Both the position numbers and the translations under genes were made by a program. 64,000 nucleotides of DNA, taken from a virus. Its lineage: Duplodnaviria > Caudoviricetes. Under the pieces are notes generated by a model. It searched no databases. It saw only the letters and a list, made by a program, of their open reading frames with translations, and was not told where the DNA came from. Where the stretch lies: positions 9,015-73,014 of the IMG/VR virus record IMGVR_UViG_3300037846_000091; one strand, given 5' to 3'. Positions 1 through 64,000 of this stretch are shown piece after piece (the first letter of the stretch is position 1; every line of letters starts with the position of its first letter).

Positions 1-5
1 AAATC

Positions 6-905
6 TTGCTGGTGTACGGCCCCAACGCGGCGGGCGGAATGCCAGGGGTGATGGAATACGCCAACACACTCAATGCAATCGGCGCTGGCAGCTGGAGCTG
101 GGGATCTCCCGAGACGCAAGCCGGCAGCGACCGCGCCCAGATGGACGCGGCGGCGCAGGCGGCGAAGTTCCCCTGGACGGCGGCGTCGGGAGACAACGAT
201 TCCAACGACGGGACAAACGCGCCCACGGTTGATTGCCCCGCGTGCATCCCGTCAATCACCGGCTGCGGCGGCACTTCCCGCGTTCCTTCGGGCGGTGCCG
301 AAACCGTGTGGAACAACGGCGGCGGCGAGGGCACGGGCGGGGGCTTCAGCAAGCTCTACTCGCGGCCGACGTGGCAAGCCGCAAGCTCTCAGGGGGCCGG
401 CCGCATGGTGCCGGACATTGCCGCCGTGGCCGATCCGCAGACGGGGTACGACTGTCTCATCAACGGCAGCTGGCAGACCATCGGTGGAACATCGGCTGTC
501 GCACCCTTGATGGCCGGATTCTTTGCCGTGATGAACGGGGCCCGCGTCAAGGCCGGGCTGCCGATGATCGCTCAGGCCAACCCCGTGTTGTGGGGCCTGC
601 CGTCGTGTTTCTTCGACATCATCAGTGGCAACAATGGGACGTACAACGCGACGGTCGGGGCAGATCCGTGCAGCGGCCTCGGGCGTGCCCTGTCGGCCCT
701 GTTCGCCACGATGAGCGGCAGCGGACAGACGCCCCCTCCCCCTACTCCACCCCCAAGCAACGTGACTCTGGCGCAGGTGCAGGCCGCAGCTCTCTCCGGT
801 CTGGCAGCGTGGGCGGCAACGCACACCGGGATCTGCCATTCCAAGATTCTCGGGGCGGCGCCGAGCGTCAACGCTGCCCTGGCGCCGCTGTTCCCCAATG
901 GGTGA
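6..905 (+). CDS. S53 (sedolisin/kumamolisin-like) serine peptidase, 5'-partial
   Basis: AASGDND oxyanion region, PDIAAVADP, GGTSAVAP catalytic Ser, FFDIISGNNG and DPCSGLG Ca-site-like tail; frame open to the window start. Confidence 0.9.
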   Translation: MLVYGPNAAGGMPGVMEYANTLNAIGAGSWSWGSPETQAGSDRAQMDAAAQAAKFPWTAASGDNDSNDGTNAPTVDCPACIPSITGCGGTSRVPSGGAETVWNNGGGEGTGGGFSKLYSRPTWQAASSQGAGRMVPDIAAVADPQTGYDCLINGSWQTIGGTSAVAPLMAGFFAVMNGARVKAGLPMIAQANPVLWGLPSCFFDIISGNNGTYNATVGADPCSGLGRALSALFATMSGSGQTPPPPTPPPSNVTLAQVQAAALSGLAAWAATHTGICHSKILGAAPSVNAALAPLFPNG

Positions 906-909
906 GCCC

Positions 910-1149
910 ATGAAGTGCGAAGGCTGCGGAAGCGCTGCGGTTCGCCGGGTCCACACAACAAACGGTGGCCTGGCCCTCTGTCAGCAGTGCCTGGACGACA
1001 TCAACCGCAAGAATCCCGAACTTATGCGGTTCAACAAAGCCCTGACGAAGTTTTTCTCGTTGCCCAATTGGCGTAAGCGCATCGGCCCTTGGAAGGATGT
1101 GAACGAAGCGTTGCACGAACTCGAAAAGGCTTTAAATGGTGAAGAGTGA
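910..1149 (+). CDS. Small zinc-finger-like hypothetical protein
   Basis: CEGC...CQQC; start follows the peptidase stop. Confidence 0.6.
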   Translation: MKCEGCGSAAVRRVHTTNGGLALCQQCLDDINRKNPELMRFNKALTKFFSLPNWRKRIGPWKDVNEALHELEKALNGEE

Positions 1150-1153
1150 GCCC

Positions 1154-1471
1154 ATGACAAAAGCGCAGATGCAAACCGAGATCGAATCGCTGCGGCAGCA
1201 GGTCAAGGGCCTGCTGGCCCGCGTGGACGAGTTGGAGAAGCGGCCGCCGCTCATCGTGAACGTGGACAAGTCGGTGTCCTATCCGGTGCCGTGGATGCCG
1301 GCTCCGGTGATTCTACCGCAACCGCAGTGGAATCCACCGCACTGGCCGACGATCATCTGCAACGACGACAGCGTTCGGCCGTCGCTGACGGGTGCAGTGC
1401 CACAATGCGGGCCTTCCTACGGTGGCGTTCCGCCTTTGAATGGCTGTAGCCGGACTGTAACGTCCTGCTGA
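1154..1471 (+). CDS. Hypothetical protein, N-terminal coiled coil
   Basis: Coupled ORF, heptad pattern EIESLRQQVKGLLARVDEL. Confidence 0.6.
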   Translation: MTKAQMQTEIESLRQQVKGLLARVDELEKRPPLIVNVDKSVSYPVPWMPAPVILPQPQWNPPHWPTIICNDDSVRPSLTGAVPQCGPSYGGVPPLNGCSRTVTSC

Positions 1472-1480
1472 GGCAGGCCC

Positions 1481-1597
1481 ATGCGTGACCGCATCGAGTC
1501 CGTCCTGGCGTTCTTGGTGCTGATCGTGCTGATGACCGGCTACGCGATACGTGCGCTGGCGTGCGGTGCGTGGCGATGGCTTGTGAAATCGAGGTAA
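1481..1597 (+). CDS. 38-aa membrane microprotein
   Basis: Hand translation MRDRIESVLAFLVLIVLMTGYAIRALACGAWRWLVKSR fills the gap exactly; GAGG upstream. Confidence 0.5.
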   Translation: MRDRIESVLAFLVLIVLMTGYAIRALACGAWRWLVKSR

Positions 1598-1600
1598 TCC

Positions 1601-1954
1601 GTGAGCATCGACCTATCAAACCTGACTGCGGCGCCGTGGGAACCAGACTTCGATGATGGGTCAATCGAGGGTGTTTTGTGCATGGTGCCCCACGGAAACG
1701 TCAACACGGTGGCCCGCTGTGGTGGAGAGACGTTCTGCCATGCCGACCTAGCCTTCATCGCCCTGGCCCGCAACGAATTTGAAATCCGGATGCGGCGGGG
1801 GTGGTCCGTGGAGCGGCACGAGGACGGTCGCCGCTGGTACGTCCCCGGCCTGCAATTCTCCCTGCCGCCCGTGTTCGCCGACGACCCGTACACCGCCGTC
1901 ATTCTGGCAGAAGCGTGGATGCTGGAGCAGGAGGCTACCCATGCCCTGCCGTGA
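1601..1954 (+). CDS. Phage hypothetical protein, paralog of 10627-10980
   Basis: Shared MSxDLSxLTxAPW, VAxCGGE, AxFxALARN and RRxWxxE blocks. Confidence 0.75.
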   Translation: MSIDLSNLTAAPWEPDFDDGSIEGVLCMVPHGNVNTVARCGGETFCHADLAFIALARNEFEIRMRRGWSVERHEDGRRWYVPGLQFSLPPVFADDPYTAVILAEAWMLEQEATHALP

Positions 1955-2039
1955 CGGTCACGAACCCGAGCACGACGGTGACCGTGTCCTGGCGTGGTTC
2001 GGCATTGCTGCGCTGGTGGAGTTGATAACTGGCAAGTAA
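1941..2039 (+). CDS. Small hydrophobic peptide
   Basis: GGAGG RBS, ATG 1941, C-terminal hydrophobic stretch. Confidence 0.4.
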   Translation: MPCRDGHEPEHDGDRVLAWFGIAALVELITGK

Positions 2040-2065
2040 CCGACCTTTCTTGGAGGGAACCTACC

Positions 2066-2455
2066 GTGCTGGACCAAATCGTCGCCTTCGTCGCCTCGCT
2101 GTGGTTCGAGGTTTTCCCCGACTCCCGCGCTCTGGTGCAGAGCCTCATCTTCACCGTCATGTCGCCGGTGGTTGTGTGGCTGAGTCGGCGGGGGAAGAAC
2201 GCCTACGCGGCTCGCCGGACGCGGCTCAGGCTTGCTGCGGCCGTCGAGAAGGAGCGCGAAGAACAGGCCATGTTCGCGCGGTGGAAGAAGTCGCTAGGCG
2301 GCGAACACGCCCGCGTCCGCCTCAACCGTCTCCCCGCTGGCGACACCGGAGCCTATCTGCCGATGGGGGAAGAGGTCGAAGTGGGCGAGTTGCTGACCAG
2401 CGAACACAACCACCCGCACAATGCCGCAACGTGCCCCGTGTGCCAGTCCGCTTGA
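2066..2455 (+). CDS. Membrane-associated hypothetical protein
   Basis: GGAGGG RBS before GTG 2066; two N-terminal hydrophobic segments; C-terminal CPVC. Confidence 0.6.
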   Translation: MLDQIVAFVASLWFEVFPDSRALVQSLIFTVMSPVVVWLSRRGKNAYAARRTRLRLAAAVEKEREEQAMFARWKKSLGGEHARVRLNRLPAGDTGAYLPMGEEVEVGELLTSEHNHPHNAATCPVCQSA

Positions 2456-2466
2456 GGAGTAAGCGT

Positions 2467-2676
2467 GTGCCACGAAGGCCGCCTGATCCTGCTGGCCCTG
2501 TGCTGTGCTGCTGCGGCAACGCTGGTCGTCACGACGTTGATTGCCGCCAGCAGGCTGATGCCGTGACCGATGGCGTGGTGCCGTCGTTCGCTGACCAGCT
2601 GGCGGCGGCGATCATGCTGGTGTTCTTGCTCGCCGTGGCGACGTGCGCGGTGGTGAGCCTGATCGGAGGATGGTAG
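2467..2676 (+). CDS. Small protein with C-terminal transmembrane helix
   Basis: GAGGAG RBS, GTG 2467, LAAAIMLVFLLAVATCAVVSLIGGW. Confidence 0.5.
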   Translation: MPRRPPDPAGPVLCCCGNAGRHDVDCRQQADAVTDGVVPSFADQLAAAIMLVFLLAVATCAVVSLIGGW

Positions 2677-2925
2677 ATGGACCGCCATCCCGGCATCCGC
2701 TTTGACGGCGTCTACCTGGACGGGCGCCCTGACCCAGATGAACGTGAGCAGCCCGACATTGTTCCGCCGATGTACCGGCGTCGTCAGCAAGCCGTGGCCA
2801 CGGCATACGAGAAATGCGCCGCGCACCTGGGCCGCGTGACGGCCGACCCGCCCGGGCAGGTTGCGGCCGTACTGTCGCGGGTGGCTGCGGAGTTCCGACG
2901 ATGGGCTGAGGAAGCCCGGAGGTAA
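2677..2925 (+). CDS. Hypothetical protein
   Basis: Start abuts previous stop. Confidence 0.6.
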   Translation: MDRHPGIRFDGVYLDGRPDPDEREQPDIVPPMYRRRQQAVATAYEKCAAHLGRVTADPPGQVAAVLSRVAAEFRRWAEEARR

Positions 2926-2927
2926 CC

Positions 2928-3089
2928 ATGTCCGGCATGTGGCTCATTGTGCTGACGATCTACAAGCTGAACGGCGGCGGCGAAGTTGCGACCCCGTTCT
3001 GGTTGCTTGCCATCCCCATGCTCATTCAGGACACTTACGACCTGATCCACCACTGGCCTTTCGGCCATCGCACGGAGTATAGGCCATGA
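2928..3089 (+). CDS. 53-aa membrane microprotein
   Basis: GGAGG RBS; hand translation MSGMWLIVLTIYKLNGGGEVATPFWLLAIPM...; ATGA overlap with next gene. Confidence 0.55.
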   Translation: MSGMWLIVLTIYKLNGGGEVATPFWLLAIPMLIQDTYDLIHHWPFGHRTEYRP

Positions 3090-3304
3090 ACGGCATTGAG
3101 GCCGCAAGATTGTTTCTGCTCGCCGTCATCCCGCTCCTGGACGCCGGCTCGTACCGGTGCCGGGAAGCCGCAAGCCGAACCCTTCAGCCCGTCTACAACG
3201 TCGGGGCTGACCCCGCAGCCGTTCACCGGATGCTCGCGGAGATGCAGGTGCTTGAGGTCGAGTGGACACGCAGGCACGCCGAAGCGAAGCAACCCGAACG
3301 CTGA
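3086..3304 (+). CDS. Hypothetical protein
   Basis: ATGA overlap with previous ORF, last gene before terminator. Confidence 0.6.
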   Translation: MNGIEAARLFLLAVIPLLDAGSYRCREAASRTLQPVYNVGADPAAVHRMLAEMQVLEVEWTRRHAEAKQPER

Positions 3305-3378
3305 CCGATCACTCGCTACCGGCCGCGCCGAGTCATGCCGGCGCGGCCCCCAAACGGTAGTCCCCCTACCGTTCCGAA

Positions 3379-3413
3379 GGCCCTGGCTGACGAGAGTTGG
3401 CCAGGGTCTTTTT
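3379..3413 (+). terminator. Rho-independent terminator
   Basis: GGCCCTGGC / GCCAGGGTC stem followed by TTTTT. Confidence 0.7.
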
Positions 3414-3418
3414 CGCGC

Positions 3419-3446
3419 TTGCACCTACCGACATTGTGTGTATAAT
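3419..3446 (+). promoter_or_regulatory. Sigma70-like promoter
   Basis: TTGCAC-16-TATAAT upstream of the RHH gene. Confidence 0.65.
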
Positions 3447-3481
3447 CTTCGTGTGGCTACACTGTCTCACGGAGTAAACCA

Positions 3482-3688
3482 ATGGCACGCAGACCCCGCA
3501 CGCTCAAACCCGTCGAAGGGCCGACCGCAGGCAAGCACTTTCGCCTGGAACCCGAGACACTGGCCCAACTGGACGCGGTCAAAAAACACCTTCAGGACTC
3601 GCAAGACGGAACGACTTTCCCCAAGAAAATAAGCCGTGCTGACGCCATAAGATACTGCGCAAAGGTAACTTACGACCAAATAAAATAA
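3482..3688 (+). CDS. Ribbon-helix-helix (CopG/Arc-like) regulator
   Basis: Beta-strand FRLE, helix ETLAQLDAVKKHL, second helix SRADAIRYC; GGAG RBS. Confidence 0.65.
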   Translation: MARRPRTLKPVEGPTAGKHFRLEPETLAQLDAVKKHLQDSQDGTTFPKKISRADAIRYCAKVTYDQIK

Positions 3689-3693
3689 TTGTG

Positions 3694-3721
3694 TTGACAC
3701 TGTGGACACAGACGCTACAAT
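3694..3721 (+). promoter_or_regulatory. Strong sigma70-like promoter
   Basis: TTGACA-16-TACAAT. Confidence 0.75.
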
Positions 3722-3762
3722 GTGGGTGTAGTGAGAAACGAACCCCTGACCTGGAGTGAACG

Positions 3763-4024
3763 ATGAAGACAACGATAACTGCTCCAACCGGGAAAAGTGG
3801 CCTGGCGGTCGAGCCGTGGTCCAAAGGCGAAGTCTACGCCGTGGCCGCCAACTGGGCGCAGGCTAGCGATCCAGTCCTGAGCTACGGCCAGCGCGGCTGG
3901 GACATCGAGGAGTGCGGCCGTCAGGTGGCCGATTTCCGCCACAGCGCACGGGCGGCCCTGGAATCGGTCATTCGCAGGGCTATCGAGGCGGGAGGCGACA
4001 CGCCCGACGATGACGAGGTCGAGG
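3763..4024 (+). pseudogene. 5' part of a phage gene interrupted by the transposon (3' part at 7877-7938)
   Basis: Removing the element and one TSD copy joins ...DTPDDDEVE to AILDDAEEISDEDQDDD* in frame. Confidence 0.9.
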
Positions 4025-4079
4025 GGCTTTGCAACGCATTGTCGCCGCGCAACGCTTTGCGCCGGGGCGCAACGCATTG
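4025..4079 (+). repeat. Left TIR with subterminal GCAACGC repeats
   Basis: GCAACGC at 4031, 4049 and 4069. Confidence 0.9.
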
Positions 4080-4279
4080 CAGGCCAACCGCCATTCTGGC
4101 AGCCCCGGTTTGTGGCAGAAAGCCCAGAACGGCTATCCTGCCAGACATGCGTACTCCCGTCAAGTCTGCGAACCACGGCTAGGGGTTGACCGATGCGGAC
4201 AACCCTGATAAGCCCCCCGCCCGTCTCGGCTGCGCCTGGAGGCGTGCCGGAAGAGGTAGGCCCCTGGCAGGGAAGCCGG

Positions 4280-5416
4280 ATGGGTAAGCGGGCAAAGAAG
4301 TTGCCAGAGGACGACCAGCCAGCTATTTTGCAGCCTGGCTATGTTGAAGATTTCATCTCGGGAAAGCCGGTTAAATCGACACCCGAAGAGCTTGAGGCTG
4401 TTCAAGTCTTCTCTCGCCGTCTAGTTCAAGAATTCGGCTATCCCAAGAGCGTTATCGTAACTCGACCACAGCACCGCGTGCGTCAACGACCTTCTGGAGC
4501 CAGGAAACGCGGGTATCCAGTTGACATAGCGGTATTCAGTTCTGATCGAAAGCATGAGGACGACCTTTTCATACTGGTAGAATGCAAGCGGGAAACCGAG
4601 AAGGACGGAGAAAAGCAACTCAAACTATACTTATCCATGTCATCTGCCCAGGTTGGCGTCTGGTTCAACGGCAAGAACCATCTGTACTTGCTGAAGAAAT
4701 ACCGAACAGACGGGACGGTTGAATGGCTGCCCCTGCCGACCATTCCGAAATGGGGCCAGTCTCTCTCAGACATAGGTTCGCTTACCAGAGATCAATTAAC
4801 AGTCCCTACCAACCTAAAGGCGACATTCAAAGATATTCGTAATCACCTTGCGGGTAATACTACCGGTATCACAAGAGATCAGTCATTGGCCCAAGAGATC
4901 ATGGCTCTCCTGTTCTGCAAAATATTTGACGAACTAGATACCGGCCCAAAGGACTTGCCAAGATTCCGCGCCCCGATAGACGAGAATCCCAAGGCTGTAG
5001 CAAAGAGAATCAGCGAACTGTTCAAGGCCGTTAAGTTGGAATACGCCGATGTTTTCCAACCGCAAGAGGTCATTTCGCTTGACGAGGATAGTATCCGCTA
5101 TGTTGTCGGAGAGCTACAAAACTACCTGATTACAGGATCTACCCGCGATGCTGTCGGTGAAGCCTTCGAGGTTTTTGTCGGACCGGCTGTCCGGGGCGAA
5201 GAGGGTCAGTTTTTCACGCCACGCAACGTGGTGCAGATGATGGTAAAGCTCATTGATCCTGAGCCTGGAGAGATGCTAATCGACCCGGCTTGCGGTTCTG
5301 GAGGTTTCTTGGTTGTCGCTCTTGAGCATATCTGGCGAGAGCTTGAAAAAGAGCAGAAGAAAAAGGCTTGGACGGCAACAGTTCAACCCGGACGGCACGG
5401 TCACGGATACCCGTAG
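4280..5416 (+). pseudogene. Truncated fused restriction endonuclease / N6-adenine methyltransferase (Type IIG or Type I R-M-like)
   Basis: HsdR_N-like PVDIAVF..VECK..QLKLY; MTase GQFFTPR and motif I DPACGSGGFL; homology stops near 5371 before the NPPF catalytic motif. Confidence 0.85.
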
Positions 5417-6422
5417 CGTGACGTTCACCGAGAAGGTGACGTACAAGCAGGATTGGCCTGCCTACAACCTCGCCCAGAGCATCGAGAAGGACCGCCTACA
5501 AGTCCTGCTGTTCGATCTATGCAAGGGCCTTGTCGAGCCGGAGCGCCCGGTCACGCGAGGGCAGAAGCCGCACACCCTGCGAGACACGATCTTCGCCACC
5601 GTGTTCAAAGTCTACAGCACGTTCTCCAGCCGCCGGTTCACCTGCGATCTGGACGAAGCCCACAGGCGCGGCTACCTGTCCAAGACCATCCCAGGCGTCA
5701 AGACGACGGCCTTCATGGAGAACGCCGACCTTACCCCGGTCCTGAAGGAACTAATCGTCAAGAGCGCTGCACCCCTGAAGGCAGTCGAGACGGCGTTCGC
5801 CATCGACAGCAGCGGCTTTTCGACGTGCAAGTTTGAGCGGTGGTACGACCACAAGTACGGCGTGACGAAGATGCGGCACGTCTGGGTGAAATGCCACATC
5901 GCCTGTGGGGTCAAGACGAACGTGGTAACGGCCGTCCGCATCTTGGACAAGGACGCGGCCGACTGCCCTCAGTTCGTGCCGCTGGTCAAGGATACCCGCA
6001 AGGAGTTCAGCATCAGCGAAGTGAGCGCCGACAAGGCTTACCTGTCGGTCGAGAACTTCGAGGAAGTCGCCGGCATGGGCGGGAACGCCTTTATCCAGTT
6101 CAAGAGCAACAGCACCGGCGGCGCCGGGGGCCTGTTCGAGAAGATGTTCCACTACTTTCAGTTTCAGAAGGAAGAGTACATGGCCCACTACCACAAGCGA
6201 AGCAACGTCGAAAGCACGTTCTCAGCCGTCAAGCGGAAGTTCGGGGACAGCGTCCGCAGCAAGAACGACGTGGCGATGGTCAACGAAGTCCTGTGCAAGC
6301 TGCTCTGTCACAACCTCTGCTGCGTGATTCAAGAGCAATGTGAGTTGGGTATCGAGCCGATCTTCTGGCCAGCGGCCGACGCCAGCAAGCCCGTCATGGT
6401 CCAGGCCATCCAGCACAACTAA
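5371..6422 (+). CDS. DDE transposase (DDE_Tnp_1-like), 5'-truncated; possible restart at GTG 5418
   Basis: FAIDSSG, SADKAY and RSNVESTF provide the D, D, E triad; no native start or RBS, begins inside the MTase fragment. Confidence 0.88.
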
Positions 6423-6434
6423 GGGAGAGCATCC

Positions 6435-6692
6435 ATGCGCGTGTTCTACAAGGCTGAAGTTTCCGTTTACAGGCAGGGGGCGGTTCGCTGGTGCTGTACC
6501 GGTATGGCTCGCTGGTGGGGTGTCCTGGTAGGCTTCGGGGTCCGGGACTGTGCCTCCACGAGCCGGACGGTCAACATCTACCTGAACCGGCCGCAGGCGA
6601 ACGGCAAGACGGCCGTGGAGGTCGTTCCGATTGACTGCTGCCCGTGGTGTGGGGAAGCTGTTGAGGTCTGCCGAAGCAAGGCAACAAGTTGA
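6435..6692 (+). CDS. Cys-rich transposon passenger protein
   Basis: GGGAGAG RBS, WCC and CCPWCG motifs. Confidence 0.65.
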   Translation: MRVFYKAEVSVYRQGAVRWCCTGMARWWGVLVGFGVRDCASTSRTVNIYLNRPQANGKTAVEVVPIDCCPWCGEAVEVCRSKATS

Positions 6693-6882
6693 GTGCGGCG
6701 CTGTCGTTCGGTTATCTTTGCGTGAAACTGAGGTCAGGTTCTTTATCGCAGGGTAACCGATTATGTCTGGCATGAGCGCAAATCAGATTTTTTGCACATG
6801 CGACCGTCTTGTGCGTTATTTCCCGCCCAACGCAGTCTTTACGGGTTGTACATTCTCTGGCCGTTGGCGATGCAGACGCTGT

Positions 6883-7161
6883 TCAGGGCTTGCGGCGGAT
6901 GTTGTTGAAGAGAACCTCGACCAGTTCCTTGCCGCCGGGGCCGCCATGATAGATCGACCGGAGGAATGTGATGGTGCGATCTGCGGCATCTTCCAAGATC
7001 CACTGGCAATCAGCGAAATGGCACTGCGACATTCGGGGCAACGTCCCGCCCCGGTACACAAGACGGCACTGGCGAAACTCGCACGCTTCGTACTCGTTGC
7101 CGTCCACTATCTCAGTACTGTTGTGAAAAACACCCTGCTTATGTGTCGCCATATTTTGCAT
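6883..7161 (-). CDS. Passenger hypothetical protein with short beta-repeat character
   Basis: NEYEACEFRQCRL, SQCHFADCQW periodicity; start 7161 or 7152. Confidence 0.65.
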   Translation of the reverse strand: MQNMATHKQGVFHNSTEIVDGNEYEACEFRQCRLVYRGGTLPRMSQCHFADCQWILEDAADRTITFLRSIYHGGPGGKELVEVLFNNIRRKP

Positions 7162-7191
7162 TCCTAACGCCCGTGCTAATGAGAGGCGCCG

Positions 7192-7461
7192 ATGAAGCAG
7201 AAGGGAAAAGGGCAGAGAATAACATTAGGGACTAAATTGGTCCACGTTTTGTGGTTTGACTCTTCCATCACCCAGGGCGAAACCACGTCCGTTGAGTGTG
7301 CCTCTGGAATTCTGGAAAATGAAAGCGCCGGCGTTCTCGTTCGGGAAGACAAGAAGTGTATCACCATCGCCCTTGATCGGTGTATTGGCACCGGTGGGCT
7401 GCGGTGTACACTTTGCATTCCGAAGGTGAATGTCCGGCGCATCCGCCGTTTTAGGGCGTAG
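7192..7461 (+). CDS. Passenger hypothetical protein
   Basis: GAGAGG RBS, 89-aa ORF. Confidence 0.55.
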   Translation: MKQKGKGQRITLGTKLVHVLWFDSSITQGETTSVECASGILENESAGVLVREDKKCITIALDRCIGTGGLRCTLCIPKVNVRRIRRFRA

Positions 7462-7602
7462 CTACTTCTTCTTCGGCGGCGGCGTCTGGTTCTTCTTGGC
7501 CTGTGCCAAGTCAGACGCGGCAACCGTCCTGTCCTTCGGAGGCGTCTTCTTGTCGCCGAGCAGCTTGCCCGCGTCACTCGCCGGTTTCTTCCCTGTGGTC
7601 AT
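7462..7602 (-). CDS. 46-aa basic microprotein
   Basis: Hand translation MTTGKKPASDAGKLLGDKKTPPKDRTVAASDLAQAKKNQTPPPKKK; GAAGGAG RBS on minus strand. Confidence 0.65.
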   Translation of the reverse strand: MTTGKKPASDAGKLLGDKKTPPKDRTVAASDLAQAKKNQTPPPKKK

Positions 7603-7812
7603 GGGACACTCCTTCAGAATGGTAACGCTCGCCCACCACGCGCCGTGGTAGGGGACTGCGAAGCAGGCGAGCGTGTTTTCAGCTGGAATTTGCCTACCAC
7701 GGCAATAGGAATTCTAAACCGGGCGGTATGGGGATGTCAAGGGAATTCATATACTGCTGACCAGAAGTGTTCCGAGGTTCCCATGTATACGGTCGTCCTG
7801 TCCCATGCGGCC

Positions 7813-7876
7813 TTGCAACGCATTGATGTAACTTGCAACGCATTAAGTGGTTTATGGCTCAATGCGTTGCAAAGCC
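7813..7876 (-). repeat. Right TIR with subterminal TTGCAACGCATT repeats
   Basis: TTGCAACGCATT at 7813 and 7833 (20-bp period); TIR 7860-7876. Confidence 0.9.
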
Positions 7877-7938
7877 AGGTCGAGGCGATCCTAGACGACG
7901 CGGAGGAGATCAGCGATGAGGATCAAGACGATGATTGA
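7877..7938 (+). pseudogene. 3' part of the gene interrupted at 4024
   Basis: In-frame acidic tail after the TSD, TGA 7936-7938. Confidence 0.85.
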
Positions 7939-8155
7939 CCAACACTACCCGCCGCCCTGCGTCCACACGGAAGGCATCGGTCTGTGCGCCGCCTGCCAGG
8001 AGGCTTTCGGCGAAGATCCGCAAGCCTACTGTGAGTACGGCGACCATCCGGAAGGAATCGCCAACTTCCGCCGCGATCAGGAGATGATCGACGCGGACAT
8101 GAGAGCGCGGGACACGCAGCCTCCCAGCGTACCCGACCCAAGCATACCGTTCTAA
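7931..8155 (+). CDS. Hypothetical protein
   Basis: ATGATTGA overlap with the interrupted gene; C-x-H..CAAC. Confidence 0.6.
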   Translation: MIDQHYPPPCVHTEGIGLCAACQEAFGEDPQAYCEYGDHPEGIANFRRDQEMIDADMRARDTQPPSVPDPSIPF

Positions 8156-8203
8156 CGAGACACCCCAACGCGACCCGGCCGCTTGCCGGGGAGGAGTAGG
8201 ACC

Positions 8204-8407
8204 ATGACAAGCTGCAAGTGGACAACCGTCAAAGAGGTCGCTTACGACGGCAAGTACGACGGCTGCAACACAGACCGCCGGGCCTGCGGCGGTATCGTGC
8301 TGATTCAGGAACGCCGCAAGGGCGGCAAGGTCGAACGCCGGGCCGTCACGAGCAACGGCCCGTTTCACTTCGTGACTCCCCTGGAGCCCGCTTCGCTTGT
8401 CCGCTGA
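8204..8407 (+). CDS. Hypothetical protein
   Basis: GAGGAG RBS, ATG 8204. Confidence 0.6.
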   Translation: MTSCKWTTVKEVAYDGKYDGCNTDRRACGGIVLIQERRKGGKVERRAVTSNGPFHFVTPLEPASLVR

Positions 8408-8412
8408 ACCTG

Positions 8413-8497
8413 GCCCGGGCGTGGCCGAATAGAAGCGAGAGCGTGATGGTATTGGTAGCCGCGCTTCGCAGCATCTCCCGCCCGGGTCTTTTTCTTT
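8413..8497 (+). terminator. Long-stem terminator
   Basis: GCCCGGGCG / CGCCCGGGT with inner GAAGCG / CGCTTC, followed by TTTTTCTTT. Confidence 0.5.
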
Positions 8498-8567
8498 GAA
8501 CGCCAATCCCGCAAAACGAACGCAAAAAACGCTGGCGAACGCAGACCCCTGTCAAGTCCCGTTCCTC

Positions 8568-8596
8568 TTGCCCACCGCAGCCGTCCTTGCTACACT
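8568..8596 (+). promoter_or_regulatory. Sigma70-like promoter upstream of the tRNA half
   Basis: TTGCCC-17-TACACT. Confidence 0.6.
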
Positions 8597-8646
8597 CCAC
8601 CTATCCAGCAACGGATTCACACCTTGCGGTCACGGACGACCACGCG

Positions 8647-8687
<41 letters not shown>

Positions 8688-8832
8688 CTCTGGCCTGTTG
8701 AGCCTCCAAAGGGTGACGTTCTTCCAAATGCCAAAGCCGCAGTAACTTGCGGCGGCCCGCTCCAAAGCGGCGTGGCGTCCTTTCCAGACTTGTGCGTTCG
8801 TTTTAACGCCAAACATGCGAAATGAGGACGAC

Positions 8833-9972
8833 ATGCCGCGTACCCCACGGTTTCCAAAGTATCCCGCTCGCGCCCATCCCAACGGACAAGCGAGAATAAG
8901 CGTAGCCAAGGTGCAAATATACTTGGGGGCCTTCGGCAGCGCCGAGTCCTGGCGCGAGTACAACCGCCTTCTCGCCGAGTGGACCGCCGCCCGCGCAGGC
9001 GAGCCCCTGCCCGCAGCGCCTGCCGGCAAGCTGACGGTCGCGGTCCTGGTCGTGCTGTTCCTGCACGCCGCCGAGAAGGATCGCACGGACCCCGAGTTCA
9101 GGGAGTATCGCATCACGTGCGAAACGCTGGTGCAACTCTACGGCGACCGCCCGGCTGTGGAGTTCGGCCCGATCGCGCTGCGTGCGGTCAGGCAAGCGTG
9201 GGTCGATGCCGGGTGCTGCCGAAGGACGTGCAACCAGCGTGCTGGCAGGGTCAAGACGATGCTCAAGTGGGCCGTCGCGGAGGAGCTTGTACCCGCCAGC
9301 GTCCACGAGGCCCTGCTGCGTGTGCCTGGCTTGCAAGCTGGCCGCACGTCGGCTCCAGACCGGCCGAAGGTGTTGCCGGTGTCGCCAGAGGTCGTGGAGC
9401 GCACGCTGCCCTGGCTGTCGCCGGTGCTTCAGGCGATGGTCCGCGTGCAGCAGTACACCGGAATGCGTCCGGGGGAAGTGTGCATCATGCGGCCGACGGA
9501 CCTGGATCGATCCTCGCTAGCCATCGATGGGGTGCCGATATGGGTTTTTAGGCCATCGATGCACAAGGGGCTGTGGCGGGGCAAGTCGAAAGCCGTGGTG
9601 ATCGGCCCCAAAGCCCAGGCCGTGCTGCTGCCGTTCCTGGACCGCGCCCCCGACGCCTATCTCTTCACGCCGGCCGAATCGCGCGGAGGTGTCAGGCCGC
9701 CCGGCAGTAAGCGTGCGCCGGGGGCTCGCTGGATGAACTACGCCTACGCCAACGCAATCCATTGGGCCATTGACCGCGCCAACCGGCACGGTGAGGAGAT
9801 CCCGCATTGGACTCCCCACCAGGTGCGCCACCAGGTCGCAACCGAGGTCAGGGCGCAGTACGGGCTGGAGGCGAGCCGGAACGTCCTTGGCCATTCCGAC
9901 CCCGGCATTACACTTCTCTACGCCGAACGCGACCTGCAAGCGGCTGCGGCCATCGTGGCGAAGTTGGGGTGA
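8833..9972 (+). CDS. int: Tyrosine recombinase / phage integrase
   Basis: TGMRPGEV, PHQVRH, GHS and LLYAE catalytic motifs; GAGGA RBS before ATG 8833 (alternative start 8815). Confidence 0.95.
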   Translation: MPRTPRFPKYPARAHPNGQARISVAKVQIYLGAFGSAESWREYNRLLAEWTAARAGEPLPAAPAGKLTVAVLVVLFLHAAEKDRTDPEFREYRITCETLVQLYGDRPAVEFGPIALRAVRQAWVDAGCCRRTCNQRAGRVKTMLKWAVAEELVPASVHEALLRVPGLQAGRTSAPDRPKVLPVSPEVVERTLPWLSPVLQAMVRVQQYTGMRPGEVCIMRPTDLDRSSLAIDGVPIWVFRPSMHKGLWRGKSKAVVIGPKAQAVLLPFLDRAPDAYLFTPAESRGGVRPPGSKRAPGARWMNYAYANAIHWAIDRANRHGEEIPHWTPHQVRHQVATEVRAQYGLEASRNVLGHSDPGITLLYAERDLQAAAAIVAKLG

Positions 9973-10081
9973 GGCGGAAAAAACCTACACTAACATACGC
10001 AAAAATATACGTGACTCCCCAAGCCTATTACCTGTCATCTCTTGGCACTACGGCGCTCCCTGGTAGCTAATCCCCCTGGTA

Positions 10082-10471
10082 GTGTACACAAGAACACTAC
10101 CAGCCGTCAGCTGCCAGAGTGCGTCAGTGCCCGACCTTCGCCACCGCCTGCTCGCCGCCGCGTTTGAACTGCTCTCCCAAAGCCAGCAGCCCTCGCCCGC
10201 GCTGTTTACCGTGACCATCCACGCAGCTGACGGATCGGCCGACCTGGTGTTCCCAGCACGGCCGGGCGAGTTCGGCGTCGAGGTCAACGGCGACCTATCC
10301 GACCTGCACCGGGCCATCCTGCGCGTGCTGACAGACGTACCCCAGAGCGTCAAGGTGCTGGCCCGGCTGGCGGGGTACTCCTACTCGCCGCGGTTCCGCG
10401 CTGGGGTGGCGGACCTTGTACGCCGGGGGATGGCGGCGCGGATGCCGGATGGGATCAGGCGGGCGGGGTAG
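10082..10471 (+). CDS. Hypothetical protein with C-terminal HTH-like region
   Basis: VLARLAGYSYSPRFRAGVADLVRRG helical pattern. Confidence 0.5.
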   Translation: MYTRTLPAVSCQSASVPDLRHRLLAAAFELLSQSQQPSPALFTVTIHAADGSADLVFPARPGEFGVEVNGDLSDLHRAILRVLTDVPQSVKVLARLAGYSYSPRFRAGVADLVRRGMAARMPDGIRRAG

Positions 10472-10637
10472 CGCGAATGGCGGCAACGAGTTCGCAGACC
10501 GCGTCGGCAACCGTTGCACCGGGAGGCTCAACGTAATTCCAGACGACCATGGCGCACCGCTCACGTTCCGCGGCGACGGCACGCGCTATCATGGCGTCTA
10601 CGTCCTCCAGCACTTTCATTTGCGATTCAGGGGACAT
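10455..10637 (-). CDS. Small phage hypothetical protein
   Basis: AERERCA..AAIRA motif typical of phage ORFans; coupled to 10627-10980. Confidence 0.65.
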   Translation of the reverse strand: MSPESQMKVLEDVDAMIARAVAAERERCAMVVWNYVEPPGATVADAVCELVAAIRATPPA

Positions 10638-10980
10638 TCTCGCTCTCCTTTTCGCAGTTGGCCTTGAACCATGCGTCACTTGTCGTCAACGGCGTCAACG
10701 GGTCAGCGTGTTCAGCGCCAGCCACGGACCACCATTCGCCATCGTCCTCGACCAGATACCGGAAAATCTTGGAGAGTCGCCATTTATTGCCCACCGGCTC
10801 TGACCACCAGCGACGGCGGATTTGCACGTCCATTGCGTTGCGGGCCAGGGCGCAAAATTCGGCGTCCACCTCGCCGCCACAATCAGCCACAGGCGACCCG
10901 TCAGCAGCCAACGCGAGCCCGCTCCCGTCGAATGGGCATACCCACGGTGCCGGCGTCAGACGCGAAAGGTCAAAAGACAT
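10627..10980 (-). CDS. Phage hypothetical protein, paralog of 1601-1954
   Basis: Same conserved blocks and same length (117 aa). Confidence 0.75.
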   Translation of the reverse strand: MSFDLSRLTPAPWVCPFDGSGLALAADGSPVADCGGEVDAEFCALARNAMDVQIRRRWWSEPVGNKWRLSKIFRYLVEDDGEWWSVAGAEHADPLTPLTTSDAWFKANCEKESENVP

Positions 10981-11074
10981 TATCGCTCTCCTCTATCGCG
11001 GACTGTTTAGCTCTCGTCACGGACGGGACAGTTAGGTACTGCGCGACGGCCTCGCGTCAGGCGATACTGTCGGC

Positions 11075-11353
11075 ATGGACACGACACCCGACTACCTGAC
11101 TGCGGCGGAAGTGGCCAAGCGGCTGCATTGCTCGCTAGCCACAATTTACCGCTGGACGCTCTCCGGCAAGCTCCGCGCTCTCAAGCGTGGCCGCGTCTAC
11201 CTGTTCCTCTGGTCGGACGTGGAAGCGGCCCTGGAGCCAACGCAGCCTATCCGGCTGACCACCCGCCGCGAGCTGGACCGGCAGCAGGCCGAAGCATGGC
11301 GCGTGCTGGAGGAGCGCTTCGGCATCAAGCAACGTGCCGCCGGCCGCGCGTAG
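11075..11353 (+). CDS. xis: Excisionase-like HTH (MerR-type, HTH_17) protein
   Basis: YLTAAEVAKRLHCSLATIYRW..GKLRALKRGR; near integrase. Confidence 0.8.
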   Translation: MDTTPDYLTAAEVAKRLHCSLATIYRWTLSGKLRALKRGRVYLFLWSDVEAALEPTQPIRLTTRRELDRQQAEAWRVLEERFGIKQRAAGRA

Positions 11354-11362
11354 GGGTTAGAC

Positions 11363-11743
11363 TCAGGCGTCGGGGTCGGGCTGCCGAATCGACGCGATTT
11401 CCTTGCACATGCGGGCCAGGTCGCGTTCCACGGCCGGCCTCGCGGCTTCCGACAGGTATTCGGACATTGAGATACCGCGATACACCGCAGCCAGCTTCAG
11501 GAGCCGGTGGAGTTCGTAGTGAATTTTGATGTTCGCGGTTTTGCGGTCGCGCTTCTCTTCGACCGGCTCGGGTAGTTCGCCAACAGGCATTCGTACCCGG
11601 TCCTTTTTGATGACCGGGCCGACGATTTCAGAAAGGTAGTCGGCAACGTCCACGTCACGCCAGGCGGAAACCGTCTGGGCCATGCGGTACACAGTGGCGT
11701 CGATTTTTACAGACACCTTGCCGGCCATCAGGTCAACGACCAT
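11363..11743 (-). CDS. Tandem ribbon-helix-helix repressor-like protein
   Basis: Two units SVKIDATVYRMAQ..VADYLSE and NIKIHYELHRLLK..MSEYLSE; divergent from the early promoter; start 11743 or 11728. Confidence 0.75.
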   Translation of the reverse strand: MVVDLMAGKVSVKIDATVYRMAQTVSAWRDVDVADYLSEIVGPVIKKDRVRMPVGELPEPVEEKRDRKTANIKIHYELHRLLKLAAVYRGISMSEYLSEAARPAVERDLARMCKEIASIRQPDPDA

Positions 11744-11832
11744 GCAGCTGATTGTCCCCAAGACACAGAAAGATTCTAACCGCGCACGCATTTACCATTG
11801 TACCACAATCCCTCTGGCGTAAAATCGGCCGT

Positions 11833-11862
11833 CGGAAAAAAGTTTGCAAATTCTTTTTTCGG
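11833..11862. promoter_or_regulatory. Palindromic operator candidate
   Basis: CGGAAAAAAG-TTTGCAAA-TT-CTTTTTTCGG directly upstream of the -35. Confidence 0.55.
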
Positions 11863-11865
11863 CTA

Positions 11866-11894
11866 TTGACAAAGCCGGTAGAACAGTCTACCAT
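11866..11894 (+). promoter_or_regulatory. Early promoter
   Basis: TTGACA-17-TACCAT. Confidence 0.75.
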
Positions 11895-11934
11895 AGGGAC
11901 AGTGACGAACGAAAGCCCCGCACTGGAGACGACG

Positions 11935-12213
11935 ATGAACGCGACCGCAAGGCTGACGGTGGTGGACCTGAAGAGGGAAGCCTCGAAGCATGGGGCGACG
12001 GTGACGCGGTTTCTCGGCACGCGGTGGACCGGCTACATGGTGGACGCGCCACACGGCAAGACGTGGGCCAGCGACCCCGGCCTGCACGGCATCAAGGTCG
12101 AATGGCTCAATGGAGACGCAGACCACAGGACGCAGGCTATCGCGGACGCAATCGAGCGCATGGTTCCCGGCCTGGACGACTGCGGCGAACCGGGCTGCGA
12201 CTCGTGCAGCTAA
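11935..12213 (+). CDS. Early hypothetical protein
   Basis: GGAG RBS; first gene after the promoter. Confidence 0.65.
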   Translation: MNATARLTVVDLKREASKHGATVTRFLGTRWTGYMVDAPHGKTWASDPGLHGIKVEWLNGDADHRTQAIADAIERMVPGLDDCGEPGCDSCS

Positions 12214-12246
12214 CCCCCAACCCCACGCCCAGCAGGAGCCTGACCC

Positions 12247-12423
12247 ATGCTCGGCTGTATCTCCGCTCTCGTTTTGTTGACCGCCGGCACCGCCATCGGC
12301 GTCGGCATCGCTCGCGTGCTGATTGCCTGGTGCGACGACGCCCCGCAGCCCGAGACGGCGTGCAAGAACGTGTGGTGCAGTGTGTGCAACGACGACGGCA
12401 GGCCGTGCAACCGATGCCGATGA
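12247..12423 (+). CDS. TM-anchored Cys-cluster microprotein, paralog of 13365-13559
   Basis: AGGAG RBS; hydrophobic helix then CKNVWCSVC..CNRC. Confidence 0.7.
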   Translation: MLGCISALVLLTAGTAIGVGIARVLIAWCDDAPQPETACKNVWCSVCNDDGRPCNRCR

Positions 12424-12436
12424 AAGGAGCCTGACC

Positions 12437-12685
12437 ATGTCCGCCTACGAGACTGCCCGCCACCGGGAACAGGTGGAGCGACTGAGCGACCGCATCAAGG
12501 ACTTGCAGGACGAGGTCCTGAATCTGGAATCCGAGAAGGCGATGCTGCGGGAGGTCCTCGCAAGTGTCCTCTCGGATGTCGGCTACGCCTGCGATGCCAA
12601 CGAATGCGAGTGTGGGAACTTCGACGAAAACGGTTCCTGCTGCCACACGCTCGGGCGCACCGCCCTGGCCTTAATCTCGGAGTAA
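12437..12685 (+). CDS. Coiled-coil plus Cys-rich hypothetical protein
   Basis: AAGGAG RBS. Confidence 0.7.
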   Translation: MSAYETARHREQVERLSDRIKDLQDEVLNLESEKAMLREVLASVLSDVGYACDANECECGNFDENGSCCHTLGRTALALISE

Positions 12686-12687
12686 CC

Positions 12688-12918
12688 ATGCCCGAGCTAA
12701 CCGCGGCCGACAACGATGCCTTTGGAACGTGGTTTCCCGACGAGCCGCAGTCTCGATACGCGACTTGCCCGCAGTGCGGCTGCCTCCTGACCAACGGCGT
12801 GTGCCTGGAGTGCGAGAGAATTTGGGAGCTGCGGAACGCCCGGCAGCAGCGGGAGATCTCTGCGGACGCGGTACGGGTGGCGCAGACGCTGCGGACGGAC
12901 GACGCGGTGCCGTTCTGA
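12688..12918 (+). CDS. Zinc-ribbon hypothetical protein
   Basis: CPQCG..CLEC; ends DAVPF. Confidence 0.65.
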   Translation: MPELTAADNDAFGTWFPDEPQSRYATCPQCGCLLTNGVCLECERIWELRNARQQREISADAVRVAQTLRTDDAVPF

Positions 12919-13128
12919 GGAGCCAACGCCAGTGTGTCTGCGAAGCGGCTTTCGTCGGCCGCAACGTCCTTCGGGGCAGGCAGACGTGACGGCCTGGCGT
13001 ATCCCGCAGCGTCCGAGTCGCTTAAAAGCGGCGACTTCCTGCGGAGTAGTAAGGGGACGGGCCTACGCCGGATAGAGAGTGATCCGGCATCCTTAACCGA
13101 AAGGACTCTGGCCGTGGAAGCAACCAAG

Positions 13129-13368
13129 ATGAAACGGGACATGACGGCGGATGAACTGGAGGCGGTTCGCACCATGCGGATGCCGGTTCACTGTCGGACC
13201 ATGACTCGCCCGAGTCGCGTCCGTGAAGGAACCTGGGTGTTCTCCGACCTGGAAGAACTGACCAAGGAAAACCTTGACAAGCTGGAGGCTGAATACCGCG
13301 CCAAGGGATGGCACGAAGCCGGCCCCTACTTCGTCCGAACCTCCAAGGCCGAAGGAGTCTCCCCATGA
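13129..13368 (+). CDS. Hypothetical protein
   Basis: ATGA overlap with next gene. Confidence 0.55.
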   Translation: MKRDMTADELEAVRTMRMPVHCRTMTRPSRVREGTWVFSDLEELTKENLDKLEAEYRAKGWHEAGPYFVRTSKAEGVSP

Positions 13369-13559
13369 CCAGCGCTATCGCAATCGCCCTGTTCTGCGTC
13401 GTCGGCTGGTACGCAGGCGTCGGCCTGTACCACCTGAGTCAGTGGCTCTTGAACGATGCTCCCGCGACGGAGCCGACCTGCAAGAACATCTGGTGTTCGC
13501 TGTGCAAAGATCGCAGTCCGGCGGGTTGCCCGGGCTGTCAGCAGAGGGTGGGACCATGA
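13365..13559 (+). CDS. TM-anchored Cys-cluster microprotein, paralog of 12247-12423
   Basis: GAAGGAG RBS; CKNIWCSLC..CPGC. Confidence 0.7.
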   Translation: MTSAIAIALFCVVGWYAGVGLYHLSQWLLNDAPATEPTCKNIWCSLCKDRSPAGCPGCQQRVGP

Positions 13560-13786
13560 CCGACAAGCTCCATCGCCTCATCGCCCACCTGCTCGACCTG
13601 TCCCGACGCCGTACGGCCGACGCCGCCCAGGCGAGCGCAGACGGATACCGGATCGCGGCAGCTGGCGGCCGTGGGCAGGCTTCGGCATATGAGAACGCGT
13701 CGATACTGCTGCGGGAAGCGTTGGACGGGCCGGACCCTGAGCCTCACGAGTGGACGGCCGAAGAAATTCTAGCCAGGGAGGGATGA
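13556..13786 (+). CDS. Hypothetical protein
   Basis: ATGA coupling. Confidence 0.6.
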   Translation: MTDKLHRLIAHLLDLSRRRTADAAQASADGYRIAAAGGRGQASAYENASILLREALDGPDPEPHEWTAEEILAREG

Positions 13787-13787
13787 A

Positions 13788-13991
13788 ATGGACGTTTCGA
13801 TGGGTCACATTTTCTACACCACGCTGCCCAAATTCGTTGCCGTGCAGGTGTCCTCCGAGCGATGGCAGATTGCTGAACTCACTCCGTTTGAGGAAGGAAA
13901 CGACAGCGGCAGGCCGGCAACCTACTCGCTCATAGGCCCGAAGTTGAGTCAAGGTGCCTGCAACAATGAGCTAAGCAGACTGCAAAAGTGA
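13788..13991 (+). CDS. Hypothetical protein
   Basis: GGAGGG RBS. Confidence 0.5.
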   Translation: MDVSMGHIFYTTLPKFVAVQVSSERWQIAELTPFEEGNDSGRPATYSLIGPKLSQGACNNELSRLQK

Positions 13992-14052
13992 CCTTCATCA
14001 CGGCTGGCTTGTTGCCGGCCGGGCCTCCCAACGGCGACGGGAGGCCGAATAC

Positions 14053-14271
14053 ATGACGAGGGTGTTAAAGATGACCGTTCAAGAGCTAATCCAAGAACTA
14101 CAGGACGCAATCGACAATAAATCAACGGTTTACTTCACCCCGCTCCAACATCGGTGCGCGACTCGGGGGAAAATAGACCGGGTCGTCATCGTTGAAAGTG
14201 GAGTGTACCTGTCATCTTCTGAGCAGACTGAGTACCTGGATTCCGACGCAAGCGATGCGTTCGGACTGTAA
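14053..14271 (+). CDS. Hypothetical protein
   Basis: MTVQELIQELQ start typical of phage ORFans (start 14053 or later). Confidence 0.55.
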   Translation: MTRVLKMTVQELIQELQDAIDNKSTVYFTPLQHRCATRGKIDRVVIVESGVYLSSSEQTEYLDSDASDAFGL

Positions 14272-14406
14272 CGATTACGCCCTTCAGCTTGGCGCTGCGG
14301 GGCAGCCCCAGGCTCCTGACCAGGAAGGCCCGGGGTTTACCACACGGAAGATGCCGCCTGGCGTTCGCGGCTGACGTGGCGCAGGGATGCGCCTGGGGGA
14401 CGTGCG

Positions 14407-14883
14407 ATGCCGAAGATCGAAAAGTATCCCCCTGGATACACGGACGCCGAGAAGCGCTGGCATCGGTTCATCGACAAGATGGTAGAGGGACTTCGCCAGC
14501 GTTGCGACGGGCTGAAAACGTCGCCGCTGTACTGGATGGCGTCGGATGAAAGCGACGTGCGCTGCTACGGGTGCGCCGGCAAGCGCCGCTGCGGCGGCAC
14601 GAACAGCGACGAAGAGGACGGCCAGCGGTTCTGCTCCAAATGCGGCAAGGTGCTGGAGCACTCGTTCACGGATGAAGGCATTGATGAGGAGATCGCCTCT
14701 TCTACCGAAGAGGACATGCTGGACCGGCCCATCAGCGGCGTGGAGGCGTATACCCTGCTCGCCATCATCGACTGCGGCTGGCCGCGACTGACGGAACGCT
14801 GCGGCGACTGGACGTATCGACCGGACCTGAAGCCGGCATTGAGGATCATCGCCGAGAGGCTGGCCATCGGGCAGGAGCCGTAA
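14407..14883 (+). CDS. Cys-containing hypothetical protein
   Basis: CYGC and CSKC pairs. Confidence 0.6.
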   Translation: MPKIEKYPPGYTDAEKRWHRFIDKMVEGLRQRCDGLKTSPLYWMASDESDVRCYGCAGKRRCGGTNSDEEDGQRFCSKCGKVLEHSFTDEGIDEEIASSTEEDMLDRPISGVEAYTLLAIIDCGWPRLTERCGDWTYRPDLKPALRIIAERLAIGQEP

Positions 14884-15101
14884 CCATGCTGACCGACGAC
14901 GACCTGGCCGCGCACGACCGTTCGGGACAACCGTGAGGTAGCGTCCCGAAAGAGCTACGAAGACCGTGAGCCTTACGCATCGCCAGGTTGGACAGCCGGG
15001 CGCTCTGTGGGACAGGAACAAGCGAATCCTGCCCTACGGCTCACGAGAGTAGCGAGTCCAAGATGATTGAGGTTGTTTAACCGGCAGCGGGAGGGGAAGA
15101 G

Positions 15102-15527
15102 ATGGCTGACCACGAAAAGACCATGCGTGAGCTTGAGGATTTGTGCAGCCGCTCGCCGGCAATGTGGTTCGTTGAAGAATCCGAACGCGCCCGCCTGCTG
15201 CTTCAGCCCCTGCTAGACATGGTGCGCGACCTGAAGGAACGGAACCGCATCGGCGGCCAATTTCAGGATCAGTGCCAAAACCTGGCGGCACTGAACAAAG
15301 ACCTTGAACGTCAGATAAGTGTTGCCATCGACCGTAGCGAGGAATGGAAGTCGATGGCCATTCGGTACAAGGAACTGTCCGACGCCCGCGGCGAGGCTCT
15401 GGACAGCAAACGGTTCAGAGACGGCCTGCTTCGCATCGCCGCACGCTGCGGGGACTGGAGCCCGGCCGACGTGCGGGCAAACGTGGCCGATCTGCTGGGG
15501 TGCAAGGTGGAGGAGTTGGAGCGATGA
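15102..15527 (+). CDS. Coiled-coil hypothetical protein
   Basis: GGAGGGG RBS. Confidence 0.65.
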   Translation: MADHEKTMRELEDLCSRSPAMWFVEESERARLLLQPLLDMVRDLKERNRIGGQFQDQCQNLAALNKDLERQISVAIDRSEEWKSMAIRYKELSDARGEALDSKRFRDGLLRIAARCGDWSPADVRANVADLLGCKVEELER

Positions 15528-15760
15528 CTGACAACCTTTTGAGTCGCCTGGACGAAGCGAGCGTCGGCCTGGGCCTGTCTCCTACCAACGGTCTGGCCCA
15601 GGAAGCGGCCAAGGAAATCCGACGCCTGCGCCGCTACGAGCAGGCCGTTGCCGAAATGGCCAAGCAATTCTGTTCACCCACGTTTACCGCCGAAGAACTG
15701 GTCGCGCAGTGCCTCGGCGAGCCGCTGCCGAAGTCGAAACACAAGAGGGCAACAAGGTGA
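15524..15760 (+). CDS. Hypothetical protein
   Basis: ATGA coupling; EAAKEIRRLR motif. Confidence 0.65.
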   Translation: MTDNLLSRLDEASVGLGLSPTNGLAQEAAKEIRRLRRYEQAVAEMAKQFCSPTFTAEELVAQCLGEPLPKSKHKRATR

Positions 15761-15981
15761 AAACGGACATGCGTACTCTCCTGGTCGAAGGCATCAAGAG
15801 CGCCCTGTCCGATGAGTCCTTCCGCGACCAGATCAAGGCCGCCCTGAGAACGAAGCTGGCCAAGGTCCTCATCGAGCGGTTCGGCGGCGAGCTGGAGAAA
15901 CAGGTCAACACGCTAAAGAGCGACCCGGCAACGCGGGCACGCATCACCCTGGCAATCGAAGAGATCATAAAGACAAAGTGA
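15757..15981 (+). CDS. Hypothetical protein
   Basis: GTGA coupling. Confidence 0.6.
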   Translation: MKTDMRTLLVEGIKSALSDESFRDQIKAALRTKLAKVLIERFGGELEKQVNTLKSDPATRARITLAIEEIIKTK

Positions 15982-16004
15982 CCACCCATTCAAGGAGGAA
16001 TCGC

Positions 16005-16169
16005 ATGTTGGTTTTGACCAGAAAAATTGGCGAGCGTATCCACATTGGTGACAAGATCGTCCTGGTGGTGGTGAGCATCGACGGGAGAAGGATCAAGCTG
16101 GGCATCGAGGCGGACAAGGACATCCCGGTGTTCCGCTCTGAACTGATAAAGCGGAAGGAGCAACGATGA
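16005..16169 (+). CDS. csrA: Carbon storage regulator CsrA/RsmA
   Basis: MLVLTRKIGERIHIGD..IKLGIEADKDIPVFRSEL; AAGGAGG RBS. Confidence 0.93.
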   Translation: MLVLTRKIGERIHIGDKIVLVVVSIDGRRIKLGIEADKDIPVFRSELIKRKEQR

Positions 16170-16447
16170 TACACATCCGCACTGACAACGAGCGAGAGAA
16201 CAGTAAAAGCCGGTTCGCCTGCGGCATCGGTCCTGAGATTCCGTCTGGTGACGTGTACTTCTTCGAGAGCGAGGGCCTGCGGCGCGTAGCCGCTCACCTT
16301 GCCGTGCATGGCGGGGAAGTGTGTCCGGGCTGTTTCCCTGGAGGCAAGCCAGAGCTTGGCACGCCGATTTCTCAGGTGTCCGGCCGACCCGGGCATCCTG
16401 GGTACGCGGAATTCAAGAGGATCGCTGACTCCTGGGGGTATCCATGA
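16166..16447 (+). CDS. Hypothetical protein
   Basis: ATGA coupling. Confidence 0.65.
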   Translation: MIHIRTDNERENSKSRFACGIGPEIPSGDVYFFESEGLRRVAAHLAVHGGEVCPGCFPGGKPELGTPISQVSGRPGHPGYAEFKRIADSWGYP

Positions 16448-16830
16448 AAACCTATCCCCGATGCCGTCACTGCGGTGTGGGCAACGCAACACGAAGCCGC
16501 GGTTTGTGCTGGGCTTGTTATACGACGCCAGCAATACGCAAGGCGAACCCATCGGTATCCCGCTACTCGCCCGGCGACCACGAGCCCACGCAAGCCGAAG
16601 TCGATGCGATGCTCGCCGCCGCGCTGCCAGCGCCTGAGCCGGTGGAGATGCCCGACCCCGGCCGCACGCTGGGAGAGCGTCTGCGGTCGCTGGTGCGCGA
16701 GGTGGACGACAGGGCCGGCGGACGGGCGCCGGATTCGGAGCTGGCCGTCACGCTGACGCGGCGGGGGTTCCCGGTGCTGCGGGCGGACGTGTGGCGTGAG
16801 GTCGCGTGTGCGAGGAGGCAGACGGCATGA
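16444..16830 (+). CDS. Zinc-finger hypothetical protein
   Basis: CRHC..RGLCWACY. Confidence 0.65.
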   Translation: MKTYPRCRHCGVGNATRSRGLCWACYTTPAIRKANPSVSRYSPGDHEPTQAEVDAMLAAALPAPEPVEMPDPGRTLGERLRSLVREVDDRAGGRAPDSELAVTLTRRGFPVLRADVWREVACARRQTA

Positions 16831-17069
16831 AATCTCTACTCTCCCGCCTCCTCGGCCTGTTTCGCCGCCAGCCCGCCCCGCGCTTCGGCTTGCTGATCGC
16901 ACGCACGACGATCACCAACTCGCTTGGCACGATCCACGCAGCCGACATGCTCTTGCAGCGCCCTGGCGACGGCGCGTGGCCGATACCGCTCACCAGGAGA
17001 ATGGACTGGCGGCCGTTGTGCGGGGGTAAGTTTCACGGGTGCTTCCTGAACCTGGCGAGCATCAACTGA
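16827..17069 (+). CDS. Hypothetical protein
   Basis: GAGGAGG RBS, ATGA coupling. Confidence 0.55.
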   Translation: MKSLLSRLLGLFRRQPAPRFGLLIARTTITNSLGTIHAADMLLQRPGDGAWPIPLTRRMDWRPLCGGKFHGCFLNLASIN

Positions 17070-17085
17070 CACAGAGGTTTAACCC

Positions 17086-17481
17086 ATGTGCTTTGACCAT
17101 GACGAATATGCCGAAGTGTACCGAGAAAGCACACACCGCGCTCGCAAGACTTACCGTTGCCTTGAGTGCCATCTGCCAATTCGGCCCGGTGAAGAGTACC
17201 AGTCGGTTTTCACGGTGTTCGAGGGACACGCCAGTACAACACGAACCTGTTCTGTCTGCGAATGGTTCCGCGAGCGGATTGCCAACCACGAACGGGAAGA
17301 GGGTTGCCAGGGAGCGGAGGCGTACCCAGCCTTCGGCGACTTGGAACAAGCTCTGGAGACAAACGAGTTTTCCGAGAACGGTTACAGCCGCCTGATAGGC
17401 ATGGTTCCATTGCAGAGGATAGGTGTTGGCGAAGACGGAACCGTTGAATGGTCAGATTACAACTACGGGGGTGAAGGATGA
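17086..17481 (+). CDS. Cys-containing phage protein
   Basis: ARKTYRCLEC..IRPGEEY..CSVC. Confidence 0.7.
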   Translation: MCFDHDEYAEVYRESTHRARKTYRCLECHLPIRPGEEYQSVFTVFEGHASTTRTCSVCEWFRERIANHEREEGCQGAEAYPAFGDLEQALETNEFSENGYSRLIGMVPLQRIGVGEDGTVEWSDYNYGGEG

Positions 17482-18020
17482 GCACCACACTGGCCCCCTA
17501 CACCACAGACCGCGACCTGGCTCGCCTGCGTGCCGACGCCGACGCACTGACGGCGGAGCGCGACCAGCTGCGGGAGGACGTGGCTTTGTTGAGAAAGCGG
17601 GTTCTAGTTTATCTCGCCATTCCTTACAGCCACCCCGATCCGGGTGTACGTGAGTGGCGATTCCGTCAGGCCAACACCGTCTCAGCTCAACTGATGGGTC
17701 AGGGCCACAAGGTATTCTCGCCGATCACCCACACGCACCCGATAGCCGTTCAGTGTGGCCTGCCGCTGGGATTCGACTTCTGGCAAGAGTACGACGAAGC
17801 AATCCTTGCCGCTTGCGCCGAGATGGTCGTCATCACCCTGGACGGATGGCAGCAATCCAAGGGAGTACAGGGAGAGATGGAGATTGCCAAGCGACTCGGA
17901 ATACCGATCCGGTTCATGGAGGCCGAAGTAACGTCGGGCCGTGTCGATGTTGAGGAAATGGACCGACTGCGGACGGAGAACGACCGGCTGAAGCGCATCA
18001 TCGCGGAGGGGGGACACTGA
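17478..18020 (+). CDS. DUF1937 / nucleoside 2-deoxyribosyltransferase-like protein
   Basis: YLAIPYSH, FSPITHTH, WQEYDEAIL, SKGVQGEMEIA. Confidence 0.75.
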   Translation: MSTTLAPYTTDRDLARLRADADALTAERDQLREDVALLRKRVLVYLAIPYSHPDPGVREWRFRQANTVSAQLMGQGHKVFSPITHTHPIAVQCGLPLGFDFWQEYDEAILAACAEMVVITLDGWQQSKGVQGEMEIAKRLGIPIRFMEAEVTSGRVDVEEMDRLRTENDRLKRIIAEGGH

Positions 18021-18022
18021 CG

Positions 18023-18223
18023 ATGGCAAGTAGGCAACGACTGCATCACGGAATGCTGCTGGACTCCAAGGCCGTCATGGACGACGCCATGCCGGACTTG
18101 GACCGCATCCGTGAACTAATCGCCACGCCGCTGCATCGGGAGTTCGACAGGATCGTTGCAATCTTCGAGGATACGCTTTGCTCTGCCGATGTGTCCTACA
18201 GGTACGTGGAGAAAGAACGATGA
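18023..18223 (+). CDS. Hypothetical protein
   Basis: Fills operon gap, ATGA coupling downstream. Confidence 0.5.
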   Translation: MASRQRLHHGMLLDSKAVMDDAMPDLDRIRELIATPLHREFDRIVAIFEDTLCSADVSYRYVEKER

Positions 18224-18567
18224 CGGACCTGAACTGCCCCGACTGCGGCTCGCCCATGCGGTTGCGTGACAGCCGCTTCGGCAAGTTCTACGGCTGCGTC
18301 AGATTCCCAGCTTGCAAAGCAACGCACGGCGCCCACGCGGACGGTCGTCCTCTGGGCATCCCCGGCAACGCGGAAACCAAGGCGGCACGGACGCGAGCCC
18401 ACGCCGCTTTCGACCGGCTGTGGCGGTCGGGAAGGATGCGGCGCAACGACGCTTACCGTGAGTTGCAGCGGATGATGCACATGACGGAGGCGCAGGCCCA
18501 CATTGGCCGGTTCACGCAAGAGGAGTGCGAGCGGCTGATCGAATTGCTGGAGGACAGACCGACATGA
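18220..18567 (+). CDS. Zinc-ribbon protein (topoisomerase C4 / DUF3268-like)
   Basis: CPDCG..FYGCVRFPAC..PLG..RAHAAFDRLW..AHIG. Confidence 0.8.
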   Translation: MTDLNCPDCGSPMRLRDSRFGKFYGCVRFPACKATHGAHADGRPLGIPGNAETKAARTRAHAAFDRLWRSGRMRRNDAYRELQRMMHMTEAQAHIGRFTQEECERLIELLEDRPT

Positions 18568-18755
18568 ACCCCGCATCCTTCGCCAAAATGCCGTTGCACC
18601 AGCTGCAAGCCGAGTTCAGCGACATGCACCGCAAGGTGAGGCGAGAGCAAAACATCAGCCGCCGGATGCTCGAAAGGCACGACTGCCTGTGGTTCGCGCT
18701 GGTGGACAGGATCGGCCTGGCAGCGGCGGATGAAGTGGCGAAGGCGGCGCGTTGA
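18564..18755 (+). CDS. Hypothetical protein
   Basis: GGAGG RBS, ATGA coupling. Confidence 0.6.
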   Translation: MNPASFAKMPLHQLQAEFSDMHRKVRREQNISRRMLERHDCLWFALVDRIGLAAADEVAKAAR

Positions 18756-18863
18756 TCCAGCCCGGTCCAGGTACGCCAGCGAAAGCACGTTGCCGACGCT
18801 GGTTAAATCTGAAACTAAGAGGTCGGATTGGGACCCGGGCCGGGCTTTCTCTTCGAGGACGAC

Positions 18864-19118
18864 ATGGTTGCTTTCCTGAAGCTGGAACACATAGCCAAGG
18901 GTTTTCGCGGCAGTCTCGGGAATTGCCCGTTGGCCCTGTGCCTGAACGAGTCCTTCCCTGAACATGCTCCGTGGTGGGTCAGCAACACCAGGGCGGAACG
19001 GTCAGACGGCGGAAGAATCGTGTTGTCGATAGCTGCTCAGGACTTCATCAGAGATTTCGACGCCGGGCGACAGGTCTATCCGGGAGACATTGTGATCAGA
19101 GAGGAAGAACCATGCTGA
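18864..19118 (+). CDS. Hypothetical protein
   Basis: GAGGA RBS; CPLALCL..FIRDFDAG. Confidence 0.6.
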   Translation: MVAFLKLEHIAKGFRGSLGNCPLALCLNESFPEHAPWWVSNTRAERSDGGRIVLSIAAQDFIRDFDAGRQVYPGDIVIREEEPC

Positions 19119-19414
19119 CCATCCCCGACGCTCGCGGCCGTCCGCTGCTTCAGCTGGTGGCTCCCGGCCTGACGGACCGCCAGGCCGAAGTGTTGGTGTT
19201 CATCACTCAGTACCAGCTGCAACAAGGACGGCCGCCGTCCATGCGGGACATCATGGAACGCTTCGGCCATGCCTGCCTATCCGGGTGCGTCTGCCACCTG
19301 AAAGCCCTGCGGCGCAAGGGCTGGCTGGAAGATGGCGACAGGACGAAACGCGGCTACCGGCCTACCCGGAGCCTGCGGTTGCTCAGGCCGCTGGAGTGGA
19401 GGGAAATCGCATGA
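19112..19414 (+). CDS. Stand-alone LexA-type winged-helix DNA-binding domain (no peptidase)
   Basis: LTDRQAEVLVFI..GRPPSMRDI..HLKALRRKGWL. Confidence 0.85.
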   Translation: MLTIPDARGRPLLQLVAPGLTDRQAEVLVFITQYQLQQGRPPSMRDIMERFGHACLSGCVCHLKALRRKGWLEDGDRTKRGYRPTRSLRLLRPLEWREIA

Positions 19415-19569
19415 ACTGCTTCGAGTGTGACAGATGGTTCGACCCCGACGACGACGAAACGGAAATCTGCCCGGAGTGCGAGCGTGAGTGGCTTCTGGAG
19501 AACGTCCCGGAGGCGTTCCCGAACAACAACAACTACGACGCCAACGACGGTACGGAAGGGAGCGGCTGA
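19411..19569 (+). CDS. Small zinc-finger protein
   Basis: CFEC..CPEC. Confidence 0.55.
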   Translation: MNCFECDRWFDPDDDETEICPECEREWLLENVPEAFPNNNNYDANDGTEGSG

Positions 19570-19603
19570 CTACTTGCCCGCGTCCTTACCCGAAGGAGAC
19601 AGC

Positions 19604-19873
19604 ATGACGTGCCCAACCTGTGACCACAAGCTCGCAACCCTGGTTGACGAGACGCACAAAGTTCTCCTGTGTCGGCGGTGCGGAACGACGGTTGTCATCC
19701 ACTTTACGACGCCGGATGAGCCAGTCGTCCACGTTCCCGATCTGGTAGAGCGGTGCCGACGATTCGAGAGCGACTCTCCCGTAATGGTGAACATCGCCGG
19801 GAAGACCTTCGATTACTGGTGCAAGGCTGGCATCTCCGAAGCCATCAACGTGCCGTCCGCTCGCCCGCAGTGA
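19604..19873 (+). CDS. Zinc-ribbon hypothetical protein
   Basis: CPTC..CRRCG; GAAGGAG RBS. Confidence 0.65.
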   Translation: MTCPTCDHKLATLVDETHKVLLCRRCGTTVVIHFTTPDEPVVHVPDLVERCRRFESDSPVMVNIAGKTFDYWCKAGISEAINVPSARPQ

Positions 19874-19895
19874 ACGGCTGCTGTCGCCGGGAGCG

Positions 19896-20111
19896 TCACT
19901 TGGAGGCGTCCTTGTCGTGCGGCGGCCACAGCCCTTCCTTCTCCATGTATTCGCGGCAGATGCGGTTTACTTCTTGGGACAGGCTTGTGTCGTTACGCTC
20001 CGCGAGCGCGGAAAGCTGGTTGGCGATGCGAATGGTGAGGGCGACCATGCGGCGTGGTTTGTGGCGATCAGACTTCGGTTTTTTGTTGGCCATTAGGCCA
20101 TTGTTCGACAT
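19896..20111 (-). CDS. Arc-like RHH repressor
   Basis: DRHKPRRMVAL..LSALAERNDTSLSQEVNRICREY; divergent from promoter 20192. Confidence 0.75.
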   Translation of the reverse strand: MSNNGLMANKKPKSDRHKPRRMVALTIRIANQLSALAERNDTSLSQEVNRICREYMEKEGLWPPHDKDASK

Positions 20112-20191
20112 GAAGCGTTCACCCGCAACCCCCTTGGCTGGACTTGCGGCAACGGAATTCTACCCACAACGCGAAAAAAGTCAAATTGTGG

Positions 20192-20220
20192 TTGCCTTGT
20201 GGGCACCACCAGCGTAAGAT
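20192..20220 (+). promoter_or_regulatory. Sigma70-like promoter overlapped by repeated TTGYGG/CCACAA boxes
   Basis: TTGCCT-17-TAAGAT; boxes near 20145, 20164, 20186 and 20197. Confidence 0.6.
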
Positions 20221-20228
20221 ACCCTTGG

Positions 20229-20277
20229 CTGGGTTGCCAGTGAGCCGGGGACGGTCCCCGGCCGCTGGCTCTTTCAA
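20229..20277 (+). ncRNA. Structured leader, copy 1
   Basis: CTGGGTT-GCC[stem, bulge, stem with apical GGA-CGG-TCC]GGC-TCTTTCAA. Confidence 0.55.
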
Positions 20278-20289
20278 AGGACAACGGCA

Positions 20290-20730
20290 ATGAAAACCCG
20301 TGAGCAAATCTTGGAGGCCGTCAAGGCTGGCCGCAAGAGCGGTTGCGAGATGATCGACTCGCGAGACTACGCCAGGCTCACCGCTTTCTTCCCGGCTGCC
20401 GATTGGAATTCGTTCGGGTTTGAGTCCAAAGAAGACGGCCAAAATCCAGAACCGCTGGAATTGTCCGAAGCGAACGTCATCGAACAGCTAAAAGGCGACA
20501 TTGCCTTCGCTTTCGAGAAGGCACTGGGAAAGCGTGGCATCTCGGCAAGCCTGATGCAAGAGGTCGTCAAGATGTGGCTGTGGGTTCTGGATGACCCACT
20601 TCAGGACCATGACGACTACCCGCAGTACGGATTGCCGTTGCTCAAGGCCGTCGCGGTCAAGTACGGTTTGCCCAATCCCATCGGTGACGACGCTGGGAAC
20701 GAGTGGAAGTATGAGCAAGGCGGCGAGTGA
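20290..20730 (+). CDS. Phage hypothetical protein
   Basis: 146-aa ORF after the promoter and leader. Confidence 0.75.
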   Translation: MKTREQILEAVKAGRKSGCEMIDSRDYARLTAFFPAADWNSFGFESKEDGQNPEPLELSEANVIEQLKGDIAFAFEKALGKRGISASLMQEVVKMWLWVLDDPLQDHDDYPQYGLPLLKAVAVKYGLPNPIGDDAGNEWKYEQGGE

Positions 20731-20731
20731 C

Positions 20732-20785
20732 CTGGGTTGCCGGGGTCCGCCTGCCGGATGGTCCGGCAGGCCCCGGCTCTTTCAA
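20732..20785 (+). ncRNA. Structured leader, copy 2
   Basis: CTGGGTT-GCC[stem, bulge, stem with apical GGA-TGG-TCC]GGC-TCTTTCAA. Confidence 0.55.
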
Positions 20786-20796
20786 GCGAGAACACC

Positions 20797-21663
20797 ATGA
20801 ACGACGTACCAGAAAAAAACTGCGGCTGGATCAAGCCCTGGCATCCCAAAGGCTTGCAAGTCACGCTGCCGATCATCGCGGATTACGACTACGCCGCCGC
20901 ATTCAAAGCCGTCAGTGCATCGCTGGATGCTGGCTTCTTGGTGGCCGCCCCCGGCCTGGAGGAAGGCGAAGAGAAGGAAGAAGTCGGCTGGGTCTGCCGC
21001 GGCGCGTTCGAGAAGGAAGGCGAGGTCACTCCCTACGTCCTTCTCTACGCCGTCAACGAGCAGCTGACGTGGAGCTTCCTGAAGGTGTACCTGAACAAGC
21101 CGCAGGACATCGCGGCCTTCGAGTACGCCTCCAAGCTGCAATTCGACAAGCTCCCCGATTACGTCGGCAACGACAAGCCGCAGAGGGGAGCCAGCAAAAA
21201 AACCGACGCCTTCATCGTCAAGGTTCCGAAGCCTTTCACCGTGGTCTACAAGCGGAACCCCAAGCACAACGACACGGAAGAGGGCAAGATGAAGCCGGCT
21301 CGCCTGTTCGTCCGCTGGTCGGACACGAAGCCGGACGGCGCGCAGGGGAAGCCAGAGGAATCGGCGGCCATGAGCGAGCATACCCAGCAGTCGCCGCCGA
21401 AGCAAAACGGGCACGAACCCATCAAGGACGGTGTGGACTTCTCCACCCGGATCACCAGAGCCGACACGCTGGGGTCAAAGGCTTCCTACTGGCCAGCTGG
21501 CGCTCTGGTTGCCGAGCTTCGCCAGCTTCGACCAGGAATGCCCAAGGAACTGACGGCCTGGCCGCAAGCCGAGTGGGAAAACTGCATGGCGTGGGCTCGC
21601 AAGGAGTTTGCCAGGCACCGTGAAATGGCCGTCACAACTTCCGGGCCTGACAGGCCATTCTGA
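20797..21663 (+). CDS. Hypothetical protein (position typical of recombination/SSB genes)
   Basis: 288-aa ORF, strong codon bias, ends DRPF. Confidence 0.75.
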   Translation: MNDVPEKNCGWIKPWHPKGLQVTLPIIADYDYAAAFKAVSASLDAGFLVAAPGLEEGEEKEEVGWVCRGAFEKEGEVTPYVLLYAVNEQLTWSFLKVYLNKPQDIAAFEYASKLQFDKLPDYVGNDKPQRGASKKTDAFIVKVPKPFTVVYKRNPKHNDTEEGKMKPARLFVRWSDTKPDGAQGKPEESAAMSEHTQQSPPKQNGHEPIKDGVDFSTRITRADTLGSKASYWPAGALVAELRQLRPGMPKELTAWPQAEWENCMAWARKEFARHREMAVTTSGPDRPF

Positions 21664-21666
21664 GGA

Positions 21667-22122
21667 GTGCCCACAGTGAACGTCGTCGTCTCGTACACCC
21701 TGAACGGCCCGCGCCGTTCGCCAGCGTTCGCCAGCTGGGACGATGCCCTGGCATGGGCCAAGGCCGCCCGCGAAACCTGGCGGCGCTGCAAGCCCGAGGT
21801 CGTCCCGGCAGAAGAAAGCGACGGGCCGCCGATTCGTCTGGAAAGGCCGGTTCTGCTGGAGCTGGAGCTTTTCCGCGACGGGCTGACCGGCAATAGTGGG
21901 CTGCGGCTCAACGGCCGCGTCTACTTCGTCCAGTTCGGTCCAAGCGAGGTCACGCTGGGATATTTCGACCGCAAGGGGGCGCCGGTCGCGCACCACGTTC
22001 GCAAGGGAAGCTGCACCTGCGACAACTGGAGGTTCGTGGTGTCAAGGTACGGCGGCTTGTGCAAGCACCAGATGGCCGTCAAGAAGCTGGGGTTGCTGAC
22101 GCCAGCAGCGGCAGCGGTTTAA
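21667..22122 (+). CDS. SWIM zinc-finger protein
   Basis: CTC-x12-CKH. Confidence 0.75.
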   Translation: MPTVNVVVSYTLNGPRRSPAFASWDDALAWAKAARETWRRCKPEVVPAEESDGPPIRLERPVLLELELFRDGLTGNSGLRLNGRVYFVQFGPSEVTLGYFDRKGAPVAHHVRKGSCTCDNWRFVVSRYGGLCKHQMAVKKLGLLTPAAAAV

Positions 22123-22132
22123 GGAGCAGGAC

Positions 22133-22336
22133 GTGGATGCCTTCGAGGACGAAGCCCGATTCATCGAGACGATCCTGATGCCGGCCTACTCGCCTGAGAA
22201 CGCGAAGTACGACGGCGACACGGTGTCGCGGGCGGAAGTCTACGAAGAGATGGCCAAGATCGTCGCCAGGCTCAGGGCAAAGTCAGGGCAACTGCGCCCG
22301 GCAGACAATTGGGATGACGGAGGGCTGTTCCCATGA
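22133..22336 (+). CDS. Hypothetical protein
   Basis: AAGGAG RBS, ATGA coupling. Confidence 0.6.
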   Translation: MDAFEDEARFIETILMPAYSPENAKYDGDTVSRAEVYEEMAKIVARLRAKSGQLRPADNWDDGGLFP

Positions 22337-22533
22337 AAATCTGCGACAAGTTCCGCTGGGTCATCTCCTCCGACAACAAGTGTGGCTGTTGGCCCCTGGC
22401 GTGTCCTGTGCCGATAGATGCGGATGCACGCTACTGCGACGGCTGCGAGCGGCACGTTATCAGTGAGCGGTGGACCCAGGTTGTGCGGGACGAGGTCTGC
22501 CAGCAGATGTGTCACCGGCACTTTCAGGAGTGA
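22333..22533 (+). CDS. Cys-rich hypothetical protein
   Basis: Seven cysteines in 66 aa. Confidence 0.55.
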   Translation: MKICDKFRWVISSDNKCGCWPLACPVPIDADARYCDGCERHVISERWTQVVRDEVCQQMCHRHFQE

Positions 22534-22622
22534 TTTGACGCGGGCCAGCGCGTAGCGGTTATAGTTGATACCCGACCGCTGGCCCCGGTCATGTTAGTTG
22601 CGACCCGTGAAGAGAACACACC

Positions 22623-22714
22623 GGCCCCCGCTGTTCTGGGGCCCGAGCTGCGTACCTTTCACGGGTCAAGACGCAGCGGGCCCGGGCTCCAGAACAATGG
22701 GGGCCTTTCGTTTT
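22623..22714 (+). ncRNA. 83-nt multi-segment hairpin plus U-tract (leader or terminator)
   Basis: GGCCCCC/GGGGGCC, TGTTCTGG/CCAGAACA, GGCCC/GGGCC, GCTGCGT/ACGCAGC, ACC/GGT, then TTTCGTTTT. Confidence 0.6.
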
Positions 22715-22727
22715 CCAGGGGAAGGAC

Positions 22728-23294
22728 ATGCCGACAACGTACTGCAAAGCGCCAGCCGACCTGACCGCGCTGATACGCCGCCTGGTGCCTCTGCACCCCG
22801 AGTTGCACGAGGTCGAGGCCCGCGTCTCTGGACTGGTGGCCCACCCCGACGAATCGGATGCGGACGCGGGACCGCCCGAGAAGGACGACGACGGCCGGGA
22901 GAGCTACCTGGCTCTTAAGGAGCGCAGCATCCCGGTCTGCGGCACAGTGAAGGTGGTGGGCCAGTTGCAACGCGCCGCCGGCCTGGCCGATGCCTTGGTC
23001 ATCCTGGACGGCTTTTGGTGGAACCACCTGGATTGGAGCGACCGCCGCAAGGAAGCAGAAGTCTGGAAGCAGCTGGCCCGCCTCGCCGTGAAGCGGTACA
23101 AGGAAGGCGCGGTCAAGAGCGACGACGGCGGCAGGCCGAAGCTGGAGATACGGCCGCCGACGATCTTCCTGGCCGTCGATGCCGCGGTGCTTCGGAGATA
23201 CGGGGACGTGCTTCCCGAGGCCCGCGTTCTGGAGGAGTTGGCGCAGTCGTGGCAGCAGGGGGAGTTGAGCTTTGCGGAGGCCGCCAGCGCATGA
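22728..23294 (+). CDS. Phage metallopeptidase-like protein lacking HExxH
   Basis: HPELHE..GTVKVV..AAGLADALVILD..W..DDGGRPKLEIRPP family layout; WKQLAR at the expected HELxH site. Confidence 0.6.
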   Translation: MPTTYCKAPADLTALIRRLVPLHPELHEVEARVSGLVAHPDESDADAGPPEKDDDGRESYLALKERSIPVCGTVKVVGQLQRAAGLADALVILDGFWWNHLDWSDRRKEAEVWKQLARLAVKRYKEGAVKSDDGGRPKLEIRPPTIFLAVDAAVLRRYGDVLPEARVLEELAQSWQQGELSFAEAASA

Positions 23295-23596
23295 CCGTCT
23301 TGCAGCCCAGCCTGTTCGACGACACCTTGCAGGAGCGCTTCGAGCTTTGGCTCAGCGCCAACCCGCACGTTTACGAACGATTCCGTGCGGCGGCCCTGGC
23401 CCTGAAGGCGGAAGGCCGCAAGCGGTTCGGGTCGAAAGCGATTTGGGAGAGGATTCGCTGGGAAACGATGGTTCAGACCACGGGAAGCGAGTTCAAGCTG
23501 GACAACACCTGGACAAGCCGGATGGCTCGCAAGCTGTTGGCGGACTGCCCTGAGCTGGTGGGCTTCCTTGAGACACGACGACTCCAGCGAGACTAG
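23291..23596 (+). CDS. Conserved phage hypothetical protein
   Basis: NPHVYERF..IWERIRWE..FKLDNTW..ARKL. Confidence 0.75.
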   Translation: MTVLQPSLFDDTLQERFELWLSANPHVYERFRAAALALKAEGRKRFGSKAIWERIRWETMVQTTGSEFKLDNTWTSRMARKLLADCPELVGFLETRRLQRD

Positions 23597-23602
23597 GGAG
23601 GG

Positions 23603-23631
23603 TTGCAGACGTGGCAAGAGGGTTGTACCTT
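23603..23631 (+). promoter_or_regulatory. Promoter for a probably leaderless XRE transcript
   Basis: TTGCAG-17-TACCTT ending 7 nt before ATG 23639; no SD sequence. Confidence 0.45.
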
Positions 23632-23638
23632 GGAAGTT

Positions 23639-23842
23639 ATGGCGAAGCAGCGGAAAAAGGTTCCTGGCAACCCCTGGCCCAAGCGCCTCAAGGCGTTGCG
23701 CGAGCGTCTCGGCCTGACTCAGACCGAGGCCGGCGCCCGCGTCGGGGTTTCCCAGCGATCCTGGGCTCTCTGGGAAGCCGGCCGCATCCCCTCCCCTCCC
23801 GTGCAAATCCTGCTCGATCTTCTGGATTCTGGAAAACTGTAA
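23639..23842 (+). CDS. XRE-family HTH regulator (Cro/CI-like, no peptidase)
   Basis: LKALRERLGLTQTEAGARVGVSQRSWALWEAG. Confidence 0.9.
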   Translation: MAKQRKKVPGNPWPKRLKALRERLGLTQTEAGARVGVSQRSWALWEAGRIPSPPVQILLDLLDSGKL

Positions 23843-23853
23843 GACGGCTGACC

Positions 23854-23906
23854 TTGACACCGGACGAACTTAGTTCCTATGCTTACGCTAAGAACTAGGT
23901 TCCTAT
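23854..23906 (+). promoter_or_regulatory. Replication-operon promoter with two operator-like repeats
   Basis: TTGACA-18-TATGCT; GAACTTAGTTCCTAT (23866) and GAACTAGGTTCCTAT (23892). Confidence 0.7.
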
Positions 23907-23921
23907 CGGTGGGTTCGCGTC

Positions 23922-24755
23922 ATGGCCGGAGACTGGATTAAATTCGAGAACACGACCCCGGATAAGCCGGAGGTCGTCCGCCTGGCCGACATTCTTGGAA
24001 TCGACCAGGACGCGGTTATCGGAAAGCTACTTCGCCTGTGGGTGTGGTGTGACCAACAAAGCGCAAACGGTGACGCTCTCGGCGTCACAAAAACGTTTCT
24101 TGACCGTTACACAAGTTGCACCGGATTCTGCGAAGCGCTCATTGCGGTCGGATGGCTGAAGGACGAAAACGGACTTTCCATCCCAAACTATGACCGCCAC
24201 AACGGTGAACCGGCCAAAAAGAGGGCCTTGGGCGCCAAAAGAATGAAAAAGTTGCGCTCTGGTGACGCTGCGAGCGCAACATCAGCGTCACCAGAGAAGA
24301 GAAGAGAAGAGAAGAGTAAATCCATTGCTGCTGCCGCAGCGACAGACACGGACTCGGAAACACTCGGGACACATCAACCCGACCCTACCGACGAAGAACC
24401 TCTGCCAAAGGCACGCACCAAAAAACGGGATGAACTCTTTGACGCCGTTGCCGGGGTCACCGCGTCTGACCCGAAGGCTTCCGGCAGTTTCATCGGCCGT
24501 GTCTGTAAGAAACTCCGCGAGTCGGACAACCCTTACACGCCGGCAGAGGTTCGGAAGTGGGCAGAAATGGTCACGCGGGAGTGGAAGTTAACCACGCCGC
24601 CGACGCTCGGGATGCTCGAAAAACATATCGGCCGTGTTCGTGCCGGTGGTGTTGCCGACGATTCCGACCGGCCGTTGACCAGAGAAGAGATCGACGCCGA
24701 TAGCCGCTCTCGCGGAGCCTACCGCGGCAAGGACCCGGAAGCCTGGAGTAAGTGA
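23922..24755 (+). CDS. Phage replication initiator (replisome organizer-like)
   Basis: MAGDWIKF..KPEV..VIGKLLRLWVWCDQQ N-terminus; EKRREEK linker. Confidence 0.8.
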   Translation: MAGDWIKFENTTPDKPEVVRLADILGIDQDAVIGKLLRLWVWCDQQSANGDALGVTKTFLDRYTSCTGFCEALIAVGWLKDENGLSIPNYDRHNGEPAKKRALGAKRMKKLRSGDAASATSASPEKRREEKSKSIAAAAATDTDSETLGTHQPDPTDEEPLPKARTKKRDELFDAVAGVTASDPKASGSFIGRVCKKLRESDNPYTPAEVRKWAEMVTREWKLTTPPTLGMLEKHIGRVRAGGVADDSDRPLTREEIDADSRSRGAYRGKDPEAWSK

Positions 24756-24756
24756 C

Positions 24757-25242
24757 GTGCCGACGCTGAATCTGCCGCCCAAATTGCATCTGTACTTCGA
24801 CGGGTTATGCGAAGCCAGGAACCCAGGCGGCTGGTCGTGCTACGGCTGGGTTTTACTGGACGAAGCGGCAACGAACGTGGCGAGCGGGCACGGGGTTTCC
24901 AAGAAGCCGGGTCCGACTTCGACGAACAACTTCGCCGAATACGCGGCCCTGGGATTCGCGCTGCGATACCTCGCGGACGAAAAGTGGAAGGGGAACAAGC
25001 TCCGCATCTGGGGTGACTCCCAGCTGGTCATCCGGCAGATAACGCGGGAGTGGGACTGCAACAAGGAACACCTTCAAAAGCTGCGTCAGCGCTGCTGGGA
25101 TTTGCTCGACGCGCTGGGTTGCCGGTGGTCTGCGGAGTGGGTGCCGAGAACGCGGAACGAAGCGGCCGATGCGTTGTCGAGGTTGGCGTACAAGGAAGCG
25201 ACCGGGCAGGATTGTCCAGTGCGGGAGAAGCAAAAGACATGA
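24757..25242 (+). CDS. rnhA: Ribonuclease HI
   Basis: YFDG, TNNFAEY, GDSQLV and NEAADAL (D-E-D-D catalytic set). Confidence 0.92.
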   Translation: MPTLNLPPKLHLYFDGLCEARNPGGWSCYGWVLLDEAATNVASGHGVSKKPGPTSTNNFAEYAALGFALRYLADEKWKGNKLRIWGDSQLVIRQITREWDCNKEHLQKLRQRCWDLLDALGCRWSAEWVPRTRNEAADALSRLAYKEATGQDCPVREKQKT

Positions 25243-27197
25243 TCGCTCAAGAGAACCGCCTGGACCTGGCCCGGCTCATGCTGGACGTGTTCAAGGGCCG
25301 TGAGGACGTGGTGGCCATCCCTGGTGAGCCGACACAGGACGGCAAGGAGACTTTCAAGCCATACCGATTGTCCAAGCCGATGCCAGCCCACTGGATTTCC
25401 GACCGGCACCTTGCGGGCAAGGCGTGTCTTGGGGTTTACACCACGGACAAGCTGAGCCGCTGCTGGTTTTCAGCCGTGGACTTTGACAACCACCCGGACC
25501 ACCCGGACCCGCTTTGGCAGGACAAGGCCACGAAGGTATTTCTGTGGCTTCAGCAGGCCGGACTGGAACCGCTGGCCGAAGTCTCCCAGCGCGGGAGCGG
25601 GGCGCACGTCTGGCTGTTCTTCGACGAACCGGCGCCGGCATGGATAGTGCGGGCGTGGTGGAGGGGGACTCTTGAGAAATCGGGCGTTCCCCCGGTGGAG
25701 ATTTATCCGAAGCAGGACGAGCTAGAAGAGGGAAAGATCGGCAACCTCATCCGTTACCCCCTGTGGAACCAGTCTCGCTTCTGCGACCCCGAGAACGATT
25801 GGAGCACCTTGGACGCATCGCAAGCCTTGAAGGCCATCAAGCGAACGAACGCGGCGGAACTGAAGGCCCTGGCGTTCAGCCTGGGAATCGAGTTGACCCG
25901 TTCGGCTGTCCCATCGGTTCCAACGAAAGTGGATACCGGCGCCAGTAGCCCTGTCCTGTCTCTGCGTGTGCAGGACCGCCTCGGGCGCCAGTCCAGTTTG
26001 CTGGCTCGCCGGTGGGGCGGGGACATGACCGGCCTGAAGGACCAGTCGCGTTCGGCCTTGCTTCTGTCCATCGCCTGCGAGTTGGTTCGCCAGTACGTTC
26101 CGACCCCCGAGATAGCCGACGCGGTGCGGTATTGGGGATGCGAGCAGGGGATGGCGGAGAAGGTGAACCGCGCCGATTGGATGAGCCTGACGATGAGCAA
26201 GGCATACGAGTTTGTTTTGCTCAGAACAGAAGAGAAGAGCGCGGCGGCAACCAACCTGCACGACGCCTGCATGTCCTACCTGGACACGTTGGAACGCGGC
26301 GAGCAGCTGCGGTTTTCTTCTGGGGTCGGGATGCTGGACGACAGCATTGAGGGCGTGGCGCCGGGGGAAATGTGCGTGATTGCGGCCAGGCCGTCGAACG
26401 GCAAAACGGCGTTCGGATGCCAGTGGGCGCGGAACATGGCCGGCTGCAATGTGCCCTGCCTCATCATCTCGGAAGAAATGTCGGCCATCATGCTCGGCAA
26501 GCGTGCCCTGCAATCATTCAGCAACCAGAGCGAACAGTATTGGGGACGTGACACGGTCCCCATGCTGCGCAACGACGTTACCCGGTACTTCACCGGCAAG
26601 GCGCCAATCTTCATCGTGGAGAACTGCAACAGCATCGACAGGACGGAGAAGGTCATAGAGCAATTCGTCGGCCTGCACGGTGTTCGCTTTGTGGTTGTGG
26701 ACTATCTCCAGTTGCTCAAGAGCAAGGGCAACAGCCGCTATGAAGAGGTAAGCGATATTTCGATGCGGCTCAAGCAGGCCGCCGGCCGACATGACCTGGC
26801 AATGCTGGCGATGGCTCAGTTGAACCGCGAGGTAGAGAAGCGAAAGGGCAACGAACCGCAGCTATCGGACCTTCGGGACGCCGGCCAGATTGAGCAGGAC
26901 GCGGACATTGTGTTGTTCCTTCAGCACCCCTACCGGATGAACCAGAAGGCATGGGAGCACGACCCGACGCTGTTCCGGGTGTGGTGCAAGAAGCACAGGA
27001 ACGGGGCTATCCGGCATCCGTTCATGGAGATTAGCTTTGACCTGGAGCGGCAGTTGTTCGGGGTATACCGGATGCCTGGGTCGAACGGAACCAATGGCCA
27101 TCAGGGAGGACACGCGCCCAGCCAAGCGGCCATCGACCGCATGTTCAAGGTAACGCGGGAACCGGGCTGCGAAGATGACGATGACCCGTTGGCGTGA
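25239..27197 (+). CDS. AEP (TOTE-like) primase fused to DnaB-type helicase
   Basis: AVDFD, SGAHVW, EIYPKQ and GNLIRYPL; ARPSNGKT, DYLQLL, AQLNR and DLRDAGQIEQDAD. Confidence 0.9.
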   Translation: MIAQENRLDLARLMLDVFKGREDVVAIPGEPTQDGKETFKPYRLSKPMPAHWISDRHLAGKACLGVYTTDKLSRCWFSAVDFDNHPDHPDPLWQDKATKVFLWLQQAGLEPLAEVSQRGSGAHVWLFFDEPAPAWIVRAWWRGTLEKSGVPPVEIYPKQDELEEGKIGNLIRYPLWNQSRFCDPENDWSTLDASQALKAIKRTNAAELKALAFSLGIELTRSAVPSVPTKVDTGASSPVLSLRVQDRLGRQSSLLARRWGGDMTGLKDQSRSALLLSIACELVRQYVPTPEIADAVRYWGCEQGMAEKVNRADWMSLTMSKAYEFVLLRTEEKSAAATNLHDACMSYLDTLERGEQLRFSSGVGMLDDSIEGVAPGEMCVIAARPSNGKTAFGCQWARNMAGCNVPCLIISEEMSAIMLGKRALQSFSNQSEQYWGRDTVPMLRNDVTRYFTGKAPIFIVENCNSIDRTEKVIEQFVGLHGVRFVVVDYLQLLKSKGNSRYEEVSDISMRLKQAAGRHDLAMLAMAQLNREVEKRKGNEPQLSDLRDAGQIEQDADIVLFLQHPYRMNQKAWEHDPTLFRVWCKKHRNGAIRHPFMEISFDLERQLFGVYRMPGSNGTNGHQGGHAPSQAAIDRMFKVTREPGCEDDDDPLA

Positions 27198-27209
27198 TGC
27201 GGAGAAGCT

Positions 27210-27608
27210 GTGATTGAGTTCGTGAAGGCCAACCCTGTTCGCTCTCCATCAGCCCGCAAGGCATGGAGCAAAGCGCACGACCACTGCCAGGCGTGTGGCC
27301 TGGGGGCATCGTGCTGGCCGTTGCACACGCACCATTTAATCCGAGGCTCAAGGTCTGATGAACCGTGTGCCCTTCTCAGGCTTTGCGTTAGCTGCCATGG
27401 CGCTCACCATGATTGTCCTTTGGTGCTTCCCGATGGCCGGCGTCTGGTGCTGACGTTCGCGCAAACGCTCTGGCTCAAGCAGGCGCGTGACCCGCAAGAG
27501 TGGGACGCCGAGAGGCTGGAGGCGCTGTACCATCGGCCGCTACCCGACCTCGCCGAGCCACACGACTACTTTCAAGAGATGTACCGCAAGCACCGGGGGA
27601 AAGCATGA
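27210..27608 (+). CDS. HNH-like endonuclease
   Basis: CQAC..HTHH..LCVSCHGAHH. Confidence 0.7.
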   Translation: MIEFVKANPVRSPSARKAWSKAHDHCQACGLGASCWPLHTHHLIRGSRSDEPCALLRLCVSCHGAHHDCPLVLPDGRRLVLTFAQTLWLKQARDPQEWDAERLEALYHRPLPDLAEPHDYFQEMYRKHRGKA

Positions 27609-27910
27609 CGTGGCAACCAGGCCAGATCATCTACGTTGTTGTGTCCTATAACGGAATCGCTCTGCCCTGGATTGAGGAACGGGTGTTCATCGAGGACAGG
27701 TTGGACGGTATCTACGCCAAGCGACCGCTGTATCCCGGGGGAGAGTGCCTGCTCAGGGATAGGTGCTTTGCCTCGGAGGAAGAGGCCAGGTCCCTTGTCG
27801 TGCAACTGTGCAAAAAGAACCGTGACAAGGTGCGACGAGACCTGAAGAAGCTGGACCAGGTGATTGCGGGAGAGCCGGTCAAGGTAGAGAAGCGGAAGGG
27901 GTGGAGGTAA
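27605..27910 (+). CDS. Hypothetical protein
   Basis: ATGA coupling. Confidence 0.65.
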   Translation: MTWQPGQIIYVVVSYNGIALPWIEERVFIEDRLDGIYAKRPLYPGGECLLRDRCFASEEEARSLVVQLCKKNRDKVRRDLKKLDQVIAGEPVKVEKRKGWR

Positions 27911-27972
27911 TGACCGTCGAGCGCGTGCTATCGGGAGAGCTGGCGTACCACGTCGCGGAGAGCGAAGCGTGA
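27910..27972 (+). pseudogene. 20-codon gene remnant (MTVERVLSGELAYHVAESEA)
   Basis: GGAGG RBS, coupled at both ends; recalls N-termini of phage MTases. Confidence 0.3.
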
Positions 27973-29318
27973 AGCTCAAAGCTCCATTTCCCGCCTTCGG
28001 AGGCAAGAGCGCGGTGGCCGAAGTCGTCTGGGGACGGCTTGGCGATTGCGATAATTTCATTGAACCCTTCTTTAACAGTGGTGCTGTCCTACTGCTGCGC
28101 CCGCACGCTCCGAAGATCGAAACCGCGAACGACCTGGATAGCTACATCGCTAACTTCTGGCGAGCAACCCAGCAGGACCCCGAGGCGGTCGCGTACTACG
28201 CCGATGGCCCGGTGAATGAGGTTGACCTACATTCGCGGCACCGATGGCTGGTGCTGTCGGATGACGCCGCGACGTTCCGCAAGCGGATGAGGACGGAGCC
28301 TGACTACTACGATTCCAAGGTTGCCGGCTACTGGTGCTGGGGACTCTGCTGTTGGATCGGTTCGGGGTGGTGTGCAACCAACGAATCGGCGGAATGGGAT
28401 CAAATGCCGGACATTACCGGAGCAAGAGATATTGGCAAAGGTGTTCACGCTCGCGGCCAAGACAACCGCAAGCCGCGCATCGACGGCGGCGAAGGGCAGC
28501 TGGGTCATGGGGTACACGCTAAGGGACAGCTGCCGAAGTTGTCCTGCTCCGATGGCGTGCTTGGCACGACATCGGAGCAGTTGCCGCTGATTGGCGACCC
28601 GCCCCGCGGTGGACACCGCGGGGCGGGTCCTGCCGGTGAGTCGCTGCCGGTCAAACGGCAGCGACTCACCGGCAGCAACAAGATACTGGGGCAGGTTGGG
28701 TCGCTGCACGGGAAGCGACCCAACCTGAACGGTACGCCGGATGGGGCCGTCAGCAATGCTGGCGTACCGTGTACGCCAGCATTGCTGACGGCCGGTAACC
28801 GTCCCCAACTTGCCGACGCCTTCAGCCGTGGTCGAGGCGTCAACGGCAACGATGAGGCAGGAACCTGCGAGCAAAGGCGGGCATGGCTTTTGGATTGGTT
28901 CTGCCGTCTTAGGGATCGCCTACGCACGGTCAGGGTGTGCTGCGGCGACTGGTCGAGGGTTTGCTCGTCGGAGAGCGTCACAACGCGGCTGGGAACGACT
29001 GGAGTCTTCCTTGACCCGCCCTATGGGGCCAAGGCGAAGAGGACGAAGAAGCTCTACTCCACCGACAGCCTGACCGTGGCCGACGACGTGCGCCGGTGGT
29101 GCCTGGAGCGCGGACCTGACCCGATGATGCGGATAAGCCTCGCAGGGTATGCCGGGGAAGGACACGAAGAGTTAGAGCAACACGGCTGGGATGTGTTCGC
29201 CTGGAAGGCCGCTGGCGGCTACGGGAACCGCACGGAAGAGGGCAAGGCCAATAGTGCCAAGGAACGGCTTTGGTTCAGCCCTCATTGCCTCTCAGGGTGT
29301 CCTTTGTTCGAGGACTAA
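27969..29318 (+). CDS. Dam-like (D12 class) DNA adenine methyltransferase with a large central insertion
   Basis: FGGKS, FIEPF, NDLD and motif IV FLDPPY. Confidence 0.85.
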   Translation: MKLKAPFPAFGGKSAVAEVVWGRLGDCDNFIEPFFNSGAVLLLRPHAPKIETANDLDSYIANFWRATQQDPEAVAYYADGPVNEVDLHSRHRWLVLSDDAATFRKRMRTEPDYYDSKVAGYWCWGLCCWIGSGWCATNESAEWDQMPDITGARDIGKGVHARGQDNRKPRIDGGEGQLGHGVHAKGQLPKLSCSDGVLGTTSEQLPLIGDPPRGGHRGAGPAGESLPVKRQRLTGSNKILGQVGSLHGKRPNLNGTPDGAVSNAGVPCTPALLTAGNRPQLADAFSRGRGVNGNDEAGTCEQRRAWLLDWFCRLRDRLRTVRVCCGDWSRVCSSESVTTRLGTTGVFLDPPYGAKAKRTKKLYSTDSLTVADDVRRWCLERGPDPMMRISLAGYAGEGHEELEQHGWDVFAWKAAGGYGNRTEEGKANSAKERLWFSPHCLSGCPLFED

Positions 29319-29320
29319 CC

Positions 29321-29506
29321 ATGACCAAAACAGCGTCTCTATGCCAGCTATGCCGCCGTGCTGTGATGACGAAGCGACGCCGCTGCAACATCTGCGGCAA
29401 GCTGGTGTGTCGTCCCTGCACGACGACCACGGACAAGGATAGCGGCGGACCCATCTGCCGAGAGTGCGACGGCAAGAACGACAGAGCCAGGCTGGAGGGC
29501 CGATGA
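29321..29506 (+). CDS. Small zinc-finger protein
   Basis: Several CxxC pairs. Confidence 0.6.
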   Translation: MTKTASLCQLCRRAVMTKRRRCNICGKLVCRPCTTTTDKDSGGPICRECDGKNDRARLEGR

Positions 29507-29621
29507 ACGCCGTCCACCTTCATCGTGGCCGCGGCGATTGCAACCGCGCGTTGCGCGAGTACAGGCCGAAGCCTGGCGTCGATGTGCTGGAGTCGCGGGT
29601 GTTGCCGGAGGGACAGAGGCC

Positions 29622-29978
29622 ATGAAACGCCAACCGCTACCTGTGGTGACCGATTGCCGCAACTGTGGTGCATGTTGTACCGAGCAATCCGGCCTGCCCG
29701 TCAGCTGGTATCTCGGCGGCGCTTTCCCTCTGGGCGAACGGCTGAAGCTGCCTCCGGCCCTGCTCGCCGAGATGCAGGCTATACTGGACGGCTGGCTCGT
29801 CAATGGCTTCCCGGCCGACAACGCTCCATGCGTGTGGTACAACGCCGAGACGCGGCAGTGCGCACACCATGATAACAGGCCAGAGATTTGCAGGGAGTTT
29901 GAGATAGGTGAGAAAAGCTGTTTGGACTGGCGGCGAAGGAAGGGCATCGACCAGGGGAAGTTGGTGGAGGTGCCGTAG
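29622..29978 (+). CDS. YkgJ-like cysteine-cluster protein
   Basis: CRNCGACC..CVWY..C..RPEICREF. Confidence 0.85.
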   Translation: MKRQPLPVVTDCRNCGACCTEQSGLPVSWYLGGAFPLGERLKLPPALLAEMQAILDGWLVNGFPADNAPCVWYNAETRQCAHHDNRPEICREFEIGEKSCLDWRRRKGIDQGKLVEVP

Positions 29979-30187
29979 GTGCCAGTCGTTCGCGTTGCTC
30001 CCAGGGTGTGCCCGTGCTGCGGCGTCGAGTTCAGGCCGCGCCGCAGTAGGGTAGTCTGCTGCTCAGCGATCTGAACGACAAAATGAGCAAGGGGAAACGC
30101 GATGCCTGACCCCATCTCCATCGCCGCCGCCCGCAAGCTCGCCAGGGTGAGCGAGGACAACACGCAGGTTTGTTTCGGAGAACCAGT

Positions 30188-30400
30188 ATGAGCGAGATAC
30201 TTGACACGCCAGAAGCGATTGATGCCGTCATATTCGGCGCCGACCCAAAAATCGTCGTCGGCCTGAACCGTCGCGGTCATGTGCAACTCCAATTTCCAGC
30301 CGGCAAAGACTATGCCACGTTCTTGCCCGGCCAGGCCGACGAACTAGCGGAACTGCTGCGTAAATGGGCCAAAGAAAGCCGGAGGGCTGGTCATGTCTGA
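30188..30400 (+). CDS. Hypothetical protein
   Basis: GGAG RBS. Confidence 0.6.
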   Translation: MSEILDTPEAIDAVIFGADPKIVVGLNRRGHVQLQFPAGKDYATFLPGQADELAELLRKWAKESRRAGHV

Positions 30401-30526
30401 ATATCTCCCCAAGTCTCCGATGTGCCCTCTGGGCAAGACGCCTCTGGTCCGTGGCCACGACGGCTATTGGGAGTGCCCCGGCTGCGGCTGGCGGTGTGCA
30501 GAGAGCGAGAGGGAGGAGCAGACGCA

Positions 30527-30916
30527 ATGAGAGTATCCAAGGCCACGGCCAAGAAGCTCGGTTTACCGGCGTCGGGAACGAAGTCTCGTCGTAAGGCAAA
30601 GGAGACCAGCAAACTGTTCTTGGCTGCGTGCCGCGAGCATGGATTGCCCGATCCCATCTTTGAGTATCCGTTTGCCTGGAAGGCGATGGGCAGGAAGTGG
30701 CGGTTTGACTGGTTGTGGGGCAAGGTGGCCCTGGAGATTCAAGGGGGGATATGGACGCAAGGGCGCCATGTGAGAGGGGCCGCGTTGCTGGACGAACACA
30801 AGAAACTGAACGCTGCCGCGATTTTGGGATTCAGGGTCTTGTTCTGTACTCCAAAGGACGTGGAGAGCGGGGCTATCTTCCCCGTCATAAAGAAAGCTCT
30901 GGAGGCACAATGTTAA
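30527..30916 (+). CDS. PD-(D/E)XK endonuclease (resolvase-like)
   Basis: EYPF..WRFDW..ALEIQGG..GRH..KLNAAAILG. Confidence 0.85.
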   Translation: MRVSKATAKKLGLPASGTKSRRKAKETSKLFLAACREHGLPDPIFEYPFAWKAMGRKWRFDWLWGKVALEIQGGIWTQGRHVRGAALLDEHKKLNAAAILGFRVLFCTPKDVESGAIFPVIKKALEAQC

Positions 30917-31116
30917 GCTACATCAGTCAAAGCATTCACAAGGCCCTCGTCGGCCTTGTCCATCTGTGGGTAGCCCACCACTGCCTCGACAGGAGCAGTG
31001 AGGGACCAGCCACGGAAGCAACATTCTGGGTCGATGCTCACATGATGGGTTGGGGGCAGCACGTCTTGCCCGGCAAGCGGGTCAAGGTCACGTTTACCGT
31101 GGAGGACACGCCGTGA
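30910..31116 (+). CDS. Hypothetical protein
   Basis: GGAGG RBS. Confidence 0.5.
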   Translation: MLSYISQSIHKALVGLVHLWVAHHCLDRSSEGPATEATFWVDAHMMGWGQHVLPGKRVKVTFTVEDTP

Positions 31117-31213
31117 ACCTCCTTCACGCCGAGATGCTGGACCAGATGGCCCGCGAGCTTACCGGCCGCGCGTAGCCGCTTGTGCGCGGAGGGCGGCGGC
31201 GGGTAGGCTTTGA

Positions 31214-31732
31214 TTGCGTCGAAAAATCAAAGGACGTGTACAGGATTCAAAAGTGCCGCGTGGAGGGAAACGCCCAGGTGCAGGCCGCAAAAAGACTAGC
31301 GGCACGACACGGACGAAGAAGACAAACGCCATCGCCGCGAAGAACGCCAGTGCTGGTGTGCTACCTCTTCAGGCCATGCTGGACGCCATGCGCGCCCACC
31401 ATGCCAAGGGGGAGCTTGACGCCGCGGCCAAGATTGGCAGGGACGCCGCTCCTTACCTCCACCCCAAGATAACGCCGAAGCCTCCCAATGACGACAAGCC
31501 CCTCACCGACCCCGAACGAGCTGACCGAATTGCTGCCATACTTGAGCGAGCAAGACAGGCTCGAATTGGACAGCTTGCTTCAGGGATCGGGAGTAACGGC
31601 ACTTCTGACCCAGGGCAAGTATCCCCAATACCGGATGGACCCGGTGGGGTACGCGGAGAACGTGCTGGGGATCAAGACGCTGACGGACCCCCAGAAGGAG
31701 ATCCTCAAGCACCTACTAATACCCCCCTATAG
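31214..31732 (+). CDS. Terminase small subunit-like protein
   Basis: RGGKRPGAGRK..PLQAML..AAPYLHPK; immediately upstream of TerL; start uncertain. Confidence 0.7.
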   Translation: MRRKIKGRVQDSKVPRGGKRPGAGRKKTSGTTRTKKTNAIAAKNASAGVLPLQAMLDAMRAHHAKGELDAAAKIGRDAAPYLHPKITPKPPNDDKPLTDPERADRIAAILERARQARIGQLASGIGSNGTSDPGQVSPIPDGPGGVRGERAGDQDADGPPEGDPQAPTNTPL

Positions 31733-33176
31733 GGTCCTGGTGCCGTCGGCGCACGACGTGGGCAAGACCTTCATCGCTGCTGTCGCCGTAAACTGGTGGT
31801 ACGACACCCGCGACCCGGGCGTTGTCATAACCACGGCTCCGACGCTCCGGGACGTGGTAGACCTGCTCTGGACGGAGGTCCGCTTGCAGAGGTTTCGCGT
31901 CGGCCTGGAGTCGGCCTTCGTGGGCCCTGCAGCCCCCCAGATGGGGGACCGGCCGGACCACTACGCGAAGGGGTTCACCGCCCGCCGCGGCGAGAGCTTC
32001 CAGGGCCGGCACCGCGAGAACATGTTGTTCGTCATGGACGAGGCCAACGGCATCGACCTGATCTACTGGTTGACGACCCGTACCATGTTCGACCCAGACC
32101 TGGGGCACGCCTGGCTGGCGATCTTCAACCCGACCGACACCACGACGGCCGCCTACCAGGAGGATCAAGAGGCCCTGGACCCCGATGGCAATATCCGCTG
32201 GCACCGCTTCCGTCTGTCGGCCCTGGACCACCCAAACGTGCTGGCCGGCCTGCGGGGCGAGCCCAAGCCGATCCGCGGTGCCGTGAGCAAGGAGATGGTC
32301 GATTCCTGGATAGCCGACTGGTGCGACCCCATTGACCCGGCCGACAGAACTGAGCTTGACATAGAATGGCCACCGGGCAGCGGCAACTGGTTCAAGCCTG
32401 GTCCCATCATGCAGTGCCGCGGCATGGGACTTTGGCCTGCGCAGGGCGCCGGCATCTGGTCTGACCCGCTCTGGGAGGTCATCTCTCGCGCCATCGAGCC
32501 GGCGTTCCCCCTGACGCATCTGCCGGTCATCGGCTGCGACTGCGCCACGGGCAAGGGCGACGACTGCGTTGCGATCCACGACAGATGGGGAGAAGCTAGT
32601 CTGGGGCATGAGTCGTCGAACACGATGGACCCGGAGAAGCTGTTCAACCGGCTTATCGCCCGGGCTGACTACTTGGCCTCGCTGGTCAACCGGGCCCGGC
32701 CCGTTACGCACGCGCCCTGCCTGCCTCGCGACATCCCCATCAACATCGACGACGACGCGACCGGCAATGCGGTCACAGCCTTCCTTCGGACGCGCGGCTA
32801 CAACGTCCACCCCATCGGCGCCGGTACGCGGGCCAAGCGGGAGTTCAGCTACCCCAACAAGCGATCAGAGTTGTGGTTCGAGGTCCGCGACCGGGCCAAG
32901 GTGGGTCTGGTGAACGTCAGCCGCCTGGACCGGCGCACGCAGCGCAGGCTGAAGCAGCAGTTGATGGCACCGACGTGGGAACTGAGAGGCGAGATGCGTG
33001 TGGTCGAACCGAAGCAGGACACGAAAGAGAAGATTGGCAGAAGTCCTGACGATGCGGACGCCTTCAATTTGGCGTATTATGACATGGCAGAGTACGAGGC
33101 GGCCAAGACCATCGACACGCCGCGGCGGCCAATGGGTCCGCAACCGGGAGAGCGGCGGGGACCGTTCAGGAGGTAG
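31488..33176 (+). CDS. terL: Terminase large subunit
   Basis: Walker A SAHDVGKT, Walker B FVMDEA, nuclease GCDCA, IDDDATG and RSPDDADA. Confidence 0.93.
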   Translation: MTTSPSPTPNELTELLPYLSEQDRLELDSLLQGSGVTALLTQGKYPQYRMDPVGYAENVLGIKTLTDPQKEILKHLLIPPYRVLVPSAHDVGKTFIAAVAVNWWYDTRDPGVVITTAPTLRDVVDLLWTEVRLQRFRVGLESAFVGPAAPQMGDRPDHYAKGFTARRGESFQGRHRENMLFVMDEANGIDLIYWLTTRTMFDPDLGHAWLAIFNPTDTTTAAYQEDQEALDPDGNIRWHRFRLSALDHPNVLAGLRGEPKPIRGAVSKEMVDSWIADWCDPIDPADRTELDIEWPPGSGNWFKPGPIMQCRGMGLWPAQGAGIWSDPLWEVISRAIEPAFPLTHLPVIGCDCATGKGDDCVAIHDRWGEASLGHESSNTMDPEKLFNRLIARADYLASLVNRARPVTHAPCLPRDIPINIDDDATGNAVTAFLRTRGYNVHPIGAGTRAKREFSYPNKRSELWFEVRDRAKVGLVNVSRLDRRTQRRLKQQLMAPTWELRGEMRVVEPKQDTKEKIGRSPDDADAFNLAYYDMAEYEAAKTIDTPRRPMGPQPGERRGPFRR

Positions 33177-33179
33177 GGT

Positions 33180-33377
33180 ATGCGTTACCCGTATCCAGGC
33201 GAGATAATTGACCCGGCCGTGACCGGCGAGCGGATTGGGGTGGCAATAGAGGACTCCCAACCGGCCGGAACGGTAGTCCTCGCAGACGGCAGCGTTGTCG
33301 AGGTTCACAAGGTCAGGGTCTTGTTGGACAACCCGTTGCCCAGACCTGACCACATCGCCGGGAGCAACCATGCTTGA
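33180..33377 (+). CDS. Hypothetical protein
   Basis: GGAGG RBS. Confidence 0.55.
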   Translation: MRYPYPGEIIDPAVTGERIGVAIEDSQPAGTVVLADGSVVEVHKVRVLLDNPLPRPDHIAGSNHA

Positions 33378-34317
33378 GCCATCGACCGCAGACCTGGGCC
33401 ACCTGGAACCGTGCTGCTTCTGCGCCGTGTTGGCAGAGCGGCAGCGGATCATGCGGCATCTTGAGAGCGTGCGGGCTTGCTGGGAATCTGAACCTGGTTA
33501 CAGCATGTGGGGCGCTGCGGCGGCTGCTCTGCGGGAACTATGCAACGTGCTCACTCACCCCGTGCTGGTCAAGCCGGAACCGGGTAGCTTCACCTTCAAC
33601 GCGGACAACTCGGTATCGGTGCTGAATGACGACGGCACGGAGACGCGGTACGCCTCGGTGCAAGAGGCTGCGCTTCTGCGCCGTGCGACTCCGGTTGTGT
33701 TCGATTACCACGAGCCGAATGACACTGTCGAGTTGGAACGCTTGCTCAAGGAGATGCGCTGCGGCCCGGTGACGATCTTGCCGGACCCGACGACTCCTTG
33801 GAACGACATTGCCGATTACCTGGACCACTGCGCCGGCCTGATTAACTTCGCCGAATACCAGTACGGCACGCCGGGGGAAATTGCAGAGATGCTTCGATTC
33901 CGCGCCGCATCCATGCGGAAGCAGCAAGCGTTGCCTCTGGAGATGACTTACAATGGGTTGACGGATGGATGTGCCATAGAAATGAGCGGGATACTCACGG
34001 CCATTGGTACTGCACGCCAATCAGCACCGCCGCTGATGAAGTTCGCGGACCTGATGCGGGTGCCAAGGACTGACGAAGAAGTTATGGAAGCAGACGCTCT
34101 GTACCCCATTGGCACCCCCTTCCACGATGAGGCCGGCAAGGTCATCGGCCAAGTTCTCGATTCGCGGGAGAGTGGCGGCAAGGTGTATGTGACCGTGAAG
34201 CACACGACGCCCCTTACCAGCGCTGAGAAGGTGACCATCGAGCCTTTAATAGAAGATATGACAGATCATAGGCTAGTAGTGATGGAATCTCACAAGCTGG
34301 CGTGTGCAGAACCGTAG
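33374..34317 (+). CDS. Hypothetical protein
   Basis: ORF coupled by overlap to the previous gene. Confidence 0.6.
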
Positions 34318-34402
34318 CCGTCAGCGCTCAAGAAAGAGTCATTGCTGCCCTTGAGCGTGCTACCGACCCCCAACCCGACCACGTTACCACGGAGACGCCG
34401 AA

Positions 34403-34753
34403 GTGATCTACGAGCACCTGCACATGGGCATCCCCTGCGATCAGGACCTGGCGGCCAGCCTCAACTACCATTCCCTGCCCGAGAACGGCGGCTGGGAGTG
34501 CATCGGCTTTGCCGTTGACATGGTTCTCCCCCAGCAAAGCAGCAAGGTGTTGGTAGCCTCACAGGCACCACCGCAGCCGATCAAGGTGTGGGCGTGCGTG
34601 CTGCGCCGGCTGGCCAAGCCCGAGACGGTCAAGGGCTGGCGCAGGGGCATCCAGAAGCAGGCGGAAGAGCAGAAGGCCGAGCAGCAGCGACTGGCACAGC
34701 TGGAACGGCGTGAGGAGCTGCTGTCGGTGATTGGGAATGGGGAGGGGCCATGA
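34403..34753 (+). CDS. Hypothetical protein
   Basis: GGAG RBS, GTG start. Confidence 0.6.
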   Translation: MIYEHLHMGIPCDQDLAASLNYHSLPENGGWECIGFAVDMVLPQQSSKVLVASQAPPQPIKVWACVLRRLAKPETVKGWRRGIQKQAEEQKAEQQRLAQLERREELLSVIGNGEGP

Positions 34754-34855
34754 GCGAACAGAAGGCATCATGGGTCCGTTATGGTGGCGTCACTATCGAC
34801 AAGCTAATGTCGATGCCGATGGGACGTGGGCTGATGTGAAGGGGTGAGGGGCTTT

Positions 34856-34864
34856 TGCTACAAT
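34856..34864 (+). promoter_or_regulatory. Extended -10 promoter
   Basis: TG-C-TACAAT upstream of 34937. Confidence 0.45.
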
Positions 34865-34936
34865 AGCGCATGAAACAGGGCCAGCGCTGCTAACGCTGAC
34901 CCCAACCACAACCCGTTTCGAGAAGGGAAACGAGCA

Positions 34937-35524
34937 ATGGCTAAGGTTAATTCTAGTGAGTTCCTAACCCCATCGGCTCGCGTCGAGTCCAAGGTAAATG
35001 CCTTAATAAAAGACCTGACTGCTGCTACCAAGAGGATAGCCAAGCTGGAGGAGCTACTTACGAAGGCCAAGGCTATTTGCGTAAACAAGGAACTTCTGAA
35101 GCAGAAGGCTCAAAAGGAAAAGGAACACGAAGACCGCGAAAAGGCCAAGCAGGAGAATCGCAAGAAACTGGAAGAAGATGCGAATGAGATGAATATTAAA
35201 GATTGTCCTTCCGGATTCTTTCTGGCAGAAACCTGCAACGTTCACCGAGGTTCGTCAGGATCAGATTCTATGTTGGACGAGGTCGAAAAAGCAAGAGAGC
35301 ATTATGCTGGGGTTTACGAAGTGCTCATAGTTCAGGGAGCCTACACAGAAGGTTACAAGTACATGGAACCGGAAGGCGTACACCTTAACTTTTCAGGATT
35401 CCGGGTTTTTGTCAAACCGTTACCTCCGGACAAGATCGGCCTCCAACCAGTCGATAGCAACGGACAGAGAGTGTCTTTCAACGGCGAAGGCGGTTTTCGC
35501 GTGGAGAGCAGTACGACGCACTAG
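34937..35524 (+). CDS. AT-richer moron-like protein with N-terminal coiled coil
   Basis: Distinct codon usage; own promoter candidate. Confidence 0.7.
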   Translation: MAKVNSSEFLTPSARVESKVNALIKDLTAATKRIAKLEELLTKAKAICVNKELLKQKAQKEKEHEDREKAKQENRKKLEEDANEMNIKDCPSGFFLAETCNVHRGSSGSDSMLDEVEKAREHYAGVYEVLIVQGAYTEGYKYMEPEGVHLNFSGFRVFVKPLPPDKIGLQPVDSNGQRVSFNGEGGFRVESSTTH

Positions 35525-35549
35525 TGACATTTCGAGTGACAATTCGCCA

Positions 35550-35596
35550 GCGGACTAGCTACCCGCCGGCCACACACTTCTACCGTTTGGGGTAGA
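35550..35596 (+). ncRNA. Late-leader two-hairpin element, copy 1
   Basis: GCGG-AC-TAGCT-AC-CCGC, then TCTACC-GTTTGG-GGTAGA. Confidence 0.6.
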
Positions 35597-35611
35597 CCGC
35601 GGAGATAGTCC

Positions 35612-38600
35612 GTGGACTCCTTCAACGGCGACCCTGCCTACGGCAGCGGCATCAGCATCACCGGCGAGCCGAAGGAACGGGTAGACCGCTTCCCGATTCC
35701 GCAGGTTTTGACTTTTCAGGCGATGCTGGGCATCTCGTGGAAGTCCTACTGGATGGGGCGCCACGATGAGGCCCTGCGCCAGGACCCCGGCTTCGCCCGC
35801 GCGATGCGACACGACCTGTTCAACATGGGCTTGATGCAGGAGCGGGCGCTGGGGGTCGCGTCTCTCAAGTGGCACCTGGAGGTAGACAACGAGCGTGACC
35901 CCACGGAGAAGCTGGTCAAGGATCACATGACGAAGGTCGTGCGCCGCACCTGGCGACGGCAGGAGCTTGTCCGCAATCTGCTTGAGGCTGTCTGGTTCGG
36001 CCGCTACGGCGCGCAGCTCCAGTGCAAGTTCGACTTCATCGACGGCCGCAAGTCTCTGGTAATCGCCAAGCATCGGGCCATCAACGGCGACAAGATCAAC
36101 CACCTGTGGGACGGCACGCCGCACGTCCAGATCATGCCCATCGCAGACCAGTATCTGCCGAAGGGCGTGGAAGTCATGCAGACCAGCGCGCACTTCTACA
36201 ACTCGGGCCGGGCGGTCGTTCTCAGGGGGGAGTTCCGCGAGAATTTCATCATCCACCGTCACCTGGCGATGGACGAGGACTTCGTCGATTACGAAAGGGC
36301 GGCCTGCATCAATGGGGCCGGCGTGCGCGATGTAATTCATTGGTTTGAATGGTTAAAAATGGAGTGGTTGTCGAACGTCACCGATTGGGCCGAACGCGCT
36401 GGCCTCGGCGTGCGGCTGTGGTACTACCCCCTCGGCAACAATGCCGCCAAGGCCAAGGCCGAAGCCAACGCCGCCGACAACACCAGAAAAGTAAACATCA
36501 TCGTTCCCTATGACCCGGAGCAGCGCAGTCCGCACCCGGCGATGGAGTATCAGGACGTGGCCACCGGCGGCCCTGAACTGCTGCTCAAGCTCATCCAGTA
36601 CATCGACGAGGCCAAGCAGCGGTACGTCATCGGCCAGTCGCTATCCAGCGGCACGGAGGGCAGCGGGTTGGGTGGCACGGGTGTTGCGTCGATGCACGCC
36701 AACACGAAGCAGAAGATAGTCGCCTACGACGCCCAGAACCTCGCCGAGACGCTGACCTGCGATCAGCTGGACGTATCGCGCAAGTACACCTTCCCCGAGC
36801 TACCCAGCGACATGCCATGCCGGCTGGTGTTCGACGTGGACGACCCAGAGAGCGAAAAGAAGCTGAACGCGGTCAAGGTGTTCACGGAGATGGGCGGCAC
36901 GGTCATTGCCAACGAAGCCCGGGCCCTCACCGGCCTGAGCGACCCGCAGGAAGGCGACGACGTGATAGGCGGCCAGCAGGCGATGCCCGGCGCTGGTGCC
37001 CCTGGTGTGCCGGGGCAGCCCGGCGCCGATCAGCCGCAGCAGCCTGGCAGGCCGTGGAAGGCGCCGCAGATAGCGCAGCCCGACCCGAACGCGGTGCAGC
37101 AGCCGGAGGTCGCAGCGGCGAGAGCAACCGGCGAAGTGGCCCGCTACGTCACCGACGACACGGGCCGCAAGCACGATGAGTTGGGGCTGTTCACGGGTGA
37201 TGGGAACGCGGCGGCTAAAGGCAACGAAGCCAAGCACGAACACCGCAGCAACATCACCCTGGCGGGCCGCAAGTTTGCCATGTCGTTCCGCAAGGACGGC
37301 AAGACGCACGTTGAAATCAACGGCAACCACAAGGTCGTGACCTACACCCTTGATGGCATCAGGCACGGCTACATCGAGGACGCCGAGGGCGGCAATGTCC
37401 GTGGGTTCGTCATCCGCCGTCAGGCCAAGGAATCGGACCAGAACGACCACGCCCTACCAGTGGACGATACCGACACCATCCAGCAAGAGGCTATGGAGCA
37501 AGCCGCTTCGGATGCCGACCGCAAGAAATTGGAGCGAAAGAAGGAGTTTGAAAAGAAGGTTGGCCATGCGGTGATTCATCCTCAGAGCGTGGCCGGCGAA
37601 CTATCCAAGTCAGGCATACCGACGCACAAGAACACCTCGCGGGAGAAGCGTTCCGGTGTCAGCGTCAGGGCCATTCCCGGCAAGCACACCTGGCTCGCCG
37701 TGGAGTGGAGGGACGCGGGTGGAGACGACAACGACACCAGGGCCAAGTCGGAAGAGGTTCAGAAGCATCTTGAGGAACGCGGATACGCCGTTACCCGGCC
37801 ATTCCCCGACGAAACCATTCTTGCCGTCAGGAAGCCGATCAAGGACGATGAGGATGAGTCGCCAGTCTCCCGCCACGCCTTCGACGAATCCTCCCACCCC
37901 CGCGGCCACGAGGGCAACCCCGGCCAGTTCGCGGCATCCGGTAGCACCGCAGAAGCCTCCCAGCCCGCGCAGGACGCATCCGGCGAGCCGACAGCCCAGC
38001 AGCCGTCCAAGTCCAAGGCAGACGCCTGGCAAGAGCGCCAGACGGCCCGCGACCAGCGCATCATCGACCTGGACACGCTGGAGAACGACGCCGGCACGGT
38101 GGACAAGGCCGACCTGGACGCGCTGGTGAAGGCCGACGCCGAGATAGGGGACACCGGCGACCCAGAGCAAGCAGCGGCGGCGATGAAAGCGTACACAGAC
38201 ACGATCCGCGCCAAGTGGCAGGACGTGGCGGACAGGCTCACGCAGATGGGCGCGAGCGAGCGGGACGCGCGGGCGTTCGGCCGGGCGGCAACGAAGCTCA
38301 ATGCGTACCTCGGGAAAGCGGAGGTCGCGTACACCGCGGCGGCGAGCAAGATCGGTGCAGCGGCGCGGGCTCTGGAGGAAATCGAGGCGCAGGAACCGGA
38401 GGGGCGCGACGAGCAAGAGGAACCGGATGCTTGGGAGGAGCAAGCGGAACCTGATGAGCCCGATCTTCCTGGAGATGAGCCGCAGCAGTCTGAGTATGAA
38501 CGCCTTGGGATTGGTCGGGAAGAGTTTGAAAGGGACCACAACGATTGGATGACTGCCACGGCCGCTTACCCCAAACTGCTGGCGGAATATGAGCAGGCTG

Positions 38601-40573
38601 TTAAAGAGATCGGGCGAATAAATACTGAAGGTCAGGCAGCTTACGATACAGCCTATGCTAACTGGGAAGCCAGCGAAGAGAAAGAGTCCGACGCCTGGCA
38701 GGATGCCCACGACCGATGGGAGGCCAAGCGTGACAAGGCCGAAGAGAAGCACGCCGATCTTTCGAGCAAGTTCAGCGAGCTACTCGACCCCCTCGTCGAG
38801 AAGATGGACGAGCACGAGCAGGCTTGCACGGACGCGCTGTACGGCTTCCTCGAAAGCGAGCGCGACCGAGTAGAGCAGCAGGACACGGCCGACCCGGAAC
38901 CGGATGAGGACGATGAGGAACCGGTGACGCGGCACGCCTTCCACGAGTCCGAGCATCCGCGTGGGCATGAAGGAAACCCAGGGCAATTTGCCGAAAAAGG
39001 CGGTGCCAGCTTTGATACGAGCAGTGCCAAGGCCCCTCCCGGCGGCATCAAGATTGCCGGCAAGAACTTCAAGGCCGGCGAGAGGATTCCTACAGCGATT
39101 TTCAAGCGTGCCGACAAGGACCAGCAGAAGGCCATCAAGGCGGCCAGCGGGGGCGACAAGCCGAAGGAAAAGCCAGCGGCCAGGCCGGCAGAGAAACCTG
39201 CCGACAAACCTGCCGACAAACCGGCAGCGCCCGCGAAGGCGAGCAAGGGGCACCCGGCCGTGGGCACCGGCATCGAGGGCAAGCCACGCGAGGAGCAGCT
39301 TGCAGCGCTGGGCAAGTATTCCATGTCCGGAAGCGGAACCGATGCGAGCCGCGCCGCCGCAAAAGAATGGTTGGAGCATATTGAGGCCGTGAGCGTGCCG
39401 GACAAGGACGCTCTGGCTAACAAGGTCGCAGCCAGCGTCGCGCAGCAGGCCAAGGCAAACCAGTTTCAGTCACCTACGGTTCAGGGTGTGGTGGACGGAC
39501 TGAAGTCCGATGGTCTATCCACCGAGCAGGCGCACAGCGTCATCGTTGCCGGAATTCGCGCCGGCAAACTGCAGCCCGCGCCGTTCACGCGGGCACTGCA
39601 GGACTACACCGGTGGCCTGGAAAACCTGCTGCCGATTGATGGCCAGCTAATGGGCTACCTGCGCCCGGGGGCGAATTCTGCCCGCTCCCACCGCCGCGGC
39701 GACGTGTTCCGCTACACCTTCGACGAGAGCAAGGTGCACCGCGGCCAGCCGGGCAACGCGGGGCAGTTCGGTTCTGGTGGCGGCACGGCGACAACCGACG
39801 AACCAGAGCGTCAGGCCGTCAAGGCAGACGGCAAGATCGCCAAGACGATCAGCAAGGCCAAGGAGACGGTCAAGCGGGTCAAGGGCCAACTGGACGCCAT
39901 TACCGACGTAGCGGTGCTGAAGCAGGCCAAGGCGGCTACAGCATGGCTCAAGGACAAGGCCGGCGAGCTCAAGGCGAAGCTGGAGGCACGGTACGGCAAG
40001 AAAGCCGCCCTGGCGATCCTGGCGACGGGCCAGACGTTCGGTTGGGGCGCGACGGCTGCAGGCGCTGCCGTGGGTGTGCCGGTGTGGCTGCCGGGCAGCA
40101 CTATCTGGGGAAGCCTGCCGGCGATGGCTGTGGCCGAAGTGTTCCTCCAGGCGAGCAAGCTGGTGAGGCATGAGGCCGACGAAGAGGCCGACCTGTCCCC
40201 CGAGGACACCGACGCGATCGCGCAGTGGGTGTTCGGCGAGCTGCAGGCGGAGTACATGGCCTGGCTTCAGGAGCAGGGCATCGGGCAAGATGCGCCGAAG
40301 AAGCACGCGAAGGAGCCAGAGCCTGACCGCCCCCGGCGTGTGGTGACCACGACGGTAACCGAGGGCCTCGACATGGAGGGCAAGCCGCAGAAGGTGGTCA
40401 GCACGGCGATAGCGACGGACCTTGTGCCGCCGCCGTTGCCGCCACCGCCCCGCATCGTCGGCAAGGTCAGGACGCCAGTGCGTGACCCGGTGACGGGACT
40501 GATTGACCACGTGGTGGAGCGCTACGAATACGCGGAGGAGGTAGCCCGTGGTGAGCCGCCTGCAACTGAGTGA
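35612..40573 (+). CDS. Portal protein (DUF935/Mu gp29-like, ~450 aa) with ~1200-aa modular C-terminal extension
   Basis: Follows terminase; LLEAVWFG, GQSLSS..G.G and ETL..DQL blocks; extension with F-x-E-S-x-x-x-R-G-x-x-G-N-x-G-Q-F repeats. Confidence 0.8.
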   Translation: MDSFNGDPAYGSGISITGEPKERVDRFPIPQVLTFQAMLGISWKSYWMGRHDEALRQDPGFARAMRHDLFNMGLMQERALGVASLKWHLEVDNERDPTEKLVKDHMTKVVRRTWRRQELVRNLLEAVWFGRYGAQLQCKFDFIDGRKSLVIAKHRAINGDKINHLWDGTPHVQIMPIADQYLPKGVEVMQTSAHFYNSGRAVVLRGEFRENFIIHRHLAMDEDFVDYERAACINGAGVRDVIHWFEWLKMEWLSNVTDWAERAGLGVRLWYYPLGNNAAKAKAEANAADNTRKVNIIVPYDPEQRSPHPAMEYQDVATGGPELLLKLIQYIDEAKQRYVIGQSLSSGTEGSGLGGTGVASMHANTKQKIVAYDAQNLAETLTCDQLDVSRKYTFPELPSDMPCRLVFDVDDPESEKKLNAVKVFTEMGGTVIANEARALTGLSDPQEGDDVIGGQQAMPGAGAPGVPGQPGADQPQQPGRPWKAPQIAQPDPNAVQQPEVAAARATGEVARYVTDDTGRKHDELGLFTGDGNAAAKGNEAKHEHRSNITLAGRKFAMSFRKDGKTHVEINGNHKVVTYTLDGIRHGYIEDAEGGNVRGFVIRRQAKESDQNDHALPVDDTDTIQQEAMEQAASDADRKKLERKKEFEKKVGHAVIHPQSVAGELSKSGIPTHKNTSREKRSGVSVRAIPGKHTWLAVEWRDAGGDDNDTRAKSEEVQKHLEERGYAVTRPFPDETILAVRKPIKDDEDESPVSRHAFDESSHPRGHEGNPGQFAASGSTAEASQPAQDASGEPTAQQPSKSKADAWQERQTARDQRIIDLDTLENDAGTVDKADLDALVKADAEIGDTGDPEQAAAAMKAYTDTIRAKWQDVADRLTQMGASERDARAFGRAATKLNAYLGKAEVAYTAAASKIGAAARALEEIEAQEPEGRDEQEEPDAWEEQAEPDEPDLPGDEPQQSEYERLGIGREEFERDHNDWMTATAAYPKLLAEYEQAVKEIGRINTEGQAAYDTAYANWEASEEKESDAWQDAHDRWEAKRDKAEEKHADLSSKFSELLDPLVEKMDEHEQACTDALYGFLESERDRVEQQDTADPEPDEDDEEPVTRHAFHESEHPRGHEGNPGQFAEKGGASFDTSSAKAPPGGIKIAGKNFKAGERIPTAIFKRADKDQQKAIKAASGGDKPKEKPAARPAEKPADKPADKPAAPAKASKGHPAVGTGIEGKPREEQLAALGKYSMSGSGTDASRAAAKEWLEHIEAVSVPDKDALANKVAASVAQQAKANQFQSPTVQGVVDGLKSDGLSTEQAHSVIVAGIRAGKLQPAPFTRALQDYTGGLENLLPIDGQLMGYLRPGANSARSHRRGDVFRYTFDESKVHRGQPGNAGQFGSGGGTATTDEPERQAVKADGKIAKTISKAKETVKRVKGQLDAITDVAVLKQAKAATAWLKDKAGELKAKLEARYGKKAALAILATGQTFGWGATAAGAAVGVPVWLPGSTIWGSLPAMAVAEVFLQASKLVRHEADEEADLSPEDTDAIAQWVFGELQAEYMAWLQEQGIGQDAPKKHAKEPEPDRPRRVVTTTVTEGLDMEGKPQKVVSTAIATDLVPPPLPPPPRIVGKVRTPVRDPVTGLIDHVVERYEYAEEVARGEPPATE

Positions 40574-40919
40574 CCTGGCCCGGAATGCCATGTTGGAAGG
40601 GCCCGGCCTGGTTCCGCTGCTCAACGATGGCAAGCTGTGCCTCTACACGAGCAACCGCACAGACGCCCGGTTGCTCGCCACCCTACGATTCGCTGGCCAT
40701 GCCTTCACGGTCAAGGACGGCGAGGCGAAGGCTCGACCGATGGCAGCGGATCAGGACGTTATCCGCGACGGCAAGGCGACGTGGTTCCGGGCGCTGACAC
40801 GCAAGGGTGAGTTGGTGCTTGAGGGAGCGGTGGGTGGTGACCTGACATTGGACCGCGACGACATCCGCCCCGGCAGCCGTGTGGGCGTCGATAGCCTCGT
40901 CCTGCGATTGGGAGAGTAG
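40548..40919 (+). CDS. Virion-associated hypothetical protein
   Basis: LYT..LATL..GKATWFR..EGAVG pattern of phage structural genes. Confidence 0.65.
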   Translation: MVSRLQLSDLARNAMLEGPGLVPLLNDGKLCLYTSNRTDARLLATLRFAGHAFTVKDGEAKARPMAADQDVIRDGKATWFRALTRKGELVLEGAVGGDLTLDRDDIRPGSRVGVDSLVLRLGE

Positions 40920-41014
40920 TGTGCTTCAGCCCTTCCGCCAGCAGTTCGCCTTGCAGTTTTACAAGGAAGCCGCGACGGACCTTATTGTGACCATAACCCA
41001 CAAGGTGTAATCCT

Positions 41015-41638
41015 GTGGCCAAAGAGATCCAAGTCCCCTGGACTGCAACCGGCCAGACGCTGTACGCCGTCGTGCGCAACAGCGTCGGCCTGGCGTGGAA
41101 CGGCGCGTCCTTCGAGAACTACCAGACCGCCCACCTGGCGTCTGAATACGCCATCACCTTGACCGAACAGGGCAGCCACAGCGCCTACTACGCGGGCAAC
41201 ATGCCGGCCGTCGCCGCGGGCTATTACAACGTCGTGGCCTACCAGCAGGCGGGGGGCAGCCCGGCTGAGGGCGACCCATTGGCGGCGGCAGCGGGGATGG
41301 ACTGGACGGGAACCGCGGTTGCCAGCGTCGGGGCGGGCGTGAACGCCACGCAGGTCAACGGCAACGCGACCGCCGCAGCCAACCTGGCCACGGCCTACGG
41401 CGGGTTCCTGATCGGCACGGCGCAGGCCGGCAGCGCCAGTGGCATCACCTTGCCGCCAGCTGCGTCAAGCGTGAACAACTTCTACGCCAACCAATCAATC
41501 ACCATCCTGGCTGGCACAGGGGCGGGCCAGACGAACAAGATCGTCAGCAACGTCGGTCAGGTGGCAACTGTTGAAACTCCGTGGGCGACCGTGCCCGACG
41601 CTACCTCGGTTGTTGCCGTGCTGGGGCGGATCGGCTAA
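41015..41638 (+). CDS. Virion structural hypothetical protein
   Basis: Ala/Gly/Thr-rich; GTAQAGS..ITL..NNFY..GTGAGQ. Confidence 0.7.
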   Translation: MAKEIQVPWTATGQTLYAVVRNSVGLAWNGASFENYQTAHLASEYAITLTEQGSHSAYYAGNMPAVAAGYYNVVAYQQAGGSPAEGDPLAAAAGMDWTGTAVASVGAGVNATQVNGNATAAANLATAYGGFLIGTAQAGSASGITLPPAASSVNNFYANQSITILAGTGAGQTNKIVSNVGQVATVETPWATVPDATSVVAVLGRIG

Positions 41639-44493
41639 TGGCCCTCACCCTCCAACTACAAGAGCCATTCGCCGGCATCGGCAGCCTTACAGCAGGCAGC
41701 CCCGGCTCCAACTTTGGCTCCGTGACGGGTACGCTCAACAAGCGAGCCCGCGGACCCTACCCTTCGGGCGGCAGCGTGGCCGCAGACGGCACTGGGTTTT
41801 CCGCCAGACTCGACGCCGGAGCTAATCAGGCTGGCATGTTCTCGCTCACGTCAGGCAATGGGGTCAACGCCGCAGCCCAGGGGTTCATAGGTGCATGGTT
41901 CTACATAGACTCAACGGTCAACGCCTCCAACCAGTGCATCTTGATGCAGGCCCTTGACAGTGGCGGCACCAAGCGTATGTACCTGATGTGGGACCCGACC
42001 GTTTCTCCGGCTCAGATCAAGACGGCGTTCTCCGGGCAGGCTTTCCAATCATCAACAGTGGGAGTCAGCCTTCGCGGCCACTACTGGTTTGGGTTCGAGT
42101 GGACCGGCTGGACCAGCACACCTACTACCGCTTCGGCCAAGTTCTACCTTATGTCCCTGGCAACATACCTAGCCAGTGGCAGTCCGACCCTCATTGCTAC
42201 TTACACCAACCATACCCTGACGACGGGGCCGGGATCGGTCGGCATCTGCAATATTCCAGCTGGCAGCGGCACCTTCGTCTCGGGACGATGCGGTTGCCCG
42301 TCGCTCTACTCCACAGGTTCTTATGGAGACGGCAGCGTCTACCCGCCTGCCATTGTTGCTCCCACCGCACCCCCCTTCAACTGGTACTGCAACCCCGGCT
42401 CTGGCAACGACAACAACGACGGCACCACACCATCGACGGCATGGGCGAGTCTTGCCAAGCTCAACGCAGAATCGGCCAACTGCGGTATGTTCGGTGGGTA
42501 TACGTCAGGTAGTTCTGACTTTCTGTTTATTGATACCAGTGGGGCACCACTAGTCCAAACGTCCACGATGCTGAACTTCCAGACGAGTTGCCTCACAGTG
42601 CAGCCGCCCGCTGGATGGGCGAAGAACAGCACCTATTGGACGTTACAGGCGTGGAAGGACATCAGCGGGGTATCGACGACGTGGACGCTCAATAGCGGCA
42701 TCGTCTGGCAAACTTCGGATGGTTCTGCCCCGGACCTTCTCGACGTGGCAGTTTGGGAAGATGACCGCTGGATGAACCATCCAGTAGCGGCCAACTCGGC
42801 GGCGGCTATTCCCCTGCTACAAGCCACGCCAGGTAGTTTTTGGACGGATGGGACCAATATTTATATGTCCACTTTCGAGAGTGGCAACCCCAACACGGAC
42901 GGTCACGTATATACTCGTAGTCGCGACCGTGGCGGTGCAGGATTCAACGACGCGGTTCGCATGGCTACCTACGGGATGCAGATATGGGGCCTGGACCTTT
43001 GGAAGACAGCTCAGGTAGACAACAGCAACAACGCCATCGCCACTTACGGGATCAACTACAGTTTCGCCACACAAGCTCCGACTGTCGCGGGGCAAACATC
43101 GGACATTGGCTGGTGCCGTCTGAGGTATGGGGCCAACCACCTCGTCGGCTTCACCGATGCCAACGTGCTGAATCGCACGATCAACATGCACGACTGCGAC
43201 GTGGAGCAGTGCGCCCCGTGGTACGGGGCCGACCCACTGGTCGATTACACGACGCAGACTGCGGCCACGCTGGTCACCAACTACACGAACATCACCTGCA
43301 ACGCAGGCGTGGGCGTCATCGGCAGCACCGCTGGCAGCTGGACGCAGGACGGAACAAATCCGGTTGGGGTGTGGTTCTCCCACCTGGGCACGACGGGGGC
43401 GAGCAACCAGTTTACGATTACATTCACGGGATGCAACTTCCCAGGCGGTACTATCTCTTGTGGTGGTGATACTGTATCGACGATGGGTGTGGCCAGTCTG
43501 ACTGTAGAAGATTGTATGTTCGTCGGTTCCGGCGGCATGGGCTCGCCAGCAGCCACGTTCGACCGTTGCTTGATAACTTTATCTATTCAAGAGATCACAT
43601 TTGCTGCTGCTTCGACAATATACACGAACTGCATCATCCAGCAGACTCAGCCAATGACGGTGTTCTCAAGCAACACCAGAGGAGTACAGGGGACAGTATC
43701 GTTCGTTGGCTGCACGTTAGACATGACCTCTGCTCCGTCCGGCAGTGACACCAACGGTGCTTTACTGCGTCGGGTGGCCGCGCTGACGCTCACCGTGGAA
43801 AACTGCGTCGGCCTGTTCAATGGAGCGCAGGACTACACGCTGCTGGCGAGCGCCGCCAACACGGACACGCTCAATCTGAGCTTCAACGAGTACGAACTGG
43901 GCTCCTCCGGCGTGTTGCTCAAGAGCTACGCCGCCCTGGGCAACCAGACCTTCGCTCAAGCGCAGGGCCTCGGCTTCGAGACGGGCTCTGTCAACGATAC
44001 CGCGCTTGGTGAGACAGTAGCCATCAACCCGACGACATACAGGCGCACCGGGGCACCGCCGTTTTATCACAGCCTGGGCGTGCTGGACGACTACACGGGC
44101 CAGATATTCCCCACCCGGCAGGCGCCGGGCGCCTTCGAGCTTGTGGGCGCTGGTGTGGACTTCTGGTGGTTGGCTTTTATCAACACCGGCGTGTACGTGC
44201 CGCCGGTGCCGCCTACGCCGCCGCTCCCAGGCAACCTGGGATCGGCAACGGTATCCGGCGGTGGCTTCGTCCTGGACTTCGACGGCTGGGAGGCCCTGCG
44301 TGACCGACCGCAGCCCCGACAGCAGCCCAAGCCGCCCGAGAAGGCAGTCGAGCTACCGCCGCCACTCGTGCATTGCAGTGGTGTGCTGACGTTGCCGGGC
44401 GTGACGCTGTCCGCTAGGCTTACGGTGGACCCGTGGTATCGGCAGCGGATCGAAGAGGACGAGATGCTGCTGCTGGGAGACTTCGATAAGTGA
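41638..44493 (+). CDS. Large spike-like protein: LamG-like N-terminus plus parallel beta-helix region
   Basis: WYCNPGSGNDNNDGTTPSTAW motif; recurrent NIT/NCV/VEDC beta-helix rungs; TAATG coupling. Confidence 0.65.
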   Translation: MALTLQLQEPFAGIGSLTAGSPGSNFGSVTGTLNKRARGPYPSGGSVAADGTGFSARLDAGANQAGMFSLTSGNGVNAAAQGFIGAWFYIDSTVNASNQCILMQALDSGGTKRMYLMWDPTVSPAQIKTAFSGQAFQSSTVGVSLRGHYWFGFEWTGWTSTPTTASAKFYLMSLATYLASGSPTLIATYTNHTLTTGPGSVGICNIPAGSGTFVSGRCGCPSLYSTGSYGDGSVYPPAIVAPTAPPFNWYCNPGSGNDNNDGTTPSTAWASLAKLNAESANCGMFGGYTSGSSDFLFIDTSGAPLVQTSTMLNFQTSCLTVQPPAGWAKNSTYWTLQAWKDISGVSTTWTLNSGIVWQTSDGSAPDLLDVAVWEDDRWMNHPVAANSAAAIPLLQATPGSFWTDGTNIYMSTFESGNPNTDGHVYTRSRDRGGAGFNDAVRMATYGMQIWGLDLWKTAQVDNSNNAIATYGINYSFATQAPTVAGQTSDIGWCRLRYGANHLVGFTDANVLNRTINMHDCDVEQCAPWYGADPLVDYTTQTAATLVTNYTNITCNAGVGVIGSTAGSWTQDGTNPVGVWFSHLGTTGASNQFTITFTGCNFPGGTISCGGDTVSTMGVASLTVEDCMFVGSGGMGSPAATFDRCLITLSIQEITFAAASTIYTNCIIQQTQPMTVFSSNTRGVQGTVSFVGCTLDMTSAPSGSDTNGALLRRVAALTLTVENCVGLFNGAQDYTLLASAANTDTLNLSFNEYELGSSGVLLKSYAALGNQTFAQAQGLGFETGSVNDTALGETVAINPTTYRRTGAPPFYHSLGVLDDYTGQIFPTRQAPGAFELVGAGVDFWWLAFINTGVYVPPVPPTPPLPGNLGSATVSGGGFVLDFDGWEALRDRPQPRQQPKPPEKAVELPPPLVHCSGVLTLPGVTLSARLTVDPWYRQRIEEDEMLLLGDFDK

Positions 44494-45248
44494 AAAAGAC
44501 TATCTATACTCTCAACATCTGTGATTACAGCCCGGACATCTGCGCCCTGACCTACCCCCTGATGCGGGCGTGGGCCGACAAGATCGGCGCGGCTTTCCAC
44601 GTCATCCGGGACCGCAAGTGGCCCGACATGCCGCCGGTCTACGAGAAGTTGCAGATTTACGACCTGGCCCGCGAGCGCGGCGACGACTGGAGCATCTTCT
44701 TGGACGGGGACACGCTGGTCTATCCCAACATGTTCGACCCGACTGAGTTCCTGCATCGGCGCGAAGTTTTTTGTCACATGAACGACATGGCAAACATGCG
44801 CTTCCGCTCCAACGACATTTTCCGCCGCGACGGCCGCAGTATAGGGTGGACGAACTGGCTTGCCATTGCTTCCAGCTGGTGCCGTGACCTGTGGCACCCA
44901 TTGGAGGACATGACATTCTCGGAGGCGGTCGCCAACATCACCACCACTTTAGAGGAGCGAAACAAGGGGATAACTCCCGATCACCTAATCGACGATTATG
45001 TCTTGAGTTACAATGTCGCCAAGTACGGGCTGCACTTCAAGACGTTCCCGGCCATGCTTCAGTCGCTCGGAATGGACCCGAAGGCGCAGGCGTTCTGGCA
45101 CAACTACACCTTCAGCGAAGAGCAGAAGGTCGTGGAGATGCGCAAGGTGCTGCAATCGTGGGGCATGGCCCGGGCCGATGAATTGCCGGCGACGACGAAT
45201 GGCAGGCCGCATCAACCGAGGGAGTCCACCCTATGCGTCCAATCCTAG
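44490..45248 (+). CDS. GT-A glycosyltransferase-like protein
   Basis: YEKLQI..WSIFLDGDTLV (DxD motif). Confidence 0.75.
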   Translation: MKKTIYTLNICDYSPDICALTYPLMRAWADKIGAAFHVIRDRKWPDMPPVYEKLQIYDLARERGDDWSIFLDGDTLVYPNMFDPTEFLHRREVFCHMNDMANMRFRSNDIFRRDGRSIGWTNWLAIASSWCRDLWHPLEDMTFSEAVANITTTLEERNKGITPDHLIDDYVLSYNVAKYGLHFKTFPAMLQSLGMDPKAQAFWHNYTFSEEQKVVEMRKVLQSWGMARADELPATTNGRPHQPRESTLCVQS

Positions 45249-45565
45249 ATGAAGACGTTCCGCGACATTCAACCGGAATATACAGAAGTGGCAAGACGTG
45301 CGATTGCGGCATTGTCGAAAGTTGGGAAGGATTCCAACAGCGCATCGCCGGCTATGGATGGAAGCATGAAACTGTCTTTTCCTGCGACCATTTCAAGCAA
45401 AGGACAATGGAATCTCCATGCCGTTTCTGCGGCAAGAAGAATACGCCGGTTCGCCAGGTGCCGGTGCCGATTCCGGTAAGCGATTGCTACTGTGACGACT
45501 GCGCTAGCAAGTGCGCTGATTTTTACCACAGCGCTATGAAGGAGTCGCCATGCGCCCAATCCTGA
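45233..45565 (+). CDS. Cys-rich hypothetical protein
   Basis: CDC, CRFC and CYCDDC; coupled on both sides. Confidence 0.55.
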   Translation: MRPILDEDVPRHSTGIYRSGKTCDCGIVESWEGFQQRIAGYGWKHETVFSCDHFKQRTMESPCRFCGKKNTPVRQVPVPIPVSDCYCDDCASKCADFYHSAMKESPCAQS

Positions 45566-46500
45566 GCATGGACACGGTGCAAATCGAAATCACGGACGCC
45601 TGCGTGTTCCGCTGCGGCAACTGCACGCGGTTCTGCGGCAGCAAAAAGCCGTTCTACATGGAGATGGATTACTACCGCCGCGCCGTCGATAGCATGGTGG
45701 GCTACCCTAACATGGTCGGGATCATGGGCGGCGAGCCTCTGCTTCATCCGCAATTCGCGGAGATATGCGACTATGCCCTGGCCACGTTGGGCAAGAAACA
45801 TCTCGGGCTGTGGTCCACCTTCCCGGCGGGGTACGAACACCATCGGGATACCATCTGCCGGACGTTCGACTATATTTTCCTGAACGACCATTCCCGCGGC
45901 GACATCTTTCATTCGCCGATCCTGGTGTCATCCGACCACGTTTTCAGGAATGATCCTGAAAACCCCCTACGCTGGCAACTCATCAACGACTGCTGGGTTC
46001 AGAACACCTGGTCGGCTTCGATCAACCCAAAGGGCGCGTTTTTCTGCGAGGTCGCGGCATCGCTCTCCATGCTCTTCGATGGACCCGCCGGCTGGCCGGT
46101 CGAACCCGGCTGGTGGCGCAGAATGCCCTGGCAGTACGGCGAGCAGATCGAATGGGCGTGCAGGCGCTGCGGCTGCGCCATGCCGTTGCAGCGCCGAAGC
46201 AGCCAGGACGAACGCGACGACGTTAGCCCAGACAACCTGATTCAGCTTGGCCTGGTCAAGAGCAAGAAGGTAGCGGCCGGGGACGTGGTTGTCCACGAAG
46301 CTCCGCAACTGGTGTCGAAGGGGGAGCTTGCCTATCACCAGGCTTACAAGGACACCGCCTGGCGGCAGACCGTGGCGGCCAAGTACGGGATCTTCCTGGA
46401 GGTCACCGACCGGGGATTCTGGCGCCCACACTTGCAGAAATGCATTTCTGCAGCGAGCCGGCCATCGGCGTTTGCCGAGATGCAGGCGAAGTATCAGTGA
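45550..46500 (+). CDS. Radical SAM protein
   Basis: CVFRCGNC (CxxxCxxC), GGEPLLHP, extra C-terminal cysteines. Confidence 0.9.
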   Translation: MRPILSMDTVQIEITDACVFRCGNCTRFCGSKKPFYMEMDYYRRAVDSMVGYPNMVGIMGGEPLLHPQFAEICDYALATLGKKHLGLWSTFPAGYEHHRDTICRTFDYIFLNDHSRGDIFHSPILVSSDHVFRNDPENPLRWQLINDCWVQNTWSASINPKGAFFCEVAASLSMLFDGPAGWPVEPGWWRRMPWQYGEQIEWACRRCGCAMPLQRRSSQDERDDVSPDNLIQLGLVKSKKVAAGDVVVHEAPQLVSKGELAYHQAYKDTAWRQTVAAKYGIFLEVTDRGFWRPHLQKCISAASRPSAFAEMQAKYQ

Positions 46501-46654
46501 GGCTGTGATTCCGCGAGCCTGTCAGCCTCAATAGCCTCTTGCGCGTAAGCACCTTCGATGCCCACCATGTACCATTCGCCGAGAAACTGTGGGCAGTGAT
46601 ACCTGACCACGACCAGCGTTCCGGCCCTGAAGATTTGGCCGTCTCTGGTTATGG

Positions 46655-46999
46655 TCACTCCAGGGGCAGGGCACGGATGGCGGACGCCGCTTTCTCAAGG
46701 GCAGTCGCCTTGTGCCTGTAGACTTCTCGCCAGGCAAGATCGGTTTGCTTCTCACCTTGCTCAGAGATGATGCCAGCGTTCTCGATCATCTTGGCCGCGC
46801 ACCGCTCTCGCATGTCGGCGACGGCCGCCTTCGTGTGCTCTGGCGGCCACCAGCCTTCTTGCAGGGCCAGTAGCGCCTGCAGCCGTTCGACTTCGGCGAG
46901 CAGGTCGGTGATGTGTTCGTTATAAGGCCAACCGATCAGGCGACGTTTTAATACTTTTGACGCAACCCTTCTAATTTCCGCCAGCCTCTCGGGTGTCAT
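46655..46999 (-). CDS. Opposite-strand phage hypothetical protein
   Basis: MTPERLAEIR..DLLAEVERL..MRERCA..AIRALPL; GAGGGA RBS. Confidence 0.7.
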   Translation of the reverse strand: MTPERLAEIRRVASKVLKRRLIGWPYNEHITDLLAEVERLQALLALQEGWWPPEHTKAAVADMRERCAAKMIENAGIISEQGEKQTDLAWREVYRHKATALEKAASAIRALPLE

Positions 47000-47035
47000 C
47001 GCAGTCCCTCAATTCGACTTCGGCATCTCCCAGCC

Positions 47036-47575
47036 ATGATACTCCACCTGCCCTGTGGAGGAAACGCCGTGGCTTTGTGGGATAGGTTCCTCAATCGTGT
47101 TTTCGGCGCTCGCGTGGCTGGTGCATGGGCACAGCGCAGTGCTAACCGCGCCGCCGCCAAGGCTCAGGCAGAGTTGCGCGGCAAGCGCGGCGGCAAGATG
47201 GTCGAGGGCCACCGCGGCATCGGCGTGGGTCTGGGCGCCAAGCCAGGGCCGAAGAAGTCCACCGGGCAGGACGTAAACCGGCAGAGCATCGGCAAGGACG
47301 AAATCGAGGACTTTTTGTGGCACGGAGCGCCGCTGTTCGTTTACTCAAGTAACGTGGGCTTTTGCCAGTATTACCCCGAGACGGAGAAGATGCAAATTGA
47401 GTACCTGGCCAAGGGCAACAAGCCGGCACGGAAGTACCTGTACTCCAGCGTGACCCACGCCGAAGCTCTTGATTTTGCACAGGCGCAGTCGAAAGGAATC
47501 TGGGTCTGGGACCACATTCGCGTGCGCGGCAAGGGTAACGCGCACTTGAGCCGCAAGCCGTTTGTTGAGCTGTGA
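47036..47575 (+). CDS. KTSC-domain protein
   Basis: SSNV..YYPETEKMQIEY..YLY..AQSKG. Confidence 0.75.
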   Translation: MILHLPCGGNAVALWDRFLNRVFGARVAGAWAQRSANRAAAKAQAELRGKRGGKMVEGHRGIGVGLGAKPGPKKSTGQDVNRQSIGKDEIEDFLWHGAPLFVYSSNVGFCQYYPETEKMQIEYLAKGNKPARKYLYSSVTHAEALDFAQAQSKGIWVWDHIRVRGKGNAHLSRKPFVEL

Positions 47576-47619
47576 CGATTTGCACCCGGCACCCCGTTCC
47601 GGCGATAGTGGTTCCCGAC

Positions 47620-48822
47620 ATGGCCGCCAACCCGCGATTTGACGACCCGAACCTCTGGACCGTGGAAGACGGGGTAACGGTCTTTGACGAACATGATGAA
47701 CCGCAAGACGATGGGACAGTGCAGCGGTTCGACAAGCCCCGGCTGGAAGGCATAGTCCGCAACTGCAACGTGAAGGACCAGCAGGGCCAGTATTGCAAAT
47801 TGACTTTGGGGCACACGAAAGACGATGCTCCTGAATACGAACAGCCCGAGAGCGTGGGATTCGCTCGCAAGTTCCGGGTGGAGTGGAGTCAGGAGCTTGG
47901 CCGCTGGGTAATCCGGTGCGCCTACTTTTTGAACAAGGGTAAGGAAGGGGTGGCAAGGACGTACCCCAGCACCTCGGTAGAGAGGTGGATTCGCAGCGAC
48001 TTTTTTGACCCGATTGCCCTGTTGAGGCGAACGCCCGACAGGCCGGTGGGTCAGTGGACATACGCCCGCAAGGGTGAGGTCGTCCGATACGCGATGGGAG
48101 CAACCATGAGTCCCGCAGCCGCAGCCCCCGCAACGCCAGTCATGCCGAGCGCCACCAACGGGGCAGCCCCCGCGCCGAAGGCCGAGAAGCCGCCCTACCC
48201 CGAGGGCGTGCAGCCGGGCTCTCCCGACGCCGACTTCCATGACAAGGTCGTGCGGTCGATGAAGCACTGCTACGGCAAGGAGCTGGACAGCCTGGCCGGT
48301 GGCACCCCGAACCCCGGCCTTGAGGCACCGCAGGTCAAGGCCCCGGTCCCGAAGTTCCCCGAGCCTGGCAACGACGACGACAAGGGCAAGGACAAGCTGG
48401 CCAAGGACGATGAGGAGCGGAAGCGCATGGCGATGGAGGGCGAGCGCATCAAGTACGCCGCCCTGGAAGAGCGGCAACGGGCCACCGAAGCCGAGCTGGC
48501 CGTGATGCGGTACGAGAAGAAAAAGGCCGTCGTCGAGCGGAAGATCACTCAGGTTGAGGCCGAAGGTTACGTCCTCAACCGGCCCGTTGAGTTCGAGACG
48601 GTCATGAAGATGGAGGACAAGGAGCAGGATGCCTACCTCGAAGGCATCAAGCAGTATCGGCACAAGGCTCCCATCGGCAACCGCTTCTTCGACACGGGAC
48701 CGGCTCCCATCGGCGGACAGCCTCGCTTCGATCAGAACAAGCTGGACAAGGCCCTCGAAATCCATCGCAGCACGGGCGTGACGATGGAAGAGGCGGCCAA
48801 GCAGGTGATGAACGGACAGTGA
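47620..48822 (+). CDS. Prohead protease / scaffold fusion (Mu gpI-like)
   Basis: LGHT (His) and YPSTSVE (Ser) region, IALL..TP, then Pro/Ala linker and coiled coil; start 47620 or 47572. Confidence 0.7.
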   Translation: MAANPRFDDPNLWTVEDGVTVFDEHDEPQDDGTVQRFDKPRLEGIVRNCNVKDQQGQYCKLTLGHTKDDAPEYEQPESVGFARKFRVEWSQELGRWVIRCAYFLNKGKEGVARTYPSTSVERWIRSDFFDPIALLRRTPDRPVGQWTYARKGEVVRYAMGATMSPAAAAPATPVMPSATNGAAPAPKAEKPPYPEGVQPGSPDADFHDKVVRSMKHCYGKELDSLAGGTPNPGLEAPQVKAPVPKFPEPGNDDDKGKDKLAKDDEERKRMAMEGERIKYAALEERQRATEAELAVMRYEKKKAVVERKITQVEAEGYVLNRPVEFETVMKMEDKEQDAYLEGIKQYRHKAPIGNRFFDTGPAPIGGQPRFDQNKLDKALEIHRSTGVTMEEAAKQVMNGQ

Positions 48823-48865
48823 TCGAGGGGCCGCCCGAGTCGGCGGCCGCAGATTTAGCCTCAAT

Positions 48866-48930
48866 CGGGAGTAGCTACCCGATGAGGGAGCGTAGCCAAA
48901 CCTACGCATACCGTGGCCGTTTGGGGCCGC
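48866..48930 (+). ncRNA. Late-leader two-hairpin element, copy 2
   Basis: CGGG-AG-TAGCT-A-CCCG, then GTGGCC-GTTTGG-GGCCGC. Confidence 0.6.
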
Positions 48931-48963
48931 CGACCGAGTGGCCCCTTTCGACTGAGGTGTGCG

Positions 48964-49779
48964 ATGCCTTTCAACGTCGGTATTCCGGTCCTTGGCACGT
49001 TCAGCCAGGCATCTCTCGCCAGCGGCACAACGGCCGCGACCATGCTCATCCCGCCGTTCGCCGGACCCATCGGCGGGGCGCCTTACCTCTACAACGCCAA
49101 CCAGACCAACGTGCCGCTGACGATCGCCGTGGTGCAGACGAAAGCCAACTGGCTGCAGTCGCCGCAGTTCGGCGTGCCGCACATTACCTCGATCATCGTC
49201 AACGCCAGCGCCACTAGCCACACGGTCACAATTCTGCGGCCCCTCAACTGGACCTATTTCCCCGCGGGCCTGGCCAAGAATACCACGGCCATCCCCAACG
49301 GGTCGGGCGCCAGCAGCACCGGGCTCTACGACGACCCCGGCGTCTACAGCACCAACTACAAGTATCCGACGCCTGGCTCAGTGGCCCCCGGCCTGGTGGC
49401 CGATGCCGCGATCAGCGGCACCAACCTCGCCGTGTGCTATCAGCTTGCCGATGGCACCTGGCAGTATGACACCATTGCGTCGGGTACGTTCAACAGCAGC
49501 TTGACGCTGACCACGGGCACCCCCAACCGCACGGGCGGGGCCATTCCGGCGGGTGCTCCCCTGTTCTACTTCGGCGTGCTTGCCGGCACTCTGCTTGACC
49601 CCGCGACGGGCCTGGCCGGCTGGCAGTTCGCAACCAAGGTCAGCGCCGTGGACACCTACACCGATGTGCTGACGGGGCTGTTCAACGGGCTCCACTATGG
49701 CGACCCACTGATTTGCTACGACGCGAACGCCACCGCCGCTGACAGCATCATGGTAACGGGCTATTACGGGGCGTACTAA
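48964..49779 (+). CDS. Head-associated structural hypothetical protein
   Basis: GAGG RBS, ATG 48964; Thr/Gly-rich. Confidence 0.7.
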   Translation: MPFNVGIPVLGTFSQASLASGTTAATMLIPPFAGPIGGAPYLYNANQTNVPLTIAVVQTKANWLQSPQFGVPHITSIIVNASATSHTVTILRPLNWTYFPAGLAKNTTAIPNGSGASSTGLYDDPGVYSTNYKYPTPGSVAPGLVADAAISGTNLAVCYQLADGTWQYDTIASGTFNSSLTLTTGTPNRTGGAIPAGAPLFYFGVLAGTLLDPATGLAGWQFATKVSAVDTYTDVLTGLFNGLHYGDPLICYDANATAADSIMVTGYYGAY

Positions 49780-49789
49780 CGAGGGCACA

Positions 49790-50203
49790 ATGGCCGACGA
49801 AAAGAAATCGCAGAGCAAGGAAGAGGCGAAGGAACAGTTTCGCCGCCAGGCTGCGCTGGCCATCCTGGGCGCCTTCGTGAGCCGCACCGGCGGCTTCGGC
49901 ACGGAGCTGGAGCGGACGGACATCGCTCGCATGGTCTGGCGGTTTGCCGATGCCTTCGTGGACGCGGAGAACGCGCCAGTCCTACAGCCAACGCCGACGA
50001 TGGAGAGCAGGCCGCGACCCGCAGGCCGTCCTGCACACCCGAGCGACGAATGGGCGGTGCGGTATGGCGACAAGCAGCGGCGGGGATTCACGAGCCACGA
50101 AGAGGCTGTGTTCTACGCGGCGAGCAAGCCGGGGGCAACGGTTGTGCTGGTAAGTGGCCCGGAGATGACGGGCGTGCTGACCGCGCCGGCATCGGTTCCG
50201 TGA
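49790..50203 (+). CDS. Hypothetical protein
   Basis: GAGGG RBS. Confidence 0.65.
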   Translation: MADEKKSQSKEEAKEQFRRQAALAILGAFVSRTGGFGTELERTDIARMVWRFADAFVDAENAPVLQPTPTMESRPRPAGRPAHPSDEWAVRYGDKQRRGFTSHEEAVFYAASKPGATVVLVSGPEMTGVLTAPASVP

Positions 50204-50252
50204 GAGGTTTCAAGGACTTATTAAGTCCCAGAAAGTCTGAGAGGGTTCAATC

Positions 50253-50645
50253 ATGACTGGCACCGCGGCTGGCAACATAACCCCATCGGCCTTCGTAGTT
50301 CGCGCGACCACGACGGACGCACAGTACCTACTGGCGACCGGCAACAGCACGCCGATTGCCGGCATCAGCGGCATCGGCACGCGCTACCCGCCCTACGCCG
50401 GCTTGAACGACGGCAACATTGCGATTGCCGGCGAGAACTTTCGGCTGTACCAGGCCGGGCGCGACCTGGAAGCGCCCCTTATGCTGGGCGGCACGGTTGC
50501 CGCAGGCGACCTGCTCACCAGCGATGCCAACGGGCACGGCATCACCACCACGACGGCGGGCCAGTTCATCGGCGCACAGGCAATGATGGCCGGGGTTGCC
50601 AATCAGGTGATTTCGGTCAAGCCGATGTTCGGGCCGCAATCGTAA
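50253..50645 (+). CDS. Capsid cement / decoration protein (DUF2190-like)
   Basis: GGTVAAGDLLTSDANG; directly upstream of the MCP. Confidence 0.7.
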   Translation: MTGTAAGNITPSAFVVRATTTDAQYLLATGNSTPIAGISGIGTRYPPYAGLNDGNIAIAGENFRLYQAGRDLEAPLMLGGTVAAGDLLTSDANGHGITTTTAGQFIGAQAMMAGVANQVISVKPMFGPQS

Positions 50646-50663
50646 ACATTTGAGAGGCAAGTG

Positions 50664-50715
50664 GGGGGTAGCTTCCCCGCGAGCCACCGGAACATACGCG
50701 GTCGTTTGGGGCCGC
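50664..50715 (+). ncRNA. Late-leader two-hairpin element, copy 3
   Basis: GGGGG-TAGCT-TCCCC, then GCGGTC-GTTTGG-GGCCGC. Confidence 0.6.
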
Positions 50716-50749
50716 CGACAACGGGTAATTTCATCCGTCGAGGCGATCC

Positions 50750-51838
50750 ATGACCACGCCAGTTTTTCCGAGCGCGACGAACCTCTTTATCCCCCAGGCA
50801 ACTGGCCAGGTGATTGGGTTCCTCCGGAAGCCAGGCAAGTTCAAGCTTTTCGATTACGCCCAGCTGGTCAAGTCCACTCGCACGGGTGGCGACGGCTGGC
50901 CTGTCTGCCTCTTCACCACCATCGACCCCGACGCGCCGGTGCGAGTCGTCACCGACCAGGAGTACGCCTGGGAAGATGGCGACGATCCCCCGGAAGGCAG
51001 CGGGATGATGGTGAACTTCACCACGACGGAAGTCCGCATGTTCCGGCGGGCCTATCCGTACCGGATCGGCGAGCAGGCCGCGGACACTGCCAACCTCTTC
51101 CCCGTGCTGCCGGTCTACCGTCAGGTCGCGCTGATGGAGGCCATGACGAACAAAACGGCCCGCGTGTGGACGCTGCTCGACAACGCGACCAACTGGGGCA
51201 ACAACACCGCCGATGCCAACGTGCTGAATGGCGGCAAGGGCAAGTGGACCACGGCCAGCGCCACCGAGGGCAGTCCCTACTATCTCGCCATCAAGCGGTC
51301 TGTCACCGCGGCCGTTCAGGCGATCAACCTGGCGACGAACAGCGTGGTTCAGCCAGAGGACCTGAAGCTCGTCATCAGCCCCATGCTGGCCATGAACGCG
51401 GCCAACTCCGGAGAAATCACGGATTACCTCAAGGGCAGCCCGTTCGCCAAGATGCAGCAGGAAGGCAAGGAGCGCGGCAAGAACCAGCAGTACGGCTTCC
51501 CCGATTACTACGGTGGGGTCGAGGTCGTGGTCGAGGACGCCAGCCGCGTGACCGACCGTCCCTACGGCGGCAGCAGCGCCGGCACCACCAGTACCACGAA
51601 CCGTAACTATATCAAGGGCGCGACCAACGCGGTGCTCATCAGCCGACAGGGTGGCCTGGATGGGGTCGAGGGCGCACCGAGTTTCAGTACTCTACAAATT
51701 TACTACTACAAGTACGAAATGGCCGTCGAAGAGCGTACAGATCAGTGGGCGAAAAGGGTGGATGGAAGAGTTCTGGATCAATTCAAGGAAGTCCTTTCGG
51801 CCTCGCGTGCTGGTTACGATATAACAAACTGTCAATAA
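50750..51838 (+). CDS. Major capsid protein
   Basis: 362 aa, position after protease and cement genes, strongly biased codons. Confidence 0.7.
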   Translation: MTTPVFPSATNLFIPQATGQVIGFLRKPGKFKLFDYAQLVKSTRTGGDGWPVCLFTTIDPDAPVRVVTDQEYAWEDGDDPPEGSGMMVNFTTTEVRMFRRAYPYRIGEQAADTANLFPVLPVYRQVALMEAMTNKTARVWTLLDNATNWGNNTADANVLNGGKGKWTTASATEGSPYYLAIKRSVTAAVQAINLATNSVVQPEDLKLVISPMLAMNAANSGEITDYLKGSPFAKMQQEGKERGKNQQYGFPDYYGGVEVVVEDASRVTDRPYGGSSAGTTSTTNRNYIKGATNAVLISRQGGLDGVEGAPSFSTLQIYYYKYEMAVEERTDQWAKRVDGRVLDQFKEVLSASRAGYDITNCQ

Positions 51839-51858
51839 AGGGATAGGTCAAGTAGAAA

Positions 51859-52044
51859 ATGGCCTACAAGGACACACACGGCAACCTGGCGCTGCCGACT
51901 CTGGAAGATGGTCGCGTGCCGGTCAGCGACGACGCCGACAACAGCGTATTCGAGCAAATGCTGCTGGAGTTGCGGGCCATCCGAATCGGCTTGGAATTGC
52001 AGCTTGGGATTGACCGGGACGACCTAATCGAAAAGGCGAGGTGA
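51859..52044 (+). CDS. Hypothetical protein
   Basis: LLELRAIRIGL; follows the MCP. Confidence 0.6.
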   Translation: MAYKDTHGNLALPTLEDGRVPVSDDADNSVFEQMLLELRAIRIGLELQLGIDRDDLIEKAR

Positions 52045-52047
52045 TTT

Positions 52048-52707
52048 GTGGCAAACGTATTTGAGCTTGAGGTCGGCCCTTCGAGGGCGCCGGACAACAC
52101 GGTGACGCGCGCCCGCGGCGGCAACCAGGGCGAAATCATTACCGGCGAGATGTCCGGCAAGCACTTTGAGCAGTGCCTGCGCGGCAAGACGTTCAATTAC
52201 ACCGTCGCCAGCCAGGCTCTCTTGCTCGCCGCCACGACCGGCGGGCACCCGACCGTCATCAACCCGATGGGCAGCCAATATCTGTTCATCCCGCTCTCCC
52301 TCACCATCGGCTTCATCTCGGGCACCACGGTCATCGGCTCTGTTGTCATCGGCGACACGCTGAACGTCGCCGGCGCCCCGGCCACGGGCGGCCCGATTCT
52401 GACAGCCACGCTTGCTACCCCCGTGGGCGCCTTCCGCGGCAGCGGCCCGAACGTCAAGAGCAACATGCTGTGGAGCCCGACGACGAACACCTTCACCGCG
52501 GCCCCGACGATCAACGAGGCCACGGCCATCAACCTGGGCGCCGCCGACCCGACCAACAGCGGCGGGCCGCACAAGCACTACTTCGACGGCCTGACGATCT
52601 ACGGGCCCGGTTCGGCCATGTCGATCTGCTATTCGGTCACAACTTCGACCGCGCTTTTCAATATCACGCTGAAGGGTCTCGAGATCCCGATCCCGCAAAC
52701 AGCGTAA
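52048..52707 (+). CDS. Structural hypothetical protein
   Basis: Thr/Gly/Ala-rich; GAGG RBS. Confidence 0.7.
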   Translation: MANVFELEVGPSRAPDNTVTRARGGNQGEIITGEMSGKHFEQCLRGKTFNYTVASQALLLAATTGGHPTVINPMGSQYLFIPLSLTIGFISGTTVIGSVVIGDTLNVAGAPATGGPILTATLATPVGAFRGSGPNVKSNMLWSPTTNTFTAAPTINEATAINLGAADPTNSGGPHKHYFDGLTIYGPGSAMSICYSVTTSTALFNITLKGLEIPIPQTA

Positions 52708-52790
52708 GCAGCCACGCCGGGAGCGGAGCAAGCGGCGATAGTCGGAGCGTCCCCCGGATAGCCGGCACGCTTTCCGGCGGAGGAGAAACC

Positions 52791-53390
52791 GTGTCGGTAT
52801 CCATCTCAAACCCTACCCCATATTTGCCTATCGCGCAGTTCCTCCTCCGCTGTGACGTGCGGACGGTGGCCAAGCTCTGTAGCGACGACGGCACCGTTGC
52901 GGGCCTCGCCCCGGCCAATGCGACGACGCCAATACCGACCGCCAACATTATCTCGGCGCTGACCAACACCAGCACCCCCTACTACGCCAACCTGAACGCG
53001 GCCCTGACCGATGCGTCGGGGAGGCTGGAGTCGGCTTGTGTGCGGGGAAACATCTATGCACCGTCCGACCTGGCCAATGTGCTTTCGGGGAATAGTCTGG
53101 GGTATCTTTATCGCATCGTTACCGAACTGACGGTCTGCTACCTGTACGACCGCCGGCCCAACGCGCTGGCCGACATGGAGCCGCCGGCATTCTACGGGCG
53201 TGCCGAAGTCGAGCTTGCGGAACTGGCGAACGGGCAACGGATCTTCGCGCTGGACGTGACGGCTGACGCGGGCAGCACGTCGGGGGTTGCGATTGACCCG
53301 GTGGCGAGCCAGTTCAACCCGGTCACCAATGTATTAATTTGCCGCAGACTCTTTGGCCGGCGCGGCGCCCAAACCTGCCAGAACGATTGA
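52791..53390 (+). CDS. Head-tail adaptor (Mu gp36 / DUF1320-like)
   Basis: GGAGGAG RBS, GTG 52791; AALTDASGRLES..GNIY..YLYDRR. Confidence 0.65.
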   Translation: MSVSISNPTPYLPIAQFLLRCDVRTVAKLCSDDGTVAGLAPANATTPIPTANIISALTNTSTPYYANLNAALTDASGRLESACVRGNIYAPSDLANVLSGNSLGYLYRIVTELTVCYLYDRRPNALADMEPPAFYGRAEVELAELANGQRIFALDVTADAGSTSGVAIDPVASQFNPVTNVLICRRLFGRRGAQTCQND

Positions 53391-53400
53391 GGGGTGAGGT

Positions 53401-53976
53401 ATGCCAGCGAGTCAGACATGTACGGGTCCGGTGTTCGTTCTGATCGGGACTAACCCGATCTATTACGTCGGCACCGGCCGCATGGGTCCGACCGTCGCGC
53501 TGCGCCCACACTATCGACCCGTCATCAATGACCTGACCGGCGAGGAACCCCTTGACGACGTGTTCGCCAGCCGCGGCGCCGTCACGACGGTGGACTTCAC
53601 GCGCTTCGACGAGACGGTGCTACGCCGCATCGAGAGCTTCCCTAATCGCGGCACCAGCCAGCCGGGAGTGACGCTGCCCGGTGACATTGGCGCCATGATG
53701 ATCGCGGAGGGTCTCGCCTATCCGCTCTACCTCTGGTACTCGCGCGGAGGTGCGGGACCCGGCGCCAACGCGCCCATGATCGCCAACGGGATGCCGGTTG
53801 GCCGCCGCTATATCGCCAGCCGGGTGGACGGCGACATTGTTCGCAAGACCGGTAGCCAGCCCGGCGAAGTCCATATCGCCTGGCTTCACCGCCCCGTGCT
53901 GGTCAGGGGCGGCGCCGGTGGCACGACGATCTACGATTTCAACTTGTCGGCCCTCAACGTCGGAATGCTCTCCTAA
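53401..53976 (+). CDS. Putative tail tube or tail structural protein
   Basis: GAGG RBS; position just before the frameshifting chaperone. Confidence 0.5.
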   Translation: MPASQTCTGPVFVLIGTNPIYYVGTGRMGPTVALRPHYRPVINDLTGEEPLDDVFASRGAVTTVDFTRFDETVLRRIESFPNRGTSQPGVTLPGDIGAMMIAEGLAYPLYLWYSRGGAGPGANAPMIANGMPVGRRYIASRVDGDIVRKTGSQPGEVHIAWLHRPVLVRGGAGGTTIYDFNLSALNVGMLS

Positions 53977-53979
53977 CCC

Positions 53980-54333
53980 ATGCCCGACCCAAGCAAAATC
54001 TTCGGCCCGTTCGACCGCGGCGACGGCCAGCCAATTTACGCTGACCCGACCGCGGTCCTGCGTCGTCTCTGGCTTGGCGCCGGCGGCAAGCTGCACGAGG
54101 TGATGGAGAAGGCCAGGGGCGAGGACAGCGATGAATCCTGGCAGGCGCAGGACACCCTGGTTGCGGCAGCGCGCCCGGCGTTCGGCCTGGTGCCGTTCGA
54201 TCCGCTGACGGGCCAAAGCTCCGACGACCACGCGCTGGACGTGCTGGACGAGTTCAACGCCTGGTACGAAAAAAAAAATCTGATAGCCGCTACCGAGCCG
54301 ACCTCGCCGCCGTCTACGGCGCCCACGTCCTGA
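53980..54333 (+). CDS. Tail assembly chaperone (G-like)
   Basis: A10 run at 54269-54278 near its 3' end. Confidence 0.7.
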   Translation: MPDPSKIFGPFDRGDGQPIYADPTAVLRRLWLGAGGKLHEVMEKARGEDSDESWQAQDTLVAAARPAFGLVPFDPLTGQSSDDHALDVLDEFNAWYEKKNLIAATEPTSPPSTAPTS

Positions 54334-54578
54334 CACTTCACCCCGATACCCAATTCGAGCTATGGACACAGCTGCCGCGTGTGCGCCGGCAGCGCGCCTG
54401 CGATATGCTCAGGGCACTCTGTGCCGCGGCCAGCCACGACAGATTGGGCCGGGAGTGGGTTGACGCCGACGCGCCGCTGGCAGAGCAGGTGGACGAGCTC
54501 GAGTATCGGACGGCGATAGCCAGGGCGGACGCTGAGCGGATGGCGCGCCTGAACGCGGAGGTGCCCGATGGACCGTAA
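54270..54578 (+). CDS. -1 frame extension (GT-like product, ~199 aa total)
   Basis: The -1 frame from the A-run is open to TAA 54576-54578 and includes ORF 54381-54578. Confidence 0.7.
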   Translation, partial: KKKSDSRYRADLAAVYGAHVLTLHPDTQFELWTQLPRVRRQRACDMLRALCAAASHDRLGREWVDADAPLAEQVDELEYRTAIARADAERMARLNAEVPDGP

Positions 54579-55485
54579 GAAAGCTAGAGCGGCAGCGGCC
54601 AAGCTGGCGGCGAACGTGAAGGCCCGCGGCGAGAAGCAGCGCCGCATGATGGCCGGCGAGAAGGCGCCTGCACGTGCCGCGGGATTGCCGGCCAGCCCGA
54701 GCCAGCTGGCGAAGCGTGAGAACATCAAGGCTGCGGCGGCCGAGAACCGGGAAAAGCGCCTGGTGCTCGACAAGGGCTACACCCGCGAAGAAGCCAGGGC
54801 GATCATCGCCAAGCAGGACGCCGACAACGCCAGCCCCTCGCAGAAGCCGGTCACAACGATGGACGCCCGGCCTGACTCTCCAAAGCCGCCAGCGACACCA
54901 CCGGCATTGCCGTCAAGCACTGTGGCGGCAAGGCCACAAAGCAAGCAATCCCTGGTGGAGGCTGACAAGGCTTCGGTGCAGAAGTCGAACGAGCTACCCA
55001 AGAGCCCCGGCGCCGCGCGCAAGACGCAGGTAGCCCCAGCAGCCTCGCCGGCGCCCGAGAGGTCCGAACCCAAGCCCCTGCCGGCCAGTCCAGGGGAGAT
55101 ACGCCAGCCGGCGCCGGCACCAACCCCGGAGCCAGAGCAGCCGAAGATATTGCAGGCGAAGCCGCCGGAAGCAGAGCCGCCCAAGCCGGCAGCGCCGGAA
55201 GCCCTGCCGCCTGTGAAGAGCCCGGAGGCCCCAGCGGCGAAAGCGACGGCCCAAGAGTCGCCAGCCCCACTGCCGACGCGCCAGGCGCCGGCACAGGCAA
55301 CGCCGCTGCCGGGTGGTGGGGGGGGTGGCGCTCCAACGGGCGGTTCCTCTGGCGGCGGGTCAACCTCCGGCGTGGGTGGCGGCAGCATGGCCGACGTGGT
55401 CAAGCTGCTCAAGCTGCTCAAGCTGATCCTTGCGGCGCTGGGCAAGGGAGCGCAGCCGATCAAACTACCGAGCCTGAGAGGGTGA
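54568..55485 (+). CDS. Pro/Ala/Lys-rich low-complexity protein at the tape-measure locus
   Basis: GGAGG RBS; follows the G/GT pair; amphipathic C-terminus VVKLLKLLKLILAAL. Confidence 0.7.
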   Translation: MDRKKARAAAAKLAANVKARGEKQRRMMAGEKAPARAAGLPASPSQLAKRENIKAAAAENREKRLVLDKGYTREEARAIIAKQDADNASPSQKPVTTMDARPDSPKPPATPPALPSSTVAARPQSKQSLVEADKASVQKSNELPKSPGAARKTQVAPAASPAPERSEPKPLPASPGEIRQPAPAPTPEPEQPKILQAKPPEAEPPKPAAPEALPPVKSPEAPAAKATAQESPAPLPTRQAPAQATPLPGGGGGGAPTGGSSGGGSTSGVGGGSMADVVKLLKLLKLILAALGKGAQPIKLPSLRG

Positions 55486-55489
55486 GACG

Positions 55490-57256
55490 ATGCCGAACCC
55501 CGCGACCGTTTACACGCTGACGTACCAGGACACCCCAGATCGGGGCACCATCAACTTCAACCCTTTCATGTTCACGCCGCCGCAGGCCGTGGGTGTGGTC
55601 GGGCTGGTCAATCAGGCCGTGCAATTGGCTCAGGACATCGCCGCGGCGACAGCCATCATGGAGGCGGTTCCTCAAGGCGCGGCGCCGCAGGCCGGTAAGG
55701 TCGTGCTCGACATAAACCACAGCACGCACGATAGGAAAGTGGTCTATTCGACAAGCAACCAATACTGCTATACCGATTACACGATCTACGTCGATGCGGT
55801 GCTGAACAAGACTCGCAACAGTTACTTTCTGAACCTCGCACGGCTCCTACAGGTGGACGGCAAGACTCCAGCCGAGATCGACGCTTCGCTGCGACACTTC
55901 CTGCTCCAGCCCCGCAAGCAACTTACTATCCAGCTTGGGCAGGACATCATTTTGCAAGTGCCATTTGGCCGGCTGGCCCCGGTCAACACCGATTGCGAGC
56001 TTGGACCTACCCCCATCGACTGTGAGGTGTCGCAGATCACCGGCAGCGACGGCGGGACGTGGGAGGTGCGATACATCATCAACGTGAAGCTGAACGAAAC
56101 TTTTGAGTACATCCAGGGGACGCTCACGGGCAAGGTGCCGTTTCTTTTGAGCAACGAGTGGGTGACGACGGAAAACACGGACGAGAACCTTTACACCCAC
56201 CGCACGACCACGGGCCGCGCGAAGTTCCGCCGCGACTGGATGGCCGCCAACACGGTGCCTGACGATTACCGATTTTCGATCTTGCCGTACCCCGTCCCCA
56301 ACTGGAAACGCAAAGTGCGGGCGACCAACAATGAGGACGGCACCGAGCTTGACTACGTCGTTGACGATGTGCAACTTCCCTACGTCCTGACGCGGCTTGG
56401 CATCACCAGCATCGACACGAAGCACACGTCGTCCGCCAAGATGCCGGACCTGGTTGCATACATGGGTTTCGGGGGTGTGACGGATAGCTTCAATCGCTAC
56501 CGGGCGGCGGCGCAATCACAGGCGGCCGCGGGAGGTCGCGGGCCAGTAACGGCTACCGGCTCTGGTGTTGGTGTTGCGGCAGCTGCGGCGCTTGCTGTTA
56601 TCCGTCCTGCTGCTGCTGTCGCTCAGCTAGCTGGAGGGCCAGCTTCCGATGCAGCGAGACAGGTTATTGCGGGGGCAGCCGCAATCATTGCTCTGCGCAG
56701 CACGGAAATCGTCATCACGGTAAACGGCGCGCCGGGAACAAGCAAGGACACGCTTCGGGCTGTCGCGCAGCTAGTCTTGCAAGCTCGCCTGGGTCGCAAC
56801 CTTGTGCCTGCCAACGCCCCAGGACCTTTCGGGCTTCCTCAGACGGTCGGGCAAAACCTTGGCATGTGTGTAGAAGCAACTGAGACGGATTACGGGTCTG
56901 ACACACAAGTGCTGCTAACGGCCCGTTTCATTGGTGGCCTTGCATCGCAGGTGCGACAGATAGTTGCCCAACTTCAGGGAGCAGCGGCCGGAAACGCAAT
57001 TCAGTTTGTTCCCGACATCGGCGAGATTCTGGCCGCTTCCGACGCGGTTCCTGGCGTCATGCAGCCGACGCCAACCGTGTTGGGAGGCTCGCCGAACGAT
57101 CAGATTGTCATGCAGCCGCCGGGCGGGCGCGGGATTGCCACGCCTATCGTCATGCCGCAGTTGCCGAGTTTCCCTCAAGAGGCGCCCTTCGCGCCGTTCC
57201 CGCCGCGTGGGCCGCTGCCGCCGGGACAGATTCGCAACCCCAACCTGGGAGGGTAA
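55490..57256 (+). CDS. Tail-associated hypothetical protein
   Basis: 588 aa with a hydrophobic Ala-rich central segment. Confidence 0.7.
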   Translation: MPNPATVYTLTYQDTPDRGTINFNPFMFTPPQAVGVVGLVNQAVQLAQDIAAATAIMEAVPQGAAPQAGKVVLDINHSTHDRKVVYSTSNQYCYTDYTIYVDAVLNKTRNSYFLNLARLLQVDGKTPAEIDASLRHFLLQPRKQLTIQLGQDIILQVPFGRLAPVNTDCELGPTPIDCEVSQITGSDGGTWEVRYIINVKLNETFEYIQGTLTGKVPFLLSNEWVTTENTDENLYTHRTTTGRAKFRRDWMAANTVPDDYRFSILPYPVPNWKRKVRATNNEDGTELDYVVDDVQLPYVLTRLGITSIDTKHTSSAKMPDLVAYMGFGGVTDSFNRYRAAAQSQAAAGGRGPVTATGSGVGVAAAAALAVIRPAAAVAQLAGGPASDAARQVIAGAAAIIALRSTEIVITVNGAPGTSKDTLRAVAQLVLQARLGRNLVPANAPGPFGLPQTVGQNLGMCVEATETDYGSDTQVLLTARFIGGLASQVRQIVAQLQGAAAGNAIQFVPDIGEILAASDAVPGVMQPTPTVLGGSPNDQIVMQPPGGRGIATPIVMPQLPSFPQEAPFAPFPPRGPLPPGQIRNPNLGG

Positions 57257-57260
57257 TCCA

Positions 57261-57785
57261 GTGGCCCAAGCTCTCTTCAATGGTCAGCCGATCCAGCTGC
57301 CGAACATACCGGGCGTTGACCCTGCGTTGCTTCAGAACCTCATCTCTCAGGCAGAGGCTGCCGCGCCGGATGTGGTTTACGAATACACTACGGATTACTA
57401 CGACGACGCCGGCCTGGTGCAGTTGGTGCCGGCCGCGGTAGATGGGACGCCTTGCCGAATTGCGAAGCTGAAATGTCAGTCCGGTCGGGTCGATGTGGCC
57501 TGGTCAATCATGCGATTCAAGCTAATGCCGCCGATCCCACCGCCGATCCCACCGAACCCATCAAACGAGGTTTACCTGTTTCGCAGGGTGTCCCCAATGA
57601 TGATTCTTCCGGGGGCGGACGGGGTAACGCCCATCTATCGAATCAGCGGCATTTACACTTTCGCGTGTCTCAAGCCGCATGACCCCACGCAAATTCAGGG
57701 GGGCTCGCCGCCGTTCACCACAATGCCAGCCAGGCAGAACGTCTACAACATCAACGCCAGCACGAGCAAGACGGGGGTATACTAG
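57261..57785 (+). CDS. Tail-associated hypothetical protein
   Basis: GGAGGG RBS, GTG 57261. Confidence 0.65.
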   Translation: MAQALFNGQPIQLPNIPGVDPALLQNLISQAEAAAPDVVYEYTTDYYDDAGLVQLVPAAVDGTPCRIAKLKCQSGRVDVAWSIMRFKLMPPIPPPIPPNPSNEVYLFRRVSPMMILPGADGVTPIYRISGIYTFACLKPHDPTQIQGGSPPFTTMPARQNVYNINASTSKTGVY

Positions 57786-58111
57786 CGCTTGGGTCGCTTG
57801 AAAAGAGCAACAGGACCAGTGCCGAATCCCGGCATAGTAAAGCCCGAATACTCCCAACTGTTCGCATTGATTTCTTTCAGTGAGCCGGAGCCATTGAAAG
57901 CCTCTAGGCCGATGACCACTTGCGGATCTCCGGGTTTGATGGCAGCAGCCGGAAACTCAAAGAACCGATGCTCCCACCCCTTGCCCGCCCCCGGCGCCTG
58001 CGCCTGCGCCTGCACCTGCACGGCCGGTCGCTCGCCCTGGCCGCAGCCTGCGAACGACCCGAGCACGAACCCGACGCACAGGGCGAGCACGACAGCGGTG
58101 TAGCGGGACAT
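57782..58111 (-). CDS. Opposite-strand lipoprotein (DUF4177-like C-terminus)
   Basis: Signal peptide MSRYTAVVLALCVGFVLGS, lipobox FAGC, WEY..LFKRP; GGAGG RBS. Confidence 0.75.
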   Translation of the reverse strand: MSRYTAVVLALCVGFVLGSFAGCGQGERPAVQVQAQAQAPGAGKGWEHRFFEFPAAAIKPGDPQVVIGLEAFNGSGSLKEINANSWEYSGFTMPGFGTGPVALFKRPKR

Positions 58112-58242
58112 GGCAGCCTCCAGGGTTAGGGGCGACCCCGCCATCGTCCCAGCTGCCGCGCTGCCGTGCAAGCTGACGGGCGTACACCGCGCTACCGGGG
58201 TGGAAATTTCGGCTGCGGCGCAATCCACATCAGACGCCCGGT

Positions 58243-59874
58243 TTGACCCAGGACACCTCCTTTAGGCATGCTTTTGGTTGCTTCTGGAGCAGCCATAAGA
58301 GGAGGTGCGCCATTACGATAGAATTAACTACCTCGCCGGGAGGAATTTATAGAAAATTGGGGCTGATGATCGGCGCGATGAACGATCAGAACTCCCTGTC
58401 CGGCGGCACGGCCACCACGCCCGTTACGTCGTCGGCCAGCATGATAACCCGCAACGCCAACCTGCAGGTCCAGCTGGCGGTAAGCGGCGGGCCCGGGCAG
58501 TACGAAATCGCCTCGCAAATCCCCGGGCTGTACGGCGACACGCAGGGCAATGGGGCGGTGCAGACGGCCATCAGCGGCCTACTCCAATCGCAGGCGAACG
58601 TCGCCCAGCAGATGATAGTGGATGTCGCCAACAAGGATGCGTCGGCCAGCAACCTCGCTTCGATCACCACCGTTCCCCAGGCTGTCGGCTATCTGATAAC
58701 GCAGATGAACAACTCCAGCGACAGCGTCAACGCCTCGGCGCCGTCGATTGGAGCGCAGACCGCCGTCATCGGCATAACCCCGACTGGAAACGGAATCGCC
58801 GTCGTCACGGCCAAGGCCGGCAATGGCTACCTTCAGGAGTACCTTGAGCCGGATACCCTGACCTTCCAATGCACGACGGACAGCTTCACGGGAGGGGCAA
58901 CGGCCGGGTCTGAACAGATCACCGTGACCGGCCTTCCTGCCTCCCCGAGCCCCACCGATTACCGACGATTCTTGGGGACGTACTACGGGCAGGGCATGGC
59001 CTCCACCACGCTGCAGGCGGTGGACGGCACTATCAGCAACAGCGCGGGCGGCCTGAACGTCCTCCAAAACAGTGATTTCTTCATCGCAACCAATACCAAC
59101 GTGCCGGACAACTGGATTGTGAGCGCCGGCAACGTCGGCACGCAGATTCTCCAGGGCACGGGTGGGGCCAACAGCAGCAGCTACACCGGCAGCGGCAACT
59201 ACGGGTACAACGGCGGCTATCTCGAATTCGCGGGGGACGGCTCCACCACCACCACGATCTATCAGGCTTTCAACACCACGCCGAGCGCCACGCTGGGCGC
59301 GGGAGGCACGGCGTACAACATCTCGGGTTTCCCCGACGTGCCGCACGCGGTCAATTTCTGGCTCAAGATGAGCAGCAACGCGACCGCCGCTGGTGTGCTG
59401 CAGGTAGCCCTGACAAACAGTGGCGGCACGGTCATCACCGACGATCAGAGCAACAACAACTCGTTCACGGTGACCCTGAGCGGCATCGTGGACACCAACT
59501 GGCACAACTACAACGGCGTGTTCCGCCTGCCCAAGAATCCGCCCGCCGTGGTGTGGCTGCAGCTCAAACTGACGACGGCCCTGACCAACGCCAAGAACGC
59601 ATTCCTTGGCCGCATGGCGATGACGCCGATGACACCCTGCCTTGGCGGCAGCACGCCCTACTACAACGGCGGCTCGTTGATGAGCTTCTTCAGCGGCAAC
59701 AACAAGATGAATGCCACGGGCGGCCCGCTCATCGCCGACGCATGGACCGTTGGCATCACGAACACGCTGGGTAAGTTCCAACAGGGATTCGAGCAGTTCT
59801 TCTCCATGAAGGCCAATAACCTGCACGTCCCGTCATCGGGGTCCAGTACCATCAGCGATGCCCTCGTTGCGTAG
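58243..59874 (+). CDS. Virion protein with carbohydrate-binding-like domain; true start uncertain (58312 ATT or 58368 ATG)
   Basis: Thr/Asn/Gly-rich; NVLQNSDF..PDNW pattern. Confidence 0.7.
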   Translation: MTQDTSFRHAFGCFWSSHKRRCAITIELTTSPGGIYRKLGLMIGAMNDQNSLSGGTATTPVTSSASMITRNANLQVQLAVSGGPGQYEIASQIPGLYGDTQGNGAVQTAISGLLQSQANVAQQMIVDVANKDASASNLASITTVPQAVGYLITQMNNSSDSVNASAPSIGAQTAVIGITPTGNGIAVVTAKAGNGYLQEYLEPDTLTFQCTTDSFTGGATAGSEQITVTGLPASPSPTDYRRFLGTYYGQGMASTTLQAVDGTISNSAGGLNVLQNSDFFIATNTNVPDNWIVSAGNVGTQILQGTGGANSSSYTGSGNYGYNGGYLEFAGDGSTTTTIYQAFNTTPSATLGAGGTAYNISGFPDVPHAVNFWLKMSSNATAAGVLQVALTNSGGTVITDDQSNNNSFTVTLSGIVDTNWHNYNGVFRLPKNPPAVVWLQLKLTTALTNAKNAFLGRMAMTPMTPCLGGSTPYYNGGSLMSFFSGNNKMNATGGPLIADAWTVGITNTLGKFQQGFEQFFSMKANNLHVPSSGSSTISDALVA

Positions 59875-59884
59875 GAGTCTCCCC

Positions 59885-60112
59885 ATGCCTCTCGTTCAAG
59901 GCGTCGAATTGGGCGCCGTCTACCGCGGCAGCGGCGAGGAAGCCTACCACGCCGCCCATCTGTGCGAGCCGCTAGCCAGCGGTCCAGCCGGTCCAACCGT
60001 GGTGGCCTGTCATCATCTCGCCTCGGGCAAGTGGTACTACCTGCCCCTGGCCGACTTCCTCGCTCAGATGCGGCACGGCAGCCAGCCCGCTCCGGTGGCT
60101 GCGGAGGGCTAA
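59885..60112 (+). CDS. Hypothetical protein
   Basis: AGGAG RBS. Confidence 0.6.
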   Translation: MPLVQGVELGAVYRGSGEEAYHAAHLCEPLASGPAGPTVVACHHLASGKWYYLPLADFLAQMRHGSQPAPVAAEG

Positions 60113-60116
60113 GCGC

Positions 60117-60638
60117 GTGCCCATCAACAAGCGCTCCAGCTTGAACACGATCCTGGCGGCCCTGGCGAACCGGCTCAACACCTGGCCGACGACGAAAATC
60201 CCGCTGAACCGCATCAAGGTTGTCTCGCGTGACCCAGCGCGAACGCCCATGTTCGACGGCGACAACGACGTGCTACTCAGAGCCCACGGCTTCCGGGCTG
60301 ACCCCGACATGCGTGATCGACAGGACTTCCGCATCTACCGGCAGCTGGACGTGGTTTTCCGCGTGCGCGATGAACGCGACGAAACAGGCGTCGATTTCCT
60401 CTGGCTCACGGACCCCAACACCGGCGCCGCGGCCAACGAAGATGACCTGATGGACGCGCTGCAAAACTTCTGGGCTCAGGACGCCTCGCTCAACAACGTG
60501 CTGTTTGCGCCGCCGTGGATCACAGGGGGCAGCGACTACACCCGCGCCAGCAGCAAGGGCGCGAAGATGAGCTGGGGCGAAGTTACCATCACAATGACGC
60601 TGCCAATCACTCCCCCGTTGACCCAGACGTACACGTAG
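60117..60638 (+). CDS. Tail completion / neck-like hypothetical protein
   Basis: GGAGGG RBS; ILAALANRL start; position. Confidence 0.55.
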   Translation: MPINKRSSLNTILAALANRLNTWPTTKIPLNRIKVVSRDPARTPMFDGDNDVLLRAHGFRADPDMRDRQDFRIYRQLDVVFRVRDERDETGVDFLWLTDPNTGAAANEDDLMDALQNFWAQDASLNNVLFAPPWITGGSDYTRASSKGAKMSWGEVTITMTLPITPPLTQTYT

Positions 60639-60648
60639 GAGGTCGCTC

Positions 60649-63156
60649 TTGATCTCCTACGGCGGCATCCCCCTCGATGAACCCGAGCCCGGCATATCCG
60701 CGTGGGTAGAGCAGCAGCTTGCCCTGAGCGAGATACCGGAATGGTCCGTCCCGACCTGGCCCGGCCCGCGCCGCCTGCTCTGGGCGGCGACGAACCCAAA
60801 CCAGCCGCCGCCAATAAAATTAGGTCGTCTTTTCTGGCCGCGGGATGCAAGCCGCTGGGCATCGTTCTACTGCCTGGTCACCGACTACCAGCTGGCGAGC
60901 ATCCGCAAGCAGGCTTACCCCGTCAGCAACGCCAACCAGTACGTTAGCCTGCCCCTGGTCATCAGCGAGGGCAACACCACCTATCAGGTCAGCACAAACC
61001 TGTGGATGCTGCCGCCGCGGCCGTTGGCGCAGATCGTCACTCCGGCCTCTCAAAACCTGGACCAGCTGTACCTCATCTGCCTTGTGGATGATCGCTTTTT
61101 CTGGTGGGAGAAGGCCGCGGCCATCGCCATCTCGGGCGGGGTGACGACGTGGGCAACTCTGTTCGCGGCCATCGCCACGGGTCTGGGCATCACCCTGACG
61201 ACGGACACGATCAGCGCGAACTACGTTTACCCGTCCACGGACCTCGTCAGCAACTACGAATACCTACCGCCGCTGCTCGATGCGTGCTGCGCCAGCGTGG
61301 GGCACAGGCTGGTGCGCTCCCTGGCTGGCGTTGTAACGACCCAGCAGGCGACCACGGCCGCGACGAAGCAGGCGGCGCAGGTCGCGAAGTGGGCCAAGCA
61401 GGCGGGCGGGACGTACCTGTACGACGTGAAGAATCCGCCCCTGGCACCGGCGGGGACGTTCCCGAACAAATACACCTTGCCGGACCTGCCCGGACTGGTG
61501 CCAGCGTCGGTGACCGTGGCTTTCCCAGCGGCGACGAACGGGGTCGCAACCGGCCTGGACTATGCCGCGACGGTGACGCTCGCCTCGCTCAGCCTGAGCC
61601 AATTCGCGGCCTACCTGCAGAACTCGGCCATCGTCGGCCACAACAGCACACACCTGGTTCATTCATCGGCCGTCGCCAATACCACGGCGGGCCCCGGCCT
61701 GGCGAACGCGACGGAGATAACGAACCTCGCCACGCAGATAACAACCGATTACTACCTCTGGCGCCTGAGCAAGCTGGATCAGGCTTTCATGGGCATGGTT
61801 CCCTACGTCCCCGAGGGCCTGGCGGACTTCGTGGAATGGCTGCACCGCGACGGCGAGGGCCAGTTGCGGACGCACGTCCACGCAGGCCAGCGCGAGGACT
61901 GGACCGACTCGCTCAACCATTGGGGAACCTACGCGGCTGGAGGCCAGACGTTCAGCGGGCCGGTCTACTTCGGCGGCAACGTCACCTATGGTAGCAATTC
62001 AACGGTAACGACCGTTGCGGGATCGGTAGTAAACTTCGGCGGGTCCGTTACCTTTGGCGGCGCGATTTATTACACCGAGACGGCCGTCACCATCTCGGGC
62101 AACACGAACAACTATGCCATCGGCTCGACCGTCAACTACATCGACGCCAGCATGTCGGGCAGCAGCTACAACCTGACCGGCATTGCCAAGCCGTCGCCTG
62201 GTGCTTCCAAAATCGTTTACATCACCAACACCGACGCGACCGGCTCGCTGACGCTGAAGCAAAACAGTGGCAGTAGCACAGCCGGCAATCGCTTCCTGAC
62301 CCCGAGCGGGTCGGACGTGGTCCTGGCTCCCGGCCAGACGGCGCAGCTCGTTTACAGCACGGCGGAAGCCGCCTGGCTGGTGTTACCCGTGGGTGTGCCG
62401 GCCAGTGGCGGCACGGGCACCGTGACCAGCATCACGGCTGGGACGGGATTGACCGGCGGCACGATAACCACCACCGGCACGATTGCCCTATCCACGCCTG
62501 TGATCGTCGCCAACGGCGGCACCGGCCTGGCAACGCTGACGGCTCACGCATTTGTGATTGGAGAAGGCACAAGCAATGTCGCGCTCTGCGTGCCGGGCGC
62601 TGCCGGCCAGATGGCCCTGAGTCAGGGGGCGTCGGCCGATCCGGCCTTTGTGACGATGCAGAAGGACGGCACGCTGGACGGTAGCGGCAACCTGACCGTG
62701 ACCGGCATCAACGGCAACACCATCACCAGCCCCGTCACCTTCACCATCGGGGCTACCCTCACCCTGACGGCCGTGCCGACGTGGTACAAGCTGGTCGTCA
62801 CCCCATCCACGTTCAGCGCCGCTTCCACCACGAATACGGTCGCAGCCTTCGTCGCGCCGGCGGGGACGTGTGTGCTGGCAGAGAAGATCACTAACCAGAT
62901 GTCTGGCGGTGCCAACTTCACCGGCACCGGTGTCACGAGCTATTCCATCGGCATCGGCATCACGGGCAACAACACGAAGTACATCGCCAACGTGAACGTC
63001 CACACAAACGTATCTGCCAGCCCAGGTATCGTCAGCTTCGAGTCCGACACGGGGACAGTCACGTTCAACATGACCGCGACGTGCAACGTGAACCTTAATT
63101 TCGCGGCGGCTGCTGGTGAGGCCGAATGCCTCTGGCTTCTATCGCTCGCGCAGTGA
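60649..63156 (+). CDS. Baseplate / tail fibre-like protein
   Basis: AGGAGG RBS; C-terminal half Thr/Gly-rich with GTVTSITAGTGLTGGTITTTGTI fibre motif. Confidence 0.7.
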   Translation: MISYGGIPLDEPEPGISAWVEQQLALSEIPEWSVPTWPGPRRLLWAATNPNQPPPIKLGRLFWPRDASRWASFYCLVTDYQLASIRKQAYPVSNANQYVSLPLVISEGNTTYQVSTNLWMLPPRPLAQIVTPASQNLDQLYLICLVDDRFFWWEKAAAIAISGGVTTWATLFAAIATGLGITLTTDTISANYVYPSTDLVSNYEYLPPLLDACCASVGHRLVRSLAGVVTTQQATTAATKQAAQVAKWAKQAGGTYLYDVKNPPLAPAGTFPNKYTLPDLPGLVPASVTVAFPAATNGVATGLDYAATVTLASLSLSQFAAYLQNSAIVGHNSTHLVHSSAVANTTAGPGLANATEITNLATQITTDYYLWRLSKLDQAFMGMVPYVPEGLADFVEWLHRDGEGQLRTHVHAGQREDWTDSLNHWGTYAAGGQTFSGPVYFGGNVTYGSNSTVTTVAGSVVNFGGSVTFGGAIYYTETAVTISGNTNNYAIGSTVNYIDASMSGSSYNLTGIAKPSPGASKIVYITNTDATGSLTLKQNSGSSTAGNRFLTPSGSDVVLAPGQTAQLVYSTAEAAWLVLPVGVPASGGTGTVTSITAGTGLTGGTITTTGTIALSTPVIVANGGTGLATLTAHAFVIGEGTSNVALCVPGAAGQMALSQGASADPAFVTMQKDGTLDGSGNLTVTGINGNTITSPVTFTIGATLTLTAVPTWYKLVVTPSTFSAASTTNTVAAFVAPAGTCVLAEKITNQMSGGANFTGTGVTSYSIGIGITGNNTKYIANVNVHTNVSASPGIVSFESDTGTVTFNMTATCNVNLNFAAAAGEAECLWLLSLAQ

Positions 63157-63163
63157 GGCTCGC

Positions 63164-63370
63164 ATGGGCAAGAAGCAACGCAAGGGCCGGCTAGTGACGC
63201 TCTACGGTGGCCCCCTCGATGGCTGGGTCGAGGAAGTTAGCCCCGCCGATGCCACGGTGCTAACGTCGCCGGCTAACGTGGAGTGTACGGCTAGATACGA
63301 ACACTGGTGGTGTGAAAGAATTCCTGGCTCAGGTGTTTTTCACTACGAAGGAATCCGCGTTGCAAAATAA
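63164..63370 (+). CDS. Hypothetical protein
   Basis: GGPLDG motif; GAGG RBS. Confidence 0.6.
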   Translation: MGKKQRKGRLVTLYGGPLDGWVEEVSPADATVLTSPANVECTARYEHWWCERIPGSGVFHYEGIRVAK

Positions 63371-63599
63371 CTGCGGAGTTTGTCATCGGCGCACGAAGTA
63401 ATACATAATAGGCTTCGTTGTGGGCTGGCGGCAGGGACACGAGTCTTGGCGGCTGGCAGGCGACGGCACTCCTTTAAGCCATCTCCACCACAGCATACCC
63501 GTGATTCAATAAAAGACCCCAGCGGACGCTGTCACGTCCCTGGGGACCGGCACTCGCCGCACGGGGGAATCCCCTCCCCCTGCGTGCGAGGCGCATACA

Positions 63600-64000
63600 G
63601 TGTACACTCGCAAATCCGGTTCCGCTATCCCATCCCAGAGCGATTCCGCCCTTTCGTCGGGTCACGGCGCGGGGGGTTGTCCGCCGCCGCCTCCACACAT
63701 CGACTATGAGGACGAAGAGGACGACCCGCTCACGGACATTCTTGCCGACGACGCGGAGGATGGCGGCGACCTGGAGGAGCGGCTCGACTCTCCCGACCCC
63801 GATACATGGTCAGCAGCCTGGCAAGAGGTCGCCGCCTCGCTGACAGAGATGGACCCCGTCGCCTATCCCGAGTTAAGTCTGCCAGCCAGACCGACGCAAT
63901 TTCCGGGCGGCAGCGCGGCCAAGCGACAGCTCTGCCGCGAGCGCCTGGCCAACGGCCTAACACCTTGCCACCCGCAAGACTCCCCACCCCACCCTACCGA
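63600..64000 (+). CDS. 3'-partial hypothetical protein
   Basis: Open frame from GTG 63600 to the window end: acidic tract, then PTQFPGGSAAK..ERLANG..CHPQD. Confidence 0.5.
   Translation, partial: MYTRKSGSAIPSQSDSALSSGHGAGGCPPPPPHIDYEDEEDDPLTDILADDAEDGGDLEERLDSPDPDTWSAAWQEVAASLTEMDPVAYPELSLPARPTQFPGGSAAKRQLCRERLANGLTPCHPQDSPPHPT

Follow-up and report, generated by a model that had tools for sequence, protein, structure and literature searches.

A probably disabled, cargo-carrying relative of the IS903 group in a gene of a temperate soil phage

In ISfinder usage, insertion sequences that carry passenger genes are termed transporter IS (tIS); to our knowledge, they are exceptions within the known IS families. 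Members of the IS903 group measure about 1.05 kb and encode a single transposase of about 310–320 aa. The IS903B reference (L172, 1401–2457), a one-gene element of 1,057 bp without passengers, has GGCTTTGTTGAATAAATC ends and a 9-bp target-site duplication (TSD). Tn7-like transposons are much larger, depend on a multi-protein machinery (TnsA, TnsB, TnsC and a targeting protein) and generate 5-bp duplications. They possess several transposase-binding repeats at asymmetric ends and are reported to transport variable, defence-rich cargo (Benler et al. 2021, PMC8649781).

Here we analyse a 64,000-nt stretch (the window) of the Caudoviricetes record IMGVR_UViG_3300037846_000091, which contains a transposable element of 3,852 bp (4025–7876). 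Its GGCTTTG termini, terminal inverted repeats (TIRs) of about 17–18 bp and 9-bp duplication resemble those of IS903 and IS903B, but its length does not fit the IS903 group. As in tIS, IS-type ends enclose a single transposase gene and genes unrelated to transposition. The family around the element differs from tIS in that all 48 delimited members carry extra DNA. Like Tn7-like transposons, the family combines defence-rich, variable cargo with several repeats at asymmetric ends; in contrast to them, it uses one DDE_Tnp_1 protein and generates duplications of 9–10 bp. We are quite confident that the locus is best read as a genuine, recent insertion of a cargo-carrying family member that has since been disabled by an internal deletion.

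A transposed unit within a phage gene

The element was transposed as a unit bounded by cognate ends and interrupts a phage gene (Table 1). As the initial annotation had stated, the TIRs agree in 17 of 17 positions and the TSD is exact, a 9-bp match at these fixed positions having a chance probability of about 4e-6. Three TIR matches with up to three mismatches were found in the window versus 0.21 expected, and none of 100 shuffles reached three. The window contains 34 GCAACGC heptamers, six of which fall within the two element ends of about 60 bp each. The subterminal GCAACGC repeats reported earlier are indeed present at both ends, with the correction that the right-end copies lie on the plus strand and are inverted with respect to the terminal repeat. 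The outer right core copy extends to a near-complete third TIR copy (7809–7825, one mismatch) and so makes up, together with the right end, a hairpin-like unit of 68 bp. The same subterminal offsets recur in relatives of the element, and the core copies are presumed to be transposase-binding sites. Only one copy of the element occurs in the virus record (73,014 bp; CheckV: 100% complete).

Table 1 Features of the element and of the interrupted phage gene (window coordinates)
Feature	Position	Strand	Remarks
Interrupted phage gene, 5′ part, 87 codons	3763–4024	+	From ORF list; its final nine bases form the left TSD copy
Left TSD copy, AGGTCGAGG	4016–4024		Exact match to right copy
Left TIR, GGCTTTGCAACGCATTG	4025–4041	+	17/17 versus right end
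Left subterminal core copies, direct	4048–4056 (+24, 2 mismatches); 4068–4076 (+44, 1 mismatch)	+
Truncated methyltransferase ORF, MAD2-like	4193–5416	+	HSDR_N_2 and partial N6_Mtase
Proposed internal deletion junction	5366–5373		Methylase homology ends; transposase homology begins at residue 67 of full-length relatives, +1 frame
Transposase remnant, 349 codons, DDE_Tnp_1	5373–6422	+	Catalytic D, D, E kept
85-aa ORF	6435–6692	+	No detectable relatives; coding status uncertain
92-aa conserved small protein, phrog_26297	6883–7161	-	Sole right-arm passenger with demonstrable relatives
89-aa ORF	7192–7461	+	Look-alikes only hypothetical, mostly viral, protein clusters; lead only
Right subterminal core copies	7814–7822 (-62); 7834–7842 (-42)	+	Inverted versus right TIR
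Right TIR, reverse complement of GGCTTTGCAACGCATTG	7860–7876	-	17/17
Right TSD copy, AGGTCGAGG	7877–7885		Exact match to left copy
Interrupted phage gene, 3′ part, 17 codons and stop	7886–7938	+

The split gene is small and dispensable, and the small acidic protein that it encodes has homologues in the phages L103 and L104. As proposed in the initial annotation, excision restores one ORF: joining the two gene parts gave 104 aa reading ...DDDEVEAILDDAEEISDEDQDDD, which aligned over its full length, join included, with the uninterrupted gene of the phage contig L103 (58% identity, E 1e-41); L104 aligned as well. The contiguous sequence anticipated for an uninterrupted relative was found in the L103 homologue, where ...DDEVDGIVDDATEISDE... 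spans the insertion point. Since L103 and L104 share only this gene with the window phage, and no synteny was detected beyond it, they show the uninterrupted gene and not a syntenic empty site. With the query used, the gene was absent from 252 Gemmataceae-family genomes. Among the assembled contigs, from which rare variants drop out so that an empty allele could be missed, none joins 4024 to 7886. In two soil samples, the contigs of high depth are those that carry the insertion. The phage, which encodes an integrase at 8815–9972, is a temperate soil phage whose host probably belongs to the Planctomycetota.

We considered whether the element or its internal junction could be a chimeric metagenome join. 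The sequence stems from a metagenome assembly; the community contains many copies of the transposase family, and in both runs the contigs end near 6287, within conserved transposase sequence. However, chimeric joins do not yield an exact TSD, perfect TIRs and in-frame ORF restoration. Furthermore, contigs of 50 kb obtained in two runs include the left and fusion junctions and agree with 3400–6287 with 0 differences, although the two runs may be source samples of the virus record, so that this check is not fully independent; the right junction lies inside a 2,424-nt contig of X2. We give such an artefact hardly any credence.

Truncated methyltransferase and transposase genes

The first ORF of the element shares with MAD2 of the methylation-associated defence system (NCBIfam NF047738; PADLOC mad2) an HSDR_N-type N-terminal domain and motif I (DPACGSG, residue 364), but represents its first 55% only and lacks the catalytic motif IV. 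It aligned to positions 4–365 of 654 (E 3e-63) and scored 214 bits, below the curated cut-off of 720, while coverage of the N6_Mtase profile was confined to positions 2–79 of 311. Type I and type II methylase models matched as well as or better than MAD2, which leaves the system type of the ancestor uncertain, and no other MADS genes were found inside the element. Methylase homology accounts for 391 residues of a roughly 620-aa protein and ends near nt 5365; the last 17 codons of the ORF are out-of-frame transposase DNA. The stump stops 27 residues past motif I, and no [NDS]PP[YFW] (NPPF) motif occurs anywhere in the ORF; in the full-length relatives (621–671 aa), NPPF is located 104 residues past motif I in six cases out of six. 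What had initially been annotated as an R-M gene is thus predicted to be a catalytically dead N-terminal stump.

The second ORF (5313/5373–6422) matched Pfam DDE_Tnp_1 (PF01609, E 5e-23), and its closest relatives showed 74–81% identity over 90–94% of the ORF. Alignment of the relatives (A1) revealed that the catalytic residues D211, D286 and E346 are invariant, window copy included, and the Y-x2-R-x3-E-x6-K signature was found with its K column likewise invariant. IS903 shares the DDE_Tnp_1 domain, a WPxYN motif near the N-terminus and the Y-R-E-K signature. The IS903B transposase aligned to residues 72–291 of the relative P0004 with 25% identity over 228 residues (E 4e-8). The best NCBIfam match was the IS5-family model NF033579, whose cut-off of 140 bits was reached neither by the window protein (105 bits) nor by P0004 (101 bits), and of which only the catalytic half was matched. 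Sequence comparison makes this SWIM-bearing type of transposase a distant relative of the IS903 group in the IS5 family. The initial annotation could assign no named IS family; GGCTTTG ends, the 9-bp TSD and the identity to IS903B now permit this more precise, though sub-threshold, placement. The insertion was made by DDE chemistry with 9-bp staggered target cuts, and the label "IS4-type" given to it earlier was roughly right, since DDE_Tnp_1 covers both IS4 and IS5, IS5/IS903 being the closer match.

The transposases of the relatives comprise 409–425 aa and bear a SWIM zinc finger (CxCxnCxH) at residues 36–65, the Cys and His of which are at least 90% conserved. The window protein aligned to residues 67–408 of P0004 (78% identity) and is without residues 1–66, which include the SWIM finger and the native start; no SWIM-coding sequence occurs elsewhere in the window. 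We read the missing finger as a secondary loss by deletion. An intact progenitor with full methylase, full transposase and the same ends was found in none of the metagenome, viral and Gemmataceae searches, and scanning the metagenome for the methylase progenitor returned relatives of up to 74% identity, none of them beside a SWIM-DDE gene or within GGCTTTG ends. The deletion was therefore deduced from the end-points of homology and not from a before-and-after pair. The transposase of Limnoglobus roseus (L040), which is N-terminally truncated from residue 57, has no recognisable ends and was dismissed as a relic instead of a headless form. As the deletion cut away the 3′ 40% of the methylase gene and 66 transposase codons, the window copy is predicted to encode neither an active methylase nor a full-length transposase.

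If the element were an intact, autonomous transposon with one transposase, bringing a functional R-M or defence gene to the phage, this would fit the perfect ends and TSD, the intact DDE triad and the two open frames; complete R-M-type genes do occur elsewhere in the family, as in L096. This reading, essentially that of the initial annotation, is contradicted already for the methylase, which ends after motif I without NPPF and scores far below the MAD2 cut-off; the transposase lacks its N-terminal residues with the SWIM finger and native start, and the two fragments abut in different frames. We regard it as very improbable. The family indeed carries defence-type cargo around a single transposase gene, whereas in the window copy both genes are truncated.

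N-terminally truncated transposases act as transposition inhibitors in Tn5, and the stump and headless transposase might likewise form a selected functional unit, either as a stop-restart-coupled inhibitor or as a programmed-frameshift fusion. Both reading frames are uninterrupted, for 391 and 349 codons, and the remnant spans the whole IS903-homologous region. It could start at TTG 5313 or at GTG 5418, the latter following the methylase-frame stop (TAG 5414–5416) at a distance of 1 nt. However, a recent deletion would equally leave the frames open, and the arrangement was found in none of the 48 delimited relatives. A fusion by programmed frameshifting was rejected: the transposase frame is +1 and not -1, no canonical slippery heptamer is present at 5357–5366, and a methylase domain occurs in 0 of 14 longer relatives (612–784 aa), leaving no fused homologues. 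Selection for such a unit appears improbable. As regards truncation by deletion, the remnant keeps all parts of an IS903-type enzyme (WPxYN, DDE) and both fragment ORFs are open, so that the loss of activity and autonomy is presumed. The window copy is probably a stranded relic and not a working defence shuttle.

Of six small ORFs in the right arm, five had no match in Pfam, PHROGs or PADLOC, and the protein-atlas look-alikes of right-arm ORFs are unnamed clusters. The gene content proposed initially (one DDE transposase, an R-M gene and four small passengers) had to be revised: the DDE transposase was recovered as a truncated second ORF, the first ORF is a methylase fragment, and only one small passenger has relatives.

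A family of elements with SWIM-bearing transposases and extra DNA

The initial annotation had expected homologous transposases to be flanked by the same kind of TIR. Indeed, at 48 loci of relatives GGCTTTG...CAAAGCC ends with an exact TSD of 9–10 bp enclose the transposase gene. The true ends, 0.6–3.7 kb from this gene, were located through paired copies; looking for simple exact inverted repeats no more than 500 bp from the gene yielded nothing convincing. The delimited relatives measure 2,474–5,959 bp (median 3,682), with left arms of at least 634 bp and 1–4.5 kb of passenger DNA between the ends; in the window element, transposase homology is flanked by 1,348 bp on its left and 1,454 bp on its right. 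Extra DNA was present in 48 of 48 cases, and a cargo-free element of about 1.4 kb was not seen. Thus, unlike IS903B with its one gene and no passengers, family elements (2.5–6 kb) always hold additional DNA. Full-length family transposases of about 410 aa consist of an N-terminal SWIM zinc finger, which IS903 transposase lacks, followed by an IS903-like core.

The ends also differ from those of IS903: each consists of the terminal site and two further core copies at fixed offsets (+24, +44, -62 and -42) in an asymmetric layout. At these offsets, core repeats were counted 43 times forward and 0 times reverse at left ends, and 41 times forward and 5 times reverse at right ends, compared with 25 in 172 kb of interior sequence. 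The window element exhibits the family's end layout (GGCTTTG, all four offsets, 9–10-bp TSD) but not the SWIM finger. The repeats and SWIM are presumed to function in binding. Nine viral contigs with exact TIR matches (L005–L013) were discarded as chance 17-mers without subterminal repeats or other similarity. The exact 17-mer was also found in 5 of 252 Gemmataceae-family genomes, one of which (G159) holds four copies near contig ends; these elements were rejected as donors, as only 67–80% transposase match and about 60 bp at the ends were shared.

Matches of the family cargo in Pfam and PADLOC include N6_Mtase (six ORFs), type IIG, HSDR_N, GmrSD_N, HipA_C, M78, SieB and DUF4145, and about a quarter of the passenger genes are recognisably R-M or defence genes. 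One phage-borne element (L096) encodes an 870-aa N6_Mtase/Eco57I protein and thus complete R-M-type cargo. In the literature searched, IS5/IS903-like elements with both SWIM and cargo were nowhere described, and the large family is apparently new to the literature. Taken as a whole, we propose only tentatively that the window element represents a decayed copy from a very large, uncatalogued family with a single SWIM-bearing, IS903-like transposase, three-site asymmetric ends and obligatory cargo. Such a family may act as a one-protein shuttle of R-M and defence genes across Planctomycetota, Acidobacteriota, Alphaproteobacteria and their phages, with SWIM reading the subterminal sites and phages acquiring and spreading the shuttles.

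Proposed history and implications

In our reading, a DDE transposase inserted the element as a unit into the phage gene with a 9-bp stagger, and an internal deletion removed the 3′ 40% of the methylase gene, anything behind it and the first 66 transposase codons. The order of these events is deduced. Somewhat preferred is the passage of an intact copy from the host chromosome into the prophage, with the deletion occurring later in the phage lineage. Less likely, an already deleted copy might have been mobilised in trans by a full-length copy, and it is doubtful that the SWIM-less protein was itself active enough to move the element.

For the phage the event was small: the insertion disrupted a dispensable gene and added about 3.9 kb of DNA, most of it dead. 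Being a natural SWIM-deletion allele with intact ends, the window copy offers a convenient substrate for the question of whether SWIM is required. End sites at fixed offsets but with variable sequence, together with a family-specific SWIM, yield a model, open to direct testing, of the way in which end recognition diversifies. The family itself, with its single protein much simpler than Tn7-like systems, would represent a simple and abundant route by which defence genes travel between chromosomes and phages.

Insertion of the element into a phage gene

The source virus record comprises 73,014 bp (100% complete by CheckV), with the window corresponding to its bases 9015–73014. A search for the 17-mer GGCTTTGCAACGCATTG at ≤3 mismatches returned three matches in the window against 0.21 expected. 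Two are the termini of the element, which pair as inverted repeats over 17/17 positions; the third (7809–7825, one mismatch) faces the right end and represents the –62 site of the end layout of the family described below. Both termini are directly abutted by the duplication AGGTCGAGG, and 6 of the 34 GCAACGC heptamers in the window fall in the two ends, confirming the terminal repeats, target-site duplication and subterminal repeats reported in the initial annotation. The element has a copy number of one in the phage and was inserted as one unit with a 9-bp duplication.

It had also been proposed that removal of the element restores a single ORF. Indeed, joining 3763–4024 to 7886–7938 gives a 104-aa ORF, which aligned over its full length and across the join (...DDDEVDGIVDDATEISDE...) with an ORF that another phage contig has without interruption (L103; 58% identity, E 1e-41). 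An ORF of a further phage (L104) aligned likewise. Since both phages have only this gene in common with the window phage, what they document is the gene in its uninterrupted form rather than an empty site in a syntenic context. The insertion in the window is real and recent. The product of the split gene is small and has a very acidic tail (…SDEDQDDD). The gene is located ca. 900 bp upstream of the integrase and is present in two otherwise unrelated phage contigs; on these grounds it is probably of the moron-like accessory type. The contigs carrying the insertion are the high-depth ones (30×, 18×), and loss of the gene is therefore tolerated.

Coordinates of the window features and of the left-end ORF found in related elements
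Feature	Position	Strand	Description
Target duplication	4016–4024 and 7877–7885		AGGTCGAGG, directly outside each end
Left terminal repeat	4025–4041		17-mer GGCTTTGCAACGCATTG
Methylase fragment ORF	4193–5416		HSDR_N_2 and positions 2–79 of the 311-position N6_Mtase profile
Transposase ORF	5313–6422		DDE_Tnp_1
92-aa ORF	6883–7161	–	phrog_26297 and four proteins at 55–65% identity
Right terminal repeat	7860–7876		exact reverse complement of GGCTTTGCAACGCATTG
Phage integrase	8815–9972		
Conserved left-end ORF	L050:2984–3490, L056:2906–3508, L062:2966–3541, L078:2921–3523, L085:3035–3481, L086:3074–3589, L093:3053–3553		

An internal deletion fused two gene fragments

The initial annotation had listed the transposase ahead of the restriction–modification (R-M) gene; the methylase fragment is in fact the first ORF and the DDE transposase the second. 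In NCBIfam, the methylase fragment matched positions 4–365 of the 654-position model of the defence methylase MAD2 (214 bits vs. a cut-off of 720), and type I and type II methylase models of PADLOC matched the same N-terminal half. Full-length relatives from metagenomes (n = 6) measure 621–671 aa and bear NPPF 104 residues past motif I in 6/6 cases. The window ORF has motif I at residue 364, loses methylase homology at residue 391 and lacks motif IV; a search for the 3′ part elsewhere in the window did not find it. By its sequence, the fragment cannot possess methylase activity.

Relatives of the transposase are mostly 409–425 aa long, with a SWIM zinc finger at residues 36–65. The window transposase covers residues 67–408 of the full-length relative P0004 (78% identity, alignment from nt 5373) and retains the catalytic D, D and E, while no SWIM-coding sequence was found elsewhere in the window. 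The end of methylase homology is separated from the start of transposase homology by only ~8 nt (5366–5373), and the frames differ. In two runs of soil metagenomes, both of which may be source samples, 50-kb contigs exhibited no differences over 3400–6287, so that the junction is not confined to a single assembly. These findings show that an internal deletion fused two gene fragments in the window copy. It is unlikely that the methylase–transposase fusion acts as a functional unit: the frame relation is +1 without a slippery site, and a methylase domain was present in 0/14 longer homologues. The contigs of both runs (X1, X2) break near 6287, where the transposase is most strongly conserved, and X1 lacked substantial coverage of 6320–8500 though its phage contig had a depth of ~30. 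The pattern resembles an assembly break induced by repeats and does not constitute evidence for a variant.

Given the near-invariance of the SWIM finger across the family and the missing native start, the window copy has likely lost autonomy. The view of a dead transposase is tempered by IS903, whose transposase lacks a SWIM finger and whose entire homologous region is covered by the window remnant. A second, independent N-terminally truncated relic resides on the Limnoglobus roseus chromosome (L040, 4001–5050), where the family transposase starts only at residue 57 and no GGCTTTG end is recognisable upstream.

As for the order of events, we favour a scenario in which an intact copy would have inserted during lysogeny (the phage carries an integrase) and would then have undergone deletion in the phage lineage. 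It is also possible that an already deleted copy was mobilised in trans, given that related elements with the same terminus occur in the same community (loose ends at 4024 and 4055) and that Gemmataceae genomes are rich in family copies, with at least seven in genome G159. The transposase of IS903 acts strongly in cis, which counts against such mobilisation. In G159, contigs C67, C109, C75 and C182 contain four exact copies of the window 17-bp terminus, each ~124 bp from a contig end, which points to an element present in several copies whose termini are identical but whose interior differs (78–86% identity over ~60 bp). Furthermore, a low-depth X2 contig (depth 2) with several mismatches joins window 7876 to 4061: sequence resembling the right end is followed by 13 unrelated bases (TCGCGAAGGGGGT) and then by the left-end interior from 4061. 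It probably derives from related copies that lie next to or within one another elsewhere in the community rather than from the window phage.

Among the right-arm ORFs, only the 92-aa ORF had demonstrable relatives. Its protein-atlas model is confident (pLDDT 0.85), and the nearest annotated structural neighbours, pentapeptide-repeat or β-helix proteins (TM 0.5–0.6), may serve as a lead.

End architecture and cargo of the family

Paired copies within single genomes (L050/L052; L081/L082) revealed repeated units of 2.5 and 3.8 kb with ends GGCTTTGC..., flanked by 9–10-bp duplications. All fetched relatives were searched for GGC[TC]TTG...CAA[AG]GCC with an exact 9–10-bp flanking repeat in the range of 0.9–9 kb. 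This delimited 48 elements of 2,474–5,959 bp (median 3,682), each with a transposase gene inside, a left arm of at least 634 bp and a right arm of 27–2,878 bp; a cargo-free element of ~1.4 kb was not among them. Species-representative genomes yielded roughly 470 hits. Homologous transposases are thus flanked by the matching type of terminal repeat, as the initial annotation had anticipated. The 9-nt core of the repeat varies in sequence by lineage and recurs at fixed offsets: directly at +24 and +44 in the left end, and at –62 and –42 in the right end on the same strand, hence inverted relative to the right terminus. Of the core copies in the left ends, 43 were forward and none reverse; the right ends had 41 forward and 5 reverse copies, compared with 25 copies in 172 kb of interior. 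The window element displays exactly this layout, and its ends are cognate to its transposase.

In a set of 47 delimited relatives, the 6 nt on either side of the duplication tend to complement each other (e.g., CCCTCC-N9-GGAGGG), with a mean of 2.5/6 matches vs. 1.6 in controls. Five sites (L046, L047, L048, L059, L071) reached ≥5/6 vs. 0.6% expected (p ~1e-5), which suggests that some lineages prefer dyad-symmetric targets; the target of the window element (4010–4024, 7886–7891) is not symmetric (2/6). L050 and L052, two identical 2,474-bp copies on one contig, each occupy the same palindromic 10-bp GGGGTACCCC, indicating either strong target specificity or part of an inverted repeat. Seven Acidobacteriota-type elements share a conserved ORF of ~150–200 aa just inside the left end, oriented as the transposase, with no Pfam family among those listed and no counterpart in the window element. 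This ORF may have an accessory role within the sub-lineage.

A scan of 108 non-transposase ORFs against Pfam and PADLOC yielded, among others, N6_Mtase (6 ORFs), Eco57I and type IIG models, HSDR_N, GmrSD_N, D12 methylase, HipA_C, M78/IrrE with an HTH domain, protein kinase, SieB, DUF4145, mad2 and mad5. By a rough estimate based on these counts, a gene recognisable as R-M or defence-type is present in about a quarter of the elements; the majority of the cargo has no annotation, and none is common to the window and any sampled relative. Viral contigs harbour three of the delimited elements (L096, L097, L100), with L096 encoding an 870-aa N6_Mtase/Eco57I protein. The notion of a carrier of defence cargo thus holds for the family but not for the window copy, in which both genes are truncated.

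Relationship to the IS903 group

The best NCBIfam model of the transposase was of the IS5 family (101–105 bits vs. a cut-off of 140, catalytic half only). The annotated IS903B reference (L172) is 1,057 bp long with GGCTTTGTTGAATAAATC ends and a 9-bp duplication, and its transposase (322 aa) aligned with residues 72–291 of P0004 (25% identity, E 4e-8); the alignment takes in the WPxYN motif. Because of this model match and the IS903B comparison, the family is placed as distantly related to the IS903 group and enlarged in comparison. Terminus and stagger are those of that group; the SWIM finger, multi-site ends and obligatory cargo are additions. ISfinder aside, the literature searched contained no account of IS5/IS903-like elements that combine a SWIM finger with cargo. 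What is new here is the fixed-offset end architecture over 48 elements, the direct comparison with IS903B, and the internal deletion of the window copy, with both genes cut at one junction. The window copy is degenerate, and the IS903-type variant to which it belongs is apparently undescribed.

What the first reader, a model, noticed from the sequence alone, without database searches (positions are those of the whole stretch)
35550..50715. Conserved two-hairpin RNA element with covarying stem in three late-gene leaders
Seen: upstream of the portal (35550-35596), gene 48964 (48866-48930) and the major capsid gene (50664-50715) is a G/C stem enclosing TAGCT, followed by a 6-bp stem closing an invariant GTTTGG loop. 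The second stem differs in sequence but always pairs: TCTACC/GGTAGA, GTGGCC/GGCCGC, GCGGTC/GGCCGC. Copies 2 and 3 also share an exact 17-mer, CGTTTGGGGCCGCCGAC. Spacing between the hairpins varies, and the element ends 15-34 nt before the start codon. Established: loop-specific hairpins such as lambda boxB or coat-protein operators control antitermination or translation. Inference: a late-gene cis-regulatory RNA read by a phage protein, with the KTSC protein in the same module as one candidate. I recognise no named family for it.
Basis: partly seen in the sequence, partly recalled or inferred. Interest (0 to 1): 0.8.

Follow-up and report, generated by a model that had tools for sequence, protein, structure and literature searches.

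The report
Folded RNA switch before phage head genes
The three flagged sites are real copies (one complete, two cut-down) of a previously uncatalogued folded RNA that fills the gaps between head genes in a clade of soil phages. It most likely gates how much of the next head gene is expressed.

Summary
GTTTGG occurs 15 times in the window. Only four copies lie in a 6-bp stem, and all four are in the three flagged leaders.

Relatives whose capsid protein is 42-88% identical carry the same element before the gene-48964 homologue, the scaffold-like gene or the capsid gene. The full form (window 48823-48951) is about 130 nt. It has:
- a long closing helix (P0) running from just after the upstream stop codon to the downstream ribosome site;
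- hairpin hp1, with a conserved apex (TAGCT);
- a middle hairpin (hpM) whose loop L1 is the exact complement of the hp2 loop L2;
- hp2 itself, whose 3' arm is shared with a GC-rich hairpin followed by a U-tract, terminator-like in most relatives.

L1 and L2 covary through at least five sequence classes, even within one genome. GUUUGG is therefore an RNA pairing partner (a pseudoknot), not a protein-read invariant. The portal and capsid copies in the window are reduced forms.

Soil metatranscriptome contigs span the elements. There is no Rfam match.

Best reading: a cis-acting RNA switch (attenuator or ribosome-site gate). An RNase III processing stalk is the main rival. The KTSC idea remains untested.

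The scan has reported a different folded leader before scaffold genes in other phages.

The parts
48820..48822 (+). Stop codon (TGA) of the upstream head-module gene 47572-48822. The long helix P0 starts 2-3 nt after it.
48825..48848 (+). Copy 2 (the full element). This is the 5' strand of the long-range helix P0. On its own it can fold as the local hairpin hp0 (GGCCGCC 48829-48835 with GGCGGCC 48842-48848).
   Evidence: The minimum-free-energy fold has z = -6.0 and is shown again. The upstream flank and the terminator region are specifically complementary in 13 elements: matched -52 against mismatched -33 kcal/mol.
48859..48887 (+). Copy 2, hairpin hp1. The stem is CCTCA.ATCGGG / CCCGAT.GAGG and the apex is AGTAGCTA, which holds the conserved TAGCT.
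   Evidence: The stem covaries in relatives.
48890..48907 (+). Copy 2, middle hairpin hpM: GCGTAG - CCAAAC (loop L1, 48896-48901) - CTACGC.
   Evidence: The hpM stem covaries. L1 is the exact complement of L2.
48913..48930 (+). Copy 2, hairpin hp2: GTGGCC - GTTTGG (loop L2, 48919-48924) - GGCCGC. Its 3' arm is shared with the terminator-like hairpin and with P0.
48923..48948 (+). Copy 2, terminator-like hairpin: GGGGCCGC - CGACCGA - GTGGCCCC, followed by TTT. It is also the 3' strand of P0 (about 48925-48950). The U-tract is weak here but is T4-T6 in most relatives.
48954..48966 (+). Shine-Dalgarno GAGG (48954-48957) and the ATG of gene 48964.
50661..50680 (+). Copy 3 (reduced form, before the capsid gene), hairpin hp1: a 7-bp stem around GTAGCT.
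   Evidence: The covariance-model hit 50659-50752 scores 26.3 bits, E = 1e-4.
50698..50715 (+). Copy 3, hairpin hp2: GCGGTC - GTTTGG - GGCCGC. The position where hpM would sit (about 50684-50697) is degenerate.
50711..50752 (+). Copy 3, alternative helix. The hp2 3' arm plus CGAC (50711-50719) can pair with GTCGAGGC (50737-50744, which contains the Shine-Dalgarno GAGG). The ATG is at 50750. The same layout is seen in relative L038.
   Evidence: Minimum-free-energy folds. The pairing is predicted only.
35547..35570 (+). Copy 1 (reduced form, before the portal fusion gene), hairpin hp1: GCGG - ACTAGCTAC - CCGC, with an outer GCC/GGC. It differs from hp1 of relative L068 only in the two central loop bases.
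35579..35596 (+). Copy 1, hairpin hp2: TCTACC - GTTTGG - GGTAGA.
35597..35615 (+). Copy 1, hairpin CCGCGGA - GATAG - TCCGTGG. It buries the Shine-Dalgarno GGAG and the GTG start (35612).
   Evidence: Minimum-free-energy and centroid folds. Predicted only.

Best explanation
The element is a structured RNA embedded in the polycistronic head-gene transcript. It acts in cis on expression of the gene immediately downstream by switching between mutually exclusive folds.

**Closed fold.** The middle hairpin hpM plus the L1:L2 pairing form an H-type pseudoknot. This takes up the hp2 loop and leaves the hp2 5' arm as a connecting strand. The hp2 3' arm is then free to join either the GC-rich hairpin with its U-tract or the long helix P0. 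P0 runs from the upstream stop codon to the downstream ribosome-binding site.

**Open fold.** hp2 forms and withholds that strand, acting as an antiterminator or anti-sequestrator.

**Output.** In members with T4-T6 the output would be intrinsic termination. In the window's own copies, where the U-tracts are weak, it would more likely be access to the ribosome-binding site.

**Shown:** the helices, their covariation, their overlaps, the strandedness, and transcription.

**Inferred:** that the switch regulates expression, and what flips it. Candidates for the trigger are a ribosome terminating on the stop codon that abuts P0, or a factor bound to the conserved hp1 apex.
For: 1. **Conserved in relatives.** 15 full elements were found in relatives with 42-88% capsid identity. 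They always lie before the gene-48964 homologue, the scaffold-like gene or the capsid gene. Covariance-model scores are 60-89 bits.
2. **Consensus fold and covariation.** The RNAalifold consensus contains hp1, hpM and the terminator-like hairpin. Pairs are 86% standard against 79% in shuffles, and the covariation score is 0.273 against 0.174 (0 of 500 shuffles reach it). Slid controls give about 55%.
3. **L1:L2 covary.** L1:L2 is complementary in every full element, through the classes CCAAAC/GTTTGG, CCAAAAC/GTTTTGG, CCTTGA/TCAAGG, CCATTT/AAATGG, CTTCACA/TGTGAAG and CCGTAAA/TTTACGG. Matched Watson-Crick runs average 6.15 nt against 3.65 for mismatched pairs (0 of 20000 permutations reach the observed mean).
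4. **Geometry favours a pseudoknot.** The hpM-hp2 linker is 0-5 nt. By inference this rules out an intramolecular kissing complex but fits an H-type pseudoknot. The one copy with a 6-bp hpM stem also has the longest linker.
5. **Shared strand.** The hp2 3' arm lies inside the 5' arm of the downstream GC-rich hairpin in all aligned members. That hairpin is followed by T4-T6 in 9 of the 13 elements parsed and is the top terminator-like hit in L037.
6. **P0 covaries.** Each element's own partner ranks first in 11 of 13 and second in 2 of 13. In 8 of 13 elements the helix starts within 4 nt of the upstream stop codon.
7. **Sense-strand RNA.** The sense strand folds better than the antisense in 11 of 13 elements (p = 0.008), with more G.U pairs.
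8. **Transcribed.** Metatranscriptome contigs cover 47.1-52.6 kb but not the 5 kb upstream, and they span copy 2 and bridge copy 3.
Against: - **No direct evidence of switching.** Nothing here shows termination, switching or any regulatory effect.
- **Read-through contigs.** The RNA contigs show read-through molecules.
- **U-tract not universal.** Four full elements (L003, L043, L068 capsid copy, and the window's copy 2 with only TTT) lack a convincing U-tract, so termination cannot be the universal output.
- **Wrong direction for capsid supply.** A terminator in front of the capsid gene would lower expression of the protein needed in the greatest amount.
- **Ribosome site not always hidden.** The Shine-Dalgarno sequence is not sequestered in copy 2.
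- **No known regulator.** No antiterminator or RNA-binding regulator family was found among 85 window ORFs.
- **Reduced copies keep GUUUGG without a partner.** They have no cis L1, which the model does not explain except by descent or gene conversion.
Confidence: 0.45

Rival explanations
1. RNase III processing and mRNA-stability module. The 22-30 bp helix P0 is a processing stalk. Cutting it would separate the upstream, low-abundance messages from the protease/scaffold/capsid messages. The downstream mRNA would be left with a stable 5' hairpin next to its ribosome site. The inner hairpins would be accessory structures or a released by-product.
For: - P0 is the most universal and most stable feature, with matched duplexes of -45 to -64 kcal/mol.
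- It spans the whole intercistronic gap from stop codon to ribosome site.
- It is present even in members that lack a U-tract (L043, L068 capsid copy).
- The element occurs at any one of three positions before the abundant head proteins. That fits segmental mRNA stabilisation better than attenuation does.
- Long duplexes of this length are classical RNase III substrates in T7, lambda and rRNA operons (own knowledge).
Against: - It does not explain why hp2 competes for the P0 strand, why L1:L2 covary, or why canonical T4-T6 tracts follow the helix in most members.
- The reduced copies (window copies 1 and 3, L037a, L038a) have no P0 at all.
- RNA contigs span the intact element (X4 record 21, 48016-48971), and contig ends do not fall inside P0.
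- Both P0 strands are themselves hairpins, which a simple stalk does not need.
Confidence: 0.25
2. Trans-acting or self-associating RNA. Alternatively they would pair between the full copy's hpM and the hp2 loops of the reduced copies. Either way this would link head-gene messages, or it would form an RNA assembly used in head morphogenesis.
For: - Both the hpM and hp2 stems covary, as if both hairpins exist.
- In the three genomes with one full and one or two reduced copies (window, L037, L038), the reduced copies keep the L2 that matches the full copy's L1. In the genome with two full copies (L068) the two use different, orthogonal pairs.
- Window copy 1 keeps GTTTGG on a quite different stem.
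- The element sits in the portal/head module.
Against: - The shared L2 in reduced copies is explained more simply by recent duplication or gene conversion: a 17-mer is shared in the window and a 20-mer in L037.
- The thermodynamically dominant fold (P0) removes hp2.
- The RNA is part of an mRNA, not a separate gene.
- Rfam scans, which would include any packaging-RNA model the library holds, gave no match.
Confidence: 0.1
3. A phage RNA-binding protein (for example the KTSC protein) reads a loop of the element and so controls antitermination or translation, in the manner of boxB/N or a coat-protein operator.
For: - The hp1 apex (GAG-UAG-CUC, with variants UAAUUA and UAAGCU) is the only single-stranded sequence conserved across distant relatives, so it is a plausible protein site.
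- A KTSC gene lies in the head module of the window and of L036, L038, L039, L070, L071 and L140.
Against: - The loop proposed as the protein site (GUUUGG) is not invariant. It covaries with an RNA partner.
- No KTSC hit is on record in L068 or L069, which carry the element.
- KTSC has no demonstrated RNA-binding role that I could cite.
- Nothing links the protein to the RNA beyond gene neighbourhood.
Confidence: 0.1
4. DNA-level feature: either a promoter or operator with inverted repeats, or a miniature inverted-repeat mobile element whose terminal repeats are the P0 arms.
For: - P0 looks like 25-bp terminal inverted repeats around a 75-bp core.
- The element is present or absent at orthologous gaps in related genomes.
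- L1 and L2 are the same duplex motif in opposite orientation.
Against: - Arms and loops covary instead of being conserved.
- G.U pairs and folding energy favour the sense strand.
- All copies are in the sense orientation, and copies within one genome are not near-identical over their length.
- There is no sigma-70-like promoter at the sites, and no phage RNA polymerase or sigma gene.
- Transcripts run through the element from the upstream gene.
Confidence: 0.05

Closest known systems
Terminator / antiterminator / anti-antiterminator leaders, especially pseudoknot-based expression platforms such as the Bacillus preQ1-I riboswitch (own knowledge)
   Same: - A hairpin (hp2) shares its 3' arm with the 5' arm of a GC-rich hairpin followed by a U-tract.
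- A pseudoknot formed by an upstream hairpin loop captures the antiterminator strand.
- The element lies directly before the regulated gene.
   Different: - There is no conserved ligand pocket. The pseudoknot helices vary freely and covary, so this is not a small-molecule aptamer.
- The element is intercistronic, inside an operon, rather than at the 5' end.
- It has an extra long-range helix to the upstream stop codon.
- The U-tract is missing in some members.
- There is no Rfam match.
Processive antitermination RNAs: HK022 put and the Bacillales EAR element (own knowledge)
   Same: - They are cis-acting folded RNAs of about 70-120 nt in phage or long operons.
- EAR is intercistronic and pseudoknotted.
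- They are followed by terminators that must be read through.
   Different: - There is no sequence or covariance-model similarity in the Rfam scans.
- Action on RNA polymerase is untested.
- Here the terminator is built into the element and competes with hp2.
Phage T7 and lambda RNase III processing sites (own knowledge)
   Same: - They are long, mostly paired helices in intergenic regions of phage polycistronic mRNAs.
- They set message ends and stability.
   Different: - T7 sites are simple irregular hairpins.
- Here the helix encloses a three-way junction with a pseudoknot.
- Each strand is itself a hairpin.
- Cleavage has not been shown.
ANTAR-regulated dual-hairpin leaders (own knowledge)
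   Same: Two tandem short hairpins with hexanucleotide loops, the second overlapping a terminator.
   Different: - The loops lack the conserved A1/G4 pattern and are instead complementary to each other.
- No ANTAR-domain protein is present in the phage.
phi29 packaging RNA (own knowledge)
   Same: - Two loops in one RNA are mutually complementary and covary.
- It is associated with the phage head and portal.
   Different: - The phi29 packaging RNA is a separate 174-nt gene product that binds the connector.
- Here the RNA is an mRNA leader, and an intramolecular pseudoknot explains the pairing.
- There is no Rfam match.
Candidate structured RNAs upstream of phage capsid and scaffold genes (PMC10690425), and the P22 scaffold autoregulation lead from earlier scan note e1-5353735
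   Same: Large-scale surveys already predict cis-regulatory RNAs before major capsid genes. Head-gene dosage control at the RNA level has precedent.
   Different: - Those candidates are uncharacterised, and identity with this element was not checked.
- The element reported earlier in the scan lies in actinobacterial phages and is a different RNA.

Membership tests
Any Rfam 15 family | Covariance-model score at or above the family's gathering threshold | tested here: not met
   There were 0 hits in the whole window at the gathering threshold. In 48780-50780 at E<=5 there were only four sub-threshold chance hits, none on the elements.
Intrinsic-terminator attenuator | GC-rich hairpin immediately followed by a U-tract | tested here: inconclusive
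   Met in relatives: T6 in L004, L037 (both copies) and L038b, and T4-T5 in L036, L039, L068b, L069, L070, L140 and L142. Weak or absent in the window itself (TTT at 48946-48948 and none at copies 1 and 3; one search finds none) and in L003, L043 and L068a.
Intrinsic-terminator attenuator | Alternative hairpin that shares a strand with the terminator stem | tested here: met
   The hp2 3' arm lies within the 5' arm of the terminator-like hairpin in the aligned members.
Intrinsic-terminator attenuator | Termination that is modulated by a signal | not testable with these tools
   This needs transcription assays or end-mapping. Contig-level RNA data show only that read-through molecules exist.
ANTAR target RNA | Two hexaloops with conserved A at position 1 and G at position 4, plus an ANTAR-domain regulator | tested here: not met
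   The loops are CCAAAC and GUUUGG and are variable elsewhere. No PF03861 hit was found among 85 ORFs.
Lambda-type nut site (boxA/boxB with N) | 5-bp stem with a GNRA-like pentaloop, preceded by boxA, with an N-like protein | tested here: not met
   The stems are 4-7 bp with 6-9 nt loops of other sequence. No N- or Q-family hit was found.
RNase III processing stalk | About 20 bp or more of near-continuous duplex RNA | tested here: met
   P0 is predicted at 22-30 bp in 13 elements, and its complementarity covaries.
RNase III processing stalk | Staggered cleavage in the duplex | not testable with these tools
   Only assembled RNA contigs were available. They cannot show molecule ends.
phi29-type packaging RNA | A separate small RNA gene with the conserved packaging-RNA fold that binds the connector | tested here: not met
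   There is no Rfam hit. The element is continuous with the flanking coding RNA in the contigs.
Miniature inverted-repeat mobile element | Near-identical copies, conserved terminal repeats, either orientation | tested here: not met
   Copies within one genome differ by compensatory changes (L068a against L068b). The arms covary rather than being conserved. All copies are in the sense orientation.

The most novel reading that the evidence does not exclude
The element is a bistable, translation-reset RNA device.

- A ribosome finishing the upstream head gene sits on the stop codon that abuts P0 and melts its outer turn.
- hp2 then captures the freed strand and holds the leader open. Transcription read-through and/or initiation on the next head gene is thereby licensed only by translation of the previous one.
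- The pseudoknot resets the closed state.
- In addition, the L1 loop of the full copy may address the matching hp2 loops of the reduced copies elsewhere on the late messages, tying portal, scaffold-block and capsid expression together through RNA-RNA contacts.
Probability: 0.15. Interest if true: 0.8.

Novelty: new variant of a known kind. Interest (0 to 1): 0.6.

Why it matters
Little is known about how phages set the very unequal amounts of portal, scaffold and capsid protein. This is especially true outside model hosts. One 45%-identical capsid relative lies in a Tuwongella (planctomycete) genome.

The element is compact, strongly covarying and already seen in soil RNA. Its features are:
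- a pseudoknot;
- a strand-sharing hairpin;
- a cruciform-like pair of identical hairpins that can merge into one long helix.

These features make it a ready-made test case for RNA-level dosage control inside a late operon. It also adds a well-defined family to the catalogue of phage RNAs. Its partly modular forms (full and reduced) offer natural mutants for dissecting the mechanism.

Tried and rejected
- **Exact-pattern scan for the combined motif.** A scan of the viral collection for TAGCTWCCC...CGTTTGGGG gave 23 hits. All were chance matches without stems, mostly in coding sequence.
- **Second pattern scan.** CACCGCAGCC...GGGGCTG gave 65 loci. The covariance model kept only the two already known.
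- **BLAST of 48800-51900 against deposited phage genomes:** no match.
- **Metagenome scan with the capsid alignment:** only 8 loci, few of them useful.
- **Two scans of prokaryote genomes:** none encoded a relative.
- **Tuwongella prophage relative:** its head genes abut, so there is no leader. The single model hit in that genome lies inside an ORF and does not fold like the element, so it was rejected as chance.
- **Covariance model in 151 genomes of that phylum:** not found in those searched.
- **First crude L1:L2 test:** it was confounded by the GC-rich arms. It was redone on loops only.
- **Sigma-70 promoter and terminator consensus scan of the window:** nothing at the sites.
- **Pfam and PHROG searches of the flanking proteins, and an Atlas look-up of gene 48964:** no function assigned.
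- **RNA depth per bin and contig ends:** too coarse to show termination or processing. Uncovered stretches between contigs carry no weight.
- **Intramolecular kissing of hpM and hp2:** rejected on geometry, because the linkers are only 0-5 nt.
Full report
**What the window is.** The window is bases 9015-73014 of a 73-kb IMG/VR virus record with 62% G+C. The flagged sites lie in the head module. Copy 1 is before a 1653-aa ORF whose N-terminus is a Mu-type portal. Copy 2 is before gene 48964, a viral protein of unknown function. Copy 3 is before the 362-aa capsid protein, directly after a scaffold-like gene. One capsid homologue at 45% identity lies in a Tuwongella immobilis genome, which hints at a planctomycete host range for the wider group.

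**Checking the observation.** Every stated coordinate and sequence is correct.
- GTTTGG is under-represented in the window: 15 occurrences against 34 expected.
- Only four occurrences have a 6-bp flanking stem; the other eleven have 0-3 bp.
- Three of the four are the flagged hairpins. The fourth lies on the minus strand at 48901. On the plus strand it is a hairpin GCGTAG-CCAAAC-CTACGC, between the two hairpins of copy 2.
- The TAGCT hairpins are likewise confined to the three sites in the whole genome.

**Relatives.** The capsid protein has about 100 homologues in metagenomes. I fetched the surrounding DNA for relatives with 42-88% capsid identity.
- Their leaders before the capsid gene, the scaffold-like gene or the gene-48964 homologue carry the same architecture.
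- A covariance model built from 12 full elements recovers 15 distinct full elements at 60-89 bits. This includes phages whose capsid is only 42-49% identical (L031, L043, L140, L142).
- The model also finds reduced copies at 14-35 bits, among them window copy 3 at 26 bits.
- Window copy 1 is not recovered at E<=1. Its first hairpin, however, differs from that of L068 only in the two central loop bases.

**Anatomy of the full element (window 48823-48951).**
1. Hairpin hp1 has a stem that covaries (GGG/CCC, CCGGAG/CTCTGG, CCGGG/CCCGG, GCCAAG/CTTGGC) and a conserved apex (TAGCT; variants TAAGCT, TAATTA, CTGATC).
2. The middle hairpin hpM has a stem that also covaries (GGTG/CACC, GCGTAG/CTACGC, GATG/CATC, ACG/CGT).
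3. Hairpin hp2 follows.
4. A GC-rich hairpin follows, whose 5' arm contains the hp2 3' arm. It is followed by T4-T6 in most relatives but only by TTT in the window.
5. A 22-30 bp long-range helix, P0, forms between the sequence just after the upstream stop codon and the terminator-like region.
   - Matched partners give -52 kcal/mol against -33 (sd 8) for partners from other elements. Each element's own partner ranks first in 11 of 13.
   - In 8 of 13 elements P0 starts within 4 nt of the stop codon.
   - Both P0 strands are themselves hairpins, so the RNA can sit as two local hairpins or as one long helix.

**The key correction.** The hpM loop (L1) is the exact complement of the hp2 loop (L2), and the two change together.
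- The classes seen are CCAAAC/GTTTGG, CCAAAT/GTTTGG (a G.U pair), CCAAAAC/GTTTTGG, CCAAAA/TTTTGG, CCTTGA/TCAAGG, CCATTT/AAATGG, CTTCACA/TGTGAAG and CCGTAAA/TTTACGG.
- Matched Watson-Crick runs average 6.15 nt against 3.65 for mismatched pairs. No permutation out of 20000 reaches the observed mean.
- L068 holds two full copies with different pairs, so the loop is not read by one shared factor.
- The linker between hpM and hp2 is only 0-5 nt. Both hairpins therefore cannot stand while their loops pair.
- The pairing does fit an H-type pseudoknot in which the hp2 5' arm becomes the connecting strand (inference from helix geometry).
- That fold is compatible with P0 or with the terminator-like hairpin, but it excludes hp2.

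**RNA or DNA?** The evidence points to sense-strand RNA.
- The sense strand folds better than the antisense in 11 of 13 elements (mean difference 5.7 kcal/mol, p = 0.008), and it uses more G.U pairs (78 against 48).
- All copies are in the sense orientation, and the U-tracts are on the sense strand.
- Two soil metatranscriptomes hold contigs of this phage that cover 47.1-52.6 kb but essentially nothing in the preceding 5 kb. One contig spans all of copy 2 (48016-48971) and another bridges copy 3 (50396-51280).
- The elements are therefore transcribed as part of messages that continue into the next gene.
- No sigma-70-like promoter is predicted at the sites, and no phage polymerase or sigma gene was found.

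**Mechanism.** What is shown is a set of mutually exclusive helices centred on one strand, the hp2 3' arm. That strand can pair with the hp2 5' arm, with the 3' arm of the terminator-like hairpin, or with the P0 5' strand. A covarying pseudoknot removes the hp2 option.
- This is the logic of antiterminator, terminator and anti-antiterminator. I take a cis-acting switch as the best reading (0.45).
- In members with T4-T6 the output would be termination. In the window's copies the predicted alternatives instead involve the ribosome site. In copy 3 the hp2 3' arm region can pair with the Shine-Dalgarno sequence. In copy 1 a hairpin adjacent to hp2 buries the Shine-Dalgarno sequence and the GTG start.
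- The trigger is unknown. The stop codon abutting P0 suggests the terminating ribosome. The conserved hp1 apex suggests a protein.
- The main rival is an RNase III stalk (0.25). It explains P0 and the position before abundant head proteins. It does not explain hp2, the pseudoknot, the U-tracts or the P0-less reduced copies.

**Comparison with known systems.**
- There is no Rfam match at the gathering threshold or at E<=5.
- The element is not an ANTAR target, a nut site or a packaging RNA by their defining features (see the membership table).
- A survey of IMG/VR predicted uncharacterised structured RNAs upstream of major capsid genes (PMC10690425), so the kind is expected.
- The scan itself has reported a different folded leader before scaffold genes in actinobacterial phages.
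- Another first-stage note on this same genome independently pointed out the complementary loops and the 10-bp stem that excludes the GTTTGG hairpin. My analysis agrees and extends it with relatives.

**Verdict.** This is a real, new, well-supported RNA family with an unusual combination of features. Its function is inferred, not shown.

Noticed in passing
window 35612-40573: A 1653-aa ORF has a Mu-type portal domain only in residues 63-441. The remaining roughly 1200 residues match no Pfam or PHROG family. Relatives have similarly large portal fusions of 1100-1700 aa.
   Followed up: no
window 46999-47104: Metatranscriptome contig cover begins near 47104, just inside the first plus-strand gene (47036) after two minus-strand genes (46494-46999). 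A divergent late promoter probably lies at about 47000-47035.
   Followed up: no
L038 5760-5790 and 6525-6550: The leaders of the KTSC gene and of the gene-47572 homologue in relative L038 share the 13-mer CATCTCCCGGACA. L070 has CTTCCCGGACG at the same place. This may be a promoter or operator motif of the head operon.
   Followed up: no
L063 2895-2915 and 3368-3390: In a distant relative (capsid 31% identical), two near-identical hairpins (GCCGG-ATAACTA-CCGGC and GCCGG-ATAATTA-CCGGC) sit 4-5 nt before the Shine-Dalgarno sequences of two consecutive head genes, one of them the capsid gene. They may be an hp1-only form of the element or an unrelated operator.
   Followed up: partly
window 34937-35524: The ORF upstream of copy 1 has much lower third-position G+C (0.54) than its neighbours (0.70-0.84). 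It may be a recent acquisition or not a real gene.
   Followed up: no
window 35528-35536, 48851-48856, 50647-50652: All three window copies have A-N-A-T-T-T (ACATTT, AGATTT, ACATTT) 12-25 nt upstream of hp1. This resembles an RNase E-type A/U-rich site. It is not conserved in relatives.
   Followed up: partly
L071 1115-3934: The large gene after the portal region in relative L071 carries a 2'-5' RNA ligase / 2H phosphoesterase domain (precomputed Pfam hit).
   Followed up: no
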